NCBI GenBank assembly: GCA_965230295.1
Contig: OZ246001.1
Span: 448,001-512,000, forward strand
Direction of reading: 5' to 3'
DNA length: 64,000 bases
Origin: Marinicella sp.
GTDB lineage: Bacteria > Pseudomonadota > Gammaproteobacteria > Xanthomonadales > Marinicellaceae
Shown here: piece by piece, positions 1-64,000 of the stretch
Layout: each line of letters opens with the position of its first letter
Position numbering within the stretch: position 1 is the first letter of the stretch
Notes under the pieces: model-generated
Database searches by the model: none
Told to the model about the DNA's origin: nothing
Seen by the model: the letters and a program-made list of their open reading frames with translations, nothing else
Made by a program: the position numbers and the translations under genes

Positions 1-1
1 C

Positions 2-214
2 AACCTCACCGAATCGGTTAATCTACCAGCCAACAGCGGTGTGGTGATTGATGCTGTTGGGACGGTAGCGATCGGTACCACTGGACTGATCAGCAACACC
101 GCTCAAGTGATTGTTCCTCTGGGGGTGACTGACACCAATCCCGGTAACAATTCTATGGTTTTGGATATTCTTGAATCCACCGGTGATTTAATCTTTGCGG
201 ATGATTTTGAGTGA
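2..214 (+). CDS. 3' end of a probable secreted DUF11-like domain protein ending in DLIFADDFE (partial)
   Basis: Open frame from window edge: ...ISNTAQVIVPLGVTDTNPGNNSMVLDILESTGDLIFADDFE*. The NTA...D.NPGNN pattern is typical of DUF11. Not in the ORF track because the start lies outside the window. Confidence 0.75.
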   Translation, partial: NLTESVNLPANSGVVIDAVGTVAIGTTGLISNTAQVIVPLGVTDTNPGNNSMVLDILESTGDLIFADDFE

Positions 215-223
215 CTGGAATAA

Positions 224-679
224 CTAGGCCCTGTTAACACTATAGGGATTTTTAATGTTGAGCTCAGACAGAAATTTGATCTCAAGGGCTTCCATCACAA
301 GCGCATCCTCATCTTCCACATGATCATACCCCAATAAATGCAACATACCATGGATGCTGATATGAGCCCAATGGTCATTGACCGCCTTGCCTTGCTCTTG
401 AGCTTCTTGTTCAACAACCGATGCGCAGATGGCCAAATCACCCAGATGATCTGATTCAACAAAATCAGGCACTTCACTGGGGAATGAAAGTACGTTGGTT
501 GGCTTGTCTTTACTGCGGTAGGTGTGGTTCAAATATCGGCTTTCTGTTTCATCAATGATCTTGATACACACTTGGCCAGAGGTTTTTAAGTGGTCAGCCA
601 CCTGATTCAACCAACTTTGGAATTGCTTTGAATCAGGTGCTGCTAAATGGTCTTCATTGATCAGTTCAAGACCAATCAT
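224..679 (-). CDS. ybeY: rRNA maturation endoribonuclease YbeY
   Basis: TNVLSFP, LGDLAIC and HGMLHLLGYDH motifs; downstream of phoH/ybeZ. Confidence 0.96.
   Translation of the reverse strand: MIGLELINEDHLAAPDSKQFQSWLNQVADHLKTSGQVCIKIIDETESRYLNHTYRSKDKPTNVLSFPSEVPDFVESDHLGDLAICASVVEQEAQEQGKAVNDHWAHISIHGMLHLLGYDHVEDEDALVMEALEIKFLSELNIKNPYSVNRA
227..243. repeat. solo MITE terminal inverted repeat inside the ybeY 3' end
   Basis: GGCCCTGTTAACACTAT, preceded by TA, closely matches the ends of the element at 9870-10135. Confidence 0.6.
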
Positions 680-1656
680 GCGTCCTTGTTGTGGTGTTTC
701 TTGTTGTCGTAAGCATCCACAATTTTTTGTACCAGAGAATGTCTGACGACATCTTTGGATTTAAACCAGCTGAAACTGATGCCTTTGATGTCTTGCAGTA
801 TTTCCATGGCGTGTTTTAGACCCGATTTCTCACCAGGCCGTAAGTCAATCTGGGTGATGTCGCCAGTGACCACCACTGTGGTGTTAAACCCGGTTCGGGT
901 CAGAAACATCTTCATTTGTTCTACGGTGGTGTTTTGCGCTTCGTCTAAGATCACAAAAGCATCATTCAATGTTCGGCCTCGCATAAAAGCCAATGGAGCC
1001 ACTTCAATTTGATTCTTCTCCAACATTTTTTCGACTTTGTTGTTGCCCAACATGTCATACAAGGCATCGTACAAAGGTCGCAGATAAGGATCCACTTTGT
1101 CACTCAAATCACCGGGTAAAAAGCCCAGTCTTTCACCGGCTTCAACCGCAGGTCTGACCAACACCAATCGGCGCACCCGATCCATTAAAAAAGCTTCAAC
1201 AGCACAGGCCACAGCCAAAAAAGTCTTGCCTGTACCAGCCGGCCCTATACCAAAGTTAATGTCATGGGTCACGATGTTGTGCAGGTATTCTTTTTGATTG
1301 TCCGAGCGTCCAGTAATCACACCGGCTTTGGTCTGGATGGCCACTTCCTGGGGCTCATAATCAGGTTTGGAAGCATTACCAGCCAGTATCACATGTACAA
1401 TTTCAGGGTTCAGCGCTTCTTTTCTGGCTTCTTTAACCAACAAATTCAGCATCTTGGCAGCCTGATTGACTTGTGCTTCTTCGCCTTTGATTTGGAAATT
1501 TTGCCCGCGGGCATGGATGTCTGTTCCTGTGTGTTCAGCCAATAACTTTAAATGTACATCTTGCTGTCCATACAAATTGACCAAACTTCCGTTGTTGACG
1601 TCCAAAAATTCCATGTTTCGAACGGTAGATTTCATTTCTTTTACATTATTCATCAA
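676..1656 (-). CDS. ybeZ: PhoH family ATPase (YbeZ)
   Basis: GPAGTGKT Walker [26 protein letters not shown]. Confidence 0.95.
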
Positions 1657-2977
1657 TCAATACACGACCTCTTAAAGAGTTTCTTAATGCTTCGGTGATG
1701 ACCACATTGACCATCTGCCCAATCAACCGTTGTGGCCCAGCAAAATTGACCACCCGGTTGTTCTCTGTTTTACCAGAAAGTTCATCATCTGACCACTTAG
1801 ATGTGCCTTCAACCAGAATTTTCTGTGTGCTACCCACCATATTTTGACTGATTTCAGCAGCCATGTCATTGATGGTGGCTTGTAATTGCTGTAATCGGGC
1901 TTTTTTCTCATCTAAGGAGACCAAATCCGGCATTGAAGAGGCCGGTGTTCCAGGTCTGGCGGAGTAAATGAAACTGAATGACTGATCAAACCCAATGTCA
2001 GTGATTAATTTCATGGTGTCGTTAAAGTCTTTATCTGTTTCTCCCGGAAAACCCACAATAAAGTCAGAAGATAAACTGATGTCAGGACGGACTTCGCGCA
2101 GTTTTCTGATTTTTTGTTTGTACTCCAAAGCAGTGTGCCCACGTTTCATCATTGACAAGATGCGATCAGACCCTGATTGCACCGGCAAATGCAGATAATT
2201 GGCCAGCTCAGGGACATCTCGATAGGCTTCGATCAAACCGTCGGTAAACTCCACTGGATGAGAGGTGGTGAATCGAATGCGCTCAATGCCATCTATGGCA
2301 GCCACATAATGAATCAACAAGGCCAAATCAACGATGTCGCCTTCATGAGACAAGCCGCGGTATGCATTCACATTTTGACCCAAGAGATTGACTTCCTTAA
2401 CACCTTGTTCAGCCAATTGCATGATTTCAGACAACACCCCATCCAATGGACGAGACACTTCTTCACCCCGGGTGTAAGGTACGACACAAAATGAACAGTA
2501 TTTGCTACAACCTTCCATGATGGAGACAAAGGCAGCAGGCCCTTCTTTACGCGGTTTGGGTAAGTTGTCAAATTTCTCAATCTCAGGAAATGAAATATCA
2601 ATTTGTGGTTGTTGCTGCTTGTTCCGCTCTTCTAACAACTCAGGTAATCGATGAATGGTTTGGGGACCAAACACCAAATCCACATAAGGTGCCCGTTTGA
2701 TGATGGCTTCACCTTCTTGGGAGGCCACGCATCCACCCACACCAATGATCACATCCGGGTTGTTTTCTTTGATCTTTCTCCAACGGCCCAATTGAGAAAA
2801 CACTTTTTCTTGGGCTTTTTCACGAATTGAACAGGTGTTGATCAAAATCACATCTGCCTCTTCTTCGACATCAGTGACACTCAATCCATGAGATTTGAGT
2901 AGCACATCTTGCATTTTGTCAGAGTCATATTCATTCATCTGACAACCATGGGTTCTTATAAATACTTTACCGCTCAT
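1646..2977 (-). CDS. miaB: tRNA-i6A37 methylthiotransferase MiaB
   Basis: [10 protein letters not shown]-terminus, radical SAM motif CSKYCSFC, C-terminal TRAM domain. Confidence 0.97.
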
Positions 2978-3561
2978 AGTGTTTCTTGGTTCATTCTATC
3001 GACTAATTGTACAATGATTTGTGCTGTTAAGCCCCAAATCACATCACCATTGTAGTCAAAAACGTAATAGTGCCTGACCCCAATTGGTGTTTTGATTTTG
3101 TGTTTCACTCGGTTGTTTTTGTCTTGAAAAAAAGCAAAGGGCACACCAAATGCACGGGCCACCTCGTTGTGATCAATTTTCAAATGATTCACATCTTTGA
3201 TTTCACCCACAAACGGGGTGACATGAAAGCCACTGATGGATGGCAGTCCATCTAAAAAGCCCCACAGCTGAATCAAATCTCGAGGCACGCCTATTTCTTC
3301 AAAAGTTTCACGGTATGCGGTGTGCTTGATGTTTTTGTCTTGTGCTTCATAGCCACCACCGGGAAAACTCACTTGGCCTGAATGGTGTTTCAAATCGGCA
3401 TTGCGTTGGGTTAACAACACCCACGGTTCATCATCCTTCCAATAAAAAGGAAACAACACCGCTGCTGCCCGCTCCATATCACCACCTGAGCCTTTCCACA
3501 GATGTTCATCAATCAAATCACGATTGAGGTGAGGTTTAATTATTTGACTGAATTGTTGCAT
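2974..3561 (-). CDS. CoA pyrophosphatase, Nudix family (NudL-like)
   Basis: [16 protein letters not shown] followed by a Nudix box; IWGLTA. Confidence 0.9.
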
Positions 3562-3571
3562 TCTCTAAAGC

Positions 3572-3600
3572 AAAAAAAGGCAAGTTCTGAAAACTTGCCT
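3572..3600 (-). terminator. Rho-independent terminator after the FKBP gene
   Basis: AGGCAAGTT/AACTTGCCT stem followed by a T-run on the minus strand. Confidence 0.7.
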
Positions 3601-3640
3601 CTGCGATATCACCGTTTTGTTTGGCGATGCGAGCCGATGG

Positions 3641-4369
3641 TTATTTGATCGCCAATAAATGAACGTCAAATACCAATACTTCATTAGGACCAATTGGACC
3701 TTGGCCATTCACACCATATGCCATTTCAGGTGGTAAAAACACCTGCCATTTATCACCAGATTTCATCATTGGAATGATTTCTCTCCAACCAGGCATACCA
3801 ATCTTGCTCATGTCCATTTCCAAAGGCTGGCCATTTTTGTACGTGCTGTCAAATTCCTGGTAGTTGTCAAAAACTTCAGTACCAATCAATTTACCACTGT
3901 AATGTATTTCTACAGTATCATCCAGACTGGCGTTTTTACCAGAACCCGCTTCGATCACACGGTATTGAATGCCTGATGCCAACTCTTTGATGCCAGTCTT
4001 ACCACGGTTTTGTGCCAAAAACTGATCACTGCGTTGTTGGTTTTTATCAGCCAATGCCAAATACTCTTCACGTTGGAACAACTGCAATTTTTGTTGATAC
4101 TTGCCGTACTCCTGTGTCATCAACTCTTTGTCAAATGTCGGTTCTTGTTTAGTGGCTGCTTCACGCAGTCCTTTAACGGCCTGTTCAATGTCTAATTCGA
4201 ATTCACTGCCTTCACGACCAGCCGCTTGTAAACCCATGCGGTAGCCAATGGCATACGAAGCTGCAGCTTTATCAAATGTGATGTCTGAGCTCTTAGGAAC
4301 TTGTTGTTCATTTTGTGCCATGGCAGTTACAGTCAGTGCCAAAGACATCAAAGTCATAATTTTTCTCAT
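3641..4369 (-). CDS. FKBP-type peptidyl-prolyl isomerase (FkpA/Mip-like), exported
   Basis: Signal peptide, SYAIG, SGIQYRVI, FDS, PPEMAYG, IGPNEVLVFDVHL; start moved to ATG 4369, which has GAGG upstream. Confidence 0.92.
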   Translation of the reverse strand: MRKIMTLMSLALTVTAMAQNEQQVPKSSDITFDKAAASYAIGYRMGLQAAGREGSEFELDIEQAVKGLREAATKQEPTFDKELMTQEYGKYQQKLQLFQREEYLALADKNQQRSDQFLAQNRGKTGIKELASGIQYRVIEAGSGKNASLDDTVEIHYSGKLIGTEVFDNYQEFDSTYKNGQPLEMDMSKIGMPGWREIIPMMKSGDKWQVFLPPEMAYGVNGQGPIGPNEVLVFDVHLLAIK

Positions 4370-4505
4370 TCGTAACCTCTTAACAAAATCAGCCGCGTAT
4401 TGTACGCCAGCCATCTGAGTTAAACAAGACAAGCAAGCAACTAATAAGTTCAAATTTGGCTCTTCTTGAGCCAGTTGCAGGCACTTTTAACGCAAATATA
4501 ATGAT

Positions 4506-4535
4506 TTGAGGCCTGGGTTCATTTATTGCTATAAT
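4506..4535 (+). promoter_or_regulatory. putative sigma70 promoter
   Basis: TTGAGG-18-TATAAT with extended TG, 30 nt upstream of the enoyl-CoA hydratase start. Confidence 0.5.
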
Positions 4536-4564
4536 TTCGAGCTCTTTTAACCTTACATTGAATC

Positions 4565-5341
4565 ATGCCAAACGTCTTATCCAATCTTGAGAACAAAGTC
4601 CTCACCATCACCATCAATCGACCCGATAAACTCAATGCCTTAAATCAAGCCACATTGAAAGAACTTGATGCCATCATCAACCAGGCCAAAGACGATGACA
4701 ACACCGCTGCCATCATCATCACCGGCTCAGGTGAGAAGGCATTTGTAGCTGGTGCTGACATCTCAGAATTGGCCACCACCGATGCCATGACCGGCATGCA
4801 ATTTGCTCGTTATGGCCAATCGGTATTCAACAACATTGAAAACTGTGGCAAACCGGTCATCGCAGCGGTTAATGGTTTTGCCTTAGGCGGTGGTTGTGAA
4901 TTGGCCATGGCTTGCCACCTCAGAATCGCTTCTGACAATGCCAAATTCGGTCAACCAGAGATCAAATTGGGTGTGATTCCCGGCTTTGGCGGTACCCAGC
5001 GATTGACACGACTGGTCGGTAAAGGCAAATCCATGGAAATGAATTTATTGGGTGACATGCTTTCTGCCAATAAAGCCGAACAAATCGGCCTGGCCAATTG
5101 GGTGGTACCACAAGGAGAGTTGATGCCCACCGTTGAAAAAGTGGCCCAACAACTGGCCAACTCTGCGCCCATTGCTTTGAGCATGACCATCGATGCCATC
5201 AACAAAGGCCTTGAATGCGCCTTGCCAGACGCACTGGATTACGAGGTCAAAGCCTTCGGTATCTGCTGCGCTTCAGAAGATAAAAATGAAGGCACCAGTG
5301 CGTTCCTGGAAAAACGCGCGGCCAAATTCAGCGGCAAGTAA
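4565..5341 (+). CDS. enoyl-CoA hydratase/crotonase
   Basis: AFVAGADI, GFALGGGCELAMACH, FGQPEIKLG. Confidence 0.93.
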   Translation: MPNVLSNLENKVLTITINRPDKLNALNQATLKELDAIINQAKDDDNTAAIIITGSGEKAFVAGADISELATTDAMTGMQFARYGQSVFNNIENCGKPVIAAVNGFALGGGCELAMACHLRIASDNAKFGQPEIKLGVIPGFGGTQRLTRLVGKGKSMEMNLLGDMLSANKAEQIGLANWVVPQGELMPTVEKVAQQLANSAPIALSMTIDAINKGLECALPDALDYEVKAFGICCASEDKNEGTSAFLEKRAAKFSGK

Positions 5342-5362
5342 GGGCCACCACAACGTCGAAAT

Positions 5363-5387
5363 CAAAAGGCGCTGCAGGCGCCTTTTG
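5363..5387. terminator. bidirectional terminator hairpin
   Basis: CAAAAGGCGC-tgcag-GCGCCTTTTG between convergent genes. Confidence 0.7.
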
Positions 5388-5391
5388 GCTC

Positions 5392-5565
5392 TTATTTATC
5401 AGGCGGTTCATTTTGCTGGTCACCCATGGCCAGATTTAACCAGAACCAAAGCTCAACCACCGCTGCAATGATGATGACGACAACTGTGCCGGTCTTGAAA
5501 CCAATAAAATACAACAACAAGGCCAGGGCAGCCAGGGTCAATAAAGTCAGTCCTCGTGAGTTCAT
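5392..5565 (-). CDS. small (57 aa) membrane protein, two predicted TM helices
   Basis: MNSRGLTLLTLAALALLLYFIGFKTGTVVVIIIAAVVELWFWLNLAMGDQQNEPPDK; GAGGTG RBS upstream; terminator directly downstream. Confidence 0.7.
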   Translation of the reverse strand: MNSRGLTLLTLAALALLLYFIGFKTGTVVVIIIAAVVELWFWLNLAMGDQQNEPPDK

Positions 5566-5721
5566 ATCACCTCAATCAAATAAAGATCATATTAACAAAA
5601 TCACCGACCAGAATCATCAGTCGTAAGTCATGATCTACTTGCGACAAAAATAATTAAATTTACCCACATGATCTTGACGCTTTTTGGTTAAAATGATGGG
5701 TTTGATTCACCTTTGACCAAC

Positions 5722-8547
5722 ATGAAAAGTATTTCCCTTCGAGGCGTCAGAACCCACAATTTAAAAAACATAGATATCGACTTGCCCCGTGATCAATTCA
5801 TCGTCATCACGGGCTTGTCAGGCTCTGGCAAATCTTCCTTGGCATTCGACACCATTTATGCTGAAGGACAACGTCGTTATGTGGAGTCTTTATCTGCTTA
5901 CGCCCGACAATTTTTATCGATGATGGACAAGCCGGATTTGGACCACATCGAAGGGTTGTCACCCGCCATTTCAATTGAACAAAAGTCGACCTCTCACAAC
6001 CCACGCTCTACGGTAGGCACCATCACCGAAATCTATGATTATTTGCGGTTATTGTATGCCCGCATCGGCACACCCAAATGCCCTGATCATGCGATATCAT
6101 TGGAAGCTCAGGAAGTCTCAGAAATGGTCGATAAAGTTTTGGCCTTGGAAAGTGGTCGAAAACTGATGTTACTGGCACCGGTGGTCAGAAACCGCAAAGG
6201 CGAACACCTGTTGTTATTGGAGCAATTACGCGGCAGTGGTTTTGTGCGGGTCAGGATCGATGGGACTTTGTACAACATTGACGACCTCCCCAAGTTAAAC
6301 CCCAAACAAAAACATGACATTGAGGCGGTGGTGGACCGCTTTAAAGTCAAAGAAGGCATCGCCCAGAGGTTGGCGGAATCTTTTGAAACCGCCCTGTCGT
6401 TGTCAGAAGGTTTGGCCATGGTGGTTTCCTTTGATGATGGAGGTGACACGAACTTGATGTTCAGTTCTTTGTTTTCCTGCCCTGTGTGCAATTACTCACT
6501 GAGTGAATTGGAACCCAGGCTGTTCTCTTTCAATTCTCCCAATGGGGCCTGCAGTGAATGCGATGGCTTAGGCGTCAGTCAGTTTTTTGATCCCGAACGG
6601 ATCATCGTCAATAAAAACTTATCCATGGCAGAAGGCGCTGTTCGCGGTTGGGACAAACGCAATGGCTGGTACTTTCAATTGCTACAAGCGGTGGCTAAAA
6701 AATATAAATTCGATGTCAACACACCACTCAAAGATTTACCACAAAAAGTCCAGGATGTGTTGTTTTATGGCAGTGGTGAGGACAACATCAAATTCACCTA
6801 CTACAGCGACAAAGGTCAGTATGAGCGCAACCACCCGTTTGAAGGCATCGCCAACAACATGAAGCGCCGTTATCAGGAAACCGAGTCATCCATGGTTCGT
6901 GAAGAACTGAATAAGTACATCAGCAAAAAACCCTGCCCACAATGTGAAGGCCAGCGATTGAATCGCAGTGCCCGCAATGTGTTCATCAATGATGTGCCCT
7001 TACCGCACATCAATGCCATGTCTATTGCTGGCGCTTTGCGGCATTTTGAAGAACTGAACTTAACAGGGCAAAAGGCGCAAATAGCAGAAAAAATCATCAA
7101 GGAAATCCGCGAACGCTTGAGCTTTTTGGTGAATGTCGGCCTGAACTATTTAACGGTTGATCGCAAAGCCGATTCACTCTCTGGGGGTGAAGCACAACGG
7201 ATTCGGTTGGCCTCTCAGATCGGTGCTGGATTGGTGGGTGTGATGTATGTCTTGGATGAACCGTCCATTGGCTTGCACCAGCGTGACAATGAAAAATTGT
7301 TGAAAACCTTGGTTAATTTGAAAAACTTGGGAAACACGGTGATTGTGGTTGAACACGATGAAGATGCGGTCAGGATGGCTGATCATGTGGTGGACATCGG
7401 ACCGGGTGCTGGTGTTCATGGTGGGCACATCGTGGCTGAAGGCACGCCGAAACAGATTTGTGCCAACAAAAATTCAATCACTGGTCAATACCTCACTGGC
7501 GCACTTAAGATTGACATTCCCCAAAAAAGACACCCCGTGGACAAGAAAAAGGTGTTCAAGCTTAATGGCGCAACCGGCAACAACCTGAAAAATGTCAATG
7601 TTGAAATCCCAGCGGGCCTGTTTACTTGTATCACAGGCGTTTCTGGCTCAGGCAAATCAACTTTAATCAATGAAACCGTCTACAAGGTGCTGGCCAATCA
7701 CTTGAATCGGGCCTCACATCAGTCACAACCCTATAAAGATTTCAAAAACATCGAATTGTTCGACAAAGTGGTGGACATCGACCAGAAACCCATCGGTCGG
7801 ACCCCAAGATCCAATCCGGCCACATATACACAATTATTTGGCCCCATCAGGGATTTGTTCTCTAACACACCCGAAGCCAGAACCCGAGGCTATAAACCTG
7901 GTCGATTCAGTTTCAATGTCAAGGGTGGACGTTGCGAAGCTTGTCAGGGTGACGGTGTAATCAAAGTCGAAATGCACTTTTTACCAGATGTTTATGTGAC
8001 CTGTGACACCTGCAAGGGTAAACGCTACAACCGTGAAACACTGGATGTGCAATACAAAGGCAAAAACATCTATGAAGTTCTTAATATGACCGTAGAGGAT
8101 GCCCTACCCTTTTTCTCTGCCATACCCAACATCGCCACCAAGCTGCAAACGCTGTTGGATGTGGGTTTGAGCTACATCACCCTTGGACAAAATGCCACCA
8201 CCTTGTCCGGAGGCGAGGCCCAGCGTGTCAAACTGGCCAAAGAACTGTCCAAGAGAGACACTGGCAAGACCGTCTATATTTTGGATGAGCCAACCACCGG
8301 GCTACATTTTGCAGACATCAAACAATTGCTTAAAGTCTTGCATCATTTGCGAGATAATGGCAACACCATTATGGTCATTGAACACAATCTAGATGTGATC
8401 AAAACAGCCGATTGGATCATAGACCTGGGACCCGAAGGCGGACATGGTGGCGGTGAAATCATCGCCAAAGGTACACCCGAAACATTGGTTAAAGTAAAGA
8501 AAAGCCACACGGGTGCTTTTTTAAAGCCGATCCTTGAGAAAGGCTAA
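5722..8547 (+). CDS. uvrA: excinuclease ABC subunit A
   Basis: Two ABC ATPase domains ([26 protein letters not shown]) and zinc fingers; alternative TTG start at 5713. Confidence 0.98.
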
Positions 8548-8620
8548 TTCAGGACTTTTGTTACATGCAATGTTCAACATAACCTGACATAATAATTTAA
8601 AGTTAACAAGCAAACTCATT

Positions 8621-9853
8621 ATGAAAAAAATCGTATTTACTGCGTTATTAACCACTTCTTGCTTGGGTATGGCAGCCAATCCAGAGCCCATCATCTATGG
8701 CACAGTCACTGAAACCAATGGTCAGACTTATACCGGCAGCATTCGTTGGGGAGACCAGGAGACATTCCTCAGTGATATTTTTAATGGCAGAAAATTAACC
8801 ACAGTGGGATTTGAACACCTCAGTGAAGACGAACAAGATGATTTGCTGGACCACCAACCAGGGCCCCAAGCCACCATTGGTGATTTACAAATCACTTTTA
8901 AATCATTTTTTGGTAAAGAAATCGATCAACCTTATTTCAACGTCCCTTTTGGTTCAGTCAAGCAACTTGAAATTGATAACAAGAAAAATTTGTTCACCGC
9001 CACATTACACGATGGCACCACCATCGTCAGCGATGGCAGCAGTTCAAATGATTTGAACAGTGATGTTTTTGTGAAAAACTTACAGGGTGAAACCAAAGAG
9101 TTTGAGTTGGATGATTTATCACTCATCACTTTTTCCAAAGCGCCGCAAGCAGCTTTGACTTATGGCGATGGTATTTATGGCACTGTGACTTCATCCATTG
9201 GCACCTTCAAAGGTCGTGTTATGTGGGACAAAGATGAACGACTGACTTACGAAGAACTGGATGGCAATGACGAATCTCAAGACTATGAAATCAAATTTTC
9301 TGAAATCAAAAGCATCGAAAGAAGTGGCAATTCATCTATTGTTGAATTAACCAACGAAACCACTTTAAACTTAACAGGCACCAATGATGTCAACAATGGC
9401 AACCGAGGCATCTGGGTAGACCACCCAGATTTAGGCCGTGTTGAAATTGAATGGTTACAATTTAAAAAACTGGTCATAGAAGATGTGGATGTTGACTGGA
9501 TGGACTTTGATGACTATGCCAACAAAACCAAGCCACTGAAAGGACAAGTCGAACTCAAAGATGGCTCTAGAGTGGATGCTGACAGCATCATCTATGACAT
9601 GAACCAGCAAAGCTCATCCGAATTGCTGTATGTGGATGTCAATGAAGCCAATCGTGAAATCCCTTTAAGAACCATTCAAGAAATTACTGTAAAGCACGAT
9701 CAGGCAGTCGAGTTAAAACTACATGACCAATCAACCATACTGGCCTATGGCAACCGCAGCGTGACCCGCGAAAACAATGGGGTCTTATTAAAAACCCAAG
9801 GCAACCACCGCTGGATTCCGTGGGAACAAGTACAAACTGTTATATTTAAATAG
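8621..9853 (+). CDS. secreted hypothetical protein with three internal repeats
   Basis: Signal peptide; IYGTVT...G.I.W motif repeated; acidic and beta-rich. Confidence 0.8.
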   Translation: MKKIVFTALLTTSCLGMAANPEPIIYGTVTETNGQTYTGSIRWGDQETFLSDIFNGRKLTTVGFEHLSEDEQDDLLDHQPGPQATIGDLQITFKSFFGKEIDQPYFNVPFGSVKQLEIDNKKNLFTATLHDGTTIVSDGSSSNDLNSDVFVKNLQGETKEFELDDLSLITFSKAPQAALTYGDGIYGTVTSSIGTFKGRVMWDKDERLTYEELDGNDESQDYEIKFSEIKSIERSGNSSIVELTNETTLNLTGTNDVNNGNRGIWVDHPDLGRVEIEWLQFKKLVIEDVDVDWMDFDDYANKTKPLKGQVELKDGSRVDADSIIYDMNQQSSSELLYVDVNEANREIPLRTIQEITVKHDQAVELKLHDQSTILAYGNRSVTRENNGVLLKTQGNHRWIPWEQVQTVIFK

Positions 9854-9869
9854 CCTTCTGCTGATACCT

Positions 9870-10135
9870 GGGCCTGTTAACACCATGCAAATGGTTACTG
9901 TTATGACTGAAATTAATCCAATCAAGGCGCGAAGAGCGCAGTTGGGTGATTCCCATCAAGTGATGAGCAACACCGAGTGGGTTAATTTCAGCCCTAACCC
10001 CTAGGGCTGGGTTGCTTTTTCCACCCAACATCGTTATCAGTCGTTCATGTGGAATAACCACACATCACGACTTTTGCCTTGTCGGATTGAAAAAACAACT
10101 CCAGCAGTCACTATTCACATAGTGTTAACAGGCCC
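9870..10135. mobile_element. MITE, 266 bp, non-autonomous
   Basis: Perfect 14-bp terminal inverted repeats GGGCCTGTTAACAC / GTGTTAACAGGCCC; no credible ORF; lies between convergent genes. Confidence 0.8.
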
Positions 10136-10140
10136 TGATT

Positions 10141-10827
10141 TCACTGGCTGGCCAGTTTATAACCTACGCCGCGAATGGTTTGGATCCACTTGTCTTTGTT
10201 GTGTTTCTTGAGGGCTTTGCGCAAACGCAGAACGTGGACGTCAACCGTGCGATCTTCGACAAAGGTATTGCGCCCCCAAATGTGATTCAGAATGTGCTCC
10301 CTGGTTAACAGCTTATTTGAGTTTTGTAAAAACAGTTTCAATAACTTAAATTCTGTTAAACTCAGGCTGAGTGATTCACCATCAATATTGATTTCATGTG
10401 ATTCTCCGTCTAGCACAATGTCCTGATATTTAATGCGGTGACTGGTTTCAAATCCACTCGAGCGGCGCAAATGAGCCCGGATTCGAGCCATCAGCTCCAA
10501 CATGGAGGCCGGTTTTGTCAGATAGTCATCAGCTCCACGTTCCAGGCCTTTGACTTTGTCACTCTCCTCTGCCCTGGCTGTGAGCATGATGATAGGCACT
10601 TCCTTAATCACTTCATCCCGACGAATCATGTCGATGAGATCTATGCCACTCATGTCAGGCAGTCCCCAATCAATCACAATCAAATCCGGATGTACCTGAT
10701 TCAGTTGTTCTAATGCTTCATTACCTGAAGCGGCTTTGAAAGTTTCAAAGCCTTCACGGCGCAGTGAAAATGCCATCATTTCACGAATTGCCATGTCATC
10801 TTCAACAATCAAAATGTTGCTGTGCAT
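10141..10827 (-). CDS. phoB: phosphate regulon response regulator PhoB-like (OmpR family)
   Basis: REC domain plus winged helix with WGRNTFVEDRTVDVHVLRLRKAL; Pho box upstream; start set at MHSN. Confidence 0.8.
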   Translation of the reverse strand: MHSNILIVEDDMAIREMMAFSLRREGFETFKAASGNEALEQLNQVHPDLIVIDWGLPDMSGIDLIDMIRRDEVIKEVPIIMLTARAEESDKVKGLERGADDYLTKPASMLELMARIRAHLRRSSGFETSHRIKYQDIVLDGESHEINIDGESLSLSLTEFKLLKLFLQNSNKLLTREHILNHIWGRNTFVEDRTVDVHVLRLRKALKKHNKDKWIQTIRGVGYKLASQ

Positions 10828-10871
10828 GTCTTCTGAGTTTTCGTTTAAAGTGGTCATGATAAGTAACAATT

Positions 10872-10889
10872 ATGACATCTCAATGACAA
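10872..10889 (-). promoter_or_regulatory. Pho box
   Basis: Minus strand TTGTCAT-TGAG-ATGTCAT: two GTCAT half-sites 11 bp apart upstream of phoB. Confidence 0.7.
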
Positions 10890-10931
10890 AATTGTCATAA
10901 ATATCGATGATCTCACTTTCGATTCAACAGA

Positions 10932-11387
10932 TTACTCACAACTGTAAACACGTTTTAAGGTTTCATAAAGTGTTTGTTTGAATGCTTGTTTACTGATGAT
11001 GTTGGCATCCAGTTCATGTATGAGTTGTTCAATCACAACTTTTCTCGAGGTCTCTTCTGGCAAGCAAAACTTGGCATAGTAGGTGACTGGCAAAGTACCT
11101 CTGTTACCACCCACTCGGGTCTTGTATGCGCGTTGAAAAAATGAAGAAAACTCTTGTTTCTCTTTGGTAATATTTTCAATGATGGCTCTGTCAGTGATCA
11201 CTGCACCATCGATAAAACCATTGATGTATTCATAGCAGATACTGTCTTCCGGAATCACTTCACTGTCAATCAGATGAGAGCAGGATTTAACCAGCGCTTC
11301 TTCGGCACTTTCAGCATGCACCGATGACAGATTGGTGGTGAATAAAAATATAATTACCAAGCGCATAAACGGATCATTGAGTTTCAT
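10932..11387 (-). CDS. Rap1a/Tai-like exported immunity-family protein
   Basis: Signal peptide; C...CYEYINGFIDG...FCLP...YSC cysteine pattern as recalled for the Rap1a family. Confidence 0.6.
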   Translation of the reverse strand: MKLNDPFMRLVIIFLFTTNLSSVHAESAEEALVKSCSHLIDSEVIPEDSICYEYINGFIDGAVITDRAIIENITKEKQEFSSFFQRAYKTRVGGNRGTLPVTYYAKFCLPEETSRKVVIEQLIHELDANIISKQAFKQTLYETLKRVYSCE

Positions 11388-11575
11388 GTTGTGTCTTCCA
11401 CAATGTTAAAACAATAATGATAATCATACGCATGTAGACAAAATGTCAATTTTTTGAAAATATTTAGTTTTTTTCATCATAATTGGTTGCTCTGGTGATA
11501 ACTCTGGATTTATGCTCCTGCACAACCCGATAAGAATCAAAAAAAGACTCCATTTTCAGTGAAATATAATTATCG

Positions 11576-12646
11576 ATGATGACTACATTTGATCAATGGT
11601 TCCCAACCGTTAACCCAACCACCTGCTTTGGCTGTATTCGTACTCAGCCTGAAGACTTTCAAGTCTCAGAAATCAATGACCTCGCTTTCACCGAACAAGG
11701 GGAACATTGGTGGTTGTTCGTAGAAAAAGTCAACAGCAACACAGCCTGGGCAGCCAGCCAAATTGCCAGCGCTTGTAAAGTCCCTGCAAAACAAGTGGGT
11801 TATGCAGGACTGAAAGACCGCCATGCGGTGACTCGGCAATGGTTCAGTGTCCAGTTACCCAAAATCAGGGATTTGGCCGTTGTTAAAGGCAAGCTACCCA
11901 AAGAGCTTTCAGTGATTGACTCGCATTGGCATCAAAGCAAAATCAAACGTGGTCAATTAAAGGCCAACCAATTCACGCTGCGCATCAGAAACTTCACGGG
12001 TGATCAATCGCAAATTGAAGAAAACATCAAAGCAATCAGAAAACGCGGAGTTCCCAACTACTTTGGCCCTCAACGATTTGGACACGACATGGGTAACATT
12101 GACAAAGCACGCTCCTGGTTTGCAGGCGATATCAAAGTCAACAACAAGAACCAACGAAGTCTCTACATCTCAACTGCCCGCAGTCATATCTTCAACCAAA
12201 TCATAGCGCACAGGTTAGAGAATCAAATATGGGACCAAGTGCTTGAAGGTGACATCATCCAGCTTTCTGGCAGCCATTCTTGGTTTCATGAACGGGATGC
12301 CGAACAGGTTGAGTTGGTGACCAGACTGGCAAAATTTGATGTGCATATCACAGCGGCTTTATGGGGTGAGGATGCTGTGCAAAGCAATTTAATGTGTGCT
12401 GATATGGAAGGCAAAATTGCCAATGAACACCCTATTTACATAAAAGGACTCAAACAACACCGAGTCAAACAAGACCGACGGGCTGTGCGGCTGGTACCCA
12501 TGAACCTGGAACACCAATGGGTTGATGGCGACTTGTTGATCACCATGAAACTCGGCCCTGGTTCTTATGCCACCAGTGTCTTACGTGAAGTGCTGAATGT
12601 AACAGACGCGTCAGCCAATAAAAATGGAAACTCTGCGATCAATTGA
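11576..12646 (+). CDS. truD: tRNA pseudouridine(13) synthase TruD
   Basis: PEDFQVSE, GYAGLKDRHAVTRQW, GVPNYFGPQRFG, GSYAT. Confidence 0.96.
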   Translation: MMTTFDQWFPTVNPTTCFGCIRTQPEDFQVSEINDLAFTEQGEHWWLFVEKVNSNTAWAASQIASACKVPAKQVGYAGLKDRHAVTRQWFSVQLPKIRDLAVVKGKLPKELSVIDSHWHQSKIKRGQLKANQFTLRIRNFTGDQSQIEENIKAIRKRGVPNYFGPQRFGHDMGNIDKARSWFAGDIKVNNKNQRSLYISTARSHIFNQIIAHRLENQIWDQVLEGDIIQLSGSHSWFHERDAEQVELVTRLAKFDVHITAALWGEDAVQSNLMCADMEGKIANEHPIYIKGLKQHRVKQDRRAVRLVPMNLEHQWVDGDLLITMKLGPGSYATSVLREVLNVTDASANKNGNSAIN

Positions 12647-12697
12647 CAGTCGTCGGCTTTTTTGGAATGATGACTGAAACAAATTTGAGATAACATC

Positions 12698-13372
12698 ATG
12701 ACAGACACCATCGACCTGTATTCAGGACCACTCAGTATGTTCGGCATGAAAGCCCACATTGCCATCCTTGAAAAAGGAATACCGCATAAATTGATCATGG
12801 TGCCTTATTCTGATGCCCAAGGCTATTATCCAAAGCATCCAGAAGTTATCAGAATTAATCCCAAGCAACAAGTGCCCGTGTTGATTCATGCTGACATTGA
12901 ATTATTTGACTCAACACAAATATTCGAATACCTGGAAGACCTCAAACCAAAGCCTGCACTCTGGCCTGAACCACTGAATCTGAAAGCCAAGGCCAGACAA
13001 GTCGAACTGATGGCAGATGAGGTCTATTTTCCTCACGTTGTTAAATTAATGGGCTTACAAAATGATTTACAAGGTGAAGCTGCCTTAACAGCCATTGACG
13101 CTTGTCAGTCTTACTATGTACAAATGGAGTCTCAACTGGGAAATGGTGCTTTTTTAGTTGACCAATTGTCTTACGCCGACATCGCCTTTTTTATGGCACA
13201 GTTGTTTGGTGAACGAATGGGTGCACCGATTACAGAAAACACACCCAATTTATTGGCTTGGCGACTTAACATGATTGCGCGGCCTTCTGTTCGAAAAGCC
13301 TTGAAACCTTTGATTGGTTTTTTACATGGAGAAAACCGCCCTGTTCCCCCGGACATAGACCTACCCGGCTAA
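12698..13372 (+). CDS. glutathione S-transferase family protein
   Basis: INPKQQVPVL, FDSTQIFEYLED, LSYADIA. Confidence 0.9.
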   Translation: MTDTIDLYSGPLSMFGMKAHIAILEKGIPHKLIMVPYSDAQGYYPKHPEVIRINPKQQVPVLIHADIELFDSTQIFEYLEDLKPKPALWPEPLNLKAKARQVELMADEVYFPHVVKLMGLQNDLQGEAALTAIDACQSYYVQMESQLGNGAFLVDQLSYADIAFFMAQLFGERMGAPITENTPNLLAWRLNMIARPSVRKALKPLIGFLHGENRPVPPDIDLPG

Positions 13373-13394
13373 GAATGGAAATAATTGGTTTATA

Positions 13395-14213
13395 TCAATT
13401 CAGGTTGGTTGAAGTACAAATTGAGTTCCAGGCTTTTTCAGGCAAATCATTCAACAAAACATGCCCCCCGGAGAATTCATCGAGCATATAATCTTGATCA
13501 ATCACCCACCCACCGGCAATAAAATCTGGACGATCATTCAACACAGCTGCATAAAGGAAATCGACATTGCCCACTGAAACAAAAATGGGTATGACCCGAC
13601 TGGCATTACTTGGCGTATAACCATTGGGCGCTGCATATTGATCTAAATCACCGGCACTGACCGCATAAGCAGCAAAATAATCGGCATTGTTTAATGCAAT
13701 GGCATGCATCACATGCCCACCTCCTGAAAAGCCCCAAACATACCGGCGGGAGGTTTCGATGTTGTATGCCGACTCCATGTCGGTAAAAATGCTGGCAAGA
13801 ATCTGGGAGTCCACCCCATAGACCCAACCTCCATCATCACCTGTTGACACCTGAGACACCACAATAAAGCGATTTTCTTCCGCTTCTGCTTGCCACAAGT
13901 TGCGCATATCCAGTGCCGCAGCTGTTGCGTTGCCAGCTCCTGCTGTTCCATGCCAGACCACCATGATCGGCATGGCTTCAGCAGCAGCATAACTACTTGG
14001 CACATAGATATAGTAAGTATAATTTCCCAACACAGTCCTTTGCTGTAGGCCGGGGAATGTACCACCTGATCCATTGGACGGCACTGAGTCATTCTCATTG
14101 CTGTCAGCGAAAATCATGTCGGGACATTGATTGATACTGGGCACTGTGGCCACTGATTGGGTGAACCAAGCCAAACTACAAATCAATACCAAAAAACATT
14201 CAGTCTTTTTCAA
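13395..14213 (-). CDS. secreted alpha/beta hydrolase (PHB depolymerase/esterase-like)
   Basis: Signal peptide, [19 protein letters not shown] nucleophile elbow, GGH; TTG start overlaps the parC end. Confidence 0.75.
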
Positions 14214-16440
14214 TTTCTACGCGATCCACATTTCTAAAACCTTGTGGTAACACTAAACCACGTTTAGCCCGGTGTCCAACGTAATTGACCAAATCCTTCC
14301 ATTTAAACCTGATGTAACGAGCTCCAGCATGAACCAAAAACGAATCTTCAGGGGTAATGACCAAAGTGGCCGCTAATTTTTCCTCTCCCGATTTCAAACG
14401 TTTGGCTGGAATGTTGATCAGTTTATTGCCCTTGCCTTTGGCCAGTTCTGGCAACTCTTCTAACGGAAATACCAACATGTATCCTGCAGACGTGATGCAG
14501 ACCACATGGGCATCTGGTAATTTCTCTATCCAGGTGGGCTTCATCGCACTGAATCCTTTGGGCACGCTCAATACATGCTTGCCCGCTTTCATTTTACTGT
14601 AGAGGTTTTCCATCACCCCATGGTAACCATAGCCGGCATCCGAACACATCAGAAGGCGGGCATTGGGTAATTGACAAGTGACAGCAATGGGCAATAGATT
14701 ATTTTTGAAATTGAATTTCGTGGTCAGTGGTTCACCTTGTCCACGTGCCGATGGCATGGTGTGCGTGGGCAAACTGAAAGCACGTCCATCAGATGACAAA
14801 AACACTGAAGTTAAATTACTGCGCCCATGGGCATGATCCAGATATTCGTCACCGGCTTTGTAGTTGAGTGCGGTCGGGTCAATTTCATGACCTTTGGCGG
14901 CCCTGACCCAACCAGCCAATGACAGGATAATGGTACTGGGCTCACTGGGAACCAGTTTGGTTTCATCAAAGACCTGGGCGGCCTCGCGTTCGGCTATTTG
15001 GGTTTTGCGTTCATCGCCATACTTTTCCATGTCCGCCTTGAGTTCATTGCGAATCAGGGTTTTCATGCGCGCTCTGGACAACAAAATCCCTTCAATTTCT
15101 TCTTTTTCCGCTTGTAATTCAATTTGCTCTGTGCGGATTTTCATTTCTTCCAGACGGGCCAAATTCCTCAATCGGGTATCCAAAATGGCATCAGCCTGGA
15201 TTTCTGACAGTTTGAATGTTTTGATTAACTCTTGTTTCGGGTGGTCTTCTTCCCTGATGATGCGGATCACTTCATCCAAGTCTAAATAAGCAATCAACAA
15301 CCCTGCCAATATATGTAACCGGGCATCCACCTTATCCAACCTGAATTGCAAGCGTCGGCGCACAGTTTCGGTACGAAAACGCAACCACTCCTGGAGGATC
15401 ATTTTCAGGTTTTTGACCTGAGGCCTGCGATCCAAACCGATGACATTTAAGTTGGCTTTGTAGGTTTTCTCTAAGTCTGTTGTGGAAAACAGGTGCAACA
15501 TCAACGCATCAAAATCAACGCGGTTGGAACGTGCTGTGATCACCAATCGGACGGGGTTTTCATGATCTGACTCATCACGCAAGTCACTGACCATCGGCAG
15601 TTTCTTGGCCCGCATTTGGCTGGCGATTTGTTCCAGCACTTTACTGCCTGAAGCCTGGTGAGGCAAAGCTGAAATGATGATGTCGTTGCCATCCCTTTCA
15701 TACACTGCACGCATGCGAATACCACCGTGCCCGGTTTCATACATTTTCAGTATATCCGCTTTCGGCGTGATGATTTCAGCCTGGGTGGGGTAATCAGGTG
15801 CCTGGATGAATTCGCACAAGTCAGCCACTTCGGCTTTGGGGTTATCCAACAAATGCAAAGTGGCTTGTGCCACTTCGGTTAAATTGTGCGGTGGTACATC
15901 CGTGGCCATCCCAACAGCGATGCCTGATGCGCCATTGAGCAAAACATTAGGTAAACGTGCTGGTAACCACAAGGGTTCTTCCATGGTGCCATCAAAATTG
16001 GGACCCCACTCAACCGTACCATGCGGTAACTCAGACAACAACGTTTTGGCATAGGGTGTCAGTCTCGACTCTGTGTAACGCATGGCAGCAAACGATTTGG
16101 GGTCATCAGGCGAGCCAAAATTACCTTGTCCATCAACCAAAGGATAACGGTATGAAAAACCTTGCGCCATCAACACCATGGCTTCATAACAAGCCGAATC
16201 ACCGTGTGGGTGAAACTTACCAATCACATCACCAATGGTACGTGCCGATTTTTTGTGTTTTGATTGGGCTGAAAGCCCTAATTCACTCATCGCATACACT
16301 ATCCTCCGTTGAACCGGCTTCAGACCATCACCCACAAAAGGTAAGGCCCGATCCAACACCACATACATGGAATAATCCAAGTAGGAACGTTCGGCGTATT
16401 CGCCCATCGAGATGGTTTCGAAATCCATGGATTGCGTCAT
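14200..16440 (-). CDS. parC: DNA topoisomerase IV subunit A
   Basis: [34 protein letters not shown]. Confidence 0.97.
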
Positions 16441-16740
16441 AAAAAATGCGTCATTTTTAAAGCTTGAGATTTTAACATTGCCACAACTAAATGTGACAAA
16501 GATTGACCAGAAAGGTCAATTAAAAAAAGGCCAGAGCTTGTTAAAAGACCCCAGATGAATTGATCGATGGAAATCACTGAGGTTTGAACGGTATGACTCG
16601 GGTTTAAATTGGGTTAAATAAGATCAATTCACTGGTTTAGCTGCATGAACAGTTCAATTGACTGCACAATTAAATCATCCATTTGAAAATACGAAACACA
16701 TCGTTTAATATATTTAGTCCATTCGATTTGAGAGGCACAG

Positions 16741-17841
16741 ATGACAAAGATATCTTTTTGGGTGCTGATTTTATTGGCCGTCAACGGTCAAGCAGCGCTG
16801 TACGATGCATATGAAATCAACACAGTGACCCAATCTCCACAGACACAAGAACTCAGTCAAAACTACATTCACAATTATTTCACCACAGCAAAACCGGAAT
16901 CAGTCATTGATCAATTGATGAAGGCCAACATTTCACCATTGGAACGTGAATACATTCTGTATCAACTGCTAACCGAAATTTCGCAACACCCGCCACAACA
17001 CTTTCACCAACCATTTGTTGACTTGATGAAGTCTTACTCCACTGAAGCCTACATCATGGCTGATGAAGGACCACATCCAAACGCCATATTCAATCTCGTT
17101 GGTAAAGCCCATGGCATAGAAAACATCTGGTTGGCATACCGTACCGAACAAAATTTTAATCAGTTGTTCAATGAAAATCTACCGCAAGCCATGACAGCCA
17201 TTGGCAACATCATTGCAGCAAACACTGCACAAAGAAGACCTCAGTGGCTGGGCGTAAAGAACAGCATAGCAGCCATGTCCCCGGAGCAATTGACTGACTT
17301 GAGTGAACACCTTCGCACCCGAATAAAAATCAATGCCGGCCTCGATCAACTGATCAGCCATGTGGGCTTGCAAACCGCCAATTTAGATTTGATTGATAAA
17401 GCGCTGAATTCCAACCAACAAGCCGTGCGAGAATTCACATTGCGTCATTTAAATGACTTTATTCAGCCAGCAACAGCCAAACAAATATTATTGGAGAATG
17501 CCGCCGCTTCTGCTGATGCCAAATTCAGCACATCTTTACTGGCTCAATACACCAATGACAATGATGTACAGGACTTTTTATTGGGTGAATTAAAAAATAA
17601 ACAAACCGCCAACCAGGCTGCTTTTGCCTTGAGTCAGTCTACTGATAACTCTTTACCGGAGAGGCTTAAGCGACAGTTTTTTAAATCACCCACTTCATCT
17701 GAAAAGAACCATATTTTATTGGCCTTAAAACTGAACAAATCAGATGTGGCACAATTGGCTTTGGAGGACATACAAAGGCAACTTCCAACTGAATCAGCCG
17801 CCAATCAATGGCTTAAATCCTTTACCGGAGGTGAACAATGA
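16741..17841 (+). CDS. secreted alpha-helical (HEAT-like) hypothetical protein
   Basis: Signal peptide; helical repeats (AAFALSQ, ILLALKL); ATGA overlap with the peptidase gene. Confidence 0.7.
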   Translation: MTKISFWVLILLAVNGQAALYDAYEINTVTQSPQTQELSQNYIHNYFTTAKPESVIDQLMKANISPLEREYILYQLLTEISQHPPQHFHQPFVDLMKSYSTEAYIMADEGPHPNAIFNLVGKAHGIENIWLAYRTEQNFNQLFNENLPQAMTAIGNIIAANTAQRRPQWLGVKNSIAAMSPEQLTDLSEHLRTRIKINAGLDQLISHVGLQTANLDLIDKALNSNQQAVREFTLRHLNDFIQPATAKQILLENAAASADAKFSTSLLAQYTNDNDVQDFLLGELKNKQTANQAAFALSQSTDNSLPERLKRQFFKSPTSSEKNHILLALKLNKSDVAQLALEDIQRQLPTESAANQWLKSFTGGEQ

Positions 17842-20465
17842 ACAAGTTGAAGTTATTGACCCTCATCATCCTGACAGTGCTTTTTGCCAACTTCAGTGCG
17901 GCCCAAAGCATCACCCCTTGGACCGAGCAAAACAGTACATTGGGATTGGGCTACCCAGTACCCATTCCAGTGAACACCCCGGAACCATTTGATGGTTTCA
18001 GAACTTATGAAGGCTTGTTCGCGAAACACCAGGAACTGGCCTTGAACAATCCATACATCACCGGGCAAATCGTAGGCCAAACCGTTTATGATCGAGACAT
18101 ATGGGCCTATGTCCTCAGCGATGAAGACAACAACACCAAGTTCGGCGTTAAAGAAGGCGCCATGCTCATCAATGGAGGAATTCATGCCCGAGAGTGGCAA
18201 TCACCAGAAACACTGACACAAATCATCACCACATTCAATGACAACAGCGAAGACAACTCGTTCTATCAGTATTTGTTAGAGAATGCCACCATCATCACCA
18301 TTCCCAGTAATAACATTGATGGCTTTTTACAAACCCAAAGGTTTCCCAGAGAGAATTGGTATTCAAATAATATCGGCCCCAGAGATGGTCGCATGCGGCG
18401 CAAAAACTTGCTTAACACAGATGAAGTGTTGACCACTCAAAACGATTTTTTGAATGGCGTTGATCTGAATCGTAACAACAACCCGTATTGGGCCACGACT
18501 GCCAACCTGCCCAACCCCAGATCATCAAATGATCCAACATCAATCGTATATCACGGCCCATTTGTTCATTCTGAACCTGAAACATTGGCCAGATTGGCAG
18601 CTGCCGACTTGGTCGATGCCGATCAATTAAGGGTTTATACCGATGTCCACTCCTTCTCACTGGTTCACTTTTCCGGACTCACTTTCAACCAAAACCGCAA
18701 CGCCATCCAAACCAGAATGCTCGGCAACTTCAGCCGCTTTCACCGTCAATTACCTGGCGCCAGAAACTATGTCGACTTGCCAAGTCAGGCAGGTTTTGGA
18801 ATCGGTTCAACGGATGAATACTTTGCCACAACCTATGAAATACCTTCATGGACCCTTGAAATAGAGCCGTCTAATATTTTCCAAAACGACGTACATCCTG
18901 AATTGCCAGGCTACGGTGCCGACTATGGTGGTTTTGCCAACAACGGTCATGATGGTTTTATCCTGCCCGACTCTGAAATTAAACGGGTCAGGGAAAATTT
19001 AGCTGAAGCCTTCATGGTGGCTTGGTATGGCCAGGCGGGTCCACCATCAATCACTCAAATGAGAATCATTGATAAAAGCAACAACAGCATCGTTTTTGAT
19101 GCTGAATGGGACGTCAATAATTCAGGGTCACGCGATTTATTCACCCATGCCTATGACGAATTGTTGTCAGGCCATGATTATTCATTGTTGGTCAGGTTTG
19201 ATAAACCCATGCGTTACCGCGACAATAATGGCACCGTCACTTCGTTACCTGGTCAGACTACAATTTTGAATCCCGTGATTCAAGCCACTCACGATGGAGA
19301 AACCGTTGATTTGAATTTAACCAACCATCGTTGGATCAATGAAAAAAGCAGCAACTGGGAAAGTTATGGTTTTTATCAAGATGACACCGTGGTGGTCGAC
19401 TTCAATATCGACCCCAGTATCAACGCCGCAGATGATGCCGAGCTGACCTGGAGAATCATCACCACCGATATGGTCGGCCAGAACACAGACGCCAACCCTG
19501 CATCCATCATCACTTGGTCTGGTGGAACCTGGATCAACTATGAAGACACCAATGGCAACCCGTCCATCAACGGCGGCTTTGACACCACCATCGTTGTCAC
19601 CGTCAGTAACCAAGATGCGGGGCCTGAAATGACCTACCCATTGACAGCGTTGTATTTTGATCCCGGCCGTTCAGGAGAAGGGTTCAACATTGAAATTCTT
19701 GACAACAACAATTCGCTGATGCAGTGGTATACATACGATGAAAATGGTGGGCCACAGTGGTTACTTGCCACCAACCCCATTGCTGCCACCAACGCCTTGT
19801 TCTTCCCGACAGTACTCAGTGCTTCTGGTGGTGTCTTTGGTCCCGACTTTGATCCGGCTGCGATTGAACTGTCAGCCAGTGGTTCTGTAGAAATGATATT
19901 TTCAACTGTTGACTTGGGTGGTGGTAACATCAGCCATGTAGGAAACATGAAATACACCTACCCTGACGGGCGGAAATTCCGCACCACATTGCAACCCGTA
20001 GCAGCTGCAACGGGTATCTATTCGCTCAGTGAATTAGGTAATGTAGATCCGCCTGAGCCCGCTTTAAGTGCCGCCAGCTTGATTGGTTCCTGGTTTGACC
20101 CCACTCGCAACGGTGAAGGCTTCCATATCCAGGAAACGGTCAATGGCAATGCCGTCATGCTATGGTACAGCTATGGCCTGAATGGCGGGCAAGACTGGTT
20201 TATTGGCAGTGGTGGTGTGGTCACAGAATTGTTTGATGAGGTCAACATCAGTTTCAACGAAGTTTATCAAGTAAGAGGTGGTGTGTTCGGTGCAGATTTC
20301 AATGCCAACAACATCGTACCTGAATTGTGGGGATCGGTTGAATTGAACTTGCAATGTACATCAGGACGTTTCGACTTCAATGCATTGGATTCAGAATATG
20401 GCAGTGGTAGTTATTCAGTGGTACCGATCACCAGGCCGGTAGCCAACAATGCCATATGTGAATAA
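17838..20465 (+). CDS. secreted M14 zinc carboxypeptidase with tandem C-terminal domains
   Basis: GIHAREW, RRKN, GVDLNRN, DVHS and TLEIEP motifs; signal peptide. Confidence 0.88.
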   Translation: MNKLKLLTLIILTVLFANFSAAQSITPWTEQNSTLGLGYPVPIPVNTPEPFDGFRTYEGLFAKHQELALNNPYITGQIVGQTVYDRDIWAYVLSDEDNNTKFGVKEGAMLINGGIHAREWQSPETLTQIITTFNDNSEDNSFYQYLLENATIITIPSNNIDGFLQTQRFPRENWYSNNIGPRDGRMRRKNLLNTDEVLTTQNDFLNGVDLNRNNNPYWATTANLPNPRSSNDPTSIVYHGPFVHSEPETLARLAAADLVDADQLRVYTDVHSFSLVHFSGLTFNQNRNAIQTRMLGNFSRFHRQLPGARNYVDLPSQAGFGIGSTDEYFATTYEIPSWTLEIEPSNIFQNDVHPELPGYGADYGGFANNGHDGFILPDSEIKRVRENLAEAFMVAWYGQAGPPSITQMRIIDKSNNSIVFDAEWDVNNSGSRDLFTHAYDELLSGHDYSLLVRFDKPMRYRDNNGTVTSLPGQTTILNPVIQATHDGETVDLNLTNHRWINEKSSNWESYGFYQDDTVVVDFNIDPSINAADDAELTWRIITTDMVGQNTDANPASIITWSGGTWINYEDTNGNPSINGGFDTTIVVTVSNQDAGPEMTYPLTALYFDPGRSGEGFNIEILDNNNSLMQWYTYDENGGPQWLLATNPIAATNALFFPTVLSASGGVFGPDFDPAAIELSASGSVEMIFSTVDLGGGNISHVGNMKYTYPDGRKFRTTLQPVAAATGIYSLSELGNVDPPEPALSAASLIGSWFDPTRNGEGFHIQETVNGNAVMLWYSYGLNGGQDWFIGSGGVVTELFDEVNISFNEVYQVRGGVFGADFNANNIVPELWGSVELNLQCTSGRFDFNALDSEYGSGSYSVVPITRPVANNAICE

Positions 20466-20472
20466 CCGGATA

Positions 20473-20500
20473 AAAAGCCCTTGAAGAAAAACAAGGGCTT
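20473..20500. terminator. bidirectional terminator
   Basis: AAAGCCCTTG...CAAGGGCTTT between convergent genes. Confidence 0.7.
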
Positions 20501-20504
20501 TGCT

Positions 20505-21419
20505 TTATGAGGCTTGTGCTGCGATTAAGGCCATCAACTGCTCTTCTGGCTGGATCTTTGAAGCACCAATCAACTCATCTAAATGTGTCACTGAAGTGGT
20601 TCCAACTAAGGCAGAGCAGAAATCAGCCGAATGTAATACAAATGCCAAGGCCAATTGCACGGCACTACCGGTTTCTTGATCGTTTAAAAAATAATAACGT
20701 TTGGCTTGTTGCAATAATGAACGGTTGTTTTTATAAGCCCTTAACCAATACCAAACAGACTTCAAACCACGAAACTTTTTAAAGCGGCGGTCATACAAGC
20801 CACCGGCAATGGCCCCTGCCACCAAAACATCTATTTTTTGTTGCTTTAAATCATGCATGGTGTCTTTGCGGTGTTGAAGCAAAATGCTGTAATCGAGCAT
20901 GATGCACTGGAATTGTTGGCTGTCTGCAGCTGTTTTGATGATGTCATCGTTGAAAGAATTAACACCCACCATCCCCACTTTACCCGTTTGCTGTAAATCT
21001 GTAAGGACTCGGTATGTCTCATCATTAAAGTCTTCAGGATTGGGGCCGTGTAAAAACAGCATGGGTAGGTGGTCAATTTGTAACCTTTGCAGCGATTGCT
21101 CACAAGATTGTTTGATCCACTGTGGAGAAAAATCCTTGTGTAAGCGACCCATAGTACCCACCCGTGTACCCACTTTACTGCTGACCACCAAATTGTCTTT
21201 ATCTGCTACTTGTTGTAACGCCTTTCCCAAACGTTTTTCAGCATGGCCACCAGAATAACTGTGGCCAGTATCCAGATAAGTAATACCTTGTTCAATGGCA
21301 TGATGAACCACCTTTATGGCCTGGCGTTCTGAAAAATACTTTTGTCCCCAGTAGCTGGCACAACCTAAACCAATCTCGGACAATTTGAGATCACTGTTTT
21401 GCAGCTGGCGGTACTTCAT
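20505..21419 (-). CDS. aldo/keto reductase
   Basis: [26 protein letters not shown]...LH, GVNS. Confidence 0.9.
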
Positions 21420-22324
21420 TTTATCCAGTCAATCGGTTTTAGGTACTCACTGAGTCGGGCTTCCTGAGTGCCTGATTTTGGTTGGTAATTGTAACGAAAA
21501 GACACTTCAGGAGGCAAAGACATGAGAATCGATTCAGTCCGGCCACCAGATTGCAGGCCAAACAAGGTTCCACGATCATAAACCAAATTGAACTCAACAT
21601 AACGACCACGGCGGTACTTTTGGAATTGTTTGTGTTCATCATCAAACACACTGTGCATGTGTTTTTTCACTATCGGTATGTAAGCCTCACAATAGGCATT
21701 CCCAATGGCTTTTAAGAAAGCGAAACAGGTATCAAACCCCCACTCATTCAAGTCATCAAAAAACAAGCCGCCCACACCCCTGGTTTCTTTTCTATGCTTT
21801 AAATAAAAATACTCATCACACCATTTCTTATATTGAGGGTAGACCTCATCACCAAAAGGCTTACAAGCATCATGAGCCACCTGGTGCCAGTGTTCAACAT
21901 CTTCATCGAAAGGATAAAATGGTGTCAGATCAAAACCGCCACCAAACCACCAATGCACGGTCCCATCACCTTTAGGCTTGGTACGAAACACCCTGACATT
22001 GGCATGTGAGGTGGGAATGAAAGGGTTGTCTGGATGCACCACCAGCGACACACCTGAGGCTTCAAAACCCTGACCGGACATCTCAGGTCTCTTGGCAGTT
22101 GCGGCAACTGGTAACTGGTCACCTTTAACGTGTGAGAAGTTAACCCCAGCTTGTTCAAAGACATCACCTGAGAGAACCCTGGTTCTGCCGCCACCTCCGC
22201 TGTCATGTTGCCAGGCATCTTGCTTGAATTGATGATGTCCTTCAATCGCTTCCAACTGCTGACAAATGCTGTCTTGCAACGATTTCAAATAGTCAATCAC
22301 TGCTTCAAATTGCTCATCATTCAT
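21416..22324 (-). CDS. hemF: oxygen-dependent coproporphyrinogen III oxidase
   Basis: [41 protein letters not shown]. Confidence 0.97.
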
Positions 22325-22387
22325 AGGTTGTAACAGATTTGTTTTTGAATTGGATCATTATCAATCGGAAAGCAGAACAAGTCCAGC

Positions 22388-25300
22388 TTAAGATTTTTTA
22401 TTGATGGCCATCTGGTATTTCTTCGGTGTCATGCCATATTTCTTTTTAAAACAAGCCGCAAAATAAGACACTGAGCTGAAGCCACATTCATCAACCACCA
22501 AAGAAACCTGGAAACCATCAGACAGTTTCTTGGCAGCCATTTCTATGCGGTAATCACGCAACAGATTCATGGGGCTGTCATCAATCAAAGCTTTGACCTT
22601 GCGCTGCAATTGCCTTTCACTGACATTCATTTCACGGGCCAATTGCGGACGCATGAACAAGATGTCATGGTAATTGTCAGCAATCACCGATTTCAACTTA
22701 TTGACAAATTTCAGGTCTTGTTTGGGTAGATCCAATGATTCTGTGGTACCAGATACAGTTAAACTGGCATGGGTTTTTTGTTGTAAAATTTTCCTGACGT
22801 TCAAAATCGCATTCAAAGTGGCATGCAACTCTTTACCATCAAACGGTTTGGTCAGATAAACATCAATGTTTTCACGCCAACCTTTGATTCGGCTTTCTTT
22901 GGTATTCAATGCTGTTAACAAAATGATAGGTATGTGAGAGGTTTTGGCATCATTACGCAGAATTCTTGTCACTTGAAAACCATCCATCTCAGGCATCATC
23001 ACATCACAAAGGACGATGTCAGGCATTTCCTTCAATGCAATGGCGATACCTGCCCTGCCTCGATCTGCAAACAGACACTGGTATTTATCTTGCAGGACTT
23101 CCCCCACATGGTTCCTCATATCCAGGTTGTCTTCAATGATCAAAAGTTTAACGGCTGCATTCCTTTTTCGGGTACTCGTCGGTAAGTTGTCCTCAATCAA
23201 TTCATTGCTGGTATTCTCAACCATGTCTTGTACCACTGTTGATTCATGGCTTTCGCTTTCCTGCCACGCTGCAATGGGCATGGTTATGGTGAATGTACTG
23301 CCCTTACCCAACTCACTGTCAAGATGAACTTGTCCGCCGTTGGCCATGGTAATTTCTTTGACCACTGCCAAACCGATACCTGTCCCTTGTATGTTGCGGT
23401 GCGTATCCAATCGTGTGAAGCGATCAAATACAGCTGCCTGATCTTTATCAGCAATGCCACCACCAGAATCTTTAACAGTGATGATCACCTGCTTGTCATG
23501 ATCATGACTGGACAGTAAAACTCGACCACCCAATGAAGTAAATTTGATGGCATTAGACAGTAAGTTACCTATCACCATTTCCAAAAATTCAGCTGTGGCA
23601 TAGATGTGTGCTGATGATTGATTATCGACTTGAAGGTCAATGTTCTTAGCCTCTGCCAACATATGGTATGACTCATACAACATATTCAACACTGGCCTGA
23701 CATCTTGACTTTCTCTGACCACGGCCTTTTCCTGTTCCACTTCAGAAAGCTTCAAAATTTGTCCCACCATCACCAGCAAGCGGTTGGCATTGCGTTTGAT
23801 CATGTTCAATTTTGACTTATGTGGATACAAGTCGTTATCGTTCAACAATTGTTCTGCTGGCCCTTTGATCAAAGCCAACGGCGTTTTGAACTCATGGGTG
23901 ACGTTGGCAAACAATTCATTTTTGTGATTCAACAGAGACTCAACCATCTGTTTTTGGGTTTTTAGTTCCTGGGTACGTTCATTAACCACCGCTTCCAATT
24001 CCACCGCACGTTTCCTGATCGCAGTGGTGCGATACCGGATAAAACTGAAGATGCCAATCACAGTTGCCAATGCATACAATGCATAAGCCCAAAGAGAAAA
24101 CCAGGGCGCAGGCCTTACTGAAATAACCAAGGATTTGGGGGGGTCTGACCATACCCCATCCTTGTTGGCAGCTTTAACCTCGAAGGTGTATTTGCCAGGC
24201 TTGAGGTTGGTATAGGTGGCTTTTCGATCTGAACCTGAAACGATCGTCCAATCATTGTTAAAATTAACCAATCGATAGGCCATTTTTAAACCTTCTGATT
24301 CCACATAAGCTGTGGATGAAAATTCAATGGACGTAGACAGGTCTAAGTGATTCAATTGTAAGCCACCTAATTCATTGATGGATTGATTGAGTTTGTAGCC
24401 TCCGGCCGTGCTCTCTCCAATTGAAAGCCTATCGTTCATTTGAGCAAGTCCAACCAACAATACATCAGGTGATTGATTGACCAAATCTATTGTTTCCGGG
24501 ATAAAGCTGTTAAAGCCCCTGCTTCCTCCAAAATACAATTGACCTTCTTGATCTTTATGGCTTGATCCAATTTTAAATGACTGGCTTTGCAATCCATCGT
24601 ATTCATGGAATTGAGTTGCTGTTGATGTATTCGGATTCAGGTACCAAATCCCATGAGAACCAGAGAACCATAAATTTCCGAACGAGTCCTCTAAAATTGC
24701 TGACATGGTGAATTGTGTATGGTCTGATGAAAACAATGCTGTCTCATCATTGATTTCCCGATTGTCTTTGATCCGATACACTTTCTGATCATCAACTGAT
24801 AACCAAATGTCAGTATCCAATACTTTCAATGCCGTCACCAAGCCAAAATCGACTTCATCAAAGAAACTCATATCATAAGCCCTTAATTGATAGGCATCAT
24901 CCATAACTGTCAAGCCATTGTTGCCATACAACAACCATTCGGAAGCCGTGAATTTTTCAACGCCATAATACAATGCACTTGAATACTGTTTTTTTTCAGA
25001 GGCAATTTCCGAGAGTTGTTTGTTTGTGATGTTGTATATAAACAAACCACTGTTGGTGCCAATTAATAACTCAAACTGACCAACAAAACTGATGAATGTA
25101 ATCCCATCAATCATGGTTTGATTGAGGTGATTTTCAAATGTGTTTTCCGATACGTCGAGGCGATCTAAACCCTGGGTTGAAGCCACCCACAAAAAACCAC
25201 CTGTGTCTTGTTTGATTGATTTAATGAAGTTGCCAGTAAGTCCATTGTTTTCATCATATAACTGACATGCTTTGGTGGCTTGATTGACCTGAACTAAACC

Positions 25301-26371
25301 TTTCTCGGTACCCACCCACAAATTTTCCGCTTGGCTGAAAAACGCATTGACAACATCGCTTTGAGTACAGTGAAACCCTTTTGAGAACTTATTTTTCCAG
25401 TTAAAGTTTAAAACATTCTCATAAAAATAAACCAATCCATTCTCGAACGTGCCAACCCAAATGACATTCATAGCGTCTTTAAACAAAGCAAAAACATGAT
25501 TGATTGGTGCCGAATTCATATCGTCTGTATTTTGATTGATCCTGGTGATGGTTTGGTCATTCAAATCAAAACGAATGAGTCCATTTTCAATAGTACCAAG
25601 CCACAGTTTGTCATCGTCTGCTAATAAACGCTTGATATTGAAGCCTAACAAATCATCACTGAAAACCTCGAAACACATACAATTGTGATCCAATTGAAAA
25701 AGACCGCCTGTCGTTGCCAACAATAACTGACCATTCAATTCCAATAATTGGTTATTTTTGAGTTTGTTCTGAGTAAGACTGTTAGGGATTTTAACTTTCG
25801 CGTGGCCCTTTGGGTCAACCTTAAAAACCTCTTGCCTGGCCATATAAGTTAAAGTTTTATCGTATATGATCAGATCTTCAACCGGGCCTGAGTTGTTATG
25901 ATTTTGAACTGACAGATCAGTTAAGTTGATCTGCCATACGCCACTCTCTGCAGCCACCCAAAGTGAATCATTTTCAACCAATAAATCATGGACTGTACGG
26001 AGGTCTATACCAGCATTCTTTATGGGAATTGCAGTCAATTTACCAGCAAAATGGGCAAACAAACCATCACCACCTGTTCCCACCCAAACCCTATCAGAGT
26101 TGTCTTGGACGACCACCCGAACATCCTTCAGAGACATCCTTTGTTCATCCTTGATTGTACTTATCTTTATGCCATCATAAATTTGCAAACCACCATAGGA
26201 TCCGATCCAAATTAAACCCGCAGTGTCCTGGTAAATGGTTCTGATAAAATGACTACTCAAGTGATCTTGAGTAGACAATTGATTGAAGTGTTTGGCCTCG
26301 AGATCTGATATCGCTATACTAAAAAATAATGCTATTATCACAACTCCGTATGATGGCGGCGTGCTATTCAA
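22388..26371 (-). CDS. hybrid two-component sensor/regulator (beta-propeller + Y_Y_Y + HisKA + HATPase + REC + AraC)
   Basis: Repeated D..G.lWvGT..GL blades, YTNLKPGKYTFEVKA, TM helix, THEFKTPL, GTGIGL, DVMMPEMDG, GFSSVSYF..FKK.YGMTP. Confidence 0.92.
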   Translation of the reverse strand: MNSTPPSYGVVIIALFFSIAISDLEAKHFNQLSTQDHLSSHFIRTIYQDTAGLIWIGSYGGLQIYDGIKISTIKDEQRMSLKDVRVVVQDNSDRVWVGTGGDGLFAHFAGKLTAIPIKNAGIDLRTVHDLLVENDSLWVAAESGVWQINLTDLSVQNHNNSGPVEDLIIYDKTLTYMARQEVFKVDPKGHAKVKIPNSLTQNKLKNNQLLELNGQLLLATTGGLFQLDHNCMCFEVFSDDLLGFNIKRLLADDDKLWLGTIENGLIRFDLNDQTITRINQNTDDMNSAPINHVFALFKDAMNVIWVGTFENGLVYFYENVLNFNWKNKFSKGFHCTQSDVVNAFFSQAENLWVGTEKGLVQVNQATKACQLYDENNGLTGNFIKSIKQDTGGFLWVASTQGLDRLDVSENTFENHLNQTMIDGITFISFVGQFELLIGTNSGLFIYNITNKQLSEIASEKKQYSSALYYGVEKFTASEWLLYGNNGLTVMDDAYQLRAYDMSFFDEVDFGLVTALKVLDTDIWLSVDDQKVYRIKDNREINDETALFSSDHTQFTMSAILEDSFGNLWFSGSHGIWYLNPNTSTATQFHEYDGLQSQSFKIGSSHKDQEGQLYFGGSRGFNSFIPETIDLVNQSPDVLLVGLAQMNDRLSIGESTAGGYKLNQSINELGGLQLNHLDLSTSIEFSSTAYVESEGLKMAYRLVNFNNDWTIVSGSDRKATYTNLKPGKYTFEVKAANKDGVWSDPPKSLVISVRPAPWFSLWAYALYALATVIGIFSFIRYRTTAIRKRAVELEAVVNERTQELKTQKQMVESLLNHKNELFANVTHEFKTPLALIKGPAEQLLNDNDLYPHKSKLNMIKRNANRLLVMVGQILKLSEVEQEKAVVRESQDVRPVLNMLYESYHMLAEAKNIDLQVDNQSSAHIYATAEFLEMVIGNLLSNAIKFTSLGGRVLLSSHDHDKQVIITVKDSGGGIADKDQAAVFDRFTRLDTHRNIQGTGIGLAVVKEITMANGGQVHLDSELGKGSTFTITMPIAAWQESESHESTVVQDMVENTSNELIEDNLPTSTRKRNAAVKLLIIEDNLDMRNHVGEVLQDKYQCLFADRGRAGIAIALKEMPDIVLCDVMMPEMDGFQVTRILRNDAKTSHIPIILLTALNTKESRIKGWRENIDVYLTKPFDGKELHATLNAILNVRKILQQKTHASLTVSGTTESLDLPKQDLKFVNKLKSVIADNYHDILFMRPQLAREMNVSERQLQRKVKALIDDSPMNLLRDYRIEMAAKKLSDGFQVSLVVDECGFSSVSYFAACFKKKYGMTPKKYQMAINKKS

Positions 26372-26433
26372 AAACTAATTCAATTGATGTTTAAATGTGC
26401 ATTATATTACCTTTTTGATATCAAGTATCAACA

Positions 26434-26817
26434 TCAATGATTGGGTTCATCAATATTCAAAGAAGTAATGATACAGTCGGTAGGTGACCCTGATCCATGA
26501 TGATTCGGTACGGATACTATAGTAGGCGGGTACAATTGATCATGCAAATTTTGACATGAAGCGGTTTCCACTAACATCTCAAGTTTTTCTTCTTCGGGCA
26601 AGACAAAATTGGCTATTTTCCTTTCTTGATTGATATCAAACATCGTTTTATATACACCACCATCTTTAATTGATGAAGAATATACAGAGCCCCTGATTGT
26701 TATAACAGCATATGTATAGCCGTTGTGTTTACAACTTTTATCATAAAATCCTGCAGAATAAGCCTTTGAAAAACTCAATATGCCAAGAACAACAAACGTT
26801 AATACTATTTTTTTCAT
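26434..26817 (-). CDS. small secreted hypothetical protein
   Basis: MKKIVLTF signal peptide, AGGGAG RBS, AT-rich; directly upstream of the hybrid sensor. Confidence 0.7.
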   Translation of the reverse strand: MKKIVLTFVVLGILSFSKAYSAGFYDKSCKHNGYTYAVITIRGSVYSSSIKDGGVYKTMFDINQERKIANFVLPEEEKLEMLVETASCQNLHDQLYPPTIVSVPNHHGSGSPTDCIITSLNIDEPNH

Positions 26818-26949
26818 TTTACACACGCTCCCTAAAATTTCATTTTCGAGTAAAATCCAATTTCTGAATGTAGTTAACTGCAGATTAAGGCATGGCCACA
26901 TACAATGTCCTTAATTATGCAACTGGTTAAGTAGTTTACTAGTAGCTGG

Positions 26950-26988
26950 CACAAAATTATTGGTTTCTGTCACAAAATTATGGTTTTC
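26950..26988. promoter_or_regulatory. direct repeat with 21-bp period, putative AraC/HTCS operator
   Basis: CACAAAATTAT at 26950 and 26971, both followed by (T)GGTTT. Confidence 0.55.
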
Positions 26989-27105
26989 TTTTGAACAAGG
27001 CCAGTTTTCAGGTAATAAAGGAATGTCCTTGGAACTTCATTCACTTTGAAAGCGGCCACGGCTTGATACCTCGGACGAGCTGATCATCAGCTCTCCCATG
27101 AACTC

Positions 27106-27546
27106 TTAAGTGTTTTGGTGATACCCGGGTATCTGCTCTAAGGCATTCTTACTTCGTACAAACACACCATTTCCACGACCAATTTCTTTGCCATCAGCGT
27201 TATAGACCACTGATTCTGCGATGATTTGGCTGCGGTTTTGATTAACGATTTTACCCACCGCCCGCATTTGTCCTTCACTGACCGGTCGGGTGAGGTAAGT
27301 GGTGAAGCTGGTGGTGAGCATGAAATGTTTTTCTTCTACGGAATTCGCTGCAAAATAAGCCGCATCATCCAGCATTTTGAAATAGACCGAGCCATGAACG
27401 GCCCCTGCTGCATGGTGATAATCGGGTTTCAAATCGATGACAATTTCTGCTGTTTTGTGGCTGACTGAAATGGCAGGTTTGAATAAGTGGTTGAATGGTG
27501 CAGATGAATACATCCGTTCCAACCGTTCATAGTGGTTTTTATTCAT
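27106..27546 (-). CDS. PaaI family thioesterase (hotdog fold)
   Basis: HHAAGAVHGSVYFKMLDDA. Confidence 0.88.
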   Translation of the reverse strand: MNKNHYERLERMYSSAPFNHLFKPAISVSHKTAEIVIDLKPDYHHAAGAVHGSVYFKMLDDAAYFAANSVEEKHFMLTTSFTTYLTRPVSEGQMRAVGKIVNQNRSQIIAESVVYNADGKEIGRGNGVFVRSKNALEQIPGYHQNT

Positions 27547-27622
27547 TTAATTTAATCCTTGGCTATTTATTTTTAATCACCTGACTTATTATAATGGCGT
27601 ATTGTTCAATTCAACGAATCCC

Positions 27623-28387
27623 ATGAAATTTTTGGTCAGTAATGATGATGGCGTCAATGCCAAAGGAATAAAAATTTTGGCTGAAATGCTAAAAGACCTT
27701 GGTGAGGTGGTGGTGTTTGCACCCAACCGTGATCGTTCAGGTGCCAGTAACTCTTTGACTCTAGATCGCCCCATTCGGGTCGAAAAAGTTTCCGGTGATG
27801 TCTTCAGTGTATATGGCACCCCGACTGACTGTGTCCATCTGGCCCTCACCGGCGTGTTGGACAATGAACCTGACATGGTCATTTCCGGCATCAACAATGC
27901 GGCCAACCTGGGTGATGATGTGCTCTACTCTGGGACAGTGGCAGCTGCCATTGAAGGTCGGTATCTGGGCTTGCCAGCCATTGCGGTTTCCATTGTATTG
28001 GACTCTGTCAAAGAAAACCGTCGACCACGAGATTTTCATACCGTCACCCACTTTCTGAAAAAGATCATTCAGCATGTGATCATGCATCCCTTGCCTAAAG
28101 ACACCATATTGAATGTTAATGTGCCTAATTTACCGATCAATGAAATTAAGGGCATGAAAATCACCCGCTTGGGGTACCGCCACAAAGCGGAAAACGCCAT
28201 TCCTATCAGAGACCCGCGCGGATTCAAGATGTACTGGATAGGACCTGCTGGACCCGAAGCGGATGCCGGTGAAGGCACTGATTTCCACGCAGTAAAAAAT
28301 GGCTATGTCTCGATATCTCCCATGCAAACTGATATGACCAAGCATGACTTTATTGACGATTTAGCCACCTGGGCCAAAACCATATGA
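27623..28387 (+). CDS. surE: 5'/3'-nucleotidase SurE
   Basis: LVSNDDG, SGASNSLTL, GTPTDCV, SGIN, YSGTVAAA. Confidence 0.96.
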   Translation: MKFLVSNDDGVNAKGIKILAEMLKDLGEVVVFAPNRDRSGASNSLTLDRPIRVEKVSGDVFSVYGTPTDCVHLALTGVLDNEPDMVISGINNAANLGDDVLYSGTVAAAIEGRYLGLPAIAVSIVLDSVKENRRPRDFHTVTHFLKKIIQHVIMHPLPKDTILNVNVPNLPINEIKGMKITRLGYRHKAENAIPIRDPRGFKMYWIGPAGPEADAGEGTDFHAVKNGYVSISPMQTDMTKHDFIDDLATWAKTI

Positions 28388-29040
28388 ATTCAGCGGGTAT
28401 TGGCATGACTTCAAACCGCACGCGACAACGCATGATTGATCGTTTGCGGATGCGCGGCATTGGTGACGAACGCGTATTGATGGCCATGGCACAGGTACCC
28501 AGGCATTTATTCATTGATGAAGCTTTGGCACACCGCGCTTATGAAGACAACGCGCTGCCGATCAAATTCGGCCAAACCATTTCTCAACCTTATGTGGTCG
28601 CTCGGATGACTGAAGAAGTGATCAAACACCAGCACCCTGTTAAAGTACTGGAACTGGGCACAGGATCAGGGTATCAGGCGGCAGTATTAAGCCACTTGGT
28701 TGACCAAGTCTTCAGCATCGAGCGCATTGACAAACTCACCCGCAGTGCCAGACGCCTGTTCATTAAATTGGGCTATCGCAACATCCGCTGTAAAACGGGC
28801 GATGGCTATCAAGGGTGGCCAAATGAAGCCCTTTTCGACATCATCATTTGTACGGCTGCCCCTGAACAAATCCCGTTTGATCTACTGGACCAACTCGAAG
28901 TGGGTGGTAAAATGATTCTGCCTGTGGGTGATCACAGGAAACAAAAACTGGTTGCGATTGTCAAACAAGAACATGGTTATCAGGAAGAGATGTTGGGTGA
29001 TGTTATTTTTGTTCCGTTGTTAGAAGGGGTGGTGCGCTGA
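28384..29040 (+). CDS. pcm: protein-L-isoaspartate O-methyltransferase
   Basis: GQTISQPY, VLELGTGSGYQAA; surE-pcm-nlpD order. Confidence 0.96.
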   Translation: MNSAGIGMTSNRTRQRMIDRLRMRGIGDERVLMAMAQVPRHLFIDEALAHRAYEDNALPIKFGQTISQPYVVARMTEEVIKHQHPVKVLELGTGSGYQAAVLSHLVDQVFSIERIDKLTRSARRLFIKLGYRNIRCKTGDGYQGWPNEALFDIIICTAAPEQIPFDLLDQLEVGGKMILPVGDHRKQKLVAIVKQEHGYQEEMLGDVIFVPLLEGVVR

Positions 29041-29970
29041 ATGCACAAGTTATTGATCATTCTTATAGTCTGCTCATTGGTTGCTTGCTCACCCAGACGA
29101 CCTGCCAAAGTCGATGAAGTGGGTAACAAACCGCACCGCAGCCAAACCAAATCCAACTCCAGACACCCGGTCAGAAAAACCCGAAAAACCACTCACAAAG
29201 TGGTCAAAGGCGATTCCTTGTATTCCATCGGGTTTCGTTATCAGAAAGATTATAAAACCCTGGCAGCCATCAACAACATCAAACCGCCTTACCGGATTTA
29301 CCCTGATCAAATCATTAAATTAACCGGTACAGCACCCAACAAAGTGGTGTTTAAACCCAACCAATCGAACAATAAACAAACCGTTTCCAAAGGGGTTCAG
29401 ACCAAGCCCATGGTCAGCACCCAACCCGTGGTCGCGAAAAAAGAACCACCCCAACCCAACAAGACCAAGAACACCCCCAACACCAACACACAGGCCACAG
29501 TTGCTAAACCGAATAACAAACCAACAACCAATTCAACAGCAAATAAACCGGTCAAAAAGCCTGCCAGAAAACCTGTTACAGTCGCCACTCCAAACAACAA
29601 TAACCTGAAATGGTTGTGGCCAACAAAAGGTAAAATCAGAACCACCTTCTTGGCCAGTAACCCGGCGCGCAAAGGCATTTCTATTGGCGGCAACGAAGGA
29701 CAACCCGTCAAAGCAGCTGAAGCGGGTGTGGTGGTCTACAGTGGCAGTGGCCTACTCGGTTATGGTGAGTTGGTGATCATCAAACACAACGAACAATACC
29801 TCAGTGCCTATGGTCACAACAAAAGTCTAAAAGTCAAAGAAGGCCAGGCAGTCAACCGCGGCCAGGTGATTGCGGAATTGGGTTCATCTGGCACCAACGT
29901 CAACAATTTACATTTTGAGATACGCAAAAACGGCAAGCCTGTTAATCCCTTAAATTACGTTAAACCCTAA
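29041..29970 (+). CDS. nlpD: LysM/M23 lipoprotein NlpD
   Basis: Lipobox LVAC, LysM domain, low-complexity linker, LSAYGHN and LHFEIR. Confidence 0.92.
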   Translation: MHKLLIILIVCSLVACSPRRPAKVDEVGNKPHRSQTKSNSRHPVRKTRKTTHKVVKGDSLYSIGFRYQKDYKTLAAINNIKPPYRIYPDQIIKLTGTAPNKVVFKPNQSNNKQTVSKGVQTKPMVSTQPVVAKKEPPQPNKTKNTPNTNTQATVAKPNNKPTTNSTANKPVKKPARKPVTVATPNNNNLKWLWPTKGKIRTTFLASNPARKGISIGGNEGQPVKAAEAGVVVYSGSGLLGYGELVIIKHNEQYLSAYGHNKSLKVKEGQAVNRGQVIAELGSSGTNVNNLHFEIRKNGKPVNPLNYVKP

Positions 29971-30089
29971 TCCCGCTATCACTGTATTCCGCCAAAGCAG
30001 CTTAGGATAATCCAACAAATCATTTACTTACGAATGCGGTCGTATTAAACTGTTTCGTTGAGGTCATTTAAAACCTGATCAGTATATTG

Positions 30090-33000
30090 ATGTTTAACAT
30101 TCAGCAAACCAAACCCCAAAAGTGGAGCAGACACTGTTTCTTGTGGCTTACTGTGTTATTAACCGCCACATCATCTTGGGCTGGTATCAAGCCCAGCGGC
30201 CACCCAAATTTCCTCAGCCCGCACTCAAATCCCATAGTCTTGCATAATAACAAACTGTTTGTTGCCAACACCGCCAATGACACCGTAGATGTCATTGACA
30301 CAAATAACCGGCAACTGGTCAAACAAATCAATGTAGGCATCGATCCTGTGGGACTGGCAATCAGACCAGATGGATCACAAGTATGGGTGTCAAACCATGT
30401 TTCAGACTCCATCAGCATCATTGACAACAACCCCGAAAGTCCGAGCTATTTAGTCGTTGTTGCAACCCTGCAGGACTTTGACCCCAACACCAAAGCCACT
30501 CGATTTGATGAACCGGTTGGATTGGCTTTTGCTTCCAATGACAAGGCTTATGTGGCGTTGTCATCTGAAAATCAAGTGGCAGTGGTTGATACACACACTT
30601 ATCAAATCACCAAGAGATTGAACATCACGGCGCAAGACCCCAGAGCCCTTTATGTCAAAAACAATCGCTTGTATGTCATCCCATTTGAATCCAATAATCA
30701 AACTCAGATTTCTGGTTGTGTGGGTGCAATCAGCGGTGGGTTGTGCACCTTTGATGCCACCGAACATGTGGTGACTAATAACAATGTCTTGTCACAAAAC
30801 ATTGTGGTGGATGTGATCAAACACCCAGCTGTTCCGGATCGGGATTTATTTATTTATGACACCAACAATGACCAGCTGATTACCACTGTTAGCGCAGTTG
30901 GCACCTTACTATATGGCATTGCAGTTAATTCTCAGGGGCAGGTCTATGTGACCCAAACCGATGCAAGAAATGACGCCAATGGGGCCACCGGCACATTGGG
31001 AGATGGCTTGCAACAAATGGGCAATCGGGCTTTTTTGAACCAAGTAACAACCATCAATTGTGCTGAAACAAGTTGTCAAGCACCTCAATTCATTGACCTT
31101 GAGCCATTGCCACCTGAAAACCCTGCAAGCGGACAAGCATTGGCAACACCCTTTGCCATTCAAATCAGCAACGATGAAAAGATTTTGGTCATCACCGCAG
31201 CCAGCTCGAACCAGTTGGTAATGCTGGATGCCAGTAACCAACAGATCATCAGCCGGATCGAAGTCGGCAAAGTACCCAGAGGGATTGCTCTGGAACACAA
31301 CAGTGACAACCAATTAACCACTGCCTGGGTTTTGAATGCCGTCGCCAATTCTGTCTCACAGGTAGATATCAGCTCACCACAAAACCCCTTGTTAATCAAC
31401 ACCATCCTATTGGAAGACCCCACCCATCCAGATGTCAAAAAAGGGCGCATGGCATTCAATGATGCCAAGGCATCGACCACAGAAACTTTTGCTTGTGAAA
31501 GCTGTCACCCTGATGGGGGCACAGACCAACTTTTGTGGGTATTGGATACCCCTGTTTGTAATTTACCCGGCTGTGATCAAATTCCGCCTCGCATCACCAT
31601 GCCAATCAGGGGGTTGCGTGACACTGCACCTTACCATTGGGATGGCATACCTGGGGATCCATATGGAGGCATCAACACGGCCAGCATCAATGCCATTACA
31701 CCAGCAAATTGTTCATTGGACGACCCGCAAAGCTGTACGCGTAACCTGGTAGATGGTGGTCTGGCATCAACCATGTGTACAGTCGGCGATTGTCCAACCA
31801 ATGACGAGCATAAAGCCGGCGCATTGGACGCTGAAGACCGTGATGCCATGGCCAAGTTTTTACTCAGCGTACCCTATCCTCCTGCACTTCGACGTGCTTA
31901 TGACAATGTACTCAGCACCACAGCAAAAACCGGTTTCAATTTATTTCATATTCAAGGCGATAACCAAGGCAATCCGACACCGAATGTTTGTGGAGATTGT
32001 CATCGAATGCCATTTTGGGTCAGTACCAACACAGCCGGTACAGGTATGGAAGCTCCAACATGGCGAGGTGCTTATGACCGGTGGCTGATCCTGCCGCAAG
32101 GCCGATTGAATATCATTGATTTTAATTTTTTCGAGCCACTGACACGTTTGGGCATTCCAGAGGAACGAATGTGGCGACTCTCCTGGGCTAACAGAGCGAG
32201 GTTTAATCCCGTTTGGAATATGGTGACTGAAGGCAGTACTGGGTTTTCAGGTGCTTTTGCCAGACAAATTCCACTGAACAGTAACGCTGTCACTGACAAT
32301 TTGACCATTGACTTATTTCAAGCTCTGGAAGGCGCCGCCCAAGAAGGCGGTGTTTTACTCCAAGGCAGTGGCGTGTGGATTGAACCAACACAATCAACCC
32401 CTGTTGAGATTGAGTACTTCGCTGATAAATATTGGCTTTCTGATCATGACACACCACATTCCAGATCTGAATTGATCACTATGGTGACTCAAGGGCAACT
32501 CATCGGTACCCTAACGGCCAGATTGGGACAGCATGTTGACGTCGATCACCCACAACCCGCATTGTGGACTTTAGGTAGCATGCACCTACAAAGGGGCCAA
32601 CAACGATTTCCAACCATTGAATCAGGTTCAACCCGCCTATTCTTGAGTGGTCGGCATGTCTCACCAGCAGCCCACATTGTCATTGATGGCAAGAGATTTC
32701 CTGGCATCATAAGTTGTGCTGCATCAGGCCGCTTGCCCAACTGTCAAAATGAAACCATTGAAATAAAACTGGCATATTTACCTGAAAATTCAGGACAACA
32801 TTTTTTACAAGTACAAAACCCAGATGGCCTTTTCAGCAACGATTTCATTTTTAATACCCTTCAAAATGGACAAGGTATGCCAAATTTGGACCTGAGTGGC
32901 CCCTGGTTCAACAGCGAACAAAATGGACATGGTTGGTATCTTGAGTTACTGGAACCACTGAATCCTGATGAACCACAGCGCTTATTGGCTTATTGGTACA

Positions 33001-33644
33001 CCTACAGAAATGGCGAACCTGTATGGCTGTTGGGTCTGGCGCCATTATCAAATGGCCGTGCCCAAATGAACCTCAGCATCACTTCAGGTACGCAATTCCC
33101 GCCAGAATTTGACAGCAATGAAGTCACTTATAACAATTGGGGATTCCTGGAGTTTGAATTCTCTGATGCGGAGACTGGCAAAGCGTTTTGGCACAGTGAC
33201 ATATCAGGTTTTGCAGCAGGTGAGATGACCATCAATAAAATTGCAGCCATTTCCGATCATGTAACTGGCTGTTTAAGCGGTAGTTATACCAAACCGGATC
33301 AACCCGGGCATGGCATCAACATCCAGGTTGTTGATAGCAACAATCAGGATTTGGTGTTGATTACATGGTACACATACCAAAATGGGCAGCAGCTTTGGCT
33401 GACAGGATCGAGTCAATTAACTGGCCAACAAGCCCAAGTCCAATTAAATCAGTTCAGCGGCCCCGGTTTTCCGCCTGAATTCGATACCAATGAATTGAAC
33501 AGCAACCCATGGGGCACAATCCAGTTAGATTTCTCAAACCCGAATCAACTTGATATTGAATGGACCAGTGATGTTGAAGGCTTTGGGACAGGCAGCATGA
33601 CGATGGTCAAACTCACACAACTATCTGGGCATGTTTGTGACTGA
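30090..33644 (+). CDS. secreted YVTN/YncE beta-propeller + di-heme cytochrome c protein with tandem C-terminal domains
   Basis: Signal peptide; blades (VGIDPVGLAIRPDG, VGKVPRGIAL); CESCH and CGDCH heme motifs; TAPYHWDG as in CCP/MauG-like proteins. Confidence 0.82.
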   Translation: MFNIQQTKPQKWSRHCFLWLTVLLTATSSWAGIKPSGHPNFLSPHSNPIVLHNNKLFVANTANDTVDVIDTNNRQLVKQINVGIDPVGLAIRPDGSQVWVSNHVSDSISIIDNNPESPSYLVVVATLQDFDPNTKATRFDEPVGLAFASNDKAYVALSSENQVAVVDTHTYQITKRLNITAQDPRALYVKNNRLYVIPFESNNQTQISGCVGAISGGLCTFDATEHVVTNNNVLSQNIVVDVIKHPAVPDRDLFIYDTNNDQLITTVSAVGTLLYGIAVNSQGQVYVTQTDARNDANGATGTLGDGLQQMGNRAFLNQVTTINCAETSCQAPQFIDLEPLPPENPASGQALATPFAIQISNDEKILVITAASSNQLVMLDASNQQIISRIEVGKVPRGIALEHNSDNQLTTAWVLNAVANSVSQVDISSPQNPLLINTILLEDPTHPDVKKGRMAFNDAKASTTETFACESCHPDGGTDQLLWVLDTPVCNLPGCDQIPPRITMPIRGLRDTAPYHWDGIPGDPYGGINTASINAITPANCSLDDPQSCTRNLVDGGLASTMCTVGDCPTNDEHKAGALDAEDRDAMAKFLLSVPYPPALRRAYDNVLSTTAKTGFNLFHIQGDNQGNPTPNVCGDCHRMPFWVSTNTAGTGMEAPTWRGAYDRWLILPQGRLNIIDFNFFEPLTRLGIPEERMWRLSWANRARFNPVWNMVTEGSTGFSGAFARQIPLNSNAVTDNLTIDLFQALEGAAQEGGVLLQGSGVWIEPTQSTPVEIEYFADKYWLSDHDTPHSRSELITMVTQGQLIGTLTARLGQHVDVDHPQPALWTLGSMHLQRGQQRFPTIESGSTRLFLSGRHVSPAAHIVIDGKRFPGIISCAASGRLPNCQNETIEIKLAYLPENSGQHFLQVQNPDGLFSNDFIFNTLQNGQGMPNLDLSGPWFNSEQNGHGWYLELLEPLNPDEPQRLLAYWYTYRNGEPVWLLGLAPLSNGRAQMNLSITSGTQFPPEFDSNEVTYNNWGFLEFEFSDAETGKAFWHSDISGFAAGEMTINKIAAISDHVTGCLSGSYTKPDQPGHGINIQVVDSNNQDLVLITWYTYQNGQQLWLTGSSQLTGQQAQVQLNQFSGPGFPPEFDTNELNSNPWGTIQLDFSNPNQLDIEWTSDVEGFGTGSMTMVKLTQLSGHVCD

Positions 33645-33817
33645 GTTGTTGTATCTGATTAAGAAAGGACAGTCTATAAACCTGTTTTTACGATAACCGC
33701 ATAATAAGTCATTTTTACCTTTTAAACACACAATTTATCGTGCTAATATGTACATAACATGTGCGCATTATTACATTTTTACTCATATGAGATCTTCATT
33801 ACATCACAGGGGGCACC

Positions 33818-34453
33818 ATGACTGAAGCATTGAAATTAACCGTAGTCAACAATTCTACTCAAACAGGCAGCTTTTGCATTTACCAAAAACAACCAGAAAG
33901 CAATGTACAGGGCTTAAAGACCTTGGCATGGCTGGTTAAAAATGCACACCCAACAACCAAGTTAAGGTTTGAGTGGCTGGTGCAATATGATTTCGTTTGG
34001 ACAAAAAACACAAGATTCGGCAACCACGCTGGTGTGAAAACCAGCCAAACCTGGAAATCTGATTTAAATACACTGAATCAAGTCAAATTTGAATATTCCG
34101 ATGGTGCCTACACTTTTAATGAACCCACAAAGGCTGAAAATGAAGGCAGTTTATACATCAACACCGGTATGAATGTTGTGGCTAATGATTCCCTCATTGG
34201 CATCGGCATGGATGGTAAAGCCACATTTTTAACCCCTTCACAGCCCAATATGCAATTAGCCATCACACCCAAAAAACCTACATACTGGTTGGTGTTTGGG
34301 CGTTTCAAAGAAGGCGAAACTGTTGATGTCTCTGAATTGGCCAAGCAAGCTTTTGAATTGGATTTCAACCACACTGATCACTTAAAGGTTGAGTTTTGCG
34401 GCAACAACACTTGGCGACTGAAATCAAAGAAAGCCGCTGCTGCCTGTTGCTAG
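33818..34453 (+). CDS. RhiA-like beta-rich protein
   Basis: L..VNNS...FCIYQ...LAW....HPTT...F.W...Y.FVW pattern recalled from the RhiA family; AGGGGG RBS. Confidence 0.55.
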   Translation: MTEALKLTVVNNSTQTGSFCIYQKQPESNVQGLKTLAWLVKNAHPTTKLRFEWLVQYDFVWTKNTRFGNHAGVKTSQTWKSDLNTLNQVKFEYSDGAYTFNEPTKAENEGSLYINTGMNVVANDSLIGIGMDGKATFLTPSQPNMQLAITPKKPTYWLVFGRFKEGETVDVSELAKQAFELDFNHTDHLKVEFCGNNTWRLKSKKAAAACC

Positions 34454-34800
34454 GCAGCCAACAAATAAGCCTGATACAAACGATACCCCACCAAAGCAGT
34501 CAAAGCCAGGCCAACCAGCGGTAAGTACACCACTGGTCGTTTGATGTGGGTGAATACAAACCAAAGCAAAAACAACAAACACACCACTGCAGCAGCCCAC
34601 TTGAAACCTGTAGCAAATGGCAGCAACTCTGGAAAGGCTGCAATGAATGCCACCATCAGGCTCCCAAACACGCCCACCAAGGCAATGCGTTTGTCATGCA
34701 TCAATGCCTGAATCAACAGCACCACCCAACTGATCACACCAACTGATACCAGCAGTGCAATCACCCAACCGTATTCAATCAACAGCTCGCTCTTCGTCAT
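34450..34800 (-). CDS. hypothetical membrane protein (about 4 TM helices)
   Basis: Hydrophobic segments; ATG just after the upstream peptidase stop. Confidence 0.7.
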   Translation of the reverse strand: MTKSELLIEYGWVIALLVSVGVISWVVLLIQALMHDKRIALVGVFGSLMVAFIAAFPELLPFATGFKWAAAVVCLLFLLWFVFTHIKRPVVYLPLVGLALTALVGYRLYQAYLLAA

Positions 34801-34804
34801 CAGA

Positions 34805-35944
34805 TCAAGCTTTGATGGCGGGTATGGTGTTGTTGATGGCAATGATCACATCTTCGCCAAACTTTTTACACCGTTCTGGAGACCAACCATATTGCTCATC
34901 AGGTAAATCATGATTGTCTTTAAAGGGTTGCTCTACAGTATAAGACAGGCAATTGAATGTTTGTCCCACGTAATTAGTGGCAATGCGCAGGTCTGCCTTA
35001 CCAGGCTCATCATCATCGTACTTAAACACATCTTGAAAATCTGGACTGGCAGCGGCCCAAGCGGCTTTGAAAGTGTCTTCTAAATTTTTCAAGCGCTCAT
35101 CATAATTGGGGTTACCTTCACAACCAGCGACAAAATTGTATGGAATCGCTTCATCACCATGAATGTCCAAAAACATATCAACACCTTGTTGGTGCATGTG
35201 TTCACGCACTAAATACACCTCAGGGCTGGCTTCCATGGTTGGCTCTTGCCATTCTCGATTCAAATTGGCACCTGATGCATTGGTTCTTAAATTGCCCCGA
35301 TAAGCACCATCGGGGTTCATGTTGGGCACCACATAAAAACGACACTGCTGTAACAGTTGTCGGGAAGTGGGGTTATCTTGATCTAACAAAGACTCTAAGA
35401 AGCCCTCAACAAACCACTCTGCCATGGTTTCACCGGGATGCTGACGAGCAATCATCCACACATTCAGTTTTTCCGTCAAATCAACTTCTTCATCTTCAAT
35501 GACCAACATATCAAAGTCACGTCCATCCAAGGTTGCTCCCAGGTTTTTCAATGAACACAAATCTGACTGTTGCGCAAATGCCAACAAGTTCAAGTGTCGT
35601 TCAAAGGAATAAGGTGCAAAGTAGGCAAAATAAATGTCATCGGTGTCAGTATTGAATTCTACAGTCAGTTGTTTACCATCAAACTCGGTTGGTATTCTGA
35701 ACCATTCTTGACGATCGGTAGATGCGCACACATCGTAATCTTGCCAACCTTCAACATATGAAGTTTCTGAAGCATTGATGAATTTCAATACACAGTCTTG
35801 GTTTTTCACGCCTTGGACTCTGAAGTGAAACCATTGTCTGAATTCAGAATGTGAATCGTTTTTAATTTTGACTTGAATGTCTGAAACATCTTTGGCTTTG
35901 ACCACTTCAATGCGGCCGCCATCAAAGTGACTGCTGATTTTCAT
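34805..35944 (-). CDS. M14-type cytosolic carboxypeptidase
   Basis: QWFHFR, YFAPYS, ARQHPGE, NPDG, NLNREW, DIHGDE. Confidence 0.92.
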   Translation of the reverse strand: MKISSHFDGGRIEVVKAKDVSDIQVKIKNDSHSEFRQWFHFRVQGVKNQDCVLKFINASETSYVEGWQDYDVCASTDRQEWFRIPTEFDGKQLTVEFNTDTDDIYFAYFAPYSFERHLNLLAFAQQSDLCSLKNLGATLDGRDFDMLVIEDEEVDLTEKLNVWMIARQHPGETMAEWFVEGFLESLLDQDNPTSRQLLQQCRFYVVPNMNPDGAYRGNLRTNASGANLNREWQEPTMEASPEVYLVREHMHQQGVDMFLDIHGDEAIPYNFVAGCEGNPNYDERLKNLEDTFKAAWAAASPDFQDVFKYDDDEPGKADLRIATNYVGQTFNCLSYTVEQPFKDNHDLPDEQYGWSPERCKKFGEDVIIAINNTIPAIKA

Positions 35945-36022
35945 AAGGTGCCTTGTTTTGAGAAAAAACACATCTTGGCACAGATGGTGCTGGCATTCAA
36001 TCTATGAAATAAAATTCCCTCT

Positions 36023-36970
36023 CTATTGCACCACATGCATGTAAACACCCAACACCACCTGCGCCATTTTTTCATAATTCAACGTATCGTAGGTGTCATC
36101 AGCGGTGTGGTATCGCTGATTGCGATAAAATGCCGTATCAGTGACCATCACGGCTGGTATACCTAAGGCCCAATAACTGCGGTGGTCGGAAAAATCAACA
36201 CCAGGGATCATGGTGGGCGCATTGACAGAAAAAGCTTCAAGCTCAGTGTAATGGTTGAAGGTATTCTTGAGCTGCTGACCTTCAGTGGACAACAACCGGT
36301 CCACCACGGCGATGAAGTCACCTTGGCTGGGGTAGATCCAGTCCATCAGAAATGTGGGGTAGCTTTGTGAGCCAGGTTCATCTGTGAAAAAACCAATCAT
36401 TTCCAAAGATATCATCAATTTAACAGCTCTATCCAGCCCATTGGCATGAACGAAACTGCCCATATGCTCGGTGCGGAAAAATGGCGGTTCTTCCAAAGTA
36501 TAAGCAACCAGCTCAATGCTTTGCTGTGGTGGATTCATATGTAACAGTCGAGCCAATTCGATCAAACCGGCCACACCGCTGGCATTGTCATCGGCCCCAG
36601 GCAAGTCGTTGTATGCATCATAATGGGCACCCACCACAATGATTTCATCTGATTCTGGACCTACATTCACCACAATGTTGTGATAAGAACGGCCCTCAAC
36701 CATGAAACTTTGTATCACTGGATTCAAACCCATGTCTGAGAATTGTTGTTGGATGTAATCGCTGGCTGCATCAAGGCCAATGGGGTCCTCAAAACTTCGA
36801 TTGGTTTGTGTACTGAGGAATTTAACATGTTGTTGCAACAGCAATGGATCGACCATCACACCATGTGGTAAATCCAGCTGATTCACCCATGCAGGCCGTT
36901 TGATCATGTAAGCAATCACTGATAACAAAAACAGCAACAGCAATGCCGACCTGAATATTTTTTTAACCAT
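36023..36970 (-). CDS. M28 family peptidase
   Basis: GAHYD, GADDNASGVA, LEEPP, SLEM, SDH, YHT. Confidence 0.9.
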   Translation of the reverse strand: MVKKIFRSALLLLFLLSVIAYMIKRPAWVNQLDLPHGVMVDPLLLQQHVKFLSTQTNRSFEDPIGLDAASDYIQQQFSDMGLNPVIQSFMVEGRSYHNIVVNVGPESDEIIVVGAHYDAYNDLPGADDNASGVAGLIELARLLHMNPPQQSIELVAYTLEEPPFFRTEHMGSFVHANGLDRAVKLMISLEMIGFFTDEPGSQSYPTFLMDWIYPSQGDFIAVVDRLLSTEGQQLKNTFNHYTELEAFSVNAPTMIPGVDFSDHRSYWALGIPAVMVTDTAFYRNQRYHTADDTYDTLNYEKMAQVVLGVYMHVVQ

Positions 36971-37097
36971 GATTTCACATCTTTTTATGTTCTGAAGAAA
37001 TATTATGCCAACTTATTGCAAAAATGACTCAAATTTTTTGTAATCACTGTGGCGCCATCAGGTCTATATCATTTCAACAGAGAGCGAGAATTAATTT

Positions 37098-37736
37098 ATG
37101 AAATCCTTATCCATCCTTTTAATTGGGCTGATCATGACCTGTGCCGTAAACGCTGAAGGCTACTATGACCAAGCCGATCAAGTCACTCCATTATTACCTG
37201 GCATGACCATTCCGGCGTTCAGCGCTTTAACGCCTGAAGGTAAAACTGTAAAGTTTGACCCTGAAAACATTGAAAAACCATTTGTATTGACTTTTTATCG
37301 AGGTGGCTGGTGCCCATACTGTAGGGCTCATTTAGGAGAGATGCGTTTGGCTGAACAAGAGTTGGTTAAACTGGGTTTTGATGTTTTTTTTATCAGCCCT
37401 GACCAACCCAGCTTCTTGACCGAAAGTATCAAAATGCAAGAATCCACTGAAAAAGTAGAGTACCAACTGCTGTCTGATTCCAGCATGGATGTATCAAAAG
37501 CATTCAAAATTGCCTTCAAAGTTGAGGATGAACTGGTAGAAAAATACAAAAAGTGGAACATTGATCTTGAAAAAGCTTCCGGTTATGACCACCACTTATT
37601 ACCTGCACCTGCCGTATTTATGGTCGGTACAGACGGGGTAATTCAGTTCCAATACGTCAATCCTGACTATAAAATCAGGTTGGCACCCAGTATTTTGCTT
37701 GCTGCAGCCAAAGATTATTTGAAAAGAGCCCCCTAA
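37098..37736 (+). CDS. exported AhpC/TSA peroxiredoxin-like protein
   Basis: Signal peptide; FYRGGWCPYC. Confidence 0.88.
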   Translation: MKSLSILLIGLIMTCAVNAEGYYDQADQVTPLLPGMTIPAFSALTPEGKTVKFDPENIEKPFVLTFYRGGWCPYCRAHLGEMRLAEQELVKLGFDVFFISPDQPSFLTESIKMQESTEKVEYQLLSDSSMDVSKAFKIAFKVEDELVEKYKKWNIDLEKASGYDHHLLPAPAVFMVGTDGVIQFQYVNPDYKIRLAPSILLAAAKDYLKRAP

Positions 37737-37748
37737 GCCTCATATAAT
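37719..37748 (+). promoter_or_regulatory. putative sigma70 promoter for the candidate sRNA
   Basis: TTGAAA-18-TATAAT. Confidence 0.6.
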
Positions 37749-37754
37749 AGAGCA

Positions 37755-37831
37755 ATGGATGGTGGCGCCTTCCCCCTTTATGCCACCGTTCACCGACGGG
37801 ACCTGGTTCTTCGAATCTTGTCCCGTTTTTT
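37755..37831 (+). ncRNA. candidate small RNA with C-rich loop and intrinsic terminator
   Basis: Promoter, then a 12-bp hairpin with loop CCTTCCCCCTTTA, then an ACGGGAC/GTCCCGT stem and T-run. Confidence 0.55.
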
Positions 37832-37868
37832 ATGCCGGCATGAAAACCAAATCAGGTACCGACAAAAC

Positions 37869-38042
37869 ATGGACTGAAGTCCACGCTCCGTTTTTCTGGT
37901 TTAACTGACCTGGGTAGTCGACTCCAATCGATCCTGGCCTTAATCAAGATAAAGTGACAACAAACATCAACCCAACGTGGACTGAAGTCCCCGCTCCGTT
38001 TTCATTGACCACAGCTCACCAGGGTAGTCGGCTGCAATCGAC
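37869..38042. repeat. two tandem REP-doublet units
   Basis: TGGACTGAAGTCC(A/C)CGCTCCGTTTT near 37870 and 37978, each followed by GGGTAGTCG(A/G)CT(C/G)CAATCGA at 37912 and 38022. Confidence 0.8.
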
Positions 38043-38057
38043 AGAATTCTTATCTAT

Positions 38058-38194
38058 CGTCATCCTCGGGCTTCCTTAAAGGACCTACTTTTGGTGACCC
38101 GGGGATCCAGGTTGAAGATATTTGGACAAGGGATTGATTTTCAATAGGCTGAAAAACCTTCAGCCTGGATCCTGCGGTCAAGCCGCAGGATGAC
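38058..38194. repeat. CGTC-type palindromic repeat dimer
   Basis: CGTCATCCTCGGG...CCCGGGGATCCAGG ... CCTGGATCCTGCGGTCAAGCCGCAGGATGAC. Confidence 0.8.
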
Positions 38195-38310
38195 TGATAC
38201 CGTATCCTATCTATGACGTTCAGAAACAAACAAGCTGAATAAAATTGATGACTTGATTAAATGAATTCAGCAAATCCGAAGAACCCCAATCTCACATCAA
38301 CACCATGCTA

Positions 38311-38335
38311 AGCGTGGACTGAAGTCCACGCTCCG
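38311..38335. repeat. REP palindrome
   Basis: AGCGTGGACT-GA-AGTCCACGCT hairpin; same family as 37869. Confidence 0.8.
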
Positions 38336-38368
38336 TTGAGTTTCCTGTTACCAAAATCAGTCGATCAA

Positions 38369-40899
<2,531 letters not shown>

Positions 40900-41062
40900 C
40901 ATTCGTGCTTTTAAATCCGAAAACTTAAACATCAAGCAGGCGGTGGGGGGTTTGAAGGTTCTCAAAAATATTTAACTTCAAGTTCACTCTTACCACCTTC
41001 ACAAACCTTGTGCTCAGCCTGTAATTCATCTAACATTAAATAATTATTAATGGAAAAACAGC

Positions 41063-41455
41063 ATGACTGACATCAACACAATACTCAAGCTTAATGGCCT
41101 CAATTGTTTGCTGTTTGGTTCTTTGTTTGTGTTCATTCCTGATTCCATCATTCCATTCTTAAGTTTAGACAATCCAATCCCTAAATGGGTGCTGTTGAGT
41201 TTGGGCGTGGGCTTAAATCTTTATGGCTTGTACTTATTGTGGTTAGGCGCCAAACATAAAGTCCCCCATCGATATGTTTTGTTCGTTGCATTTGGTGATT
41301 TTATGTGGGTTTTAGCAACCGTGGTATTGATCGTTATGAAAACCTGGATCACCACCATCAATGGCATGACGGCAGCTGGCTTGGTGGCCATTTTAGTGGG
41401 TTGGTTTGGCTGGTTACAGTTACAGTACTTTTTCAAAGAATCCAAGCAGCCTTAA
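41063..41455 (+). CDS. hypothetical membrane protein (4 TM helices)
   Basis: Four hydrophobic segments; GD..WV motif. Confidence 0.75.
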   Translation: MTDINTILKLNGLNCLLFGSLFVFIPDSIIPFLSLDNPIPKWVLLSLGVGLNLYGLYLLWLGAKHKVPHRYVLFVAFGDFMWVLATVVLIVMKTWITTINGMTAAGLVAILVGWFGWLQLQYFFKESKQP

Positions 41456-41466
41456 GTCCTTCATTG

Positions 41467-41551
41467 CGTTGGCTGAAGTCAACACCTAGACATGAATGTC
41501 CTTTAGCATAAGATCATTTTACTAATAGTGGAGCGTCGACATCAGTCGACG
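41467..41551. repeat. degenerate inverted REP pair
   Basis: CGTTGGCTGAAGTCAACACC and GTGGAGCGTCGACATCAGTCGACG, variants of the 38311 REP. Confidence 0.6.
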
Positions 41552-41591
41552 TAGAAGCTTAAAACAATTAGAGTTAATAAAAATAGAACAA

Positions 41592-41705
41592 CGTCATTCT
41601 GTGTCTAGACCACAGAATCCAGGTAGGTGATTTTCGGTTCTTCTCGGATATATAATTATGCCAAACTTGAACTGCCTGGATCCTACGATCAAGTCGTAGG
41701 ATGAC
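41592..41705. repeat. CGTC-type palindromic repeat dimer, second copy
   Basis: CGTCATTCTGTGTCTAGACCACAGAATCCAGG ... CCTGGATCCTACGATCAAGTCGTAGGATGAC. Confidence 0.8.
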
Positions 41706-41716
41706 AAATTTCTGCT

Positions 41717-42445
41717 TTAAGTTTCTAGTTTTCTGAATTTAATTTTGAATTGATTATCATCTAATTCAGCTTTGTAAAGATTAATTCCAAGCTTCAAATT
41801 TTTTATCATTTTTATATCTGATTCACCTGTTCTATACCCAAAGTAAATAGCTTGAAGACTGTTTGAGTGATAAGACCTTACCCTCCCACCAAGTTTAATA
41901 AATAATCTCCACTCATTTTCGTAACTCCACTCAATCGATTTCGAGGTCCAAAATGTTTCTACGTCTTCAATTGTAAATTCTGAATTTATAAACCTAATCC
42001 AATTTATTTGAGGTATTTCTTCAAGATATCTAACTTTTTTAAAATTTTTAAAAAAGCTACCTTTGGGAATGAACTCTAAACATACTCCTTTATGGCTGTC
42101 CGCATAATGTGACCACATCAGTAGATTTTTATTACATTCTGTAAAACAGGTTATACCACTTTTATTGATAAAGTCTTTTTTAAGGACGTTTAGAGATTGC
42201 TCAATGGATTTGATATATAACTCTTCACACTCTTCATTACTCATATCTACAGTCTCAGGAAGTTTACTTTTTTCCTCTTCTACTTCTATACTTGGTATGG
42301 ATCTAAAAACTGTTGGTAAAAAACAATCAAAGGGGTCATTTAAATTAACAGGATGATTAAAATACAGTTGACCATTTACTAAGTTTTTCAGTAAATTGTT
42401 ATCAAGTTTTGAATATTTGAAGATTCTTTCAGGTACTACTTTCAT
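41717..42445 (-). CDS. DUF2971 domain protein, AT-rich
   Basis: LNDPFDC, NLLMWSHYADSHKGVCLEF, KS.EWSYENEWR; start set at MKVVP. Confidence 0.85.
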   Translation of the reverse strand: MKVVPERIFKYSKLDNNLLKNLVNGQLYFNHPVNLNDPFDCFLPTVFRSIPSIEVEEEKSKLPETVDMSNEECEELYIKSIEQSLNVLKKDFINKSGITCFTECNKNLLMWSHYADSHKGVCLEFIPKGSFFKNFKKVRYLEEIPQINWIRFINSEFTIEDVETFWTSKSIEWSYENEWRLFIKLGGRVRSYHSNSLQAIYFGYRTGESDIKMIKNLKLGINLYKAELDDNQFKIKFRKLET

Positions 42446-42446
42446 T

Positions 42447-42968
42447 TCAATCAGGTTGCCAAAAGACCTCATTACCGCCATTGAGGATGCGAGCCAGTAC
42501 AAACAGATAATCCGACAACCTATTGAGGTATTGAGTGATTTCAACTTCTAATTCATGTTCTCCGGCTGCTTGCCAGGCTTTGCGTTCTGCACGGCGACAG
42601 ATGCTCCTGGCTAAATGTGCTGCACTGCCTGACTGGGTCCCTGCAGGAAGTATAAATTGTTTTAACGGGGCCAATTGTGTTTGCCATTGGTCTATCCATT
42701 CTTCAAGGGTTTGGATGTCATTCTGGTCAATGTTATTGCCTTTGTACTGTGCCACTTGTGCACCCAGATCAAACAATTTATGTTGGATTTTTGATAACTG
42801 ATCGTCAATGCCAGATTGGTCATTCAAAGCACGGATCATGCCGAGTTGGGCATTGAGTTCGTCAACGTCTCCAATGACGCCAAATAACTGGTCTGCTTTG
42901 GTTAATCTTTGGCCATTTGCCAGGCCGGTTTCACCTTGGTCACCACTGCGGGTATAAATTCTTGTCAT
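42447..42968 (-). CDS. ATP:cob(I)alamin adenosyltransferase, PduO type
   Basis: IYTRSGDQGETGL, GDVDELNA, FILP, RRAER, YLNRLSDYLF; start set at MTRIY. Confidence 0.93.
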   Translation of the reverse strand: MTRIYTRSGDQGETGLANGQRLTKADQLFGVIGDVDELNAQLGMIRALNDQSGIDDQLSKIQHKLFDLGAQVAQYKGNNIDQNDIQTLEEWIDQWQTQLAPLKQFILPAGTQSGSAAHLARSICRRAERKAWQAAGEHELEVEITQYLNRLSDYLFVLARILNGGNEVFWQPD

Positions 42969-43058
42969 AATGATGTAACTTTGTAAAACTTTGGTTGAAG
43001 TGAGTGAGTTCTTTAGAGTATAGTTCAGCAGATTTTTTTGCAAACAGTATTTGGTTAA

Positions 43059-44129
43059 ATGAAAAAAACTGTACTCAATGAAGCACACCGCAAAGCCGGT
43101 GCAAAAATGGTCGATTTTGGTGGTTGGGACATGCCCATTAATTACGGCTCCCAAATTGAAGAACACCATGCTGTGAGAAAAAATGTCGGCATGTTCGATG
43201 TTTCTCACATGACCGTGATCGATGTCCAGGGCCCACAAGCCACAGATTTTTTGCTGCAGTTGTTGGCCAATGACATCACCAAACTGAACCTCAATCAAGC
43301 CATGTACAGCACCATGCTGAACCAACAAGGCGGGGTTATCGATGATTTGATCACTTATAAAGTTTCAGAAACCGAATACCGTGTGGTCGTTAATGCCGCC
43401 ACCAGAGTGAAAGACCTGGCTTGGATATCTCAACAAATTGAAGCTTTTGATGCCACCATGAAAGAGCAAGCAGACACGGCCATGATTGCAGTTCAGGGAC
43501 CCAATGCAATGGCCACCATCAAACCTCTGCTGGATCTCGATTTAAGCGAAACCAAGCGCTTCTATGCCGCTTATAATGATGACATGTTTGTCGGCAGAAC
43601 CGGTTATACTGGTGAAGACGGGGTGGAAATCATTGTCCCAAGCACTGCCGCTGAGGCTTTGTGGGAACGCCTCATCGAAGCTGGGGTACAACCCTGTGGC
43701 TTAGGCGCCAGAGACACTTTGAGGCTAGAGGCAGGCATGCACTTGTATGGTCAGGACATGGATGAAAACATCACGCCATTGGAGTGTGGTCTGGGCTGGA
43801 CCATTCGCAAAGAAAATGCATCATTCAATGGTGCCGAAGCACTGGCAAAATTGCGTGAATCAGGTGTCAACAAAAAATTAATCGGTTTGGTACTGGAGGG
43901 CCGTGGTATTTTGCGGCACGACCAAACTTTAATAGATGATGATGGCAACCAAGGCATCATCACCAGTGGCGGTTATTCACCGTCCACTGAGAAAGCCATT
44001 GCCATGGCTGTTGTAGACAAAGGCATGAACACTGCATCTGTACAGGTTCAAATCAGAAACAAAAGCTTGCCTTGTCGCGTAGTAAAATTACCATTTGTCA
44101 GAAATGGCAAATCTTTAATTGAGGATTGA
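43059..44129 (+). CDS. gcvT: glycine cleavage aminomethyltransferase T
   Basis: FGGWDMP, FDVSHM, RTGYTGEDG, GLGARDTLRLEAG. Confidence 0.97.
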   Translation: MKKTVLNEAHRKAGAKMVDFGGWDMPINYGSQIEEHHAVRKNVGMFDVSHMTVIDVQGPQATDFLLQLLANDITKLNLNQAMYSTMLNQQGGVIDDLITYKVSETEYRVVVNAATRVKDLAWISQQIEAFDATMKEQADTAMIAVQGPNAMATIKPLLDLDLSETKRFYAAYNDDMFVGRTGYTGEDGVEIIVPSTAAEALWERLIEAGVQPCGLGARDTLRLEAGMHLYGQDMDENITPLECGLGWTIRKENASFNGAEALAKLRESGVNKKLIGLVLEGRGILRHDQTLIDDDGNQGIITSGGYSPSTEKAIAMAVVDKGMNTASVQVQIRNKSLPCRVVKLPFVRNGKSLIED

Positions 44130-44133
44130 ACCC

Positions 44134-44526
44134 ATGAGTTATGTACCAGATAATTTAAAATACACCGCCAGTCACGAATGGTTAGAAGACCTGGGAAATG
44201 GTGTCTATCGTATCGGCATCACAGAGTTTGCCCAGGCACAATTGGGCGACATTGTGTTTGTTGAATTACCAGAAGTTGATGAATCATATGCACAGGAAGA
44301 TGAATGTGGTGTGGTGGAATCAGTGAAAACAGCTTCTGACATTTATTGTCCTTTGGTGGGCACGGTAACTGCCGCCAATGATGCCTTAGAAGACAGCCCT
44401 GAATTGATCAATGATTCTCCCTATGACGACGGTTGGATTTTTGAATTGGAGTTGGGTGAAGATGCCGATATCGGTTCATTACTGAGTGCTGAGGACTATC
44501 GCAATTCGATTGCTGACGAAGACTGA
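44134..44526 (+). CDS. gcvH: glycine cleavage protein H
   Basis: SHEW, LGDIVFVELP, lipoyl motif VESVKTASD. Confidence 0.97.
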   Translation: MSYVPDNLKYTASHEWLEDLGNGVYRIGITEFAQAQLGDIVFVELPEVDESYAQEDECGVVESVKTASDIYCPLVGTVTAANDALEDSPELINDSPYDDGWIFELELGEDADIGSLLSAEDYRNSIADED

Positions 44527-44575
44527 TAGCCCGTATTATTGATTGATCAACCATTTAACTTAAAGAACATAAGTC

Positions 44576-45934
44576 ATGCCTTTTATTCCCCACACAGAAG
44601 AAGAGATCAAAGACATGCTGGACACCATTGGTGTGGCAAGCATCAACCAGTTATTTGATGAAATCCCTGAAGAATTGATATCTTCAAAACTTGACCAAAT
44701 TCCAAATCGCATGAGCGAAATGGAAGTGACTCGTCACATCAATAAGCTGGCCAAGCAAGACGGTACACCCACCTGCTTTGCGGGTGCTGGTGCCTATGAG
44801 CACCACATACCAGCAGCCGTTTGGCAAGTGACCACAAGGGGTGAATTCTACACCGCGTACACGCCTTACCAACCGGAAGTGGCTCAGGGTACCCTGCAAG
44901 TCATTTATGAATACCAAAGCATGATGGCCCATTTAACAGGTATGGACGTGTCCAATGCCTCGCTGTATGACGGATCATCAGGTTTAGCCGAAGCAATTTT
45001 GATGGCAGTGCGTGCCAACCGCAAGAGCAAAGGGAAAAACATATTGATCCCCAAAAACATCAATCCGGTGTATACACAGGTGGTCAATAACATCGTCAAG
45101 AACCAATCAATCAACATCATTGAAGTGGACTTCGATCCTGTGACTGGATTGGTAGACCATAACCACTTGAATTCATTTGCAGGTCAAGACATCACAGCAG
45201 TGGTGGTTCCACAACCCAACTATTTCGGTTTGTATGAAGATGTTCACACCATGACCAATTGGGCTCATGCACAAAAAGCACTGGTCATTGGCTTGGTCAA
45301 TCCGATGTCGCTGGCGCTGTTATCAGCACCTGGTAACTGGGGCGAAAAAGGCGCTGACATTTGCTGTGGAGAAGGCCAATCAATGGGTGTACCGCTGTCA
45401 TCAGGCGGTCCATACTATGGATTTTTAACGTGTAAAGAACCTTTTGTCAGAAACATGCCAGGCAGAATCGTCGGCATGACCACAGATTTAGATGGCAAAG
45501 AAGGGTTTGTTTTGACTTACCAGGCCCGGGAACAGCACATCAGACGTGCCAAAGCCACTTCAAACATCTGTACCAACCAAGGTTTGATGGTGACAGCTTC
45601 AACCATATACATGTCATTGTTGGGCTCTACCGGCTTGCGCAACGTGGCTGCCAATTGCATCAAAAACACCGACAAGTTGAAACAAAAACTGACTCAAGTC
45701 GAAGGCCTGAAGGTGCTGTTTGAAGGCGCAGGCTTTCATGAGTTTGTGGTCCAACTGAAATCGGTCAAAGCGGCAGATGTGATTGAGCAAATGGCCGCCA
45801 AAGATTATGTGGCCGGCGTAGACATCTCTGATCAATACCCCGAATTGGGTCAAGTGCTGTTGTTGTGTGTCACTGAAACCAAAACCGATGAGGATCTGGA
45901 TGAGTTTGTTGAAAACCTGAGCAGCTGCCTTTAG
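44576..45934 (+). CDS. gcvPA: glycine dehydrogenase subunit 1
   Basis: YTPYQPEVAQG, NASLYDG, REQHIRRAKATSNICTNQ; 452 aa alpha-subunit size. Confidence 0.95.
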   Translation: MPFIPHTEEEIKDMLDTIGVASINQLFDEIPEELISSKLDQIPNRMSEMEVTRHINKLAKQDGTPTCFAGAGAYEHHIPAAVWQVTTRGEFYTAYTPYQPEVAQGTLQVIYEYQSMMAHLTGMDVSNASLYDGSSGLAEAILMAVRANRKSKGKNILIPKNINPVYTQVVNNIVKNQSINIIEVDFDPVTGLVDHNHLNSFAGQDITAVVVPQPNYFGLYEDVHTMTNWAHAQKALVIGLVNPMSLALLSAPGNWGEKGADICCGEGQSMGVPLSSGGPYYGFLTCKEPFVRNMPGRIVGMTTDLDGKEGFVLTYQAREQHIRRAKATSNICTNQGLMVTASTIYMSLLGSTGLRNVAANCIKNTDKLKQKLTQVEGLKVLFEGAGFHEFVVQLKSVKAADVIEQMAAKDYVAGVDISDQYPELGQVLLLCVTETKTDEDLDEFVENLSSCL

Positions 45935-45956
45935 CTGTTTGTCCAACCTCAGTCAT

Positions 45957-45984
45957 AAAACCGGCTTTCATGGCCGGTTTTTTT
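45957..45984 (+). terminator. Rho-independent terminator after gcvPA
   Basis: AAAACCGGC-tttcatg-GCCGGTTTTTTT. Confidence 0.8.
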
Positions 45985-46029
45985 GTGGCTGACAATCAAG
46001 TTTAAGGGGTTTGGTGCTAAGATATATCA

Positions 46030-46551
46030 ATGATCAAAAACCTGCTCGATAAAATATTTTTTGCGGTTGGTGTGATGGTGTTTTTACAGTTGCCACACTT
46101 CATTGACCAATACACCCAACGCATGGGTGGCTACTCGGCTTCACAGGCAGAACAAATCAAAGAATACCAAAACATTGCTGACCAACATTTCAATGGCGAC
46201 TTAACAGCGTACATGGACCGCTTGCAACAAAATGCCGATCCCGCCGTGGCTGAATCAGCCAAACAAATGGCCAAGCGCCTGGCCAGTGCCGACGACATCA
46301 AAACTGAATTGGAAGTATTCGAACAAGAACCCTTGTGGTACCAACTGCCCTATTTCATTACCCACATGCGAATGGATCTGGCCCGGGGCACTGCCCAAAA
46401 TTTTTCCCCTGGCTTACCGATCAATCTATGGGCCTGGGGTTATGGTTTGGTCGGTGGCGTCTTGTTCAGTTTACTGTTTAATGGTATAACTAAGTCTCCA
46501 AAACTGTTGAGAAGGAAATCAAAAAACAAGACACCTGTACTCAAGGACTGA
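46030..46551 (+). CDS. DUF2937 family membrane protein
   Basis: QLPHFIDQYTQRMGG motif; terminal TM helices. Confidence 0.75.
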   Translation: MIKNLLDKIFFAVGVMVFLQLPHFIDQYTQRMGGYSASQAEQIKEYQNIADQHFNGDLTAYMDRLQQNADPAVAESAKQMAKRLASADDIKTELEVFEQEPLWYQLPYFITHMRMDLARGTAQNFSPGLPINLWAWGYGLVGGVLFSLLFNGITKSPKLLRRKSKNKTPVLKD

Positions 46552-46635
46552 TTTTAGGACAAAAATAATCACATTTAAGACAACAACTGATAACCAAGGA
46601 TTTTTTCAGTTATTATTCAAATCAATAGAATTCAC

Positions 46636-48048
46636 ATGGATACCATGAAACCAAAAACAAAACCCATAGCAATGATATGCTGGCTGTGCTTAAGTCTAAA
46701 TTCCCAAGCAGTTAATCTCAGCCCCAATGGACATGGAGAAGTACTACTTTACCCCTATTACACTGTCAACAACGAGCTGAATACTGTGTACTCAGTCACC
46801 AACACCACCGACCAGGCCAAAGCCATAAAACTTCGTTTTCTTGAAGGTGAAGCTGGTTATGAAGTGTTTGATTTCAATGTATATTTAGCGCCATTTGATG
46901 TGTGGACTGGGGTTTTGGTGCCCACCACATCTACCATTTCGGGACACGTAGGAGAGCCCAGCGTCTCCCACATGTCTCCTGACGCCTCCTGTGCGCCTTT
47001 CATCGATAAATCAGGGCAGGAATTTCTTCCTTACATCATTGATGCGGATGCCCCCAATAACAATTTACAACGGGCCACCGACGGACATTTTGAGGTCATT
47101 GAGCTGGGTGTCGTAACAGAGGGCCCAACCGGTTCTCTCGCGGCCTTGACCCACGTCAACGGTGCACCAGCTGATTGTACACAATTGCAGACTGCCTGGG
47201 AATCGGGTGGCTATTGGTTCTTTAATGGCGATGCTGACATTGGCTTGCCAACTGGCGGTCTATTTGGATCAGCCAGTCTGGTCAATGTCACTGAAGGCTT
47301 GTCATTCAGTTACAGTGCTGAAGCACTGGAAGACTTTTGGCAAGGGCCAGGCAGCCACAGTGAACCAGGCAGCCTGTTCCCCAACTTGGCCAATGCAGCT
47401 CCAGTATCCAAAGTGCTGCTTGACAACCAATTACTCACATCACAGTGGGCCACAGGATATGAAGCTGTTTCAGCTGTCTTAATGAAACAATCAATTTTCA
47501 ATGAATTTGATTTCACTGAGGCCAATGCTGGCAGATCAGAATGGGTGATTACTCTACCAACAAAATCATATCACACCAACAATGTTTCTGTGATTCGACC
47601 TTTTGAAAATCCATGGGATGGTTTTTTCGCCTGCGAAGAATTTCAGGCCACTACTTTTGATCGCGAGGAGCAATCATACATCATGGATACCGGTAGTGTT
47701 TTTCCTCGGCCTGCACCTGGAAGAAACCCGTCATTATGCTTTCACTCCAATATCGTTCAATATGAACCAGGAAGTGAAATTCCAGAGTTGGTTTCAAAAA
47801 TATTAGGCTCTGATAATTTGATCACTATTTACGATTTTGATCCTATATTTGTCACCGAAAGTGGTTGGGTCGATATGTTTTTTGACGATAATTTTCAATC
47901 AATGAATCCGGTATCAGGTTTTGGATTTTTTGGACTTCCAGCTATTGGCTTTCAAGTACAACAACTCACCAACGCCAATGTGCAACCTGGGCTGATTGCC
48001 CAATATGGACGCTTATTCAAGCATAAAGACAGACGGATTAGTTTCTGA
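46636..48048 (+). CDS. secreted cell-surface (S-layer-like) protein, paralog 1
   Basis: Signal peptide; GEVLLYPYYTV...NTT...KAIKLRF.EG...FDFNVYLAPFDVW; EWVITLPTK. Confidence 0.65.
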   Translation: MDTMKPKTKPIAMICWLCLSLNSQAVNLSPNGHGEVLLYPYYTVNNELNTVYSVTNTTDQAKAIKLRFLEGEAGYEVFDFNVYLAPFDVWTGVLVPTTSTISGHVGEPSVSHMSPDASCAPFIDKSGQEFLPYIIDADAPNNNLQRATDGHFEVIELGVVTEGPTGSLAALTHVNGAPADCTQLQTAWESGGYWFFNGDADIGLPTGGLFGSASLVNVTEGLSFSYSAEALEDFWQGPGSHSEPGSLFPNLANAAPVSKVLLDNQLLTSQWATGYEAVSAVLMKQSIFNEFDFTEANAGRSEWVITLPTKSYHTNNVSVIRPFENPWDGFFACEEFQATTFDREEQSYIMDTGSVFPRPAPGRNPSLCFHSNIVQYEPGSEIPELVSKILGSDNLITIYDFDPIFVTESGWVDMFFDDNFQSMNPVSGFGFFGLPAIGFQVQQLTNANVQPGLIAQYGRLFKHKDRRISF

Positions 48049-48064
48049 GGAAGGTAATAAAGCT

Positions 48065-49468
48065 ATGAGGGATAAAATATTGAAACGATTGAAAACCATC
48101 GGTACGGGTTTACTGATCACTCTATGTGGCGCTTCGCAAGCTGTTAATGTGAATGACTCAGGCCTGGGAGAAGTGTTGATCTACCCCTATTACACCGTCA
48201 ATAACAACCACAACTCTTTATACAGCATTGTCAACACAACAGCAGATACCAAGGCAGTCAAAATCACCTTTCATGAAGGTGAAAACGCGGCCGAGGTTCT
48301 TGCATTTAACGTTTATTTGAGCGCTTTTGATATTTGGGTAGGTGCTTTAACGTCCACCACATCTACCATGGCAGGTCATGTGGGTGAACCCAGTGTGGTA
48401 CATGTTTCTAATGATACATCATGCGCCCCCTATCTAATCAAAACCGGACAAGAATTTTTACCCTTCATCATCGACTTGGATCCGAATAACAACAGCATGC
48501 AGCGAGCGACTGAAGGCCACATCGTGGTGATGGAGTTAACTACATTCAATGGCTCGACCGTAGCCTGGTCAGATCATGGGAGCACCGGCGTCCCTGCTGG
48601 TTGTGAACTCATCATAAATGATTGGAGTGACAATGGTATTTATGACACCGCCGATGAAGCCGATCCCAATGGTGGCTTGGTGGGCTCAGCCACCCTCTTG
48701 AATGTGCTTGAAGGTACTGCTGTTGGCTATGATGCGATGGCGCTTGAACATTTCTGGCAAGGGCCTGGTCAACACACCGAACCTGGCAGTCTGTCACCCT
48801 CTCTGGGCCATGCATTTCCTCAGTCACTCAGAATGGTCAATGGTACAGCAGTGGCGACCGATTGGCCATCAGGTGCGCAGGCTGTATCAGCCACTTTGAT
48901 GCAACACAAGCTTTATAATGAATACGATTACACGGCTATTTTGAGCGGCCAATCTGAGTGGGTGATCACATTCCCCACCAAGAATTTACATGTCAACGGC
49001 ATCCAGCCATTGCCACCCTTCAATGAAATTTGGAATGGTGATGAAGCTTGTGAAATCCTGTCCATCAGCCTATGGGACCAAGGTGAACTCAGTGAATTAA
49101 ATTCAACAGCAAACGCTTGTTACAGTACCAATGTATTGGAATTCTTGGCCCCTGGTTCGCCTCCTGGCGGATCATTCAACATCCTCGGTTCTGAAAACGC
49201 CATAGAGGTTCTGGGTGTCGATCAAGCCAATGCCACTGCTGCAGGTTGGGCAGCAGTAACATTCAATGCACCTGGTCAGTTCATGACCAGCTCATCAGAC
49301 ATCAGATATTCCGGCTTACCTGCAACGGGCTTTATGATACAAAGGTTCGTCAACGCTGCTGCCCCTGCTGGAGCCCTGGCTATTTATGAAGATTTGTTTC
49401 CACACAGAACTCATTCTGTCATCATGGCAGCGACCGATTTAATCTATTTGGATGGTTTTGAAAATTAA
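48065..49468 (+). CDS. secreted cell-surface (S-layer-like) protein, paralog 2, with DLIYLDGFEN tail
   Basis: Colinear homolog of 46636..48048; start set at ATG 48065. Confidence 0.65.
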   Translation: MRDKILKRLKTIGTGLLITLCGASQAVNVNDSGLGEVLIYPYYTVNNNHNSLYSIVNTTADTKAVKITFHEGENAAEVLAFNVYLSAFDIWVGALTSTTSTMAGHVGEPSVVHVSNDTSCAPYLIKTGQEFLPFIIDLDPNNNSMQRATEGHIVVMELTTFNGSTVAWSDHGSTGVPAGCELIINDWSDNGIYDTADEADPNGGLVGSATLLNVLEGTAVGYDAMALEHFWQGPGQHTEPGSLSPSLGHAFPQSLRMVNGTAVATDWPSGAQAVSATLMQHKLYNEYDYTAILSGQSEWVITFPTKNLHVNGIQPLPPFNEIWNGDEACEILSISLWDQGELSELNSTANACYSTNVLEFLAPGSPPGGSFNILGSENAIEVLGVDQANATAAGWAAVTFNAPGQFMTSSSDIRYSGLPATGFMIQRFVNAAAPAGALAIYEDLFPHRTHSVIMAATDLIYLDGFEN

Positions 49469-49500
49469 CAAATCATTCTTGGCCGCATTGAAGGATGCAT

Positions 49501-49532
49501 AAAAAAAGCCGGTTATTTATCCGGCTTTTTTT
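49501..49532. terminator. bidirectional terminator
   Basis: AAAAAAAGCCGG...CCGGCTTTTTTT. Confidence 0.85.
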
Positions 49533-49554
49533 GATCATTTCATTGCTGAATGAC

Positions 49555-50052
49555 TCAGATGTAATCACTCCAATCTTTAACTCGATCAGCCTGCGCTTCT
49601 AACAAGGCATCGACATCACCAGATAATTCAATGGTTTGGATGCTGTCACCACCAACGATTGAATTGACGACGTCCTGATCTGCCGCTGATTCAACTTCAC
49701 CGAAAACCGAGTGTTTGCCGTCTAACCATGGTGTGGCCACGTGGGTCACAAAAAATTGGGAACCATTGGTACCTGGACCGGCATTGGCCATTGACAACAC
49801 ACCAGGCTTGTCGTGTTTCAATGAAGCATCAAACTCATCTTCAAATTTATACCCCGGCCCACCAGTTCCCGTACCGATGGGACAACCGCCCTGAATCATG
49901 AAATCAGGAATCACGCGGTGAAAGGACAAATCATTGTAAAAGCCATTTTTGGCCAAGTTAACAAAATTAGCCACTGTGACTGGAGTTTTGTCATCGGTTA
50001 AGTTGATGTTGATGTCGCCTTTATTGGTTTTGATGGTCGCTTTGATAGCCAT
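49555..50052 (-). CDS. cyclophilin-type peptidyl-prolyl isomerase
   Basis: [38 protein letters not shown]. Confidence 0.95.
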
Positions 50053-50215
50053 GTTGAACACTCTGAAAAAATTAAAAACTTTATATATGATTGATCCAAT
50101 CACATTTCAAGGTGTGTTTTCACGTGAAAAAAACATGGTTACCGCTTATAATCATTGGGCAAAAAATCTAACCCCAACCATTCCAAACAAATATTCATCC
50201 AACATGAGGACTGTC

Positions 50216-52327
50216 ATGACTAAAAAAATATCCATACTGGCCTACCTACTGCTGCTCGGATCCTGTGCCCAACAACCCGTTATCAAAACCACCAGCCAAG
50301 CAACGGAAACCGACGCATTTCTTTGGTTAGAAGATGTTGAAGGCGAGGATGCCATCGCTTGGGTAAAAGAACGCAATAAAAAATCATTGGATGTAATCAA
50401 AGCACATCCTAAGTTTGATCAATTGTTTGAAAATAATAAAGCCTTATACAATTCCAAAGAAAGGATTCCTTATGTCACCCAGATGAATGGCTTCCTGTAT
50501 AACTTCTGGCGCGATGAAACCCATGTACGGGGCATCTATCGCAGAACAACATTGGCATCTTACAAACAAGAAGACACTGAATGGGAAACTGTGCTTGATG
50601 TGGATGCTTTAGCCACTGCGGATGAAGAAAATTGGGTGTACAAAGGCATGTCATGTCGATACCCGGACTATGACCGGTGCTTGGTCAACTTATCTCGAGG
50701 TGGGGCTGATGCCACTGTGATCAAAGAGTTTGATTTGAACAGCAAGTCTTTTGTAGAAGACGGGTTCTATTTGCCTGAATCAAAAAGCAGCTTGGCATGG
50801 GTGGATTTGGACACGTTGATGGTAGGTGCCGACTTTGGTGAAAACAGCATGACCGATTCAGGCTACCCCAAAATCACCAAGTTATGGTCTCGTGGTAGTG
50901 ACGTGGCCGATGCTGAAGTATTATTTACCGGTGAACAAACCGACGTCGGTGTTTATCCTGCAGTGATCCATGATGGTGATCAATCCTACAAATTCATCGT
51001 CCAAGCGGACAGCTTTTACACCAGAAACTGGTACATACTCGATCAGGACAACCAACCCAAACTGATGGATTTGCCCAATGACATCGGGTTTTCAGGCTTG
51101 ATCAATGACCAAGCCATCTTCGAACTCAAATCTGATTGGCAGCCGGCAGATGTCGCATTCACACAAGGCAGTTTGATTGCCATAGACATGTCAGACTTCT
51201 TGTCAGGCAGCAGAGCCTTCGTTGAAATCATGAAACCTGATGACAAGACTTCAATCAGTTCGGTTTCAACCACCAAAAACCTGGTGTTGGTGAATACCCT
51301 ACAAGACGTGAGTTCAGTGATCTATCAAATGAATTTTTCTGACAACCAATGGCACAGCAAACCGGTTGATTTGCCTGCCTTTGGTTCCATGTCCATTTCT
51401 GGTACCAGTGACCAAAACGACGACGTTTTCATCAATTACAGCAACCACCTGACCCCATCAACGCTTTATTATTATGATGGCAACGCTGGTCAGTCAGAGC
51501 CCATCAAGTCATTACCGGCATGGTTTAACACCGATGATCTCAAAGTTGAACAACACTTCATGGTTGCCAAAGATCAAACCAAGGTCCCTTATTATGTGGT
51601 GATGCGTAAGGACCTGGAATACAACGGTAAGAATCCAACCCTGTTGTACGGTTATGGCGGATTCGAGGTATCTATGCGACCCAATTATTCAGCCACTGCA
51701 GGTACCAACTGGCTTGAGTCTGGTGGCGTTTATGTGGTTGCCAACATCAGAGGTGGTGGTGAATATGGTCCCGATTGGCATCAGGCTGCGCTGAAAGAAA
51801 ATCGCCATGTGGCCTTCAATGATTTCATAGGCGTTGCCGAAGATTTGATTGAAAAGAACATCACATCACCAGAACACTTAGGAATCTATGGTGGTTCCAA
51901 TGGCGGATTGCTGGTGGGTGCGGCCTTCACCATGCGTCCTGACTTATTCAATGCGGTGGTTTGTGCGGTGCCGTTGTTGGACATGAAGCGGTACAACAAA
52001 TTATTGGCGGGCGCCAGTTGGATGGGCGAATACGGCAACCCCGACATCCCGGAAGAATGGGCATACATCAAAACCTATTCTCCCTACCACAACCTCAAAA
52101 CAGACACCAATTACCCGGCGGTGTTTTTCACCACATCCACCAGAGATGACCGGGTTCATCCTGGGCACGCCAGGAAAATGGCCGCTAAAATGGAAGACAT
52201 GGGACACAAATACTATTATTATGAAAACATCGAAGGTGGCCATGGGGGTGCATCAAACAATAACCAATCTGCTTATTTAAGCGCTTTGGTATACTCTTAT
52301 TTATGGCAACAACTGGCTCCTAAATGA
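50216..52327 (+). CDS. prolyl oligopeptidase (S9A), lipoprotein
   Basis: Lipobox LGSC, YGYGGF, GGSNGGLL, DDRV, GGHG. Confidence 0.93.
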   Translation: MTKKISILAYLLLLGSCAQQPVIKTTSQATETDAFLWLEDVEGEDAIAWVKERNKKSLDVIKAHPKFDQLFENNKALYNSKERIPYVTQMNGFLYNFWRDETHVRGIYRRTTLASYKQEDTEWETVLDVDALATADEENWVYKGMSCRYPDYDRCLVNLSRGGADATVIKEFDLNSKSFVEDGFYLPESKSSLAWVDLDTLMVGADFGENSMTDSGYPKITKLWSRGSDVADAEVLFTGEQTDVGVYPAVIHDGDQSYKFIVQADSFYTRNWYILDQDNQPKLMDLPNDIGFSGLINDQAIFELKSDWQPADVAFTQGSLIAIDMSDFLSGSRAFVEIMKPDDKTSISSVSTTKNLVLVNTLQDVSSVIYQMNFSDNQWHSKPVDLPAFGSMSISGTSDQNDDVFINYSNHLTPSTLYYYDGNAGQSEPIKSLPAWFNTDDLKVEQHFMVAKDQTKVPYYVVMRKDLEYNGKNPTLLYGYGGFEVSMRPNYSATAGTNWLESGGVYVVANIRGGGEYGPDWHQAALKENRHVAFNDFIGVAEDLIEKNITSPEHLGIYGGSNGGLLVGAAFTMRPDLFNAVVCAVPLLDMKRYNKLLAGASWMGEYGNPDIPEEWAYIKTYSPYHNLKTDTNYPAVFFTTSTRDDRVHPGHARKMAAKMEDMGHKYYYYENIEGGHGGASNNNQSAYLSALVYSYLWQQLAPK

Positions 52328-52367
52328 TGATGAAGTTGATTTTTCAAATACAAAATAGAGGAATGAA

Positions 52368-53630
52368 ATGAAAATTACTGTCTTGCTTTTTTTGGCCTTG
52401 GTTGCCATGCCATCGGTTGCTGACATCCACAATGACGTCGATGCGATTGAACCCAAGTTACTGGAGTGGCGTAGACATTTGCACCAATATCCAGAATTAA
52501 GTAATCGTGAATTCAAAACCGCGGCCTATGTTGAAAAGCACCTGAGGGCTTTAGGCATGGAAGTGCAAACCGGGATTGCTTTTACAGGTGTTGTTGGTAT
52601 TTTAAAAGGTGATAAACCTGGCCCCTTACTTGCACTCAGGGCTGATATGGACGCTTTACCAGTTAATGAGCAAGTTGATTTGTCTTTTGCCTCTAAAGTC
52701 ACAGCCGAATACCGTGGTGAAACGGTGGGTGTGATGCATGCCTGTGGCCATGATACACATGTGGCCATGTTAATGGCAGCTGCAGAAGTCTTTGCTCAAA
52801 ACAAAGCTGACCTGGAAGGGACCTTGATGTTCATATTCCAACCTGCAGAAGAAGGCGCTCCTGGTGATGAAGAAGGCGGTGCAGAATTGATGTTGGCAGA
52901 AGGTTTGTTCGACAAGATGAAACCAGAAGCGGTTTTTGGCTTACATGTGACGTCCAACATGAACACCGGGTATGCGGCTTTTCGAACTGGCCCCTATATG
53001 GCTGCTGTTGATGATTTCGAACTCAAAGTAATCGGTAAACAATCCCATGGTTCCAGACCCTGGAGTGGCATTGATCCCATAGTCACCAGCGCACAGATCA
53101 TTAATTCTGTCCAAACCATTGTTTCCAGAAAAACCGATGTCACCAAAGCCCCTGCTGTGGTTTCTTTCGGCGCCATCAAAGGCGGTATCCGCAACAACAT
53201 CATTCCGGATGATGTCACCATGGTGGGCACCATCAGGAATTTTGATATGGGTATTCGTGATGACATTCACCACCAATTGAACAACATCATCACCCATGTG
53301 GCACATGCCAATGAAGCCGAAATTGAATTCAAAATCAATGAGGGCTACCCAGTAACCGTGAATGACCCGGCATTGGGTGATCGAATGTTGCCCTCTTTAC
53401 ACAAAGTTTTTAGCGAAGACAAAGTGGTTTATCCAAGTTTAATCACGGGTGCAGAAGATTTTTCATTTTTTGCTAACGAAGTTCCCGGCATGTATTTCTT
53501 TATGGGTGTCACGCCTATAGAACAAGATGCCAAAACCGCACCAACCAATCATTCGCCTCATTTTTATGTGGATGAAACCGCACTGTTGAATGGAGTCAGA
53601 GCCTTTGTCCAACTGGTCCAAGATTACTGA
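52368..53630 (+). CDS. exported M20D amidohydrolase
   Basis: LRADMDALP, MHACGHD, FQPAEE, GAEDFS. Confidence 0.92.
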   Translation: MKITVLLFLALVAMPSVADIHNDVDAIEPKLLEWRRHLHQYPELSNREFKTAAYVEKHLRALGMEVQTGIAFTGVVGILKGDKPGPLLALRADMDALPVNEQVDLSFASKVTAEYRGETVGVMHACGHDTHVAMLMAAAEVFAQNKADLEGTLMFIFQPAEEGAPGDEEGGAELMLAEGLFDKMKPEAVFGLHVTSNMNTGYAAFRTGPYMAAVDDFELKVIGKQSHGSRPWSGIDPIVTSAQIINSVQTIVSRKTDVTKAPAVVSFGAIKGGIRNNIIPDDVTMVGTIRNFDMGIRDDIHHQLNNIITHVAHANEAEIEFKINEGYPVTVNDPALGDRMLPSLHKVFSEDKVVYPSLITGAEDFSFFANEVPGMYFFMGVTPIEQDAKTAPTNHSPHFYVDETALLNGVRAFVQLVQDY

Positions 53631-55005
53631 TAGCAGGCACCTTCTGTGGGTCTGGTTGTTGATGCTCGGTGCATGTCAGAGCAATAAAAAACCAGACCTG
53701 GCCCAGCTATACCAGCAACACGCGACTGATCACAGCAACACCCCTTTGGTGCTGATTCATGGCACCATGGGCAGCAAATTACGTTTTAAAGAAACACAAC
53801 AACAAGTTTGGCCTGGAAAAATCAATCAACTGATATTCTCCAATTACAAAAAACTGGCCAACCGCATAGATGCCTCCGGACTTGATGTTGTGGAGCCGGA
53901 CATTGAGTCATATGCCATTTTTGATTCTTATTCAGGTCTCAGTATTTATGATGAAATCATTGATACATTGGTTGAATTTGGAGGCTATCAGCAAAGTGAT
54001 TTCAATCACTTTGATCGCACCAAACGCAACTTATACATTTTTCATTACGACTGGCGTCAGGACAATGTAAAAAGTGCTGCTAAGTTGGATGAATTTATTG
54101 AGCAAGTATTGCAGAATCATCCCAATCACGACCAGGTCGATGTGGTGGCCCATTCCATGGGTGGCTTGATCCTGCGATATTACCAGCGTTATGGCAGTCA
54201 TGATGTTTTGGAGAACATTGAAAAATACATGAGCGGTGAATGGACACCTGACCTGGAACATTATTCAAAAACACACCGAATCAGACACGCCATTTTCTTG
54301 GGAACACCGCAGTTGGGTTCAGTTAAATCGATCAAGCGCTTGCAAGAAGGCTTTGATTTCAACCTGAGAAACATCCCTGTTGAAGTACAAATCACCATGC
54401 CAACAGTCTATCAATTATTACCTCATCCACAGCATCAATGGTCTCTTGACCCCAATGGTGATCCCGTCGATTTGGATTTATTTGACCCCTCTCTGTGGAA
54501 AAATAACCAATGGTCTATTTACAACCCGCAAGTGCAAAAAAAAATCATCAAGCGGGCTCAAAATGAAACATCAGGGCAAGCAGAAGTCAGTAAACTGCAA
54601 CAATTTTTTAACCATCAACTCACGAGGGCACGCCTGTTCTGGCTGGCCTTATCCCCTGGTTTTGAAGATGACCATGAAGGATTCATTATTATGGGTGGTG
54701 ATTGTAAAGACACTTTAAGTCATTTGATTGTCTCACAGGACGAACAATTTATGCAGCTTGGTGACAAAGTCAGCCTGAGTGATCATTTTGGCAGCAGGGC
54801 TCAATACCAAAACATTTTGTTTGAACCTGGAGATGGTCAGGTCAGCAAATCTTCCTTATTAGGTCAAGTCCATGACATTGCCACCCACGAGAACCACAAA
54901 ACCATCAAAATCAAATACCCCGTGTTCGTTTGTGAAGAACACTTCAAGCTCACACAAAACTTAACCTTTCAAGACAATTTATTACATATTCTTTTGCATG
55001 AATGA
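53590..55005 (+). CDS. LCAT/lipase-like alpha/beta hydrolase, probable lipoprotein
   Basis: IHGTMGS, YDWRQD, AHSMGG, GTPQLGS, GDG.V; lipobox LGAC; start uncertain. Confidence 0.8.
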   Translation: MESEPLSNWSKITDSRHLLWVWLLMLGACQSNKKPDLAQLYQQHATDHSNTPLVLIHGTMGSKLRFKETQQQVWPGKINQLIFSNYKKLANRIDASGLDVVEPDIESYAIFDSYSGLSIYDEIIDTLVEFGGYQQSDFNHFDRTKRNLYIFHYDWRQDNVKSAAKLDEFIEQVLQNHPNHDQVDVVAHSMGGLILRYYQRYGSHDVLENIEKYMSGEWTPDLEHYSKTHRIRHAIFLGTPQLGSVKSIKRLQEGFDFNLRNIPVEVQITMPTVYQLLPHPQHQWSLDPNGDPVDLDLFDPSLWKNNQWSIYNPQVQKKIIKRAQNETSGQAEVSKLQQFFNHQLTRARLFWLALSPGFEDDHEGFIIMGGDCKDTLSHLIVSQDEQFMQLGDKVSLSDHFGSRAQYQNILFEPGDGQVSKSSLLGQVHDIATHENHKTIKIKYPVFVCEEHFKLTQNLTFQDNLLHILLHE

Positions 55006-55267
55006 ATAAGTCCCATTGTGTTCCATACCAGGTCTTTTTAATCTTGCCAGCATAGTGTTCAGCTTAAATGATTCGGCAACAAATTTTGTCACCTTGTTCT
55101 TAATAAAATTGAAGTTTCTTCAAAAAACCCGTCATTTATTCACTTTCTTACATACACAAAGTATGTCTATGTATTATTCTGTCAAATTAATCAGATATTT
55201 GCACATTAGCTTGAATACCACCGTATTAAGTTTTAATTTAATCAGGGTGTGATTAATTAATGTGTGT

Positions 55268-56089
55268 ATGAAGATTACATCGGTTTGTGTTTTATTGTGT
55301 TTTACTGCGACTTCAATGGCCTTTGAAGAAATTGAGGTCACACCTATGTATCCCAATGGTTGGGAAGCGGTCAATGTGCGTGATGATGCCATTGTCGAAT
55401 TGAGTCAAAATCAACCCCTGTTCGGTGACGGGTCACTGCTGTTTGCCACTGACACCCAAACATCTGGACAAGACAAAGCGGATTTCCAGAATCTGTGGCA
55501 GCAGTCCACATCCGGGATTGACTTTCCGAATCGCACCTTAGGCAACATATCCAATCTGAACTACGCCTGGTATCGTGACTCATCCAGCACCACCACTCCA
55601 CATTTCACCCCTGTGTTTCGACTTAACTTTTATGATGATGGCGGAACCCCTGGTGATTTAAGCGATGATGTTCTGGGCGTATTGGTATGGGAAGGTGTTT
55701 ACAATGGCTACAATACACCCATTGAGGACAGTTGGGAAATTGTAGACATGATGACTGATAACTTTTGGGTCTTTGTCTCACAAAGCGCCAATGGATCTGG
55801 TGTGGTCCCGATCTACAACATGACATTGGACGACTGGATCAACAGTTCCAATGTGGTATCAGGCAATTTGGACATCACGTTAACTGCCAACACTTACATC
55901 ATTGGCATCAATGTGGGAGTGGGCTCTGGCTGGGGCAGTACTTTTTTAGGGTATGTGGATACCGTCCGCATTGCTTTTGGAGGCAGTGATGACACCTTAT
56001 TCAATTTTGAGCTGTGCCCGGTGTTTGTTCCTAACACCAACCCTGACGTCTTGTTTAACGACTCATTTGAATGCTTCAAAAGATTTTAA
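55268..56089 (+). CDS. secreted beta-rich hypothetical protein with DVLFNDSFE tail
   Basis: Signal peptide; acidic and aromatic-rich. Confidence 0.8.
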   Translation: MKITSVCVLLCFTATSMAFEEIEVTPMYPNGWEAVNVRDDAIVELSQNQPLFGDGSLLFATDTQTSGQDKADFQNLWQQSTSGIDFPNRTLGNISNLNYAWYRDSSSTTTPHFTPVFRLNFYDDGGTPGDLSDDVLGVLVWEGVYNGYNTPIEDSWEIVDMMTDNFWVFVSQSANGSGVVPIYNMTLDDWINSSNVVSGNLDITLTANTYIIGINVGVGSGWGSTFLGYVDTVRIAFGGSDDTLFNFELCPVFVPNTNPDVLFNDSFECFKRF

Positions 56090-56093
56090 GTAT

Positions 56094-57533
56094 TTAAACC
56101 TGGGTGCCACCCACAGTTAATTGGTCAATTTTTAAACTGGGTTGTCCAATCCCGACTGGTATACTTTGTCCATCTTTACCGCAAATACCTAAACCTTGAT
56201 CAAAGGCCAAATCATTACCCACCATACTGACTTTTTGCATCGCTGCAGGTCCATCACCAATGAGTGTTGCTCCTTTGACCGGATATGTGATCTTGCCTTT
56301 TTCAACCATGTAAGCTTCAGATGCGGAGAAGACAAATTTGCCGTTGGTGATGTCCACCTGCCCTCCACTGAAATTAACCGCATACAAACCTTTATCAACA
56401 GACGCGATGATTTCTTGTGGGTCATATTCCCCGCCTAACATATAAGTATTGGTCATGCGTGGCATGGGTAAATGGGCGAAAGATTCACGCCGTCCATTTC
56501 CAGTGGTGGGCACACCCATCAATCTGGCATTCAATTTGTCTTGCATGTAACCACGCAAGATGCCATCTTCAATCAATACATTTTCTTGTGATTGCGTGCC
56601 TTCATCATCGATGTTCAAAGAACCTCGACGATTAGGTAACAGGCCACTGTCAATGATGGTACAAGCAGATGAGGTCACTTGCTGGCCAACTTTGCCAGAG
56701 AATGCTGAAGAACCTTTGCGATTGAAGTCACCTTCCAAACCATGGCCAACGGCTTCATGTAACAACACGCCAGGCCAACCACCTGCCAAGACCACAGGCA
56801 TTTCTCCTGCTGGTGCCGGCTTGGCCTGCAGGTTGACCAAGGCGCCATGGATGGCTTGACTGACAAAATCATCGGCATAACCTGCTTTAAACACTTCAGA
56901 CAACAATACCCGACCGCCCCCACCGGCATAACCCATTTCCATTCGGCCTTTGTCATCAGCACAAATCACTTGAATACTCAATTTCACCATGGGACGGATG
57001 TCAGCTGCAAACACCCCATCTGTGGCAGCCACCATCACTTCTTCTTGAGACGAAACCAAAGAACATATGACTTTCTGAACCCGGTGATCCTGTTTCCTTG
57101 CTGCCGCATCCATGTCATTCAATAAAGCAATGATGGCCGCATTGTCGACACCAGAAAGCACATCGATCGGGGTATACAATTCGGGTACTTGATGGCCTGT
57201 TAAGCCAACGCCACGATGGTTTGACTGACTGCGGGCAATGCTTCTGGCCGTTTGTACGGCTTGACTGATACCGGCCTTATCCAAGACATCGGTATAAGCA
57301 AACCCAGTCTTCTCGCCCTGGTTGATGCGCACACCTACACCTTGGTCTATGCTGTGACTGCCTGATTTAACCTGCTGATTCTCCAGCACCCAGGATTCCA
57401 GTCGAGAAGATTGAAAATACAGGTCGGCAAAATCACCACCGGTACCCAAAGCATCACCGAGTAATGATTCCAAATCTGCAACGTTCAGCCCACCGGGCTC
57501 AAGAAAAGTTTTACTGGTTTGTTTGATTGACAT
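56094..57533 (-). CDS. tldD: metalloprotease TldD
   Basis: GVLLHEAVGHGLEGDFNRK, PMPRMTNT, CGKDGQ. Confidence 0.96.
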   Translation of the reverse strand: MSIKQTSKTFLEPGGLNVADLESLLGDALGTGGDFADLYFQSSRLESWVLENQQVKSGSHSIDQGVGVRINQGEKTGFAYTDVLDKAGISQAVQTARSIARSQSNHRGVGLTGHQVPELYTPIDVLSGVDNAAIIALLNDMDAAARKQDHRVQKVICSLVSSQEEVMVAATDGVFAADIRPMVKLSIQVICADDKGRMEMGYAGGGGRVLLSEVFKAGYADDFVSQAIHGALVNLQAKPAPAGEMPVVLAGGWPGVLLHEAVGHGLEGDFNRKGSSAFSGKVGQQVTSSACTIIDSGLLPNRRGSLNIDDEGTQSQENVLIEDGILRGYMQDKLNARLMGVPTTGNGRRESFAHLPMPRMTNTYMLGGEYDPQEIIASVDKGLYAVNFSGGQVDITNGKFVFSASEAYMVEKGKITYPVKGATLIGDGPAAMQKVSMVGNDLAFDQGLGICGKDGQSIPVGIGQPSLKIDQLTVGGTQV

Positions 57534-58347
57534 TATTTTTGATATTGATGAGGTAAGTTAATAGCATTGATGCAATGACATAAGCGACGAAATAAAACAC
57601 GCCAATTTGTAAAGTCGCATCTGTGGCACCACCTGACTTGGTGGTGAAGTAGGTGACTAATATGGCAATCACAAAAACATCTAGCATGGACCATTTACCA
57701 ATGGTCTTCAATACCCTGATGCTTTTCTGTGAAAAATGCAGGTTCTGACTGAACAGCACCACCAACATCATCACTGACTTAAATATCGGGGTCAAAATGG
57801 TGAAAATAAAGATGATGATGGCGATTGCCGTCTGCCCGGATTCATACAGTTTTTGTAGGGCAGAAACAATACTTTTTGATTCAAACTGGAAGACTGTTTG
57901 ACCTAATACAGGTATGTCTTGATAGGCGATGATGGCCAAAATAGGTGCAAACCAACCAGTCACCAAGGCCATCACTGTCACCATCAACAAAGCCAATAAG
58001 GACACTTTTGATTGTAAAAACCCATGCAACAAAAACATCAAAACCAAAGTTGCAATGAATAACTTGGTGTATTTATTGGCCAATTTATCATGAGCCTCAG
58101 CTTGTTCTTTCAACGCATTCAAAGCTTCCAAATCTTCGCTGTGACCAGAATACCAACTGAAAGTTATGGCTTCTAATACCTTTTTACTTTTGGATTTGAA
58201 GTTATCAGTCATCGACAACTTTTCTGAAAGTTCTCCAATACGATGTTCATAAGCCAGTGACTGGCCCCATGATTCATAAGCCAAATAAGCACAAAAACTG
58301 GTGGCAACCAACAGGTAGATGATTTGAGCCCATGTTTTTTTATTCAT
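57511..58347 (-). CDS. paraquat-inducible protein A (PqiA) domain membrane protein
   Basis: IGKWSMLDVFVIAILV motif; several TM helices. Confidence 0.8.
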   Translation of the reverse strand: MNKKTWAQIIYLLVATSFCAYLAYESWGQSLAYEHRIGELSEKLSMTDNFKSKSKKVLEAITFSWYSGHSEDLEALNALKEQAEAHDKLANKYTKLFIATLVLMFLLHGFLQSKVSLLALLMVTVMALVTGWFAPILAIIAYQDIPVLGQTVFQFESKSIVSALQKLYESGQTAIAIIIFIFTILTPIFKSVMMLVVLFSQNLHFSQKSIRVLKTIGKWSMLDVFVIAILVTYFTTKSGGATDATLQIGVFYFVAYVIASMLLTYLINIKNNVNQTNQ

Positions 58348-61300
58348 CAGATATCAACTCTATCAATGGATCATCCCAGGTTCCCGTGACCTGATAAATG
58401 ATTTCATTTTTATTTTTCAACTGTTTATCAAACAACCCTTGAACCAAAAATCCTGCTGCGGCTCCGACCGGACCTCCTGCAATGGCACCTATGGTTGGGA
58501 AGGTTTTTCCTATTTGTGGCCGAACGGTGATGATTTGTGCATAACTTTGATCTGCAAAACCGACATCACCTTCGATGTGAATTTTAGCAGAAGATGCCTT
58601 GATTAAAAAATCTTGGGTGTTGGCCACTCCGGACTTGATCTCAAAATGCCCTTCCATACTACTGAATAACAACCCATCTGATAAAACATCACGAAAATCC
58701 AAGATCAAGCGGCGTGGTAAATTAGTCAAATTGAACAGGCCCAAAACCCGACCAAATCCGGGGTCCTGATCTAAAACCTGACCCTGTCCAATTTTAATGT
58801 CCAAGGCACCATCAATGGTGGCCATGTTAAATTGACTGGGCAAACCTGACCATTGTGCTTTCATTTCTACCAACGTTTGTGCATTGGTGATGGGGGCATT
58901 GAAACCCATGGTATGTAAAAAATCTGCAATCTTTTCAGAAAACATCACCACATTGAATGCTGAATACCCAAGCGCTCCCTCACCTTTGTTCCAACTGCCA
59001 GAAACATTGATTTCAGCCAATTCTGATTTGATACTGAGCTGATCCACTTTAATGCCATCTGCTACATTGCGCATTTCCATGCGTAACTCGCCTAAAGGAA
59101 CAGCTGAATAGCTGAATTGCCCAACCCATAAATGGATGTCAGGAATTTCTGCACTTTCTTTGTCATCTTTGTGTTGTGTATCAATGACATCAGCATCAAT
59201 CCAGTTCAAGTGGTCAAATTCGGCCACTATTCCTTTTTGTTTCACGTCATCATCGATCACCAATTGCCCTTTGATGGCTTCGCTGTCCACTTGAATGTGA
59301 TAACTGTTCGGCTCTCTTTTGATGTTCAAAGACATGTCTGTAAACGTTCTGGACATGAACACCAATTCATTGATTTGTAAATTGACTTCACTGACTGGCA
59401 ATGCATGCTCAGGTTTTTCCAATTCAGCGTTTGTGCCCGGGTTTGATTTTTGAGCGACCAAAGCCAGCCATTGATCCAAATCCAATAGCTGAATGTGTCC
59501 GCCGAAGGCATCGATGGATGTCTCGACTGATGGGTCCTCAACGGCTTGTATAAACTGTAATTTAGATAAATGGTAGCGGCCTGCTTCAGCATGGATGGTG
59601 GACTTTATCTCGTTGTTGTAATTGATTTCTACTGAAGTGTTGTTACAAGGGATGTTGCATTTGATTTCTAATGATTTGTCTTCATCGGCTGTTTTTTCCA
59701 GCGGTGCAGGCAAGTTTATGGCCACCCCGGATAATTCAGAAGTGGCTGTCATCATGAGGTTATCCTGTTGATTCTGGATGTTGATGTTCCAATCCGACTG
59801 GCCTGTTATTGGTAACTGCTGATCAATCAATCCCAACAGGTAATCGGCACCCAAGGGTCCTTTTAAATTAACATCAATCACCACACCTGTTTCACTTTTG
59901 GTGATGATTTTACCATTTAGATTAACTGCAGCATCATTCAATTGTGCCGGTAAATCTTGCATCAACAATTGATAGCCGTCCAGTTCAACTGGCCCATTGA
60001 TTTGATCAATGGCGAAATGTTCGGTAAAGAACTGGCCTTGATTGAAGACCACCTGCCCTTGCGGTTCAAATGCTTGTTTTACTTCAGGTTTAACAGAAAC
60101 ATCGAAGTCCAAGTCAATCTTTTGCTGACCACCCACACGAATGAACTCGTTGAGCTCAATGTTCTTAACCAATGGTGATTTGCGGATGTAGTCAAGAATT
60201 TGATTGTCCTTACTTTGAGCTTTCATATCAACCGCAATGATACCGCTGTCAAACGAATCTAAGTCCACTTGCGCCTGATTGACTTGAATGCCAAGGGTAT
60301 CTGCAGAGACCACCGTTACATTGGCTGAATCATGATCAAATTCAGCCACTGAGTTGATGTTATTGACCACCGGCCATTGAGGATGAAACAAATTATCAAT
60401 GCCCTCTGTGTAGGCCCGGGAATTAAAGACCGCGCGTTCTGTTTTGAATGCTTGAGGCACCATGTCTACATGTACAAACACAAAACCCCTTTTGACTTGT
60501 CCAGCCAATAAACCGTTGTCCAACCAAGCCAATGTCTTTGGTTTCCATACATTGTGCGGCCAGTACTTCCACAACGAAGTCACATCAACTGCCGTGACTT
60601 GGCTGCTGAGAATCAGTTCCTTTTCTTGTTCATGTCTGAAATCAGACCAGGCTTGTAGATTGAAATCTCCACAGGCACACCAGAGGTTATTAACTGCTAA
60701 TTTCGGTTTTGGAGTCGACCAATCAAGAGTCATTTGTGCATTCATGTTATTCCAACCCAACAATCCCCTGAACATGTCTGGAACAGCCAAAGTGCCAGCC
60801 CCGGAGTCCAGCAGCATTTGCCCAGCCGAATCGTTGAATTCAAGTTCACCTGACAAACCTGTGAAATTGAATTTGTCATTTTGCAAACCAAATTCTGAAA
60901 ACTTGAGGAACCCAGAGTTGGCAGATTCATTGTGCCGCTCTAGATTTAATTCGAATAAGTCAATGTTGCCACTGATTTGATTGAGTTGTTGTGTATTGAC
61001 CGCTTGGCTCAAGCCCAAATCACTGACCACCTGTAACGCCCAGACCAGCGGCACCTGTGTGGATTTGATTTGACTGAGAGACGATTCACGCTGGAGCCCA
61101 ATATTGAAGTCTGGCCAATGGGTCTGGCCTTTAACAATGTCATAGACACTGATGTTTGCCAACCAACTTTTGGCTTCACCTTGATGTTTTAATTTCACCC
61201 CGAAGGAGAATGCTTCATCGGCATTAAGCCAATTGAGTTGACCGGTCATGGTTTGAATGTAGCCTGCTTGAGCAGTCAACCAAATTTCACCATCCAATTG

Positions 61301-62056
61301 TCCTTTAAGCTGGCCTTTTCGTAAGCCTATATTGGTCACCAGATCTTTGATGTTGCTCAACTCAAATTGATCGAATTTAATGTACCATTGGGCATCACGT
61401 GTCAGGGATTCAGTTCTTAATCCTTTACTCAACACCTCAACACTTTGATCATTGTCTTCATTGCGAATAATCAGCTGTAAAGCCCTGTGAGACTGATCCT
61501 GTTCTAACAACACATCAGCTTTCAGACCAGCCAACAAAACCTCTCCGGATTCATCGGCCAGGTTCAAAGTCATTTCATCCACCCGCAACGATCCGGTGGT
61601 CAATACTCGATCCAGCATTTCTGTGAACCTGGCTTCATCATCGTCATCATTGATGGTAATGCTGGCACCTTGGTCTGAACGAATCATGTCCAATTCTGCT
61701 TTGTTGATGCTCAAGTCAATACCGGTACGCCCACCTGGAATCAGCAATTGATAGACATTGATAGACAAATCTGCTGACTCTAACTGTACGCTTTGCTTAC
61801 CCGTTAATTTAAGGTTTGACAGTTCAAAATAAGGCCCATACCCTCGCCAGGAACCATCAATTTCATCGACATCTACTGCCAATCCCCATTGTTTTGCCAA
61901 GAATTTTTCCAAACGGTCCTGGTACAAAGTCTCAAACGGCAGCAACAAACTCAGTAAACCAACTGCCAGGCCAGCCAACACTATCACCAACGCCAGTAAA
62001 CCACGGATTTTTATCCACAGCCTAAACAGCCAATGATGTTTTTTGGTTTTAGTCAT
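58340..62056 (-). CDS. yhdP: AsmA-like phospholipid transporter YhdP
   Basis: N-terminal TM, long beta-rich body, LPRRLILDFRD, YQVTGTWDDP; rng-yhdP-tldD context. Confidence 0.9.
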   Translation of the reverse strand: MTKTKKHHWLFRLWIKIRGLLALVIVLAGLAVGLLSLLLPFETLYQDRLEKFLAKQWGLAVDVDEIDGSWRGYGPYFELSNLKLTGKQSVQLESADLSINVYQLLIPGGRTGIDLSINKAELDMIRSDQGASITINDDDDEARFTEMLDRVLTTGSLRVDEMTLNLADESGEVLLAGLKADVLLEQDQSHRALQLIIRNEDNDQSVEVLSKGLRTESLTRDAQWYIKFDQFELSNIKDLVTNIGLRKGQLKGQLDGEIWLTAQAGYIQTMTGQLNWLNADEAFSFGVKLKHQGEAKSWLANISVYDIVKGQTHWPDFNIGLQRESSLSQIKSTQVPLVWALQVVSDLGLSQAVNTQQLNQISGNIDLFELNLERHNESANSGFLKFSEFGLQNDKFNFTGLSGELEFNDSAGQMLLDSGAGTLAVPDMFRGLLGWNNMNAQMTLDWSTPKPKLAVNNLWCACGDFNLQAWSDFRHEQEKELILSSQVTAVDVTSLWKYWPHNVWKPKTLAWLDNGLLAGQVKRGFVFVHVDMVPQAFKTERAVFNSRAYTEGIDNLFHPQWPVVNNINSVAEFDHDSANVTVVSADTLGIQVNQAQVDLDSFDSGIIAVDMKAQSKDNQILDYIRKSPLVKNIELNEFIRVGGQQKIDLDFDVSVKPEVKQAFEPQGQVVFNQGQFFTEHFAIDQINGPVELDGYQLLMQDLPAQLNDAAVNLNGKIITKSETGVVIDVNLKGPLGADYLLGLIDQQLPITGQSDWNINIQNQQDNLMMTATSELSGVAINLPAPLEKTADEDKSLEIKCNIPCNNTSVEINYNNEIKSTIHAEAGRYHLSKLQFIQAVEDPSVETSIDAFGGHIQLLDLDQWLALVAQKSNPGTNAELEKPEHALPVSEVNLQINELVFMSRTFTDMSLNIKREPNSYHIQVDSEAIKGQLVIDDDVKQKGIVAEFDHLNWIDADVIDTQHKDDKESAEIPDIHLWVGQFSYSAVPLGELRMEMRNVADGIKVDQLSIKSELAEINVSGSWNKGEGALGYSAFNVVMFSEKIADFLHTMGFNAPITNAQTLVEMKAQWSGLPSQFNMATIDGALDIKIGQGQVLDQDPGFGRVLGLFNLTNLPRRLILDFRDVLSDGLLFSSMEGHFEIKSGVANTQDFLIKASSAKIHIEGDVGFADQSYAQIITVRPQIGKTFPTIGAIAGGPVGAAAGFLVQGLFDKQLKNKNEIIYQVTGTWDDPLIELISDE

Positions 62057-62067
62057 GCCTGAATAAC

Positions 62068-63543
62068 CTACAACAAGACCACGTCATGTTGGTGTCTTTC
62101 ATAACTTTCTTCGGCTTGAAAGCTGATGCGCTTACCCAGGCTTTCTTCCATTTCAGCCAAGGTTTCGGAATGCTCATCAATGATGTATTGGACCAACCTG
62201 GCTGAACCAATAACCATCACCTTGCTTGCTTTGAATTGTTTTACAGAACGGGTGATTTCACGGAACAGTTTAAAACTGATGGTTTCAATGGTTTCAATAG
62301 AACCCACACCATGACATTTATCACAAGGTTCACACAGCATGTCTTGTAAATTTTCTGTGGTGCGCTTACGGGTCATTTCAACCAGTCCCAGCCCAGTGAA
62401 TCCAAGCACATTGGTTCGGGCACTGTCACCCTCTAACTGCTCCTCCAAGGTCTGCAAAACCTGTAATTTATGTGACTTCTCAATCATGTCAATGAAATCA
62501 ATGATCACGATACCCCCGATGTTGCGAAGTCGCAATTGCCTTGCAATGATCTGAGCCGCTTCCAGGTTGGTCTTAAAAGCCGTGTCTTCTAATGACTTGT
62601 AACCAACAAATTGCCCCGTGTTTACATCGATGGTGGTCATGGCTTCATTTTGATCAAAAATCAAATTACCGCCCGATTTCAATTCAACTTTCCTGCCTAT
62701 GGAACGGTCAATTTCATCATCGATATGAAATTGATCGAACAACGGCCGTGAAACTTTGTGTTCAACCAAATCACCGGCCCACTCTGCAGCAAAGTCTTGT
62801 AAAAAGGCCTCCAACCGCAAGTAAATATCATGTGAATCAGTGGTTATTTTTGTCAAGTTTTCATTGACCTGATCGCGCACCACTTTTTTTGCCAGTGAAA
62901 ATTCACTGTAGATCAAACTGGGCGATTTTGCTTGGTTGATTTGTTGGTCCAGGCGTTGCCAAAGGCGATGCAAAAAGCGCCAATCATGAAACAATGCCGT
63001 GTGACTCACCAATTCAGCATTGGTCCTGGCAATCAAACCAAAGTCCTGATTCTCATGATTAATTTTTTGCAGCAACTCTGTTAACCGTTCACGTTCCTGG
63101 TCATCGGTAATTCGAGCCGATATGGCTGTGAGTGAGTGATTGTTCGGCATCATAACCAAATACCGGCTGGGGATACTTAGTTGAGTGGTGATGCGTGCCC
63201 CTTTGCTGCCGATTTGATCTTTGTATACTTGAACAACTATCGACTGACCTTCATGCAAAATTTGTGCAATCGAGCCATAGTTGGCCTCATAACCATCCGG
63301 GCGGTTATCGGCGTGTTGTTCTTCAATGTCGGACACATGGATAAAAGCGGCTTTTGACTCGCCAATGTTAACGAAAGCAGCTTGTAATCCAGGCAGAACT
63401 TTCTCGACAGTTCCTTTATATATGTTACCCACCAGGGAATGTTGTTGTGAACGTTCTAACCAAACTTCAGACAGCAAGCCTTCTTCGACCAAAGCCACCC
63501 TGGTTTCAAAATCATTGCTGTTGATCAATATTTCTTTAGACAT
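62068..63543 (-). CDS. rng: ribonuclease G
   Basis: GNIYKG, S1 domain, IDVNTG, LRLRNIGGIVIIDFIDM. Confidence 0.95.
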   Translation of the reverse strand: MSKEILINSNDFETRVALVEEGLLSEVWLERSQQHSLVGNIYKGTVEKVLPGLQAAFVNIGESKAAFIHVSDIEEQHADNRPDGYEANYGSIAQILHEGQSIVVQVYKDQIGSKGARITTQLSIPSRYLVMMPNNHSLTAISARITDDQERERLTELLQKINHENQDFGLIARTNAELVSHTALFHDWRFLHRLWQRLDQQINQAKSPSLIYSEFSLAKKVVRDQVNENLTKITTDSHDIYLRLEAFLQDFAAEWAGDLVEHKVSRPLFDQFHIDDEIDRSIGRKVELKSGGNLIFDQNEAMTTIDVNTGQFVGYKSLEDTAFKTNLEAAQIIARQLRLRNIGGIVIIDFIDMIEKSHKLQVLQTLEEQLEGDSARTNVLGFTGLGLVEMTRKRTTENLQDMLCEPCDKCHGVGSIETIETISFKLFREITRSVKQFKASKVMVIGSARLVQYIIDEHSETLAEMEESLGKRISFQAEESYERHQHDVVLL

Positions 63544-63564
63544 GCATTCACTCAATTCATTCCA

Positions 63565-63999
63565 TCAAGCCTGGGCGTCTAAAATTGACTTGACACCCAA
63601 TTCATTCAATAACTCGGTCGTTTCATACAGTGGCAAGCCCATGATGGCGCTGTAACTGCCTGTTATTCGCTGTATCCACATGGCAGCCAAGCCCTGAATA
63701 CCGTAAGAACCTGCTTTATCCATGGGTTCACCGGTTTTGATGTATGCTTTAATTTGTGCTTCACTGGGTGATGACATCTGCACCGAATTTTCGCTCAATG
63801 TGCTGGCCTGTTTACCCTGATAGGCTACTGTTACAGATGAGTATACTTGATGTGTCTTACCAGAAAGTTTAATTAATGTTAATAATGCCTGATATTCAGT
63901 TTCAGGTTTGCCCAGGATTTCACCCTCACAAACCACGATGGTATCGGCTGTGATGATGGGTAATTCGGTATCAATCAGCTCAACGGCAGCCAATGACTT
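63565..63999 (-). CDS. maf: Maf/YhdE nucleoside triphosphate pyrophosphatase (5' truncated by window edge)
   Basis: ADTIV, ILGKP, GEPMDKAGSYGIQG, GLPL. Confidence 0.93.
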   Translation of the reverse strand, partial: KSLAAVELIDTELPIITADTIVVCEGEILGKPETEYQALLTLIKLSGKTHQVYSSVTVAYQGKQASTLSENSVQMSSPSEAQIKAYIKTGEPMDKAGSYGIQGLAAMWIQRITGSYSAIMGLPLYETTELLNELGVKSILDAQA

Positions 64000-64000
64000 T

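Follow-up and report, generated by a model that had tools for sequence, protein, structure and literature searches.

A nine-residue peptide with the consensus D-[LV]-I-F-x-[DNS]-[GD]-F-[ED] lies at or near the C-terminus of 119 proteins encoded in the 4.008 Mb Marinicella genome examined here (G000), about 3.6% of its 3,266 crude ORFs. This tag is restricted to exported proteins, in that nearly all of its carriers are exported. What is new is that it co-occurs, with exceptions, with one T2SS lineage, in which GspC has a PDZ domain and GspL is of the Pfam type. The peptide may be a portable tag for cargo of that lineage, acting in secretion or surface retention, a reading put forward tentatively and with slightly less than even confidence.

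The tag came to attention in a window of 64 kb, the whole stretch of DNA analysed, which holds only a sample of those in the genome. The first-pass annotation had listed four tagged strings there, and all four are present as it placed them; the three C-terminal ones stand far beyond chance, while the N-terminal one, in an esterase, is at chance level. The features concerned are as follows (window positions; C-termini and tags read from translation).

1..214, forward strand: 3' end of the gene for a DUF11-domain exported protein of 356 aa (genome positions 447144-448214)
185-211, forward strand: tag DLIFADDFE of the DUF11 protein, stop at 212-214; the ORF ends STGDLIFADDFE-stop
13395..14213, reverse strand: PHB-depolymerase/esterase-like exported protein, 272 aa, with DMIFADSNE at 14094-14120, after the signal peptide
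46636..48048, forward strand: untagged paralogue, 470 aa, ending ...KHKDRRISF, directly upstream of the tagged 47996..49468 gene
47996..49468, forward strand: exported ORF, 490 aa, second of two tandem paralogues, ending ATDLIYLDGFEN-stop
49436-49462, forward strand: tag DLIYLDGFE of the 490-aa ORF, then N and the stop
55262..56089, forward strand: exported protein of no known family, 275 aa, ending NPDVLFNDSFECFKRF-stop
56045-56071, forward strand: tag DVLFNDSFE of the 275-aa protein, a variant that has L where Ile is usual, plus CFKRF as five additional residues before the stop

All three tagged proteins and the esterase have signal-peptide-like N-termini. The full DUF11-protein gene (L004) begins upstream of the window, and its product matches Pfam DUF11 at 1.4e-12. 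For the 490-aa ORF the true start is likely the in-frame Met of MRDKILKRL..., which yields a signal peptide; neither this ORF nor the 275-aa protein has a match in Pfam or NCBIfam. The family of the 490-aa ORF has 11 paralogues in the genome, of which it alone bears the tag. Its untagged upstream neighbor is 43% identical to it, so the tail appears as an add-on to one family member. The esterase string was rejected as a tag: it is without the Phe found at position 8 of 117 of the 119 tags, and the pattern of its type, D.[ILVM]F.D..E, has four matches away from C-termini compared with three in a reversed-sequence control.

In the genome as a whole the motif is sharply defined and strongly terminal. 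Counts at successive positions of the 119-protein logo are D 93; L 41, V 25; I 103; F 114; any residue; D 63, N 30, S 17; G 71, D 25; F 117; and, at the last position, E 71, D 40, Q 5, and N 3, with no aromatic residue. Conservation upstream is below 0.5 bit; it is sharp across nine residues and nil around them. The tail includes three bulky hydrophobic residues, and its net charge is -3 to -5. It forms the exact C-terminus in 70 of the proteins and is followed by one to seven mostly polar residues in the other 49. The regular expression D.[ILVM][FYW].[DN].[FN]E matches 48 times in the 17,987 stop-to-stop frames of at least 60 aa; 44 of these matches are within five residues of a stop, and 30 are directly at one. 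A shorter core, [ILVM][FY].[DN][DGSTEN]FE, matches 58 times in the crude ORFs, with 52 of the matches no more than 6 aa from the C-terminus, compared with a single match, away from the end, in the reversed-sequence control. At the DNA level, the pattern for I-F-x-[DN]-[DGE]-F-E-stop is found 30 times in the genome and not at all when read backwards. The codons vary synonymously at each position, which indicates that it is the peptide that is under selection. The genes use all three stop codons and are followed by unrelated DNA; together with the codon variation, this rules out a DNA repeat as the source. The tag is thus real, with selection at the protein level. The Pfam and NCBIfam libraries contain no model that matches it, and no paper describing it was found in the literature searched.

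The association with export is equally marked. By a crude heuristic, a signal-peptide-like N-terminus without a later TM segment is present in 100 of 119 tagged and 808 of 3,147 untagged ORFs (odds ratio 15, p 8e-39). None of the 119 has a hydrophobic 19-mer beyond residue 50. Among the 55 cargo proteins scanned, the domains are typical of secreted or surface proteins and include endonuclease I, peptidases (M28, S8, M14, M64, reprolysin), cadherin-like, DUF11, FG-GAP, LRR, MAM, and CotH. The first-pass annotation had proposed a portable peptide tag on unrelated exported proteins, lacking a TM helix or basic tail, and had placed it outside PEP-CTERM, GlyGly-CTERM, and LPXTG; these proposals are supported, and the IPTL and T9SS models do not match either.

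One cargo family gives an indication of what the tag may do. Cargo protein L019 belongs to the choice-of-anchor I family: NF038117 matches residues 47-497 of 517 with 496.4 bits (cut-off 300), and PF22494 matches with 363.6 bits. Its Marinicella-type homologues end in ...GTIGIFRLIDVIFxNxFE, while homologues elsewhere have at the same point a PEP-CTERM (TIGR02595, 22.1 bits) or IPTL-CTERM (TIGR04174, 25.3 bits) signal, and still others a T9SS tail (TIGR04183, 40.6 bits, in P0102) or RTX repeats. That the tag sits in the sorting-signal slot of these homologues supports it as a stand-in for a sorting signal, and sequence comparison supports its being interchangeable with known ones in this family.

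Such a slot would also suit an acidic-aromatic tail that holds the protein at the cell surface after it has crossed the outer membrane by any route. This is unlikely as an alternative, but it would fit several observations: the cargo is mostly adhesin-like or of surface type (cadherin-like, DUF11, FG-GAP, LRR, choice-of-anchor I), the name of the last family reflects its alternative anchors, and the signals replaced in homologues, PEP-CTERM and IPTL-CTERM, are true anchor signals. The charge and bulky residues of the tail are in keeping with it as well, and extra residues or a following domain would be tolerated more readily at a site of cleavage or recognition than on a ligand that needs a free end. 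Retention could be non-covalent, by cation-bridged LPS binding or docking on a surface protein, or could involve cleavage and covalent transfer as by the T9SS sortase PorU. However, no candidate sortase-like enzyme or receptor was found, and the only recurrent neighbors found for tagged genes are kinase/sigma modules. Cleavage after the tag would release nothing from the 70 proteins that stop there, and the T2SS-lineage link is compatible with retention, yet not explained by it alone.

In predicted structures the tail is flexible. The AlphaFold2 model of L019 (mean pLDDT 89) has its last strand ending at residue 506, and residues 509-513 fall below pLDDT 50. Three G000 proteins continue beyond the tag into a domain of about 90 aa; in their models the tag has a pLDDT of about 50 and the domain 88-96. 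This bears on the suggestion of the first-pass annotation that the tag is a beta-strand donated in trans, and on a broader structural reading in which it is the first beta-strand of a lost MAM/LamG-like or other C-terminal domain, either functionless or completing the fold of a partner in trans. F-x-D-x-F-E, which we take to resemble the start of MAM/LamG-type jelly rolls, could be counted in its favor, as could longer versions of the tail (...DAVFSDGFESGDTSAWSASCP in G000, ...DGLFAGGFEGADTSRWSEAVVP in P0052) and the C-terminal domain itself, which directly follows the tag in all three proteins from G000 and, among about 50 clusters in the databases, in nearly every one. AlphaFold2, however, builds the tag into neither this domain nor the preceding propeller, and leaves it unstructured and at low confidence both at a protein end and before the extra domain. 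The confinement of conservation to the motif is unlike a decaying domain, 119 independent truncations at one residue are implausible, and the search yielded no partner lacking a strand, as the following domain has no G000 homologues other than its three C-terminal copies. Such a structural reading is very unlikely to hold.

Within the order Lysobacterales, the tag was found in Marinicella, Wenzhouxiangellaceae, Dokdonella, and Pseudofulvimonas, in line with the link to Xanthomonadales-related proteomes made in the first-pass annotation. In the genomes searched it is confined to this one order; the DNA pattern given above has one match in total in 119 genomes from other families of the same class.

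A sample of 100 genomes of the order was used for comparison with T2SS genes. GspC of the G000 type is present in 53 of 55 genomes of the tag-rich families (f1, f3, f4, f5, f9, f10, f11) and in none of 11 genomes of the tag-free family f2, and the picture for GspL (PF05134) agrees. Family f12 is divided: all seven tag-bearing genomes (4-33 tails by a wider pattern, against 0-1 in controls) have a full-length GspC match, compared with none of 13 tag-free ones. Half of this contrast, 10 of the 20 genomes, was a forward prediction; note however that related genomes are not independent and that it may represent only two or three gain or loss events. One genus is split likewise, with both tag and GspC in G095 and neither in G079. 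The GspG pseudopilin is still present in tag-free f12 and f8 genomes, and in one of the three f2 genomes without tags that were tested for it, which ties the tag to one T2SS lineage rather than to T2SS as a whole. Directly upstream of gspC-D-E-F in G070 are two tagged genes (ending ...RDVIFANGFD and ...DDVVFADGFD). This is the one genome, of about eight with compared coordinates, in which tagged genes adjoin gsp genes; none does so in G000.

There are exceptions in both directions. GspC and GspL are found without tails in genus g11 of family f7 (eight of eight genomes) and in family f6 (two of two), so a T2SS of this type is not sufficient. Four f8 genomes (G131, G019, G007, G139) have one to three strict-pattern tails and no T2SSC match, while a fifth, G181, does match; this lineage may not be strictly necessary for the tag. 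The co-occurrence could also come about if the T2SS lineage travels with a large secretome.

If the peptide is a portable tag for cargo of this lineage, tagged proteins would first be exported via their Sec signal peptides and would not be membrane-embedded. The tail would remain exposed and flexible on the folded protein, where an envelope component would read it as a linear peptide, and this would route the protein to, or keep it on, the pathway of the T2SS with PDZ-bearing GspC and Pfam T2SSL-type GspL. The T2SS or one of its accessories would presumably be the reader, and the tag would help the protein either to cross the outer membrane or to stay on the cell surface once there; the analyses turned up no reader protein. 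A more specific version, in which the tail is a linear, transferable signal for this one lineage and a Gsp component or accessory recognizes it in the periplasm, is possible but doubtful. The great size of some cargo proteins, up to 3,682 aa, is unusual for T2SS substrates and counts against the T2SS reading in general. A canonical PDZ ligand ends in a free carboxy-terminus on its last motif residue, which is usually hydrophobic. The tag is not of this kind: its last residue is acidic or an amide, 49 of the 119 have extra residues, and three have a whole domain after it.

The gene neighborhoods raise a further alternative, that the tails are sensed by TPR-rich membrane Ser/Thr kinases paired with ECF sigma factors. 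By analogy with the sensing of OMP C-termini by DegS, such a system might report secretion load or control cargo expression, but this alternative is quite improbable. Nine of 20 kinase paralogues are within three genes of a tagged gene (permutation mean 4.0, p 0.011), as are six of 10 PF07638 sigma paralogues (permutation mean 2.0, p 0.006), and sigma factor, tagged genes, and kinase share some operons. The kinases have long TPR regions; TPR domains bind acidic C-terminal peptides, such as the EEVD of Hsp70/Hsp90. In G070, such a kinase is next to gspC and the two tagged genes. Yet PF07638 sigma factors (E ~1e-47 to 1e-59) are found in tag-free genomes (G056, G006, G013, G012, and others), so the presence of the module does not follow that of the tag. 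The adjacency is equally explained by modules that regulate neighboring secreted-protein genes, and 119 cargo proteins to about 20 kinases leaves no specificity.

Nine residues, with no membrane anchor, mark about 3.6% of a proteome. A linear T2SS signal, if this is one, would be the first sequence-defined T2SS targeting signal; the T2SS secretome would become predictable from sequence, and reporters might be exported by grafting nine residues. Should the tag be read by its T2SS lineage, cargo choice would be testable by peptide grafts and pull-downs in cultured Marinicella, Dokdonella, and Pseudofulvimonas. A surface-retention tag would still provide a sequence rule for predicting the exoproteome of Lysobacterales lineages, and could serve as a compact handle in protein display.

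Sortase, exosortase, rhombosortase, and the T9SS sortase are all envelope machines reached via C-terminal sorting tags. Like PEP-CTERM/exosortase, IPTL-CTERM, GlyGly-CTERM/rhombosortase, and LPXTG/sortase signals, the tag is a short, lineage-restricted C-terminal motif on many unrelated signal-peptide-bearing proteins, and it shares the slot of the first two in choice-of-anchor I proteins. Those signals are tripartite, however, consisting of a motif, a TM helix, and a basic cluster. The tag has neither helix nor basic cluster, so an intramembrane or membrane-face protease cannot be its reader in the same way. No NCBIfam/TIGRFAM tail model was found on tagged proteins at E up to 1 or 10, in scans that detected TIGR02595 and TIGR04174 on untagged homologues.

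The type A C-terminal domain of the T9SS (TIGR04183) in Bacteroidota is likewise a TM-less C-terminal signal on Sec-exported proteins, with many cargo proteins per genome, and directs outer-membrane passage and surface attachment. It is a folded beta-sandwich of about 70-100 aa, whereas the tag is a flexible peptide of nine, found in Gammaproteobacteria with T2SS genes. With conservation over nine residues, no Pfam or NCBIfam match on the tails, and no structure in the model, the tag is not a T9SS domain (TIGR04183/PF18962). T1SS substrates, which have no Sec signal peptide and usually have RTX repeats, also differ: 100 of the 119 tagged proteins have signal-peptide-like N-termini, and HemolysinCabind is found in none of the 55 scanned cargo proteins. 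The OMP beta-signal and the DegS-activating OMP tails (YxF-COOH) resemble the tag as short aromatic-rich motifs at the C-terminus of exported proteins, and are recognized in the periplasm through beta-augmentation or a PDZ domain. The tag is not a beta-signal, as it ends in Glu, Asp, Gln, or Asn and never in an aromatic residue, and its cargo consists of soluble multi-domain proteins with enzyme or adhesin folds, not beta-barrels.

Cargo choice by the T2SS has long been debated, and the signal is mostly held to be conformational. Two papers give the established view that no linear T2SS signal is known (PMC12369372, PMC7949064). According to the first, secretion of VesB by EpsC in Vibrio cholerae is PDZ-dependent, and the PDZ-dependent information is in an Ig-fold, not in a linear tail (PMC12369372); the tag described here is linear, and co-occurs with a GspC lineage that likewise bears a PDZ domain.

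The four D-x-I-F-x-D-x-F-E strings that the first-pass annotation had read as a portable sorting or anchoring tag are all present in translations of the window:

1..214, 3' end of a DUF11 protein gene, with the tail DLIFADDFE-stop
47996..49468, second of two tandem paralogues, with the tail DLIYLDGFEN-stop
55262..56089, a 275-aa protein, with the tail DVLFNDSFECFKRF-stop
13395..14213, minus strand, an esterase with DMIFADSNE directly after its signal peptide

The last matches PHB-depolymerase/esterase models (Pfam/NCBIfam), but its N-terminal string was not counted as an instance, because the near-invariant Phe at position 8 is missing and the pattern it meets occurs at chance level (4 matches away from C-termini vs. 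3 in a reversed control). No Pfam/NCBIfam family match over the tail was obtained for the three C-terminally tagged proteins or for the untagged paralogue at 46636..48048. This paralogue and its tandem neighbor (47996..49468) are two of an 11-member family of exported proteins, ~470 aa each, with N-termini of the form ...GEVL[LI]YPYYTVNN... and zero Pfam or NCBIfam match. Nine copies lie outside the window (e.g., at 855496-856917 and 2432775-2436986 of the genome's contig, C1), with three in tandem at 2.433-2.437 Mb. Of all 11, the second copy in the window is the only one with the tail. The two ORFs as listed share 53 bases (47996..48048), but most likely translation of the second begins further on, at the in-frame ATG of MRDKILKRL..., which abolishes the overlap.

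The genome is a single contig of 4,008,074 bases (44% G+C), with the window at 448001-512000; going by the names of homologues, the organism belongs to Marinicella. The pattern D.[ILVM][FYW].[DN].[FN]E has 48 matches in six-frame stretches of at least 60 aa, 44 of them within five residues of a stop and 30 abutting it. Among 3,266 crudely called, non-overlapping ORFs there are 58 matches to the core [ILVM][FY].[DN][DGSTEN]FE, 52 of them at most six residues from the C-terminus; reversed sequences give one match and none at an end. When D, N, or Q was also accepted as last residue and a simple score filter then applied, 119 ORFs (~3.6%) were considered tagged. Their logo reads D (93/119), L or V (41 and 25), I (103), F (114), any residue, D, N, or S (63, 30, and 17), G or D (71 and 25), F (117), and E or D (71 and 40), with conservation below 0.5 bit immediately upstream. 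The tag is the protein end in 70 of the 119, while 49 have 1-7 extra residues. Codons vary synonymously at each position of the tag, TAA, TAG, and TGA are all in use as stops, and the DNA 3' of the stop is unrelated. This argues for selection on the peptide rather than on a DNA element, and an origin from repeated or mobile DNA at the 3' ends of genes was rejected on the same grounds.

At the DNA level, I-F-x-[DN]-[DGE]-F-E-stop has 30 matches in this genome and 0 backwards. It is present, unevenly, in 123 of 200 genomes of the same order. Elsewhere in the class, 119 further families, each represented by one genome, give a single match between them. Tag-carrying families of the order (f1-f12) are f1 (23/24 genomes), f3 (8/8), f4 (24/25), f5 (4/4), f9 (14/15), and f11 (24/24); mostly tag-free are f2 (1/25), f6 (0/2), f7 (9/24, with 0/12 in its genus g11), f8 (8/24), and f12 (7/24). 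A scan for the exact pattern D-x-I-F-A-D-G-F-E-stop, with each of 185,579 species represented by a single genome, found it in 113 places; the cultured Marinicella litoralis, Marinicella pacifica, Dokdonella soli, and Pseudofulvimonas gallinarii all have it. Among the 80 of these that were listed, 77 are titled Marinicella, Dokdonella, Pseudofulvimonas, Wenzhouxiangella(ceae), Rhodanobacteraceae, Lysobacterales/Lysobacteraceae, or unclassified Gamma-/Proteobacteria, and there are two Thermoanaerobaculia MAGs and one Alcanivoracaceae MAG. The tag is real, strongly non-random, lineage-restricted, and C-terminal.

The expectation that its carriers are exported is borne out under a crude hydrophobicity and charge rule, by which 100 of 119 tagged proteins vs. 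808 of 3,147 others have a signal-peptide-like N-terminus without a further TM segment (odds ratio 15, p 8e-39). Past residue 50, hydrophobic 19-mers are absent from all 119 tagged proteins, and a lipobox-like string is present in just two of them. Pfam was run on 55 proteins, 53 cargo with an E-ending tail and two with a further domain after the tag. The enzymes found were endonuclease I with a lamin-tail domain, peptidases (M28, S8, M14, M64, reprolysin), arylsulfotransferase, and GSDH; other domains were cadherin-like, Big_9, DUF11, FG-GAP, Kelch, LRR, MAM, LamG, CotH, and DUF285, along with Calx-beta/lactonase repeats and one choice-of-anchor I protein. Tagged genes are clustered (22 adjacent pairs vs. 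4.3 expected). A run of FG-GAP repeat proteins at C1 3793676-3851343 has a tail sub-variant with Cys after the tag (...GFDCI, ...GFDCN, ...GFECI), and longer tails elsewhere end in ...CP.

The strongest argument for a place among C-terminal sorting or secretion signals comes from a choice-of-anchor I family protein, L019 (NF038117, 496 bits vs. a cut-off of 300, residues 47-497 of 517). Of the 120 best database relatives of L019, the ones that belong to Marinicella and related lineages have the ending ...GTIGIFRLIDVIFxNxFE, 2-4 residues past the last propeller strand. In relatives of other lineages a different signal begins at exactly the tag position:

PEP-CTERM (TIGR02595, 22.1 bits), in relative P0089
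IPTL-CTERM (TIGR04174, 25.3 bits), in P0065
T9SS type A domain (TIGR04183, 40.6 bits), in P0102
RTX repeats, in P0045

Membership of the tail in this functional class is well supported. In hmmscan no model was placed on the DGFE-type tails, although the same runs detected tail models of 24-27 positions on relatives, and nothing was found on longer variants either (...GGFEGADTSRWSEAVVP in relative P0052, ...DGFESGDTSAWSASCP in a protein of the window's genome). The earlier view that this is not PEP-CTERM, GlyGly-CTERM, or LPXTG stands, with zero Pfam or NCBIfam tail-model matches on tagged proteins. No choice-of-anchor I orthologue, whose tail could have been compared, was found in five tag-free genomes. 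The tag may act before the outer membrane, as a means of cargo selection, or after it, in surface retention. A secretion role is favored by the lack of a TM segment and by the fact that, in choice-of-anchor proteins, the tail is equivalent to signals of the T9SS and T1SS type; retention is favored by cargo rich in adhesins and by the equivalence to PEP-CTERM and IPTL-CTERM.

Some six exported proteins of this genome end IPTL-CTERM-like, with xPVPVx, a hydrophobic helix, and basic residues (ORFs g2, g690, g820, g1953, g2374, and g3230), so a classical tripartite signal is used beside the TM-less tail. A gene for a 210-aa rhomboid-family protease (C1 2961687-2962319; 6688..7320 of locus L058) is located between tagged genes at 2959170-2960609 and 2965140-2966750. 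Proteases of this intramembrane type do not suit a tail that has no TM segment; instead of the DGFE tail, this one might serve the tails of IPTL type.

The suggestion that the tag is a structural strand was not upheld. In an AlphaFold2 model of the choice-of-anchor I protein (alignment of 57 relatives), the propeller is confident (mean pLDDT 89) and its last strand, 497-506, takes in the first two residues of the tag; at 509-513 the pLDDT is below 50 and there is no secondary structure. In three proteins of the same genome the tag is internal, directly followed by a homologous domain of ~90 aa:

C1 1421533-1424421, reading frame of 962 aa (locus L054)
C1 1502236-1506363, reading frame of 1375 aa (L062)
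C1 3172754-3178705, reading frame of 1983 aa (L055)

The domain ends in ...P.GD[WFY]D.DG..N..D..PF, a thrombospondin-type-3-like Ca-binding loop. It is modeled as helix, hairpin, helix (pLDDT 88-96), with the preceding tag at ~50 and outside the fold. In both contexts, then, the tag behaves as a linear motif that is exposed where domains meet their boundary, and not as a strand of a fold. A profile of tag plus domain matched 68 clusters at E <=0.001 among 1.84 billion representatives; the ~50 single-stretch matches are all C-terminal, and nearly all begin with the tag motif. Foldseek of the domain against the PDB gave no match at E <=0.001. The domain was rejected as a fused receptor, since this genome has no free-standing homologue and the database matches are all C-terminal copies or short fragments.

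The gsp genes of this genome are at 654-660 kb (gspC-D-E-F) and 2.630-2.633 Mb (gspL-M-N), and its GspC has a T2SSC domain and a PDZ domain. Directly upstream of gspL-M-N (C1 2621196-2630070; 1197..10073 of locus L064) are genes for a lipase, then DUF1302, DUF1329 (LolA-like), a BNR/Ycf48-like protein, and an MMPL/RND transporter, in what looks like a conserved envelope lipid-handling cluster. In a survey of 100 genomes of the order, GspC of this type was found in f1 (10/10), f3 (7/8), f4 (11/11), f5 (4/4), f9 (10/11), f10 (1/1), and f11 (10/10), and also in f6 (2/2) and f7 (11/11); f2 had none (0/11), f8 a single match to the PDZ region alone in 11 genomes, and f12 five full-length matches and one PDZ-only in 10 genomes. 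The distribution of GspL (PF05134) agrees. In f12 the five GspC-bearing genomes are the five tail-bearing ones (G012, G033, G052, G070, and G095), and ten more genomes followed the prediction made beforehand, with GspC in the tag-bearing G156 and G184 and not in eight tag-free genomes, for a total of 7/7 tag-bearing vs. 0/13 tag-free. One genus of the family splits alike (G095 vs. G079). By a wider pattern, the tag-bearing f12 genomes have 4-33 tails and the controls 0-1. Related genomes are not independent, however, so few separate events lie behind these counts.

The association is with one T2SS lineage and not with T2SS as such, since the GspG pseudopilin is kept in tag-free f12 and f8 genomes and in one of three tag-free f2 genomes tested (G052, from f12, has three GspG matches). 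GspN (PF01203) is no sharper a correlate, being present in tag-free f12 and in g11. Counting against the link, g11 and f6 have this T2SS and no tails, and four f8 genomes with 1-3 strict-pattern tails have no T2SSC match. In a single case (G070), gspC-D-E-F has a pair of tagged genes and a gene for a TPR kinase directly upstream, in divergent orientation; in listed coordinates of about seven other genomes, and in the window's own genome, no tags adjoin gsp genes. A complex prediction that paired GspC residues 60-288 (alignment A4) with the C-terminal 40 residues of the DUF11 protein from the window, run without controls, scored 0.00 with no verdict and carries no weight either way on binding.

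Of the non-cargo families encoded no more than three positions from a tagged gene, just two recur, membrane Ser/Thr kinases and PF07638 ECF sigma factors; besides these and further tagged paralogues, nothing recurs as possible machinery. Kinases with long TPR regions are near a tag in 9 of 20 paralogues (permutation p 0.011) and the sigma factors in 6 of 10 (p 0.006), the 20 and 10 being the genome totals; the S-layer-like family, at 4/11, is about at chance expectation. Operon-like modules at C1 3246864-3254756 (L056) and 1157202-1162668 (L057) contain a PF07638 ECF sigma factor, tagged secreted proteins, an FHA-GAF-GGDEF protein, and a TPR Ser/Thr kinase. As a reader of the tag these modules were rejected despite the enriched adjacency: PF07638 sigma factors are abundant in tag-free genomes of g11, f2, and f12 (E ~1e-47 to 1e-59), so the module does not track the tag. 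More simply, the modules would be regulators of neighboring secreted-protein genes.

The candidate mechanism that best fits is use of the tag with the PDZ-GspC type of T2SS. The tag would be a portable address that folded, soluble proteins exported through Sec display in the form of a flexible acidic-aromatic peptide. It is unlikely to be bound as a canonical PDZ ligand, since its final residue is acidic and 41% of tags are followed by further residues. For T2SS, PDZ-dependent secretion information is reported to lie in an Ig-fold (PMC12369372).

New here are a logo drawn from the whole proteome, the swap of signals among choice-of-anchor proteins, the composite of tag plus domain, a negative for the kinase idea, and the association with a T2SS lineage. 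No description of the tail was found in open-access literature. The tail may bear some likeness to the TonB box (D-T-hydrophobic run) or to the FxDxF motif of eukaryotic adaptors, on which no conclusion is based. Compared with tripartite sorting domains, the tail is without their TM or basic tail and does not match their models. The T9SS CTD is a folded domain, which the tail is not; tail cargo have signal peptides, unlike T1SS substrates; and the terminal aromatic residue of the OMP beta-signal is absent. The tail acts like a C-terminal sorting signal, yet is a member of no described family.
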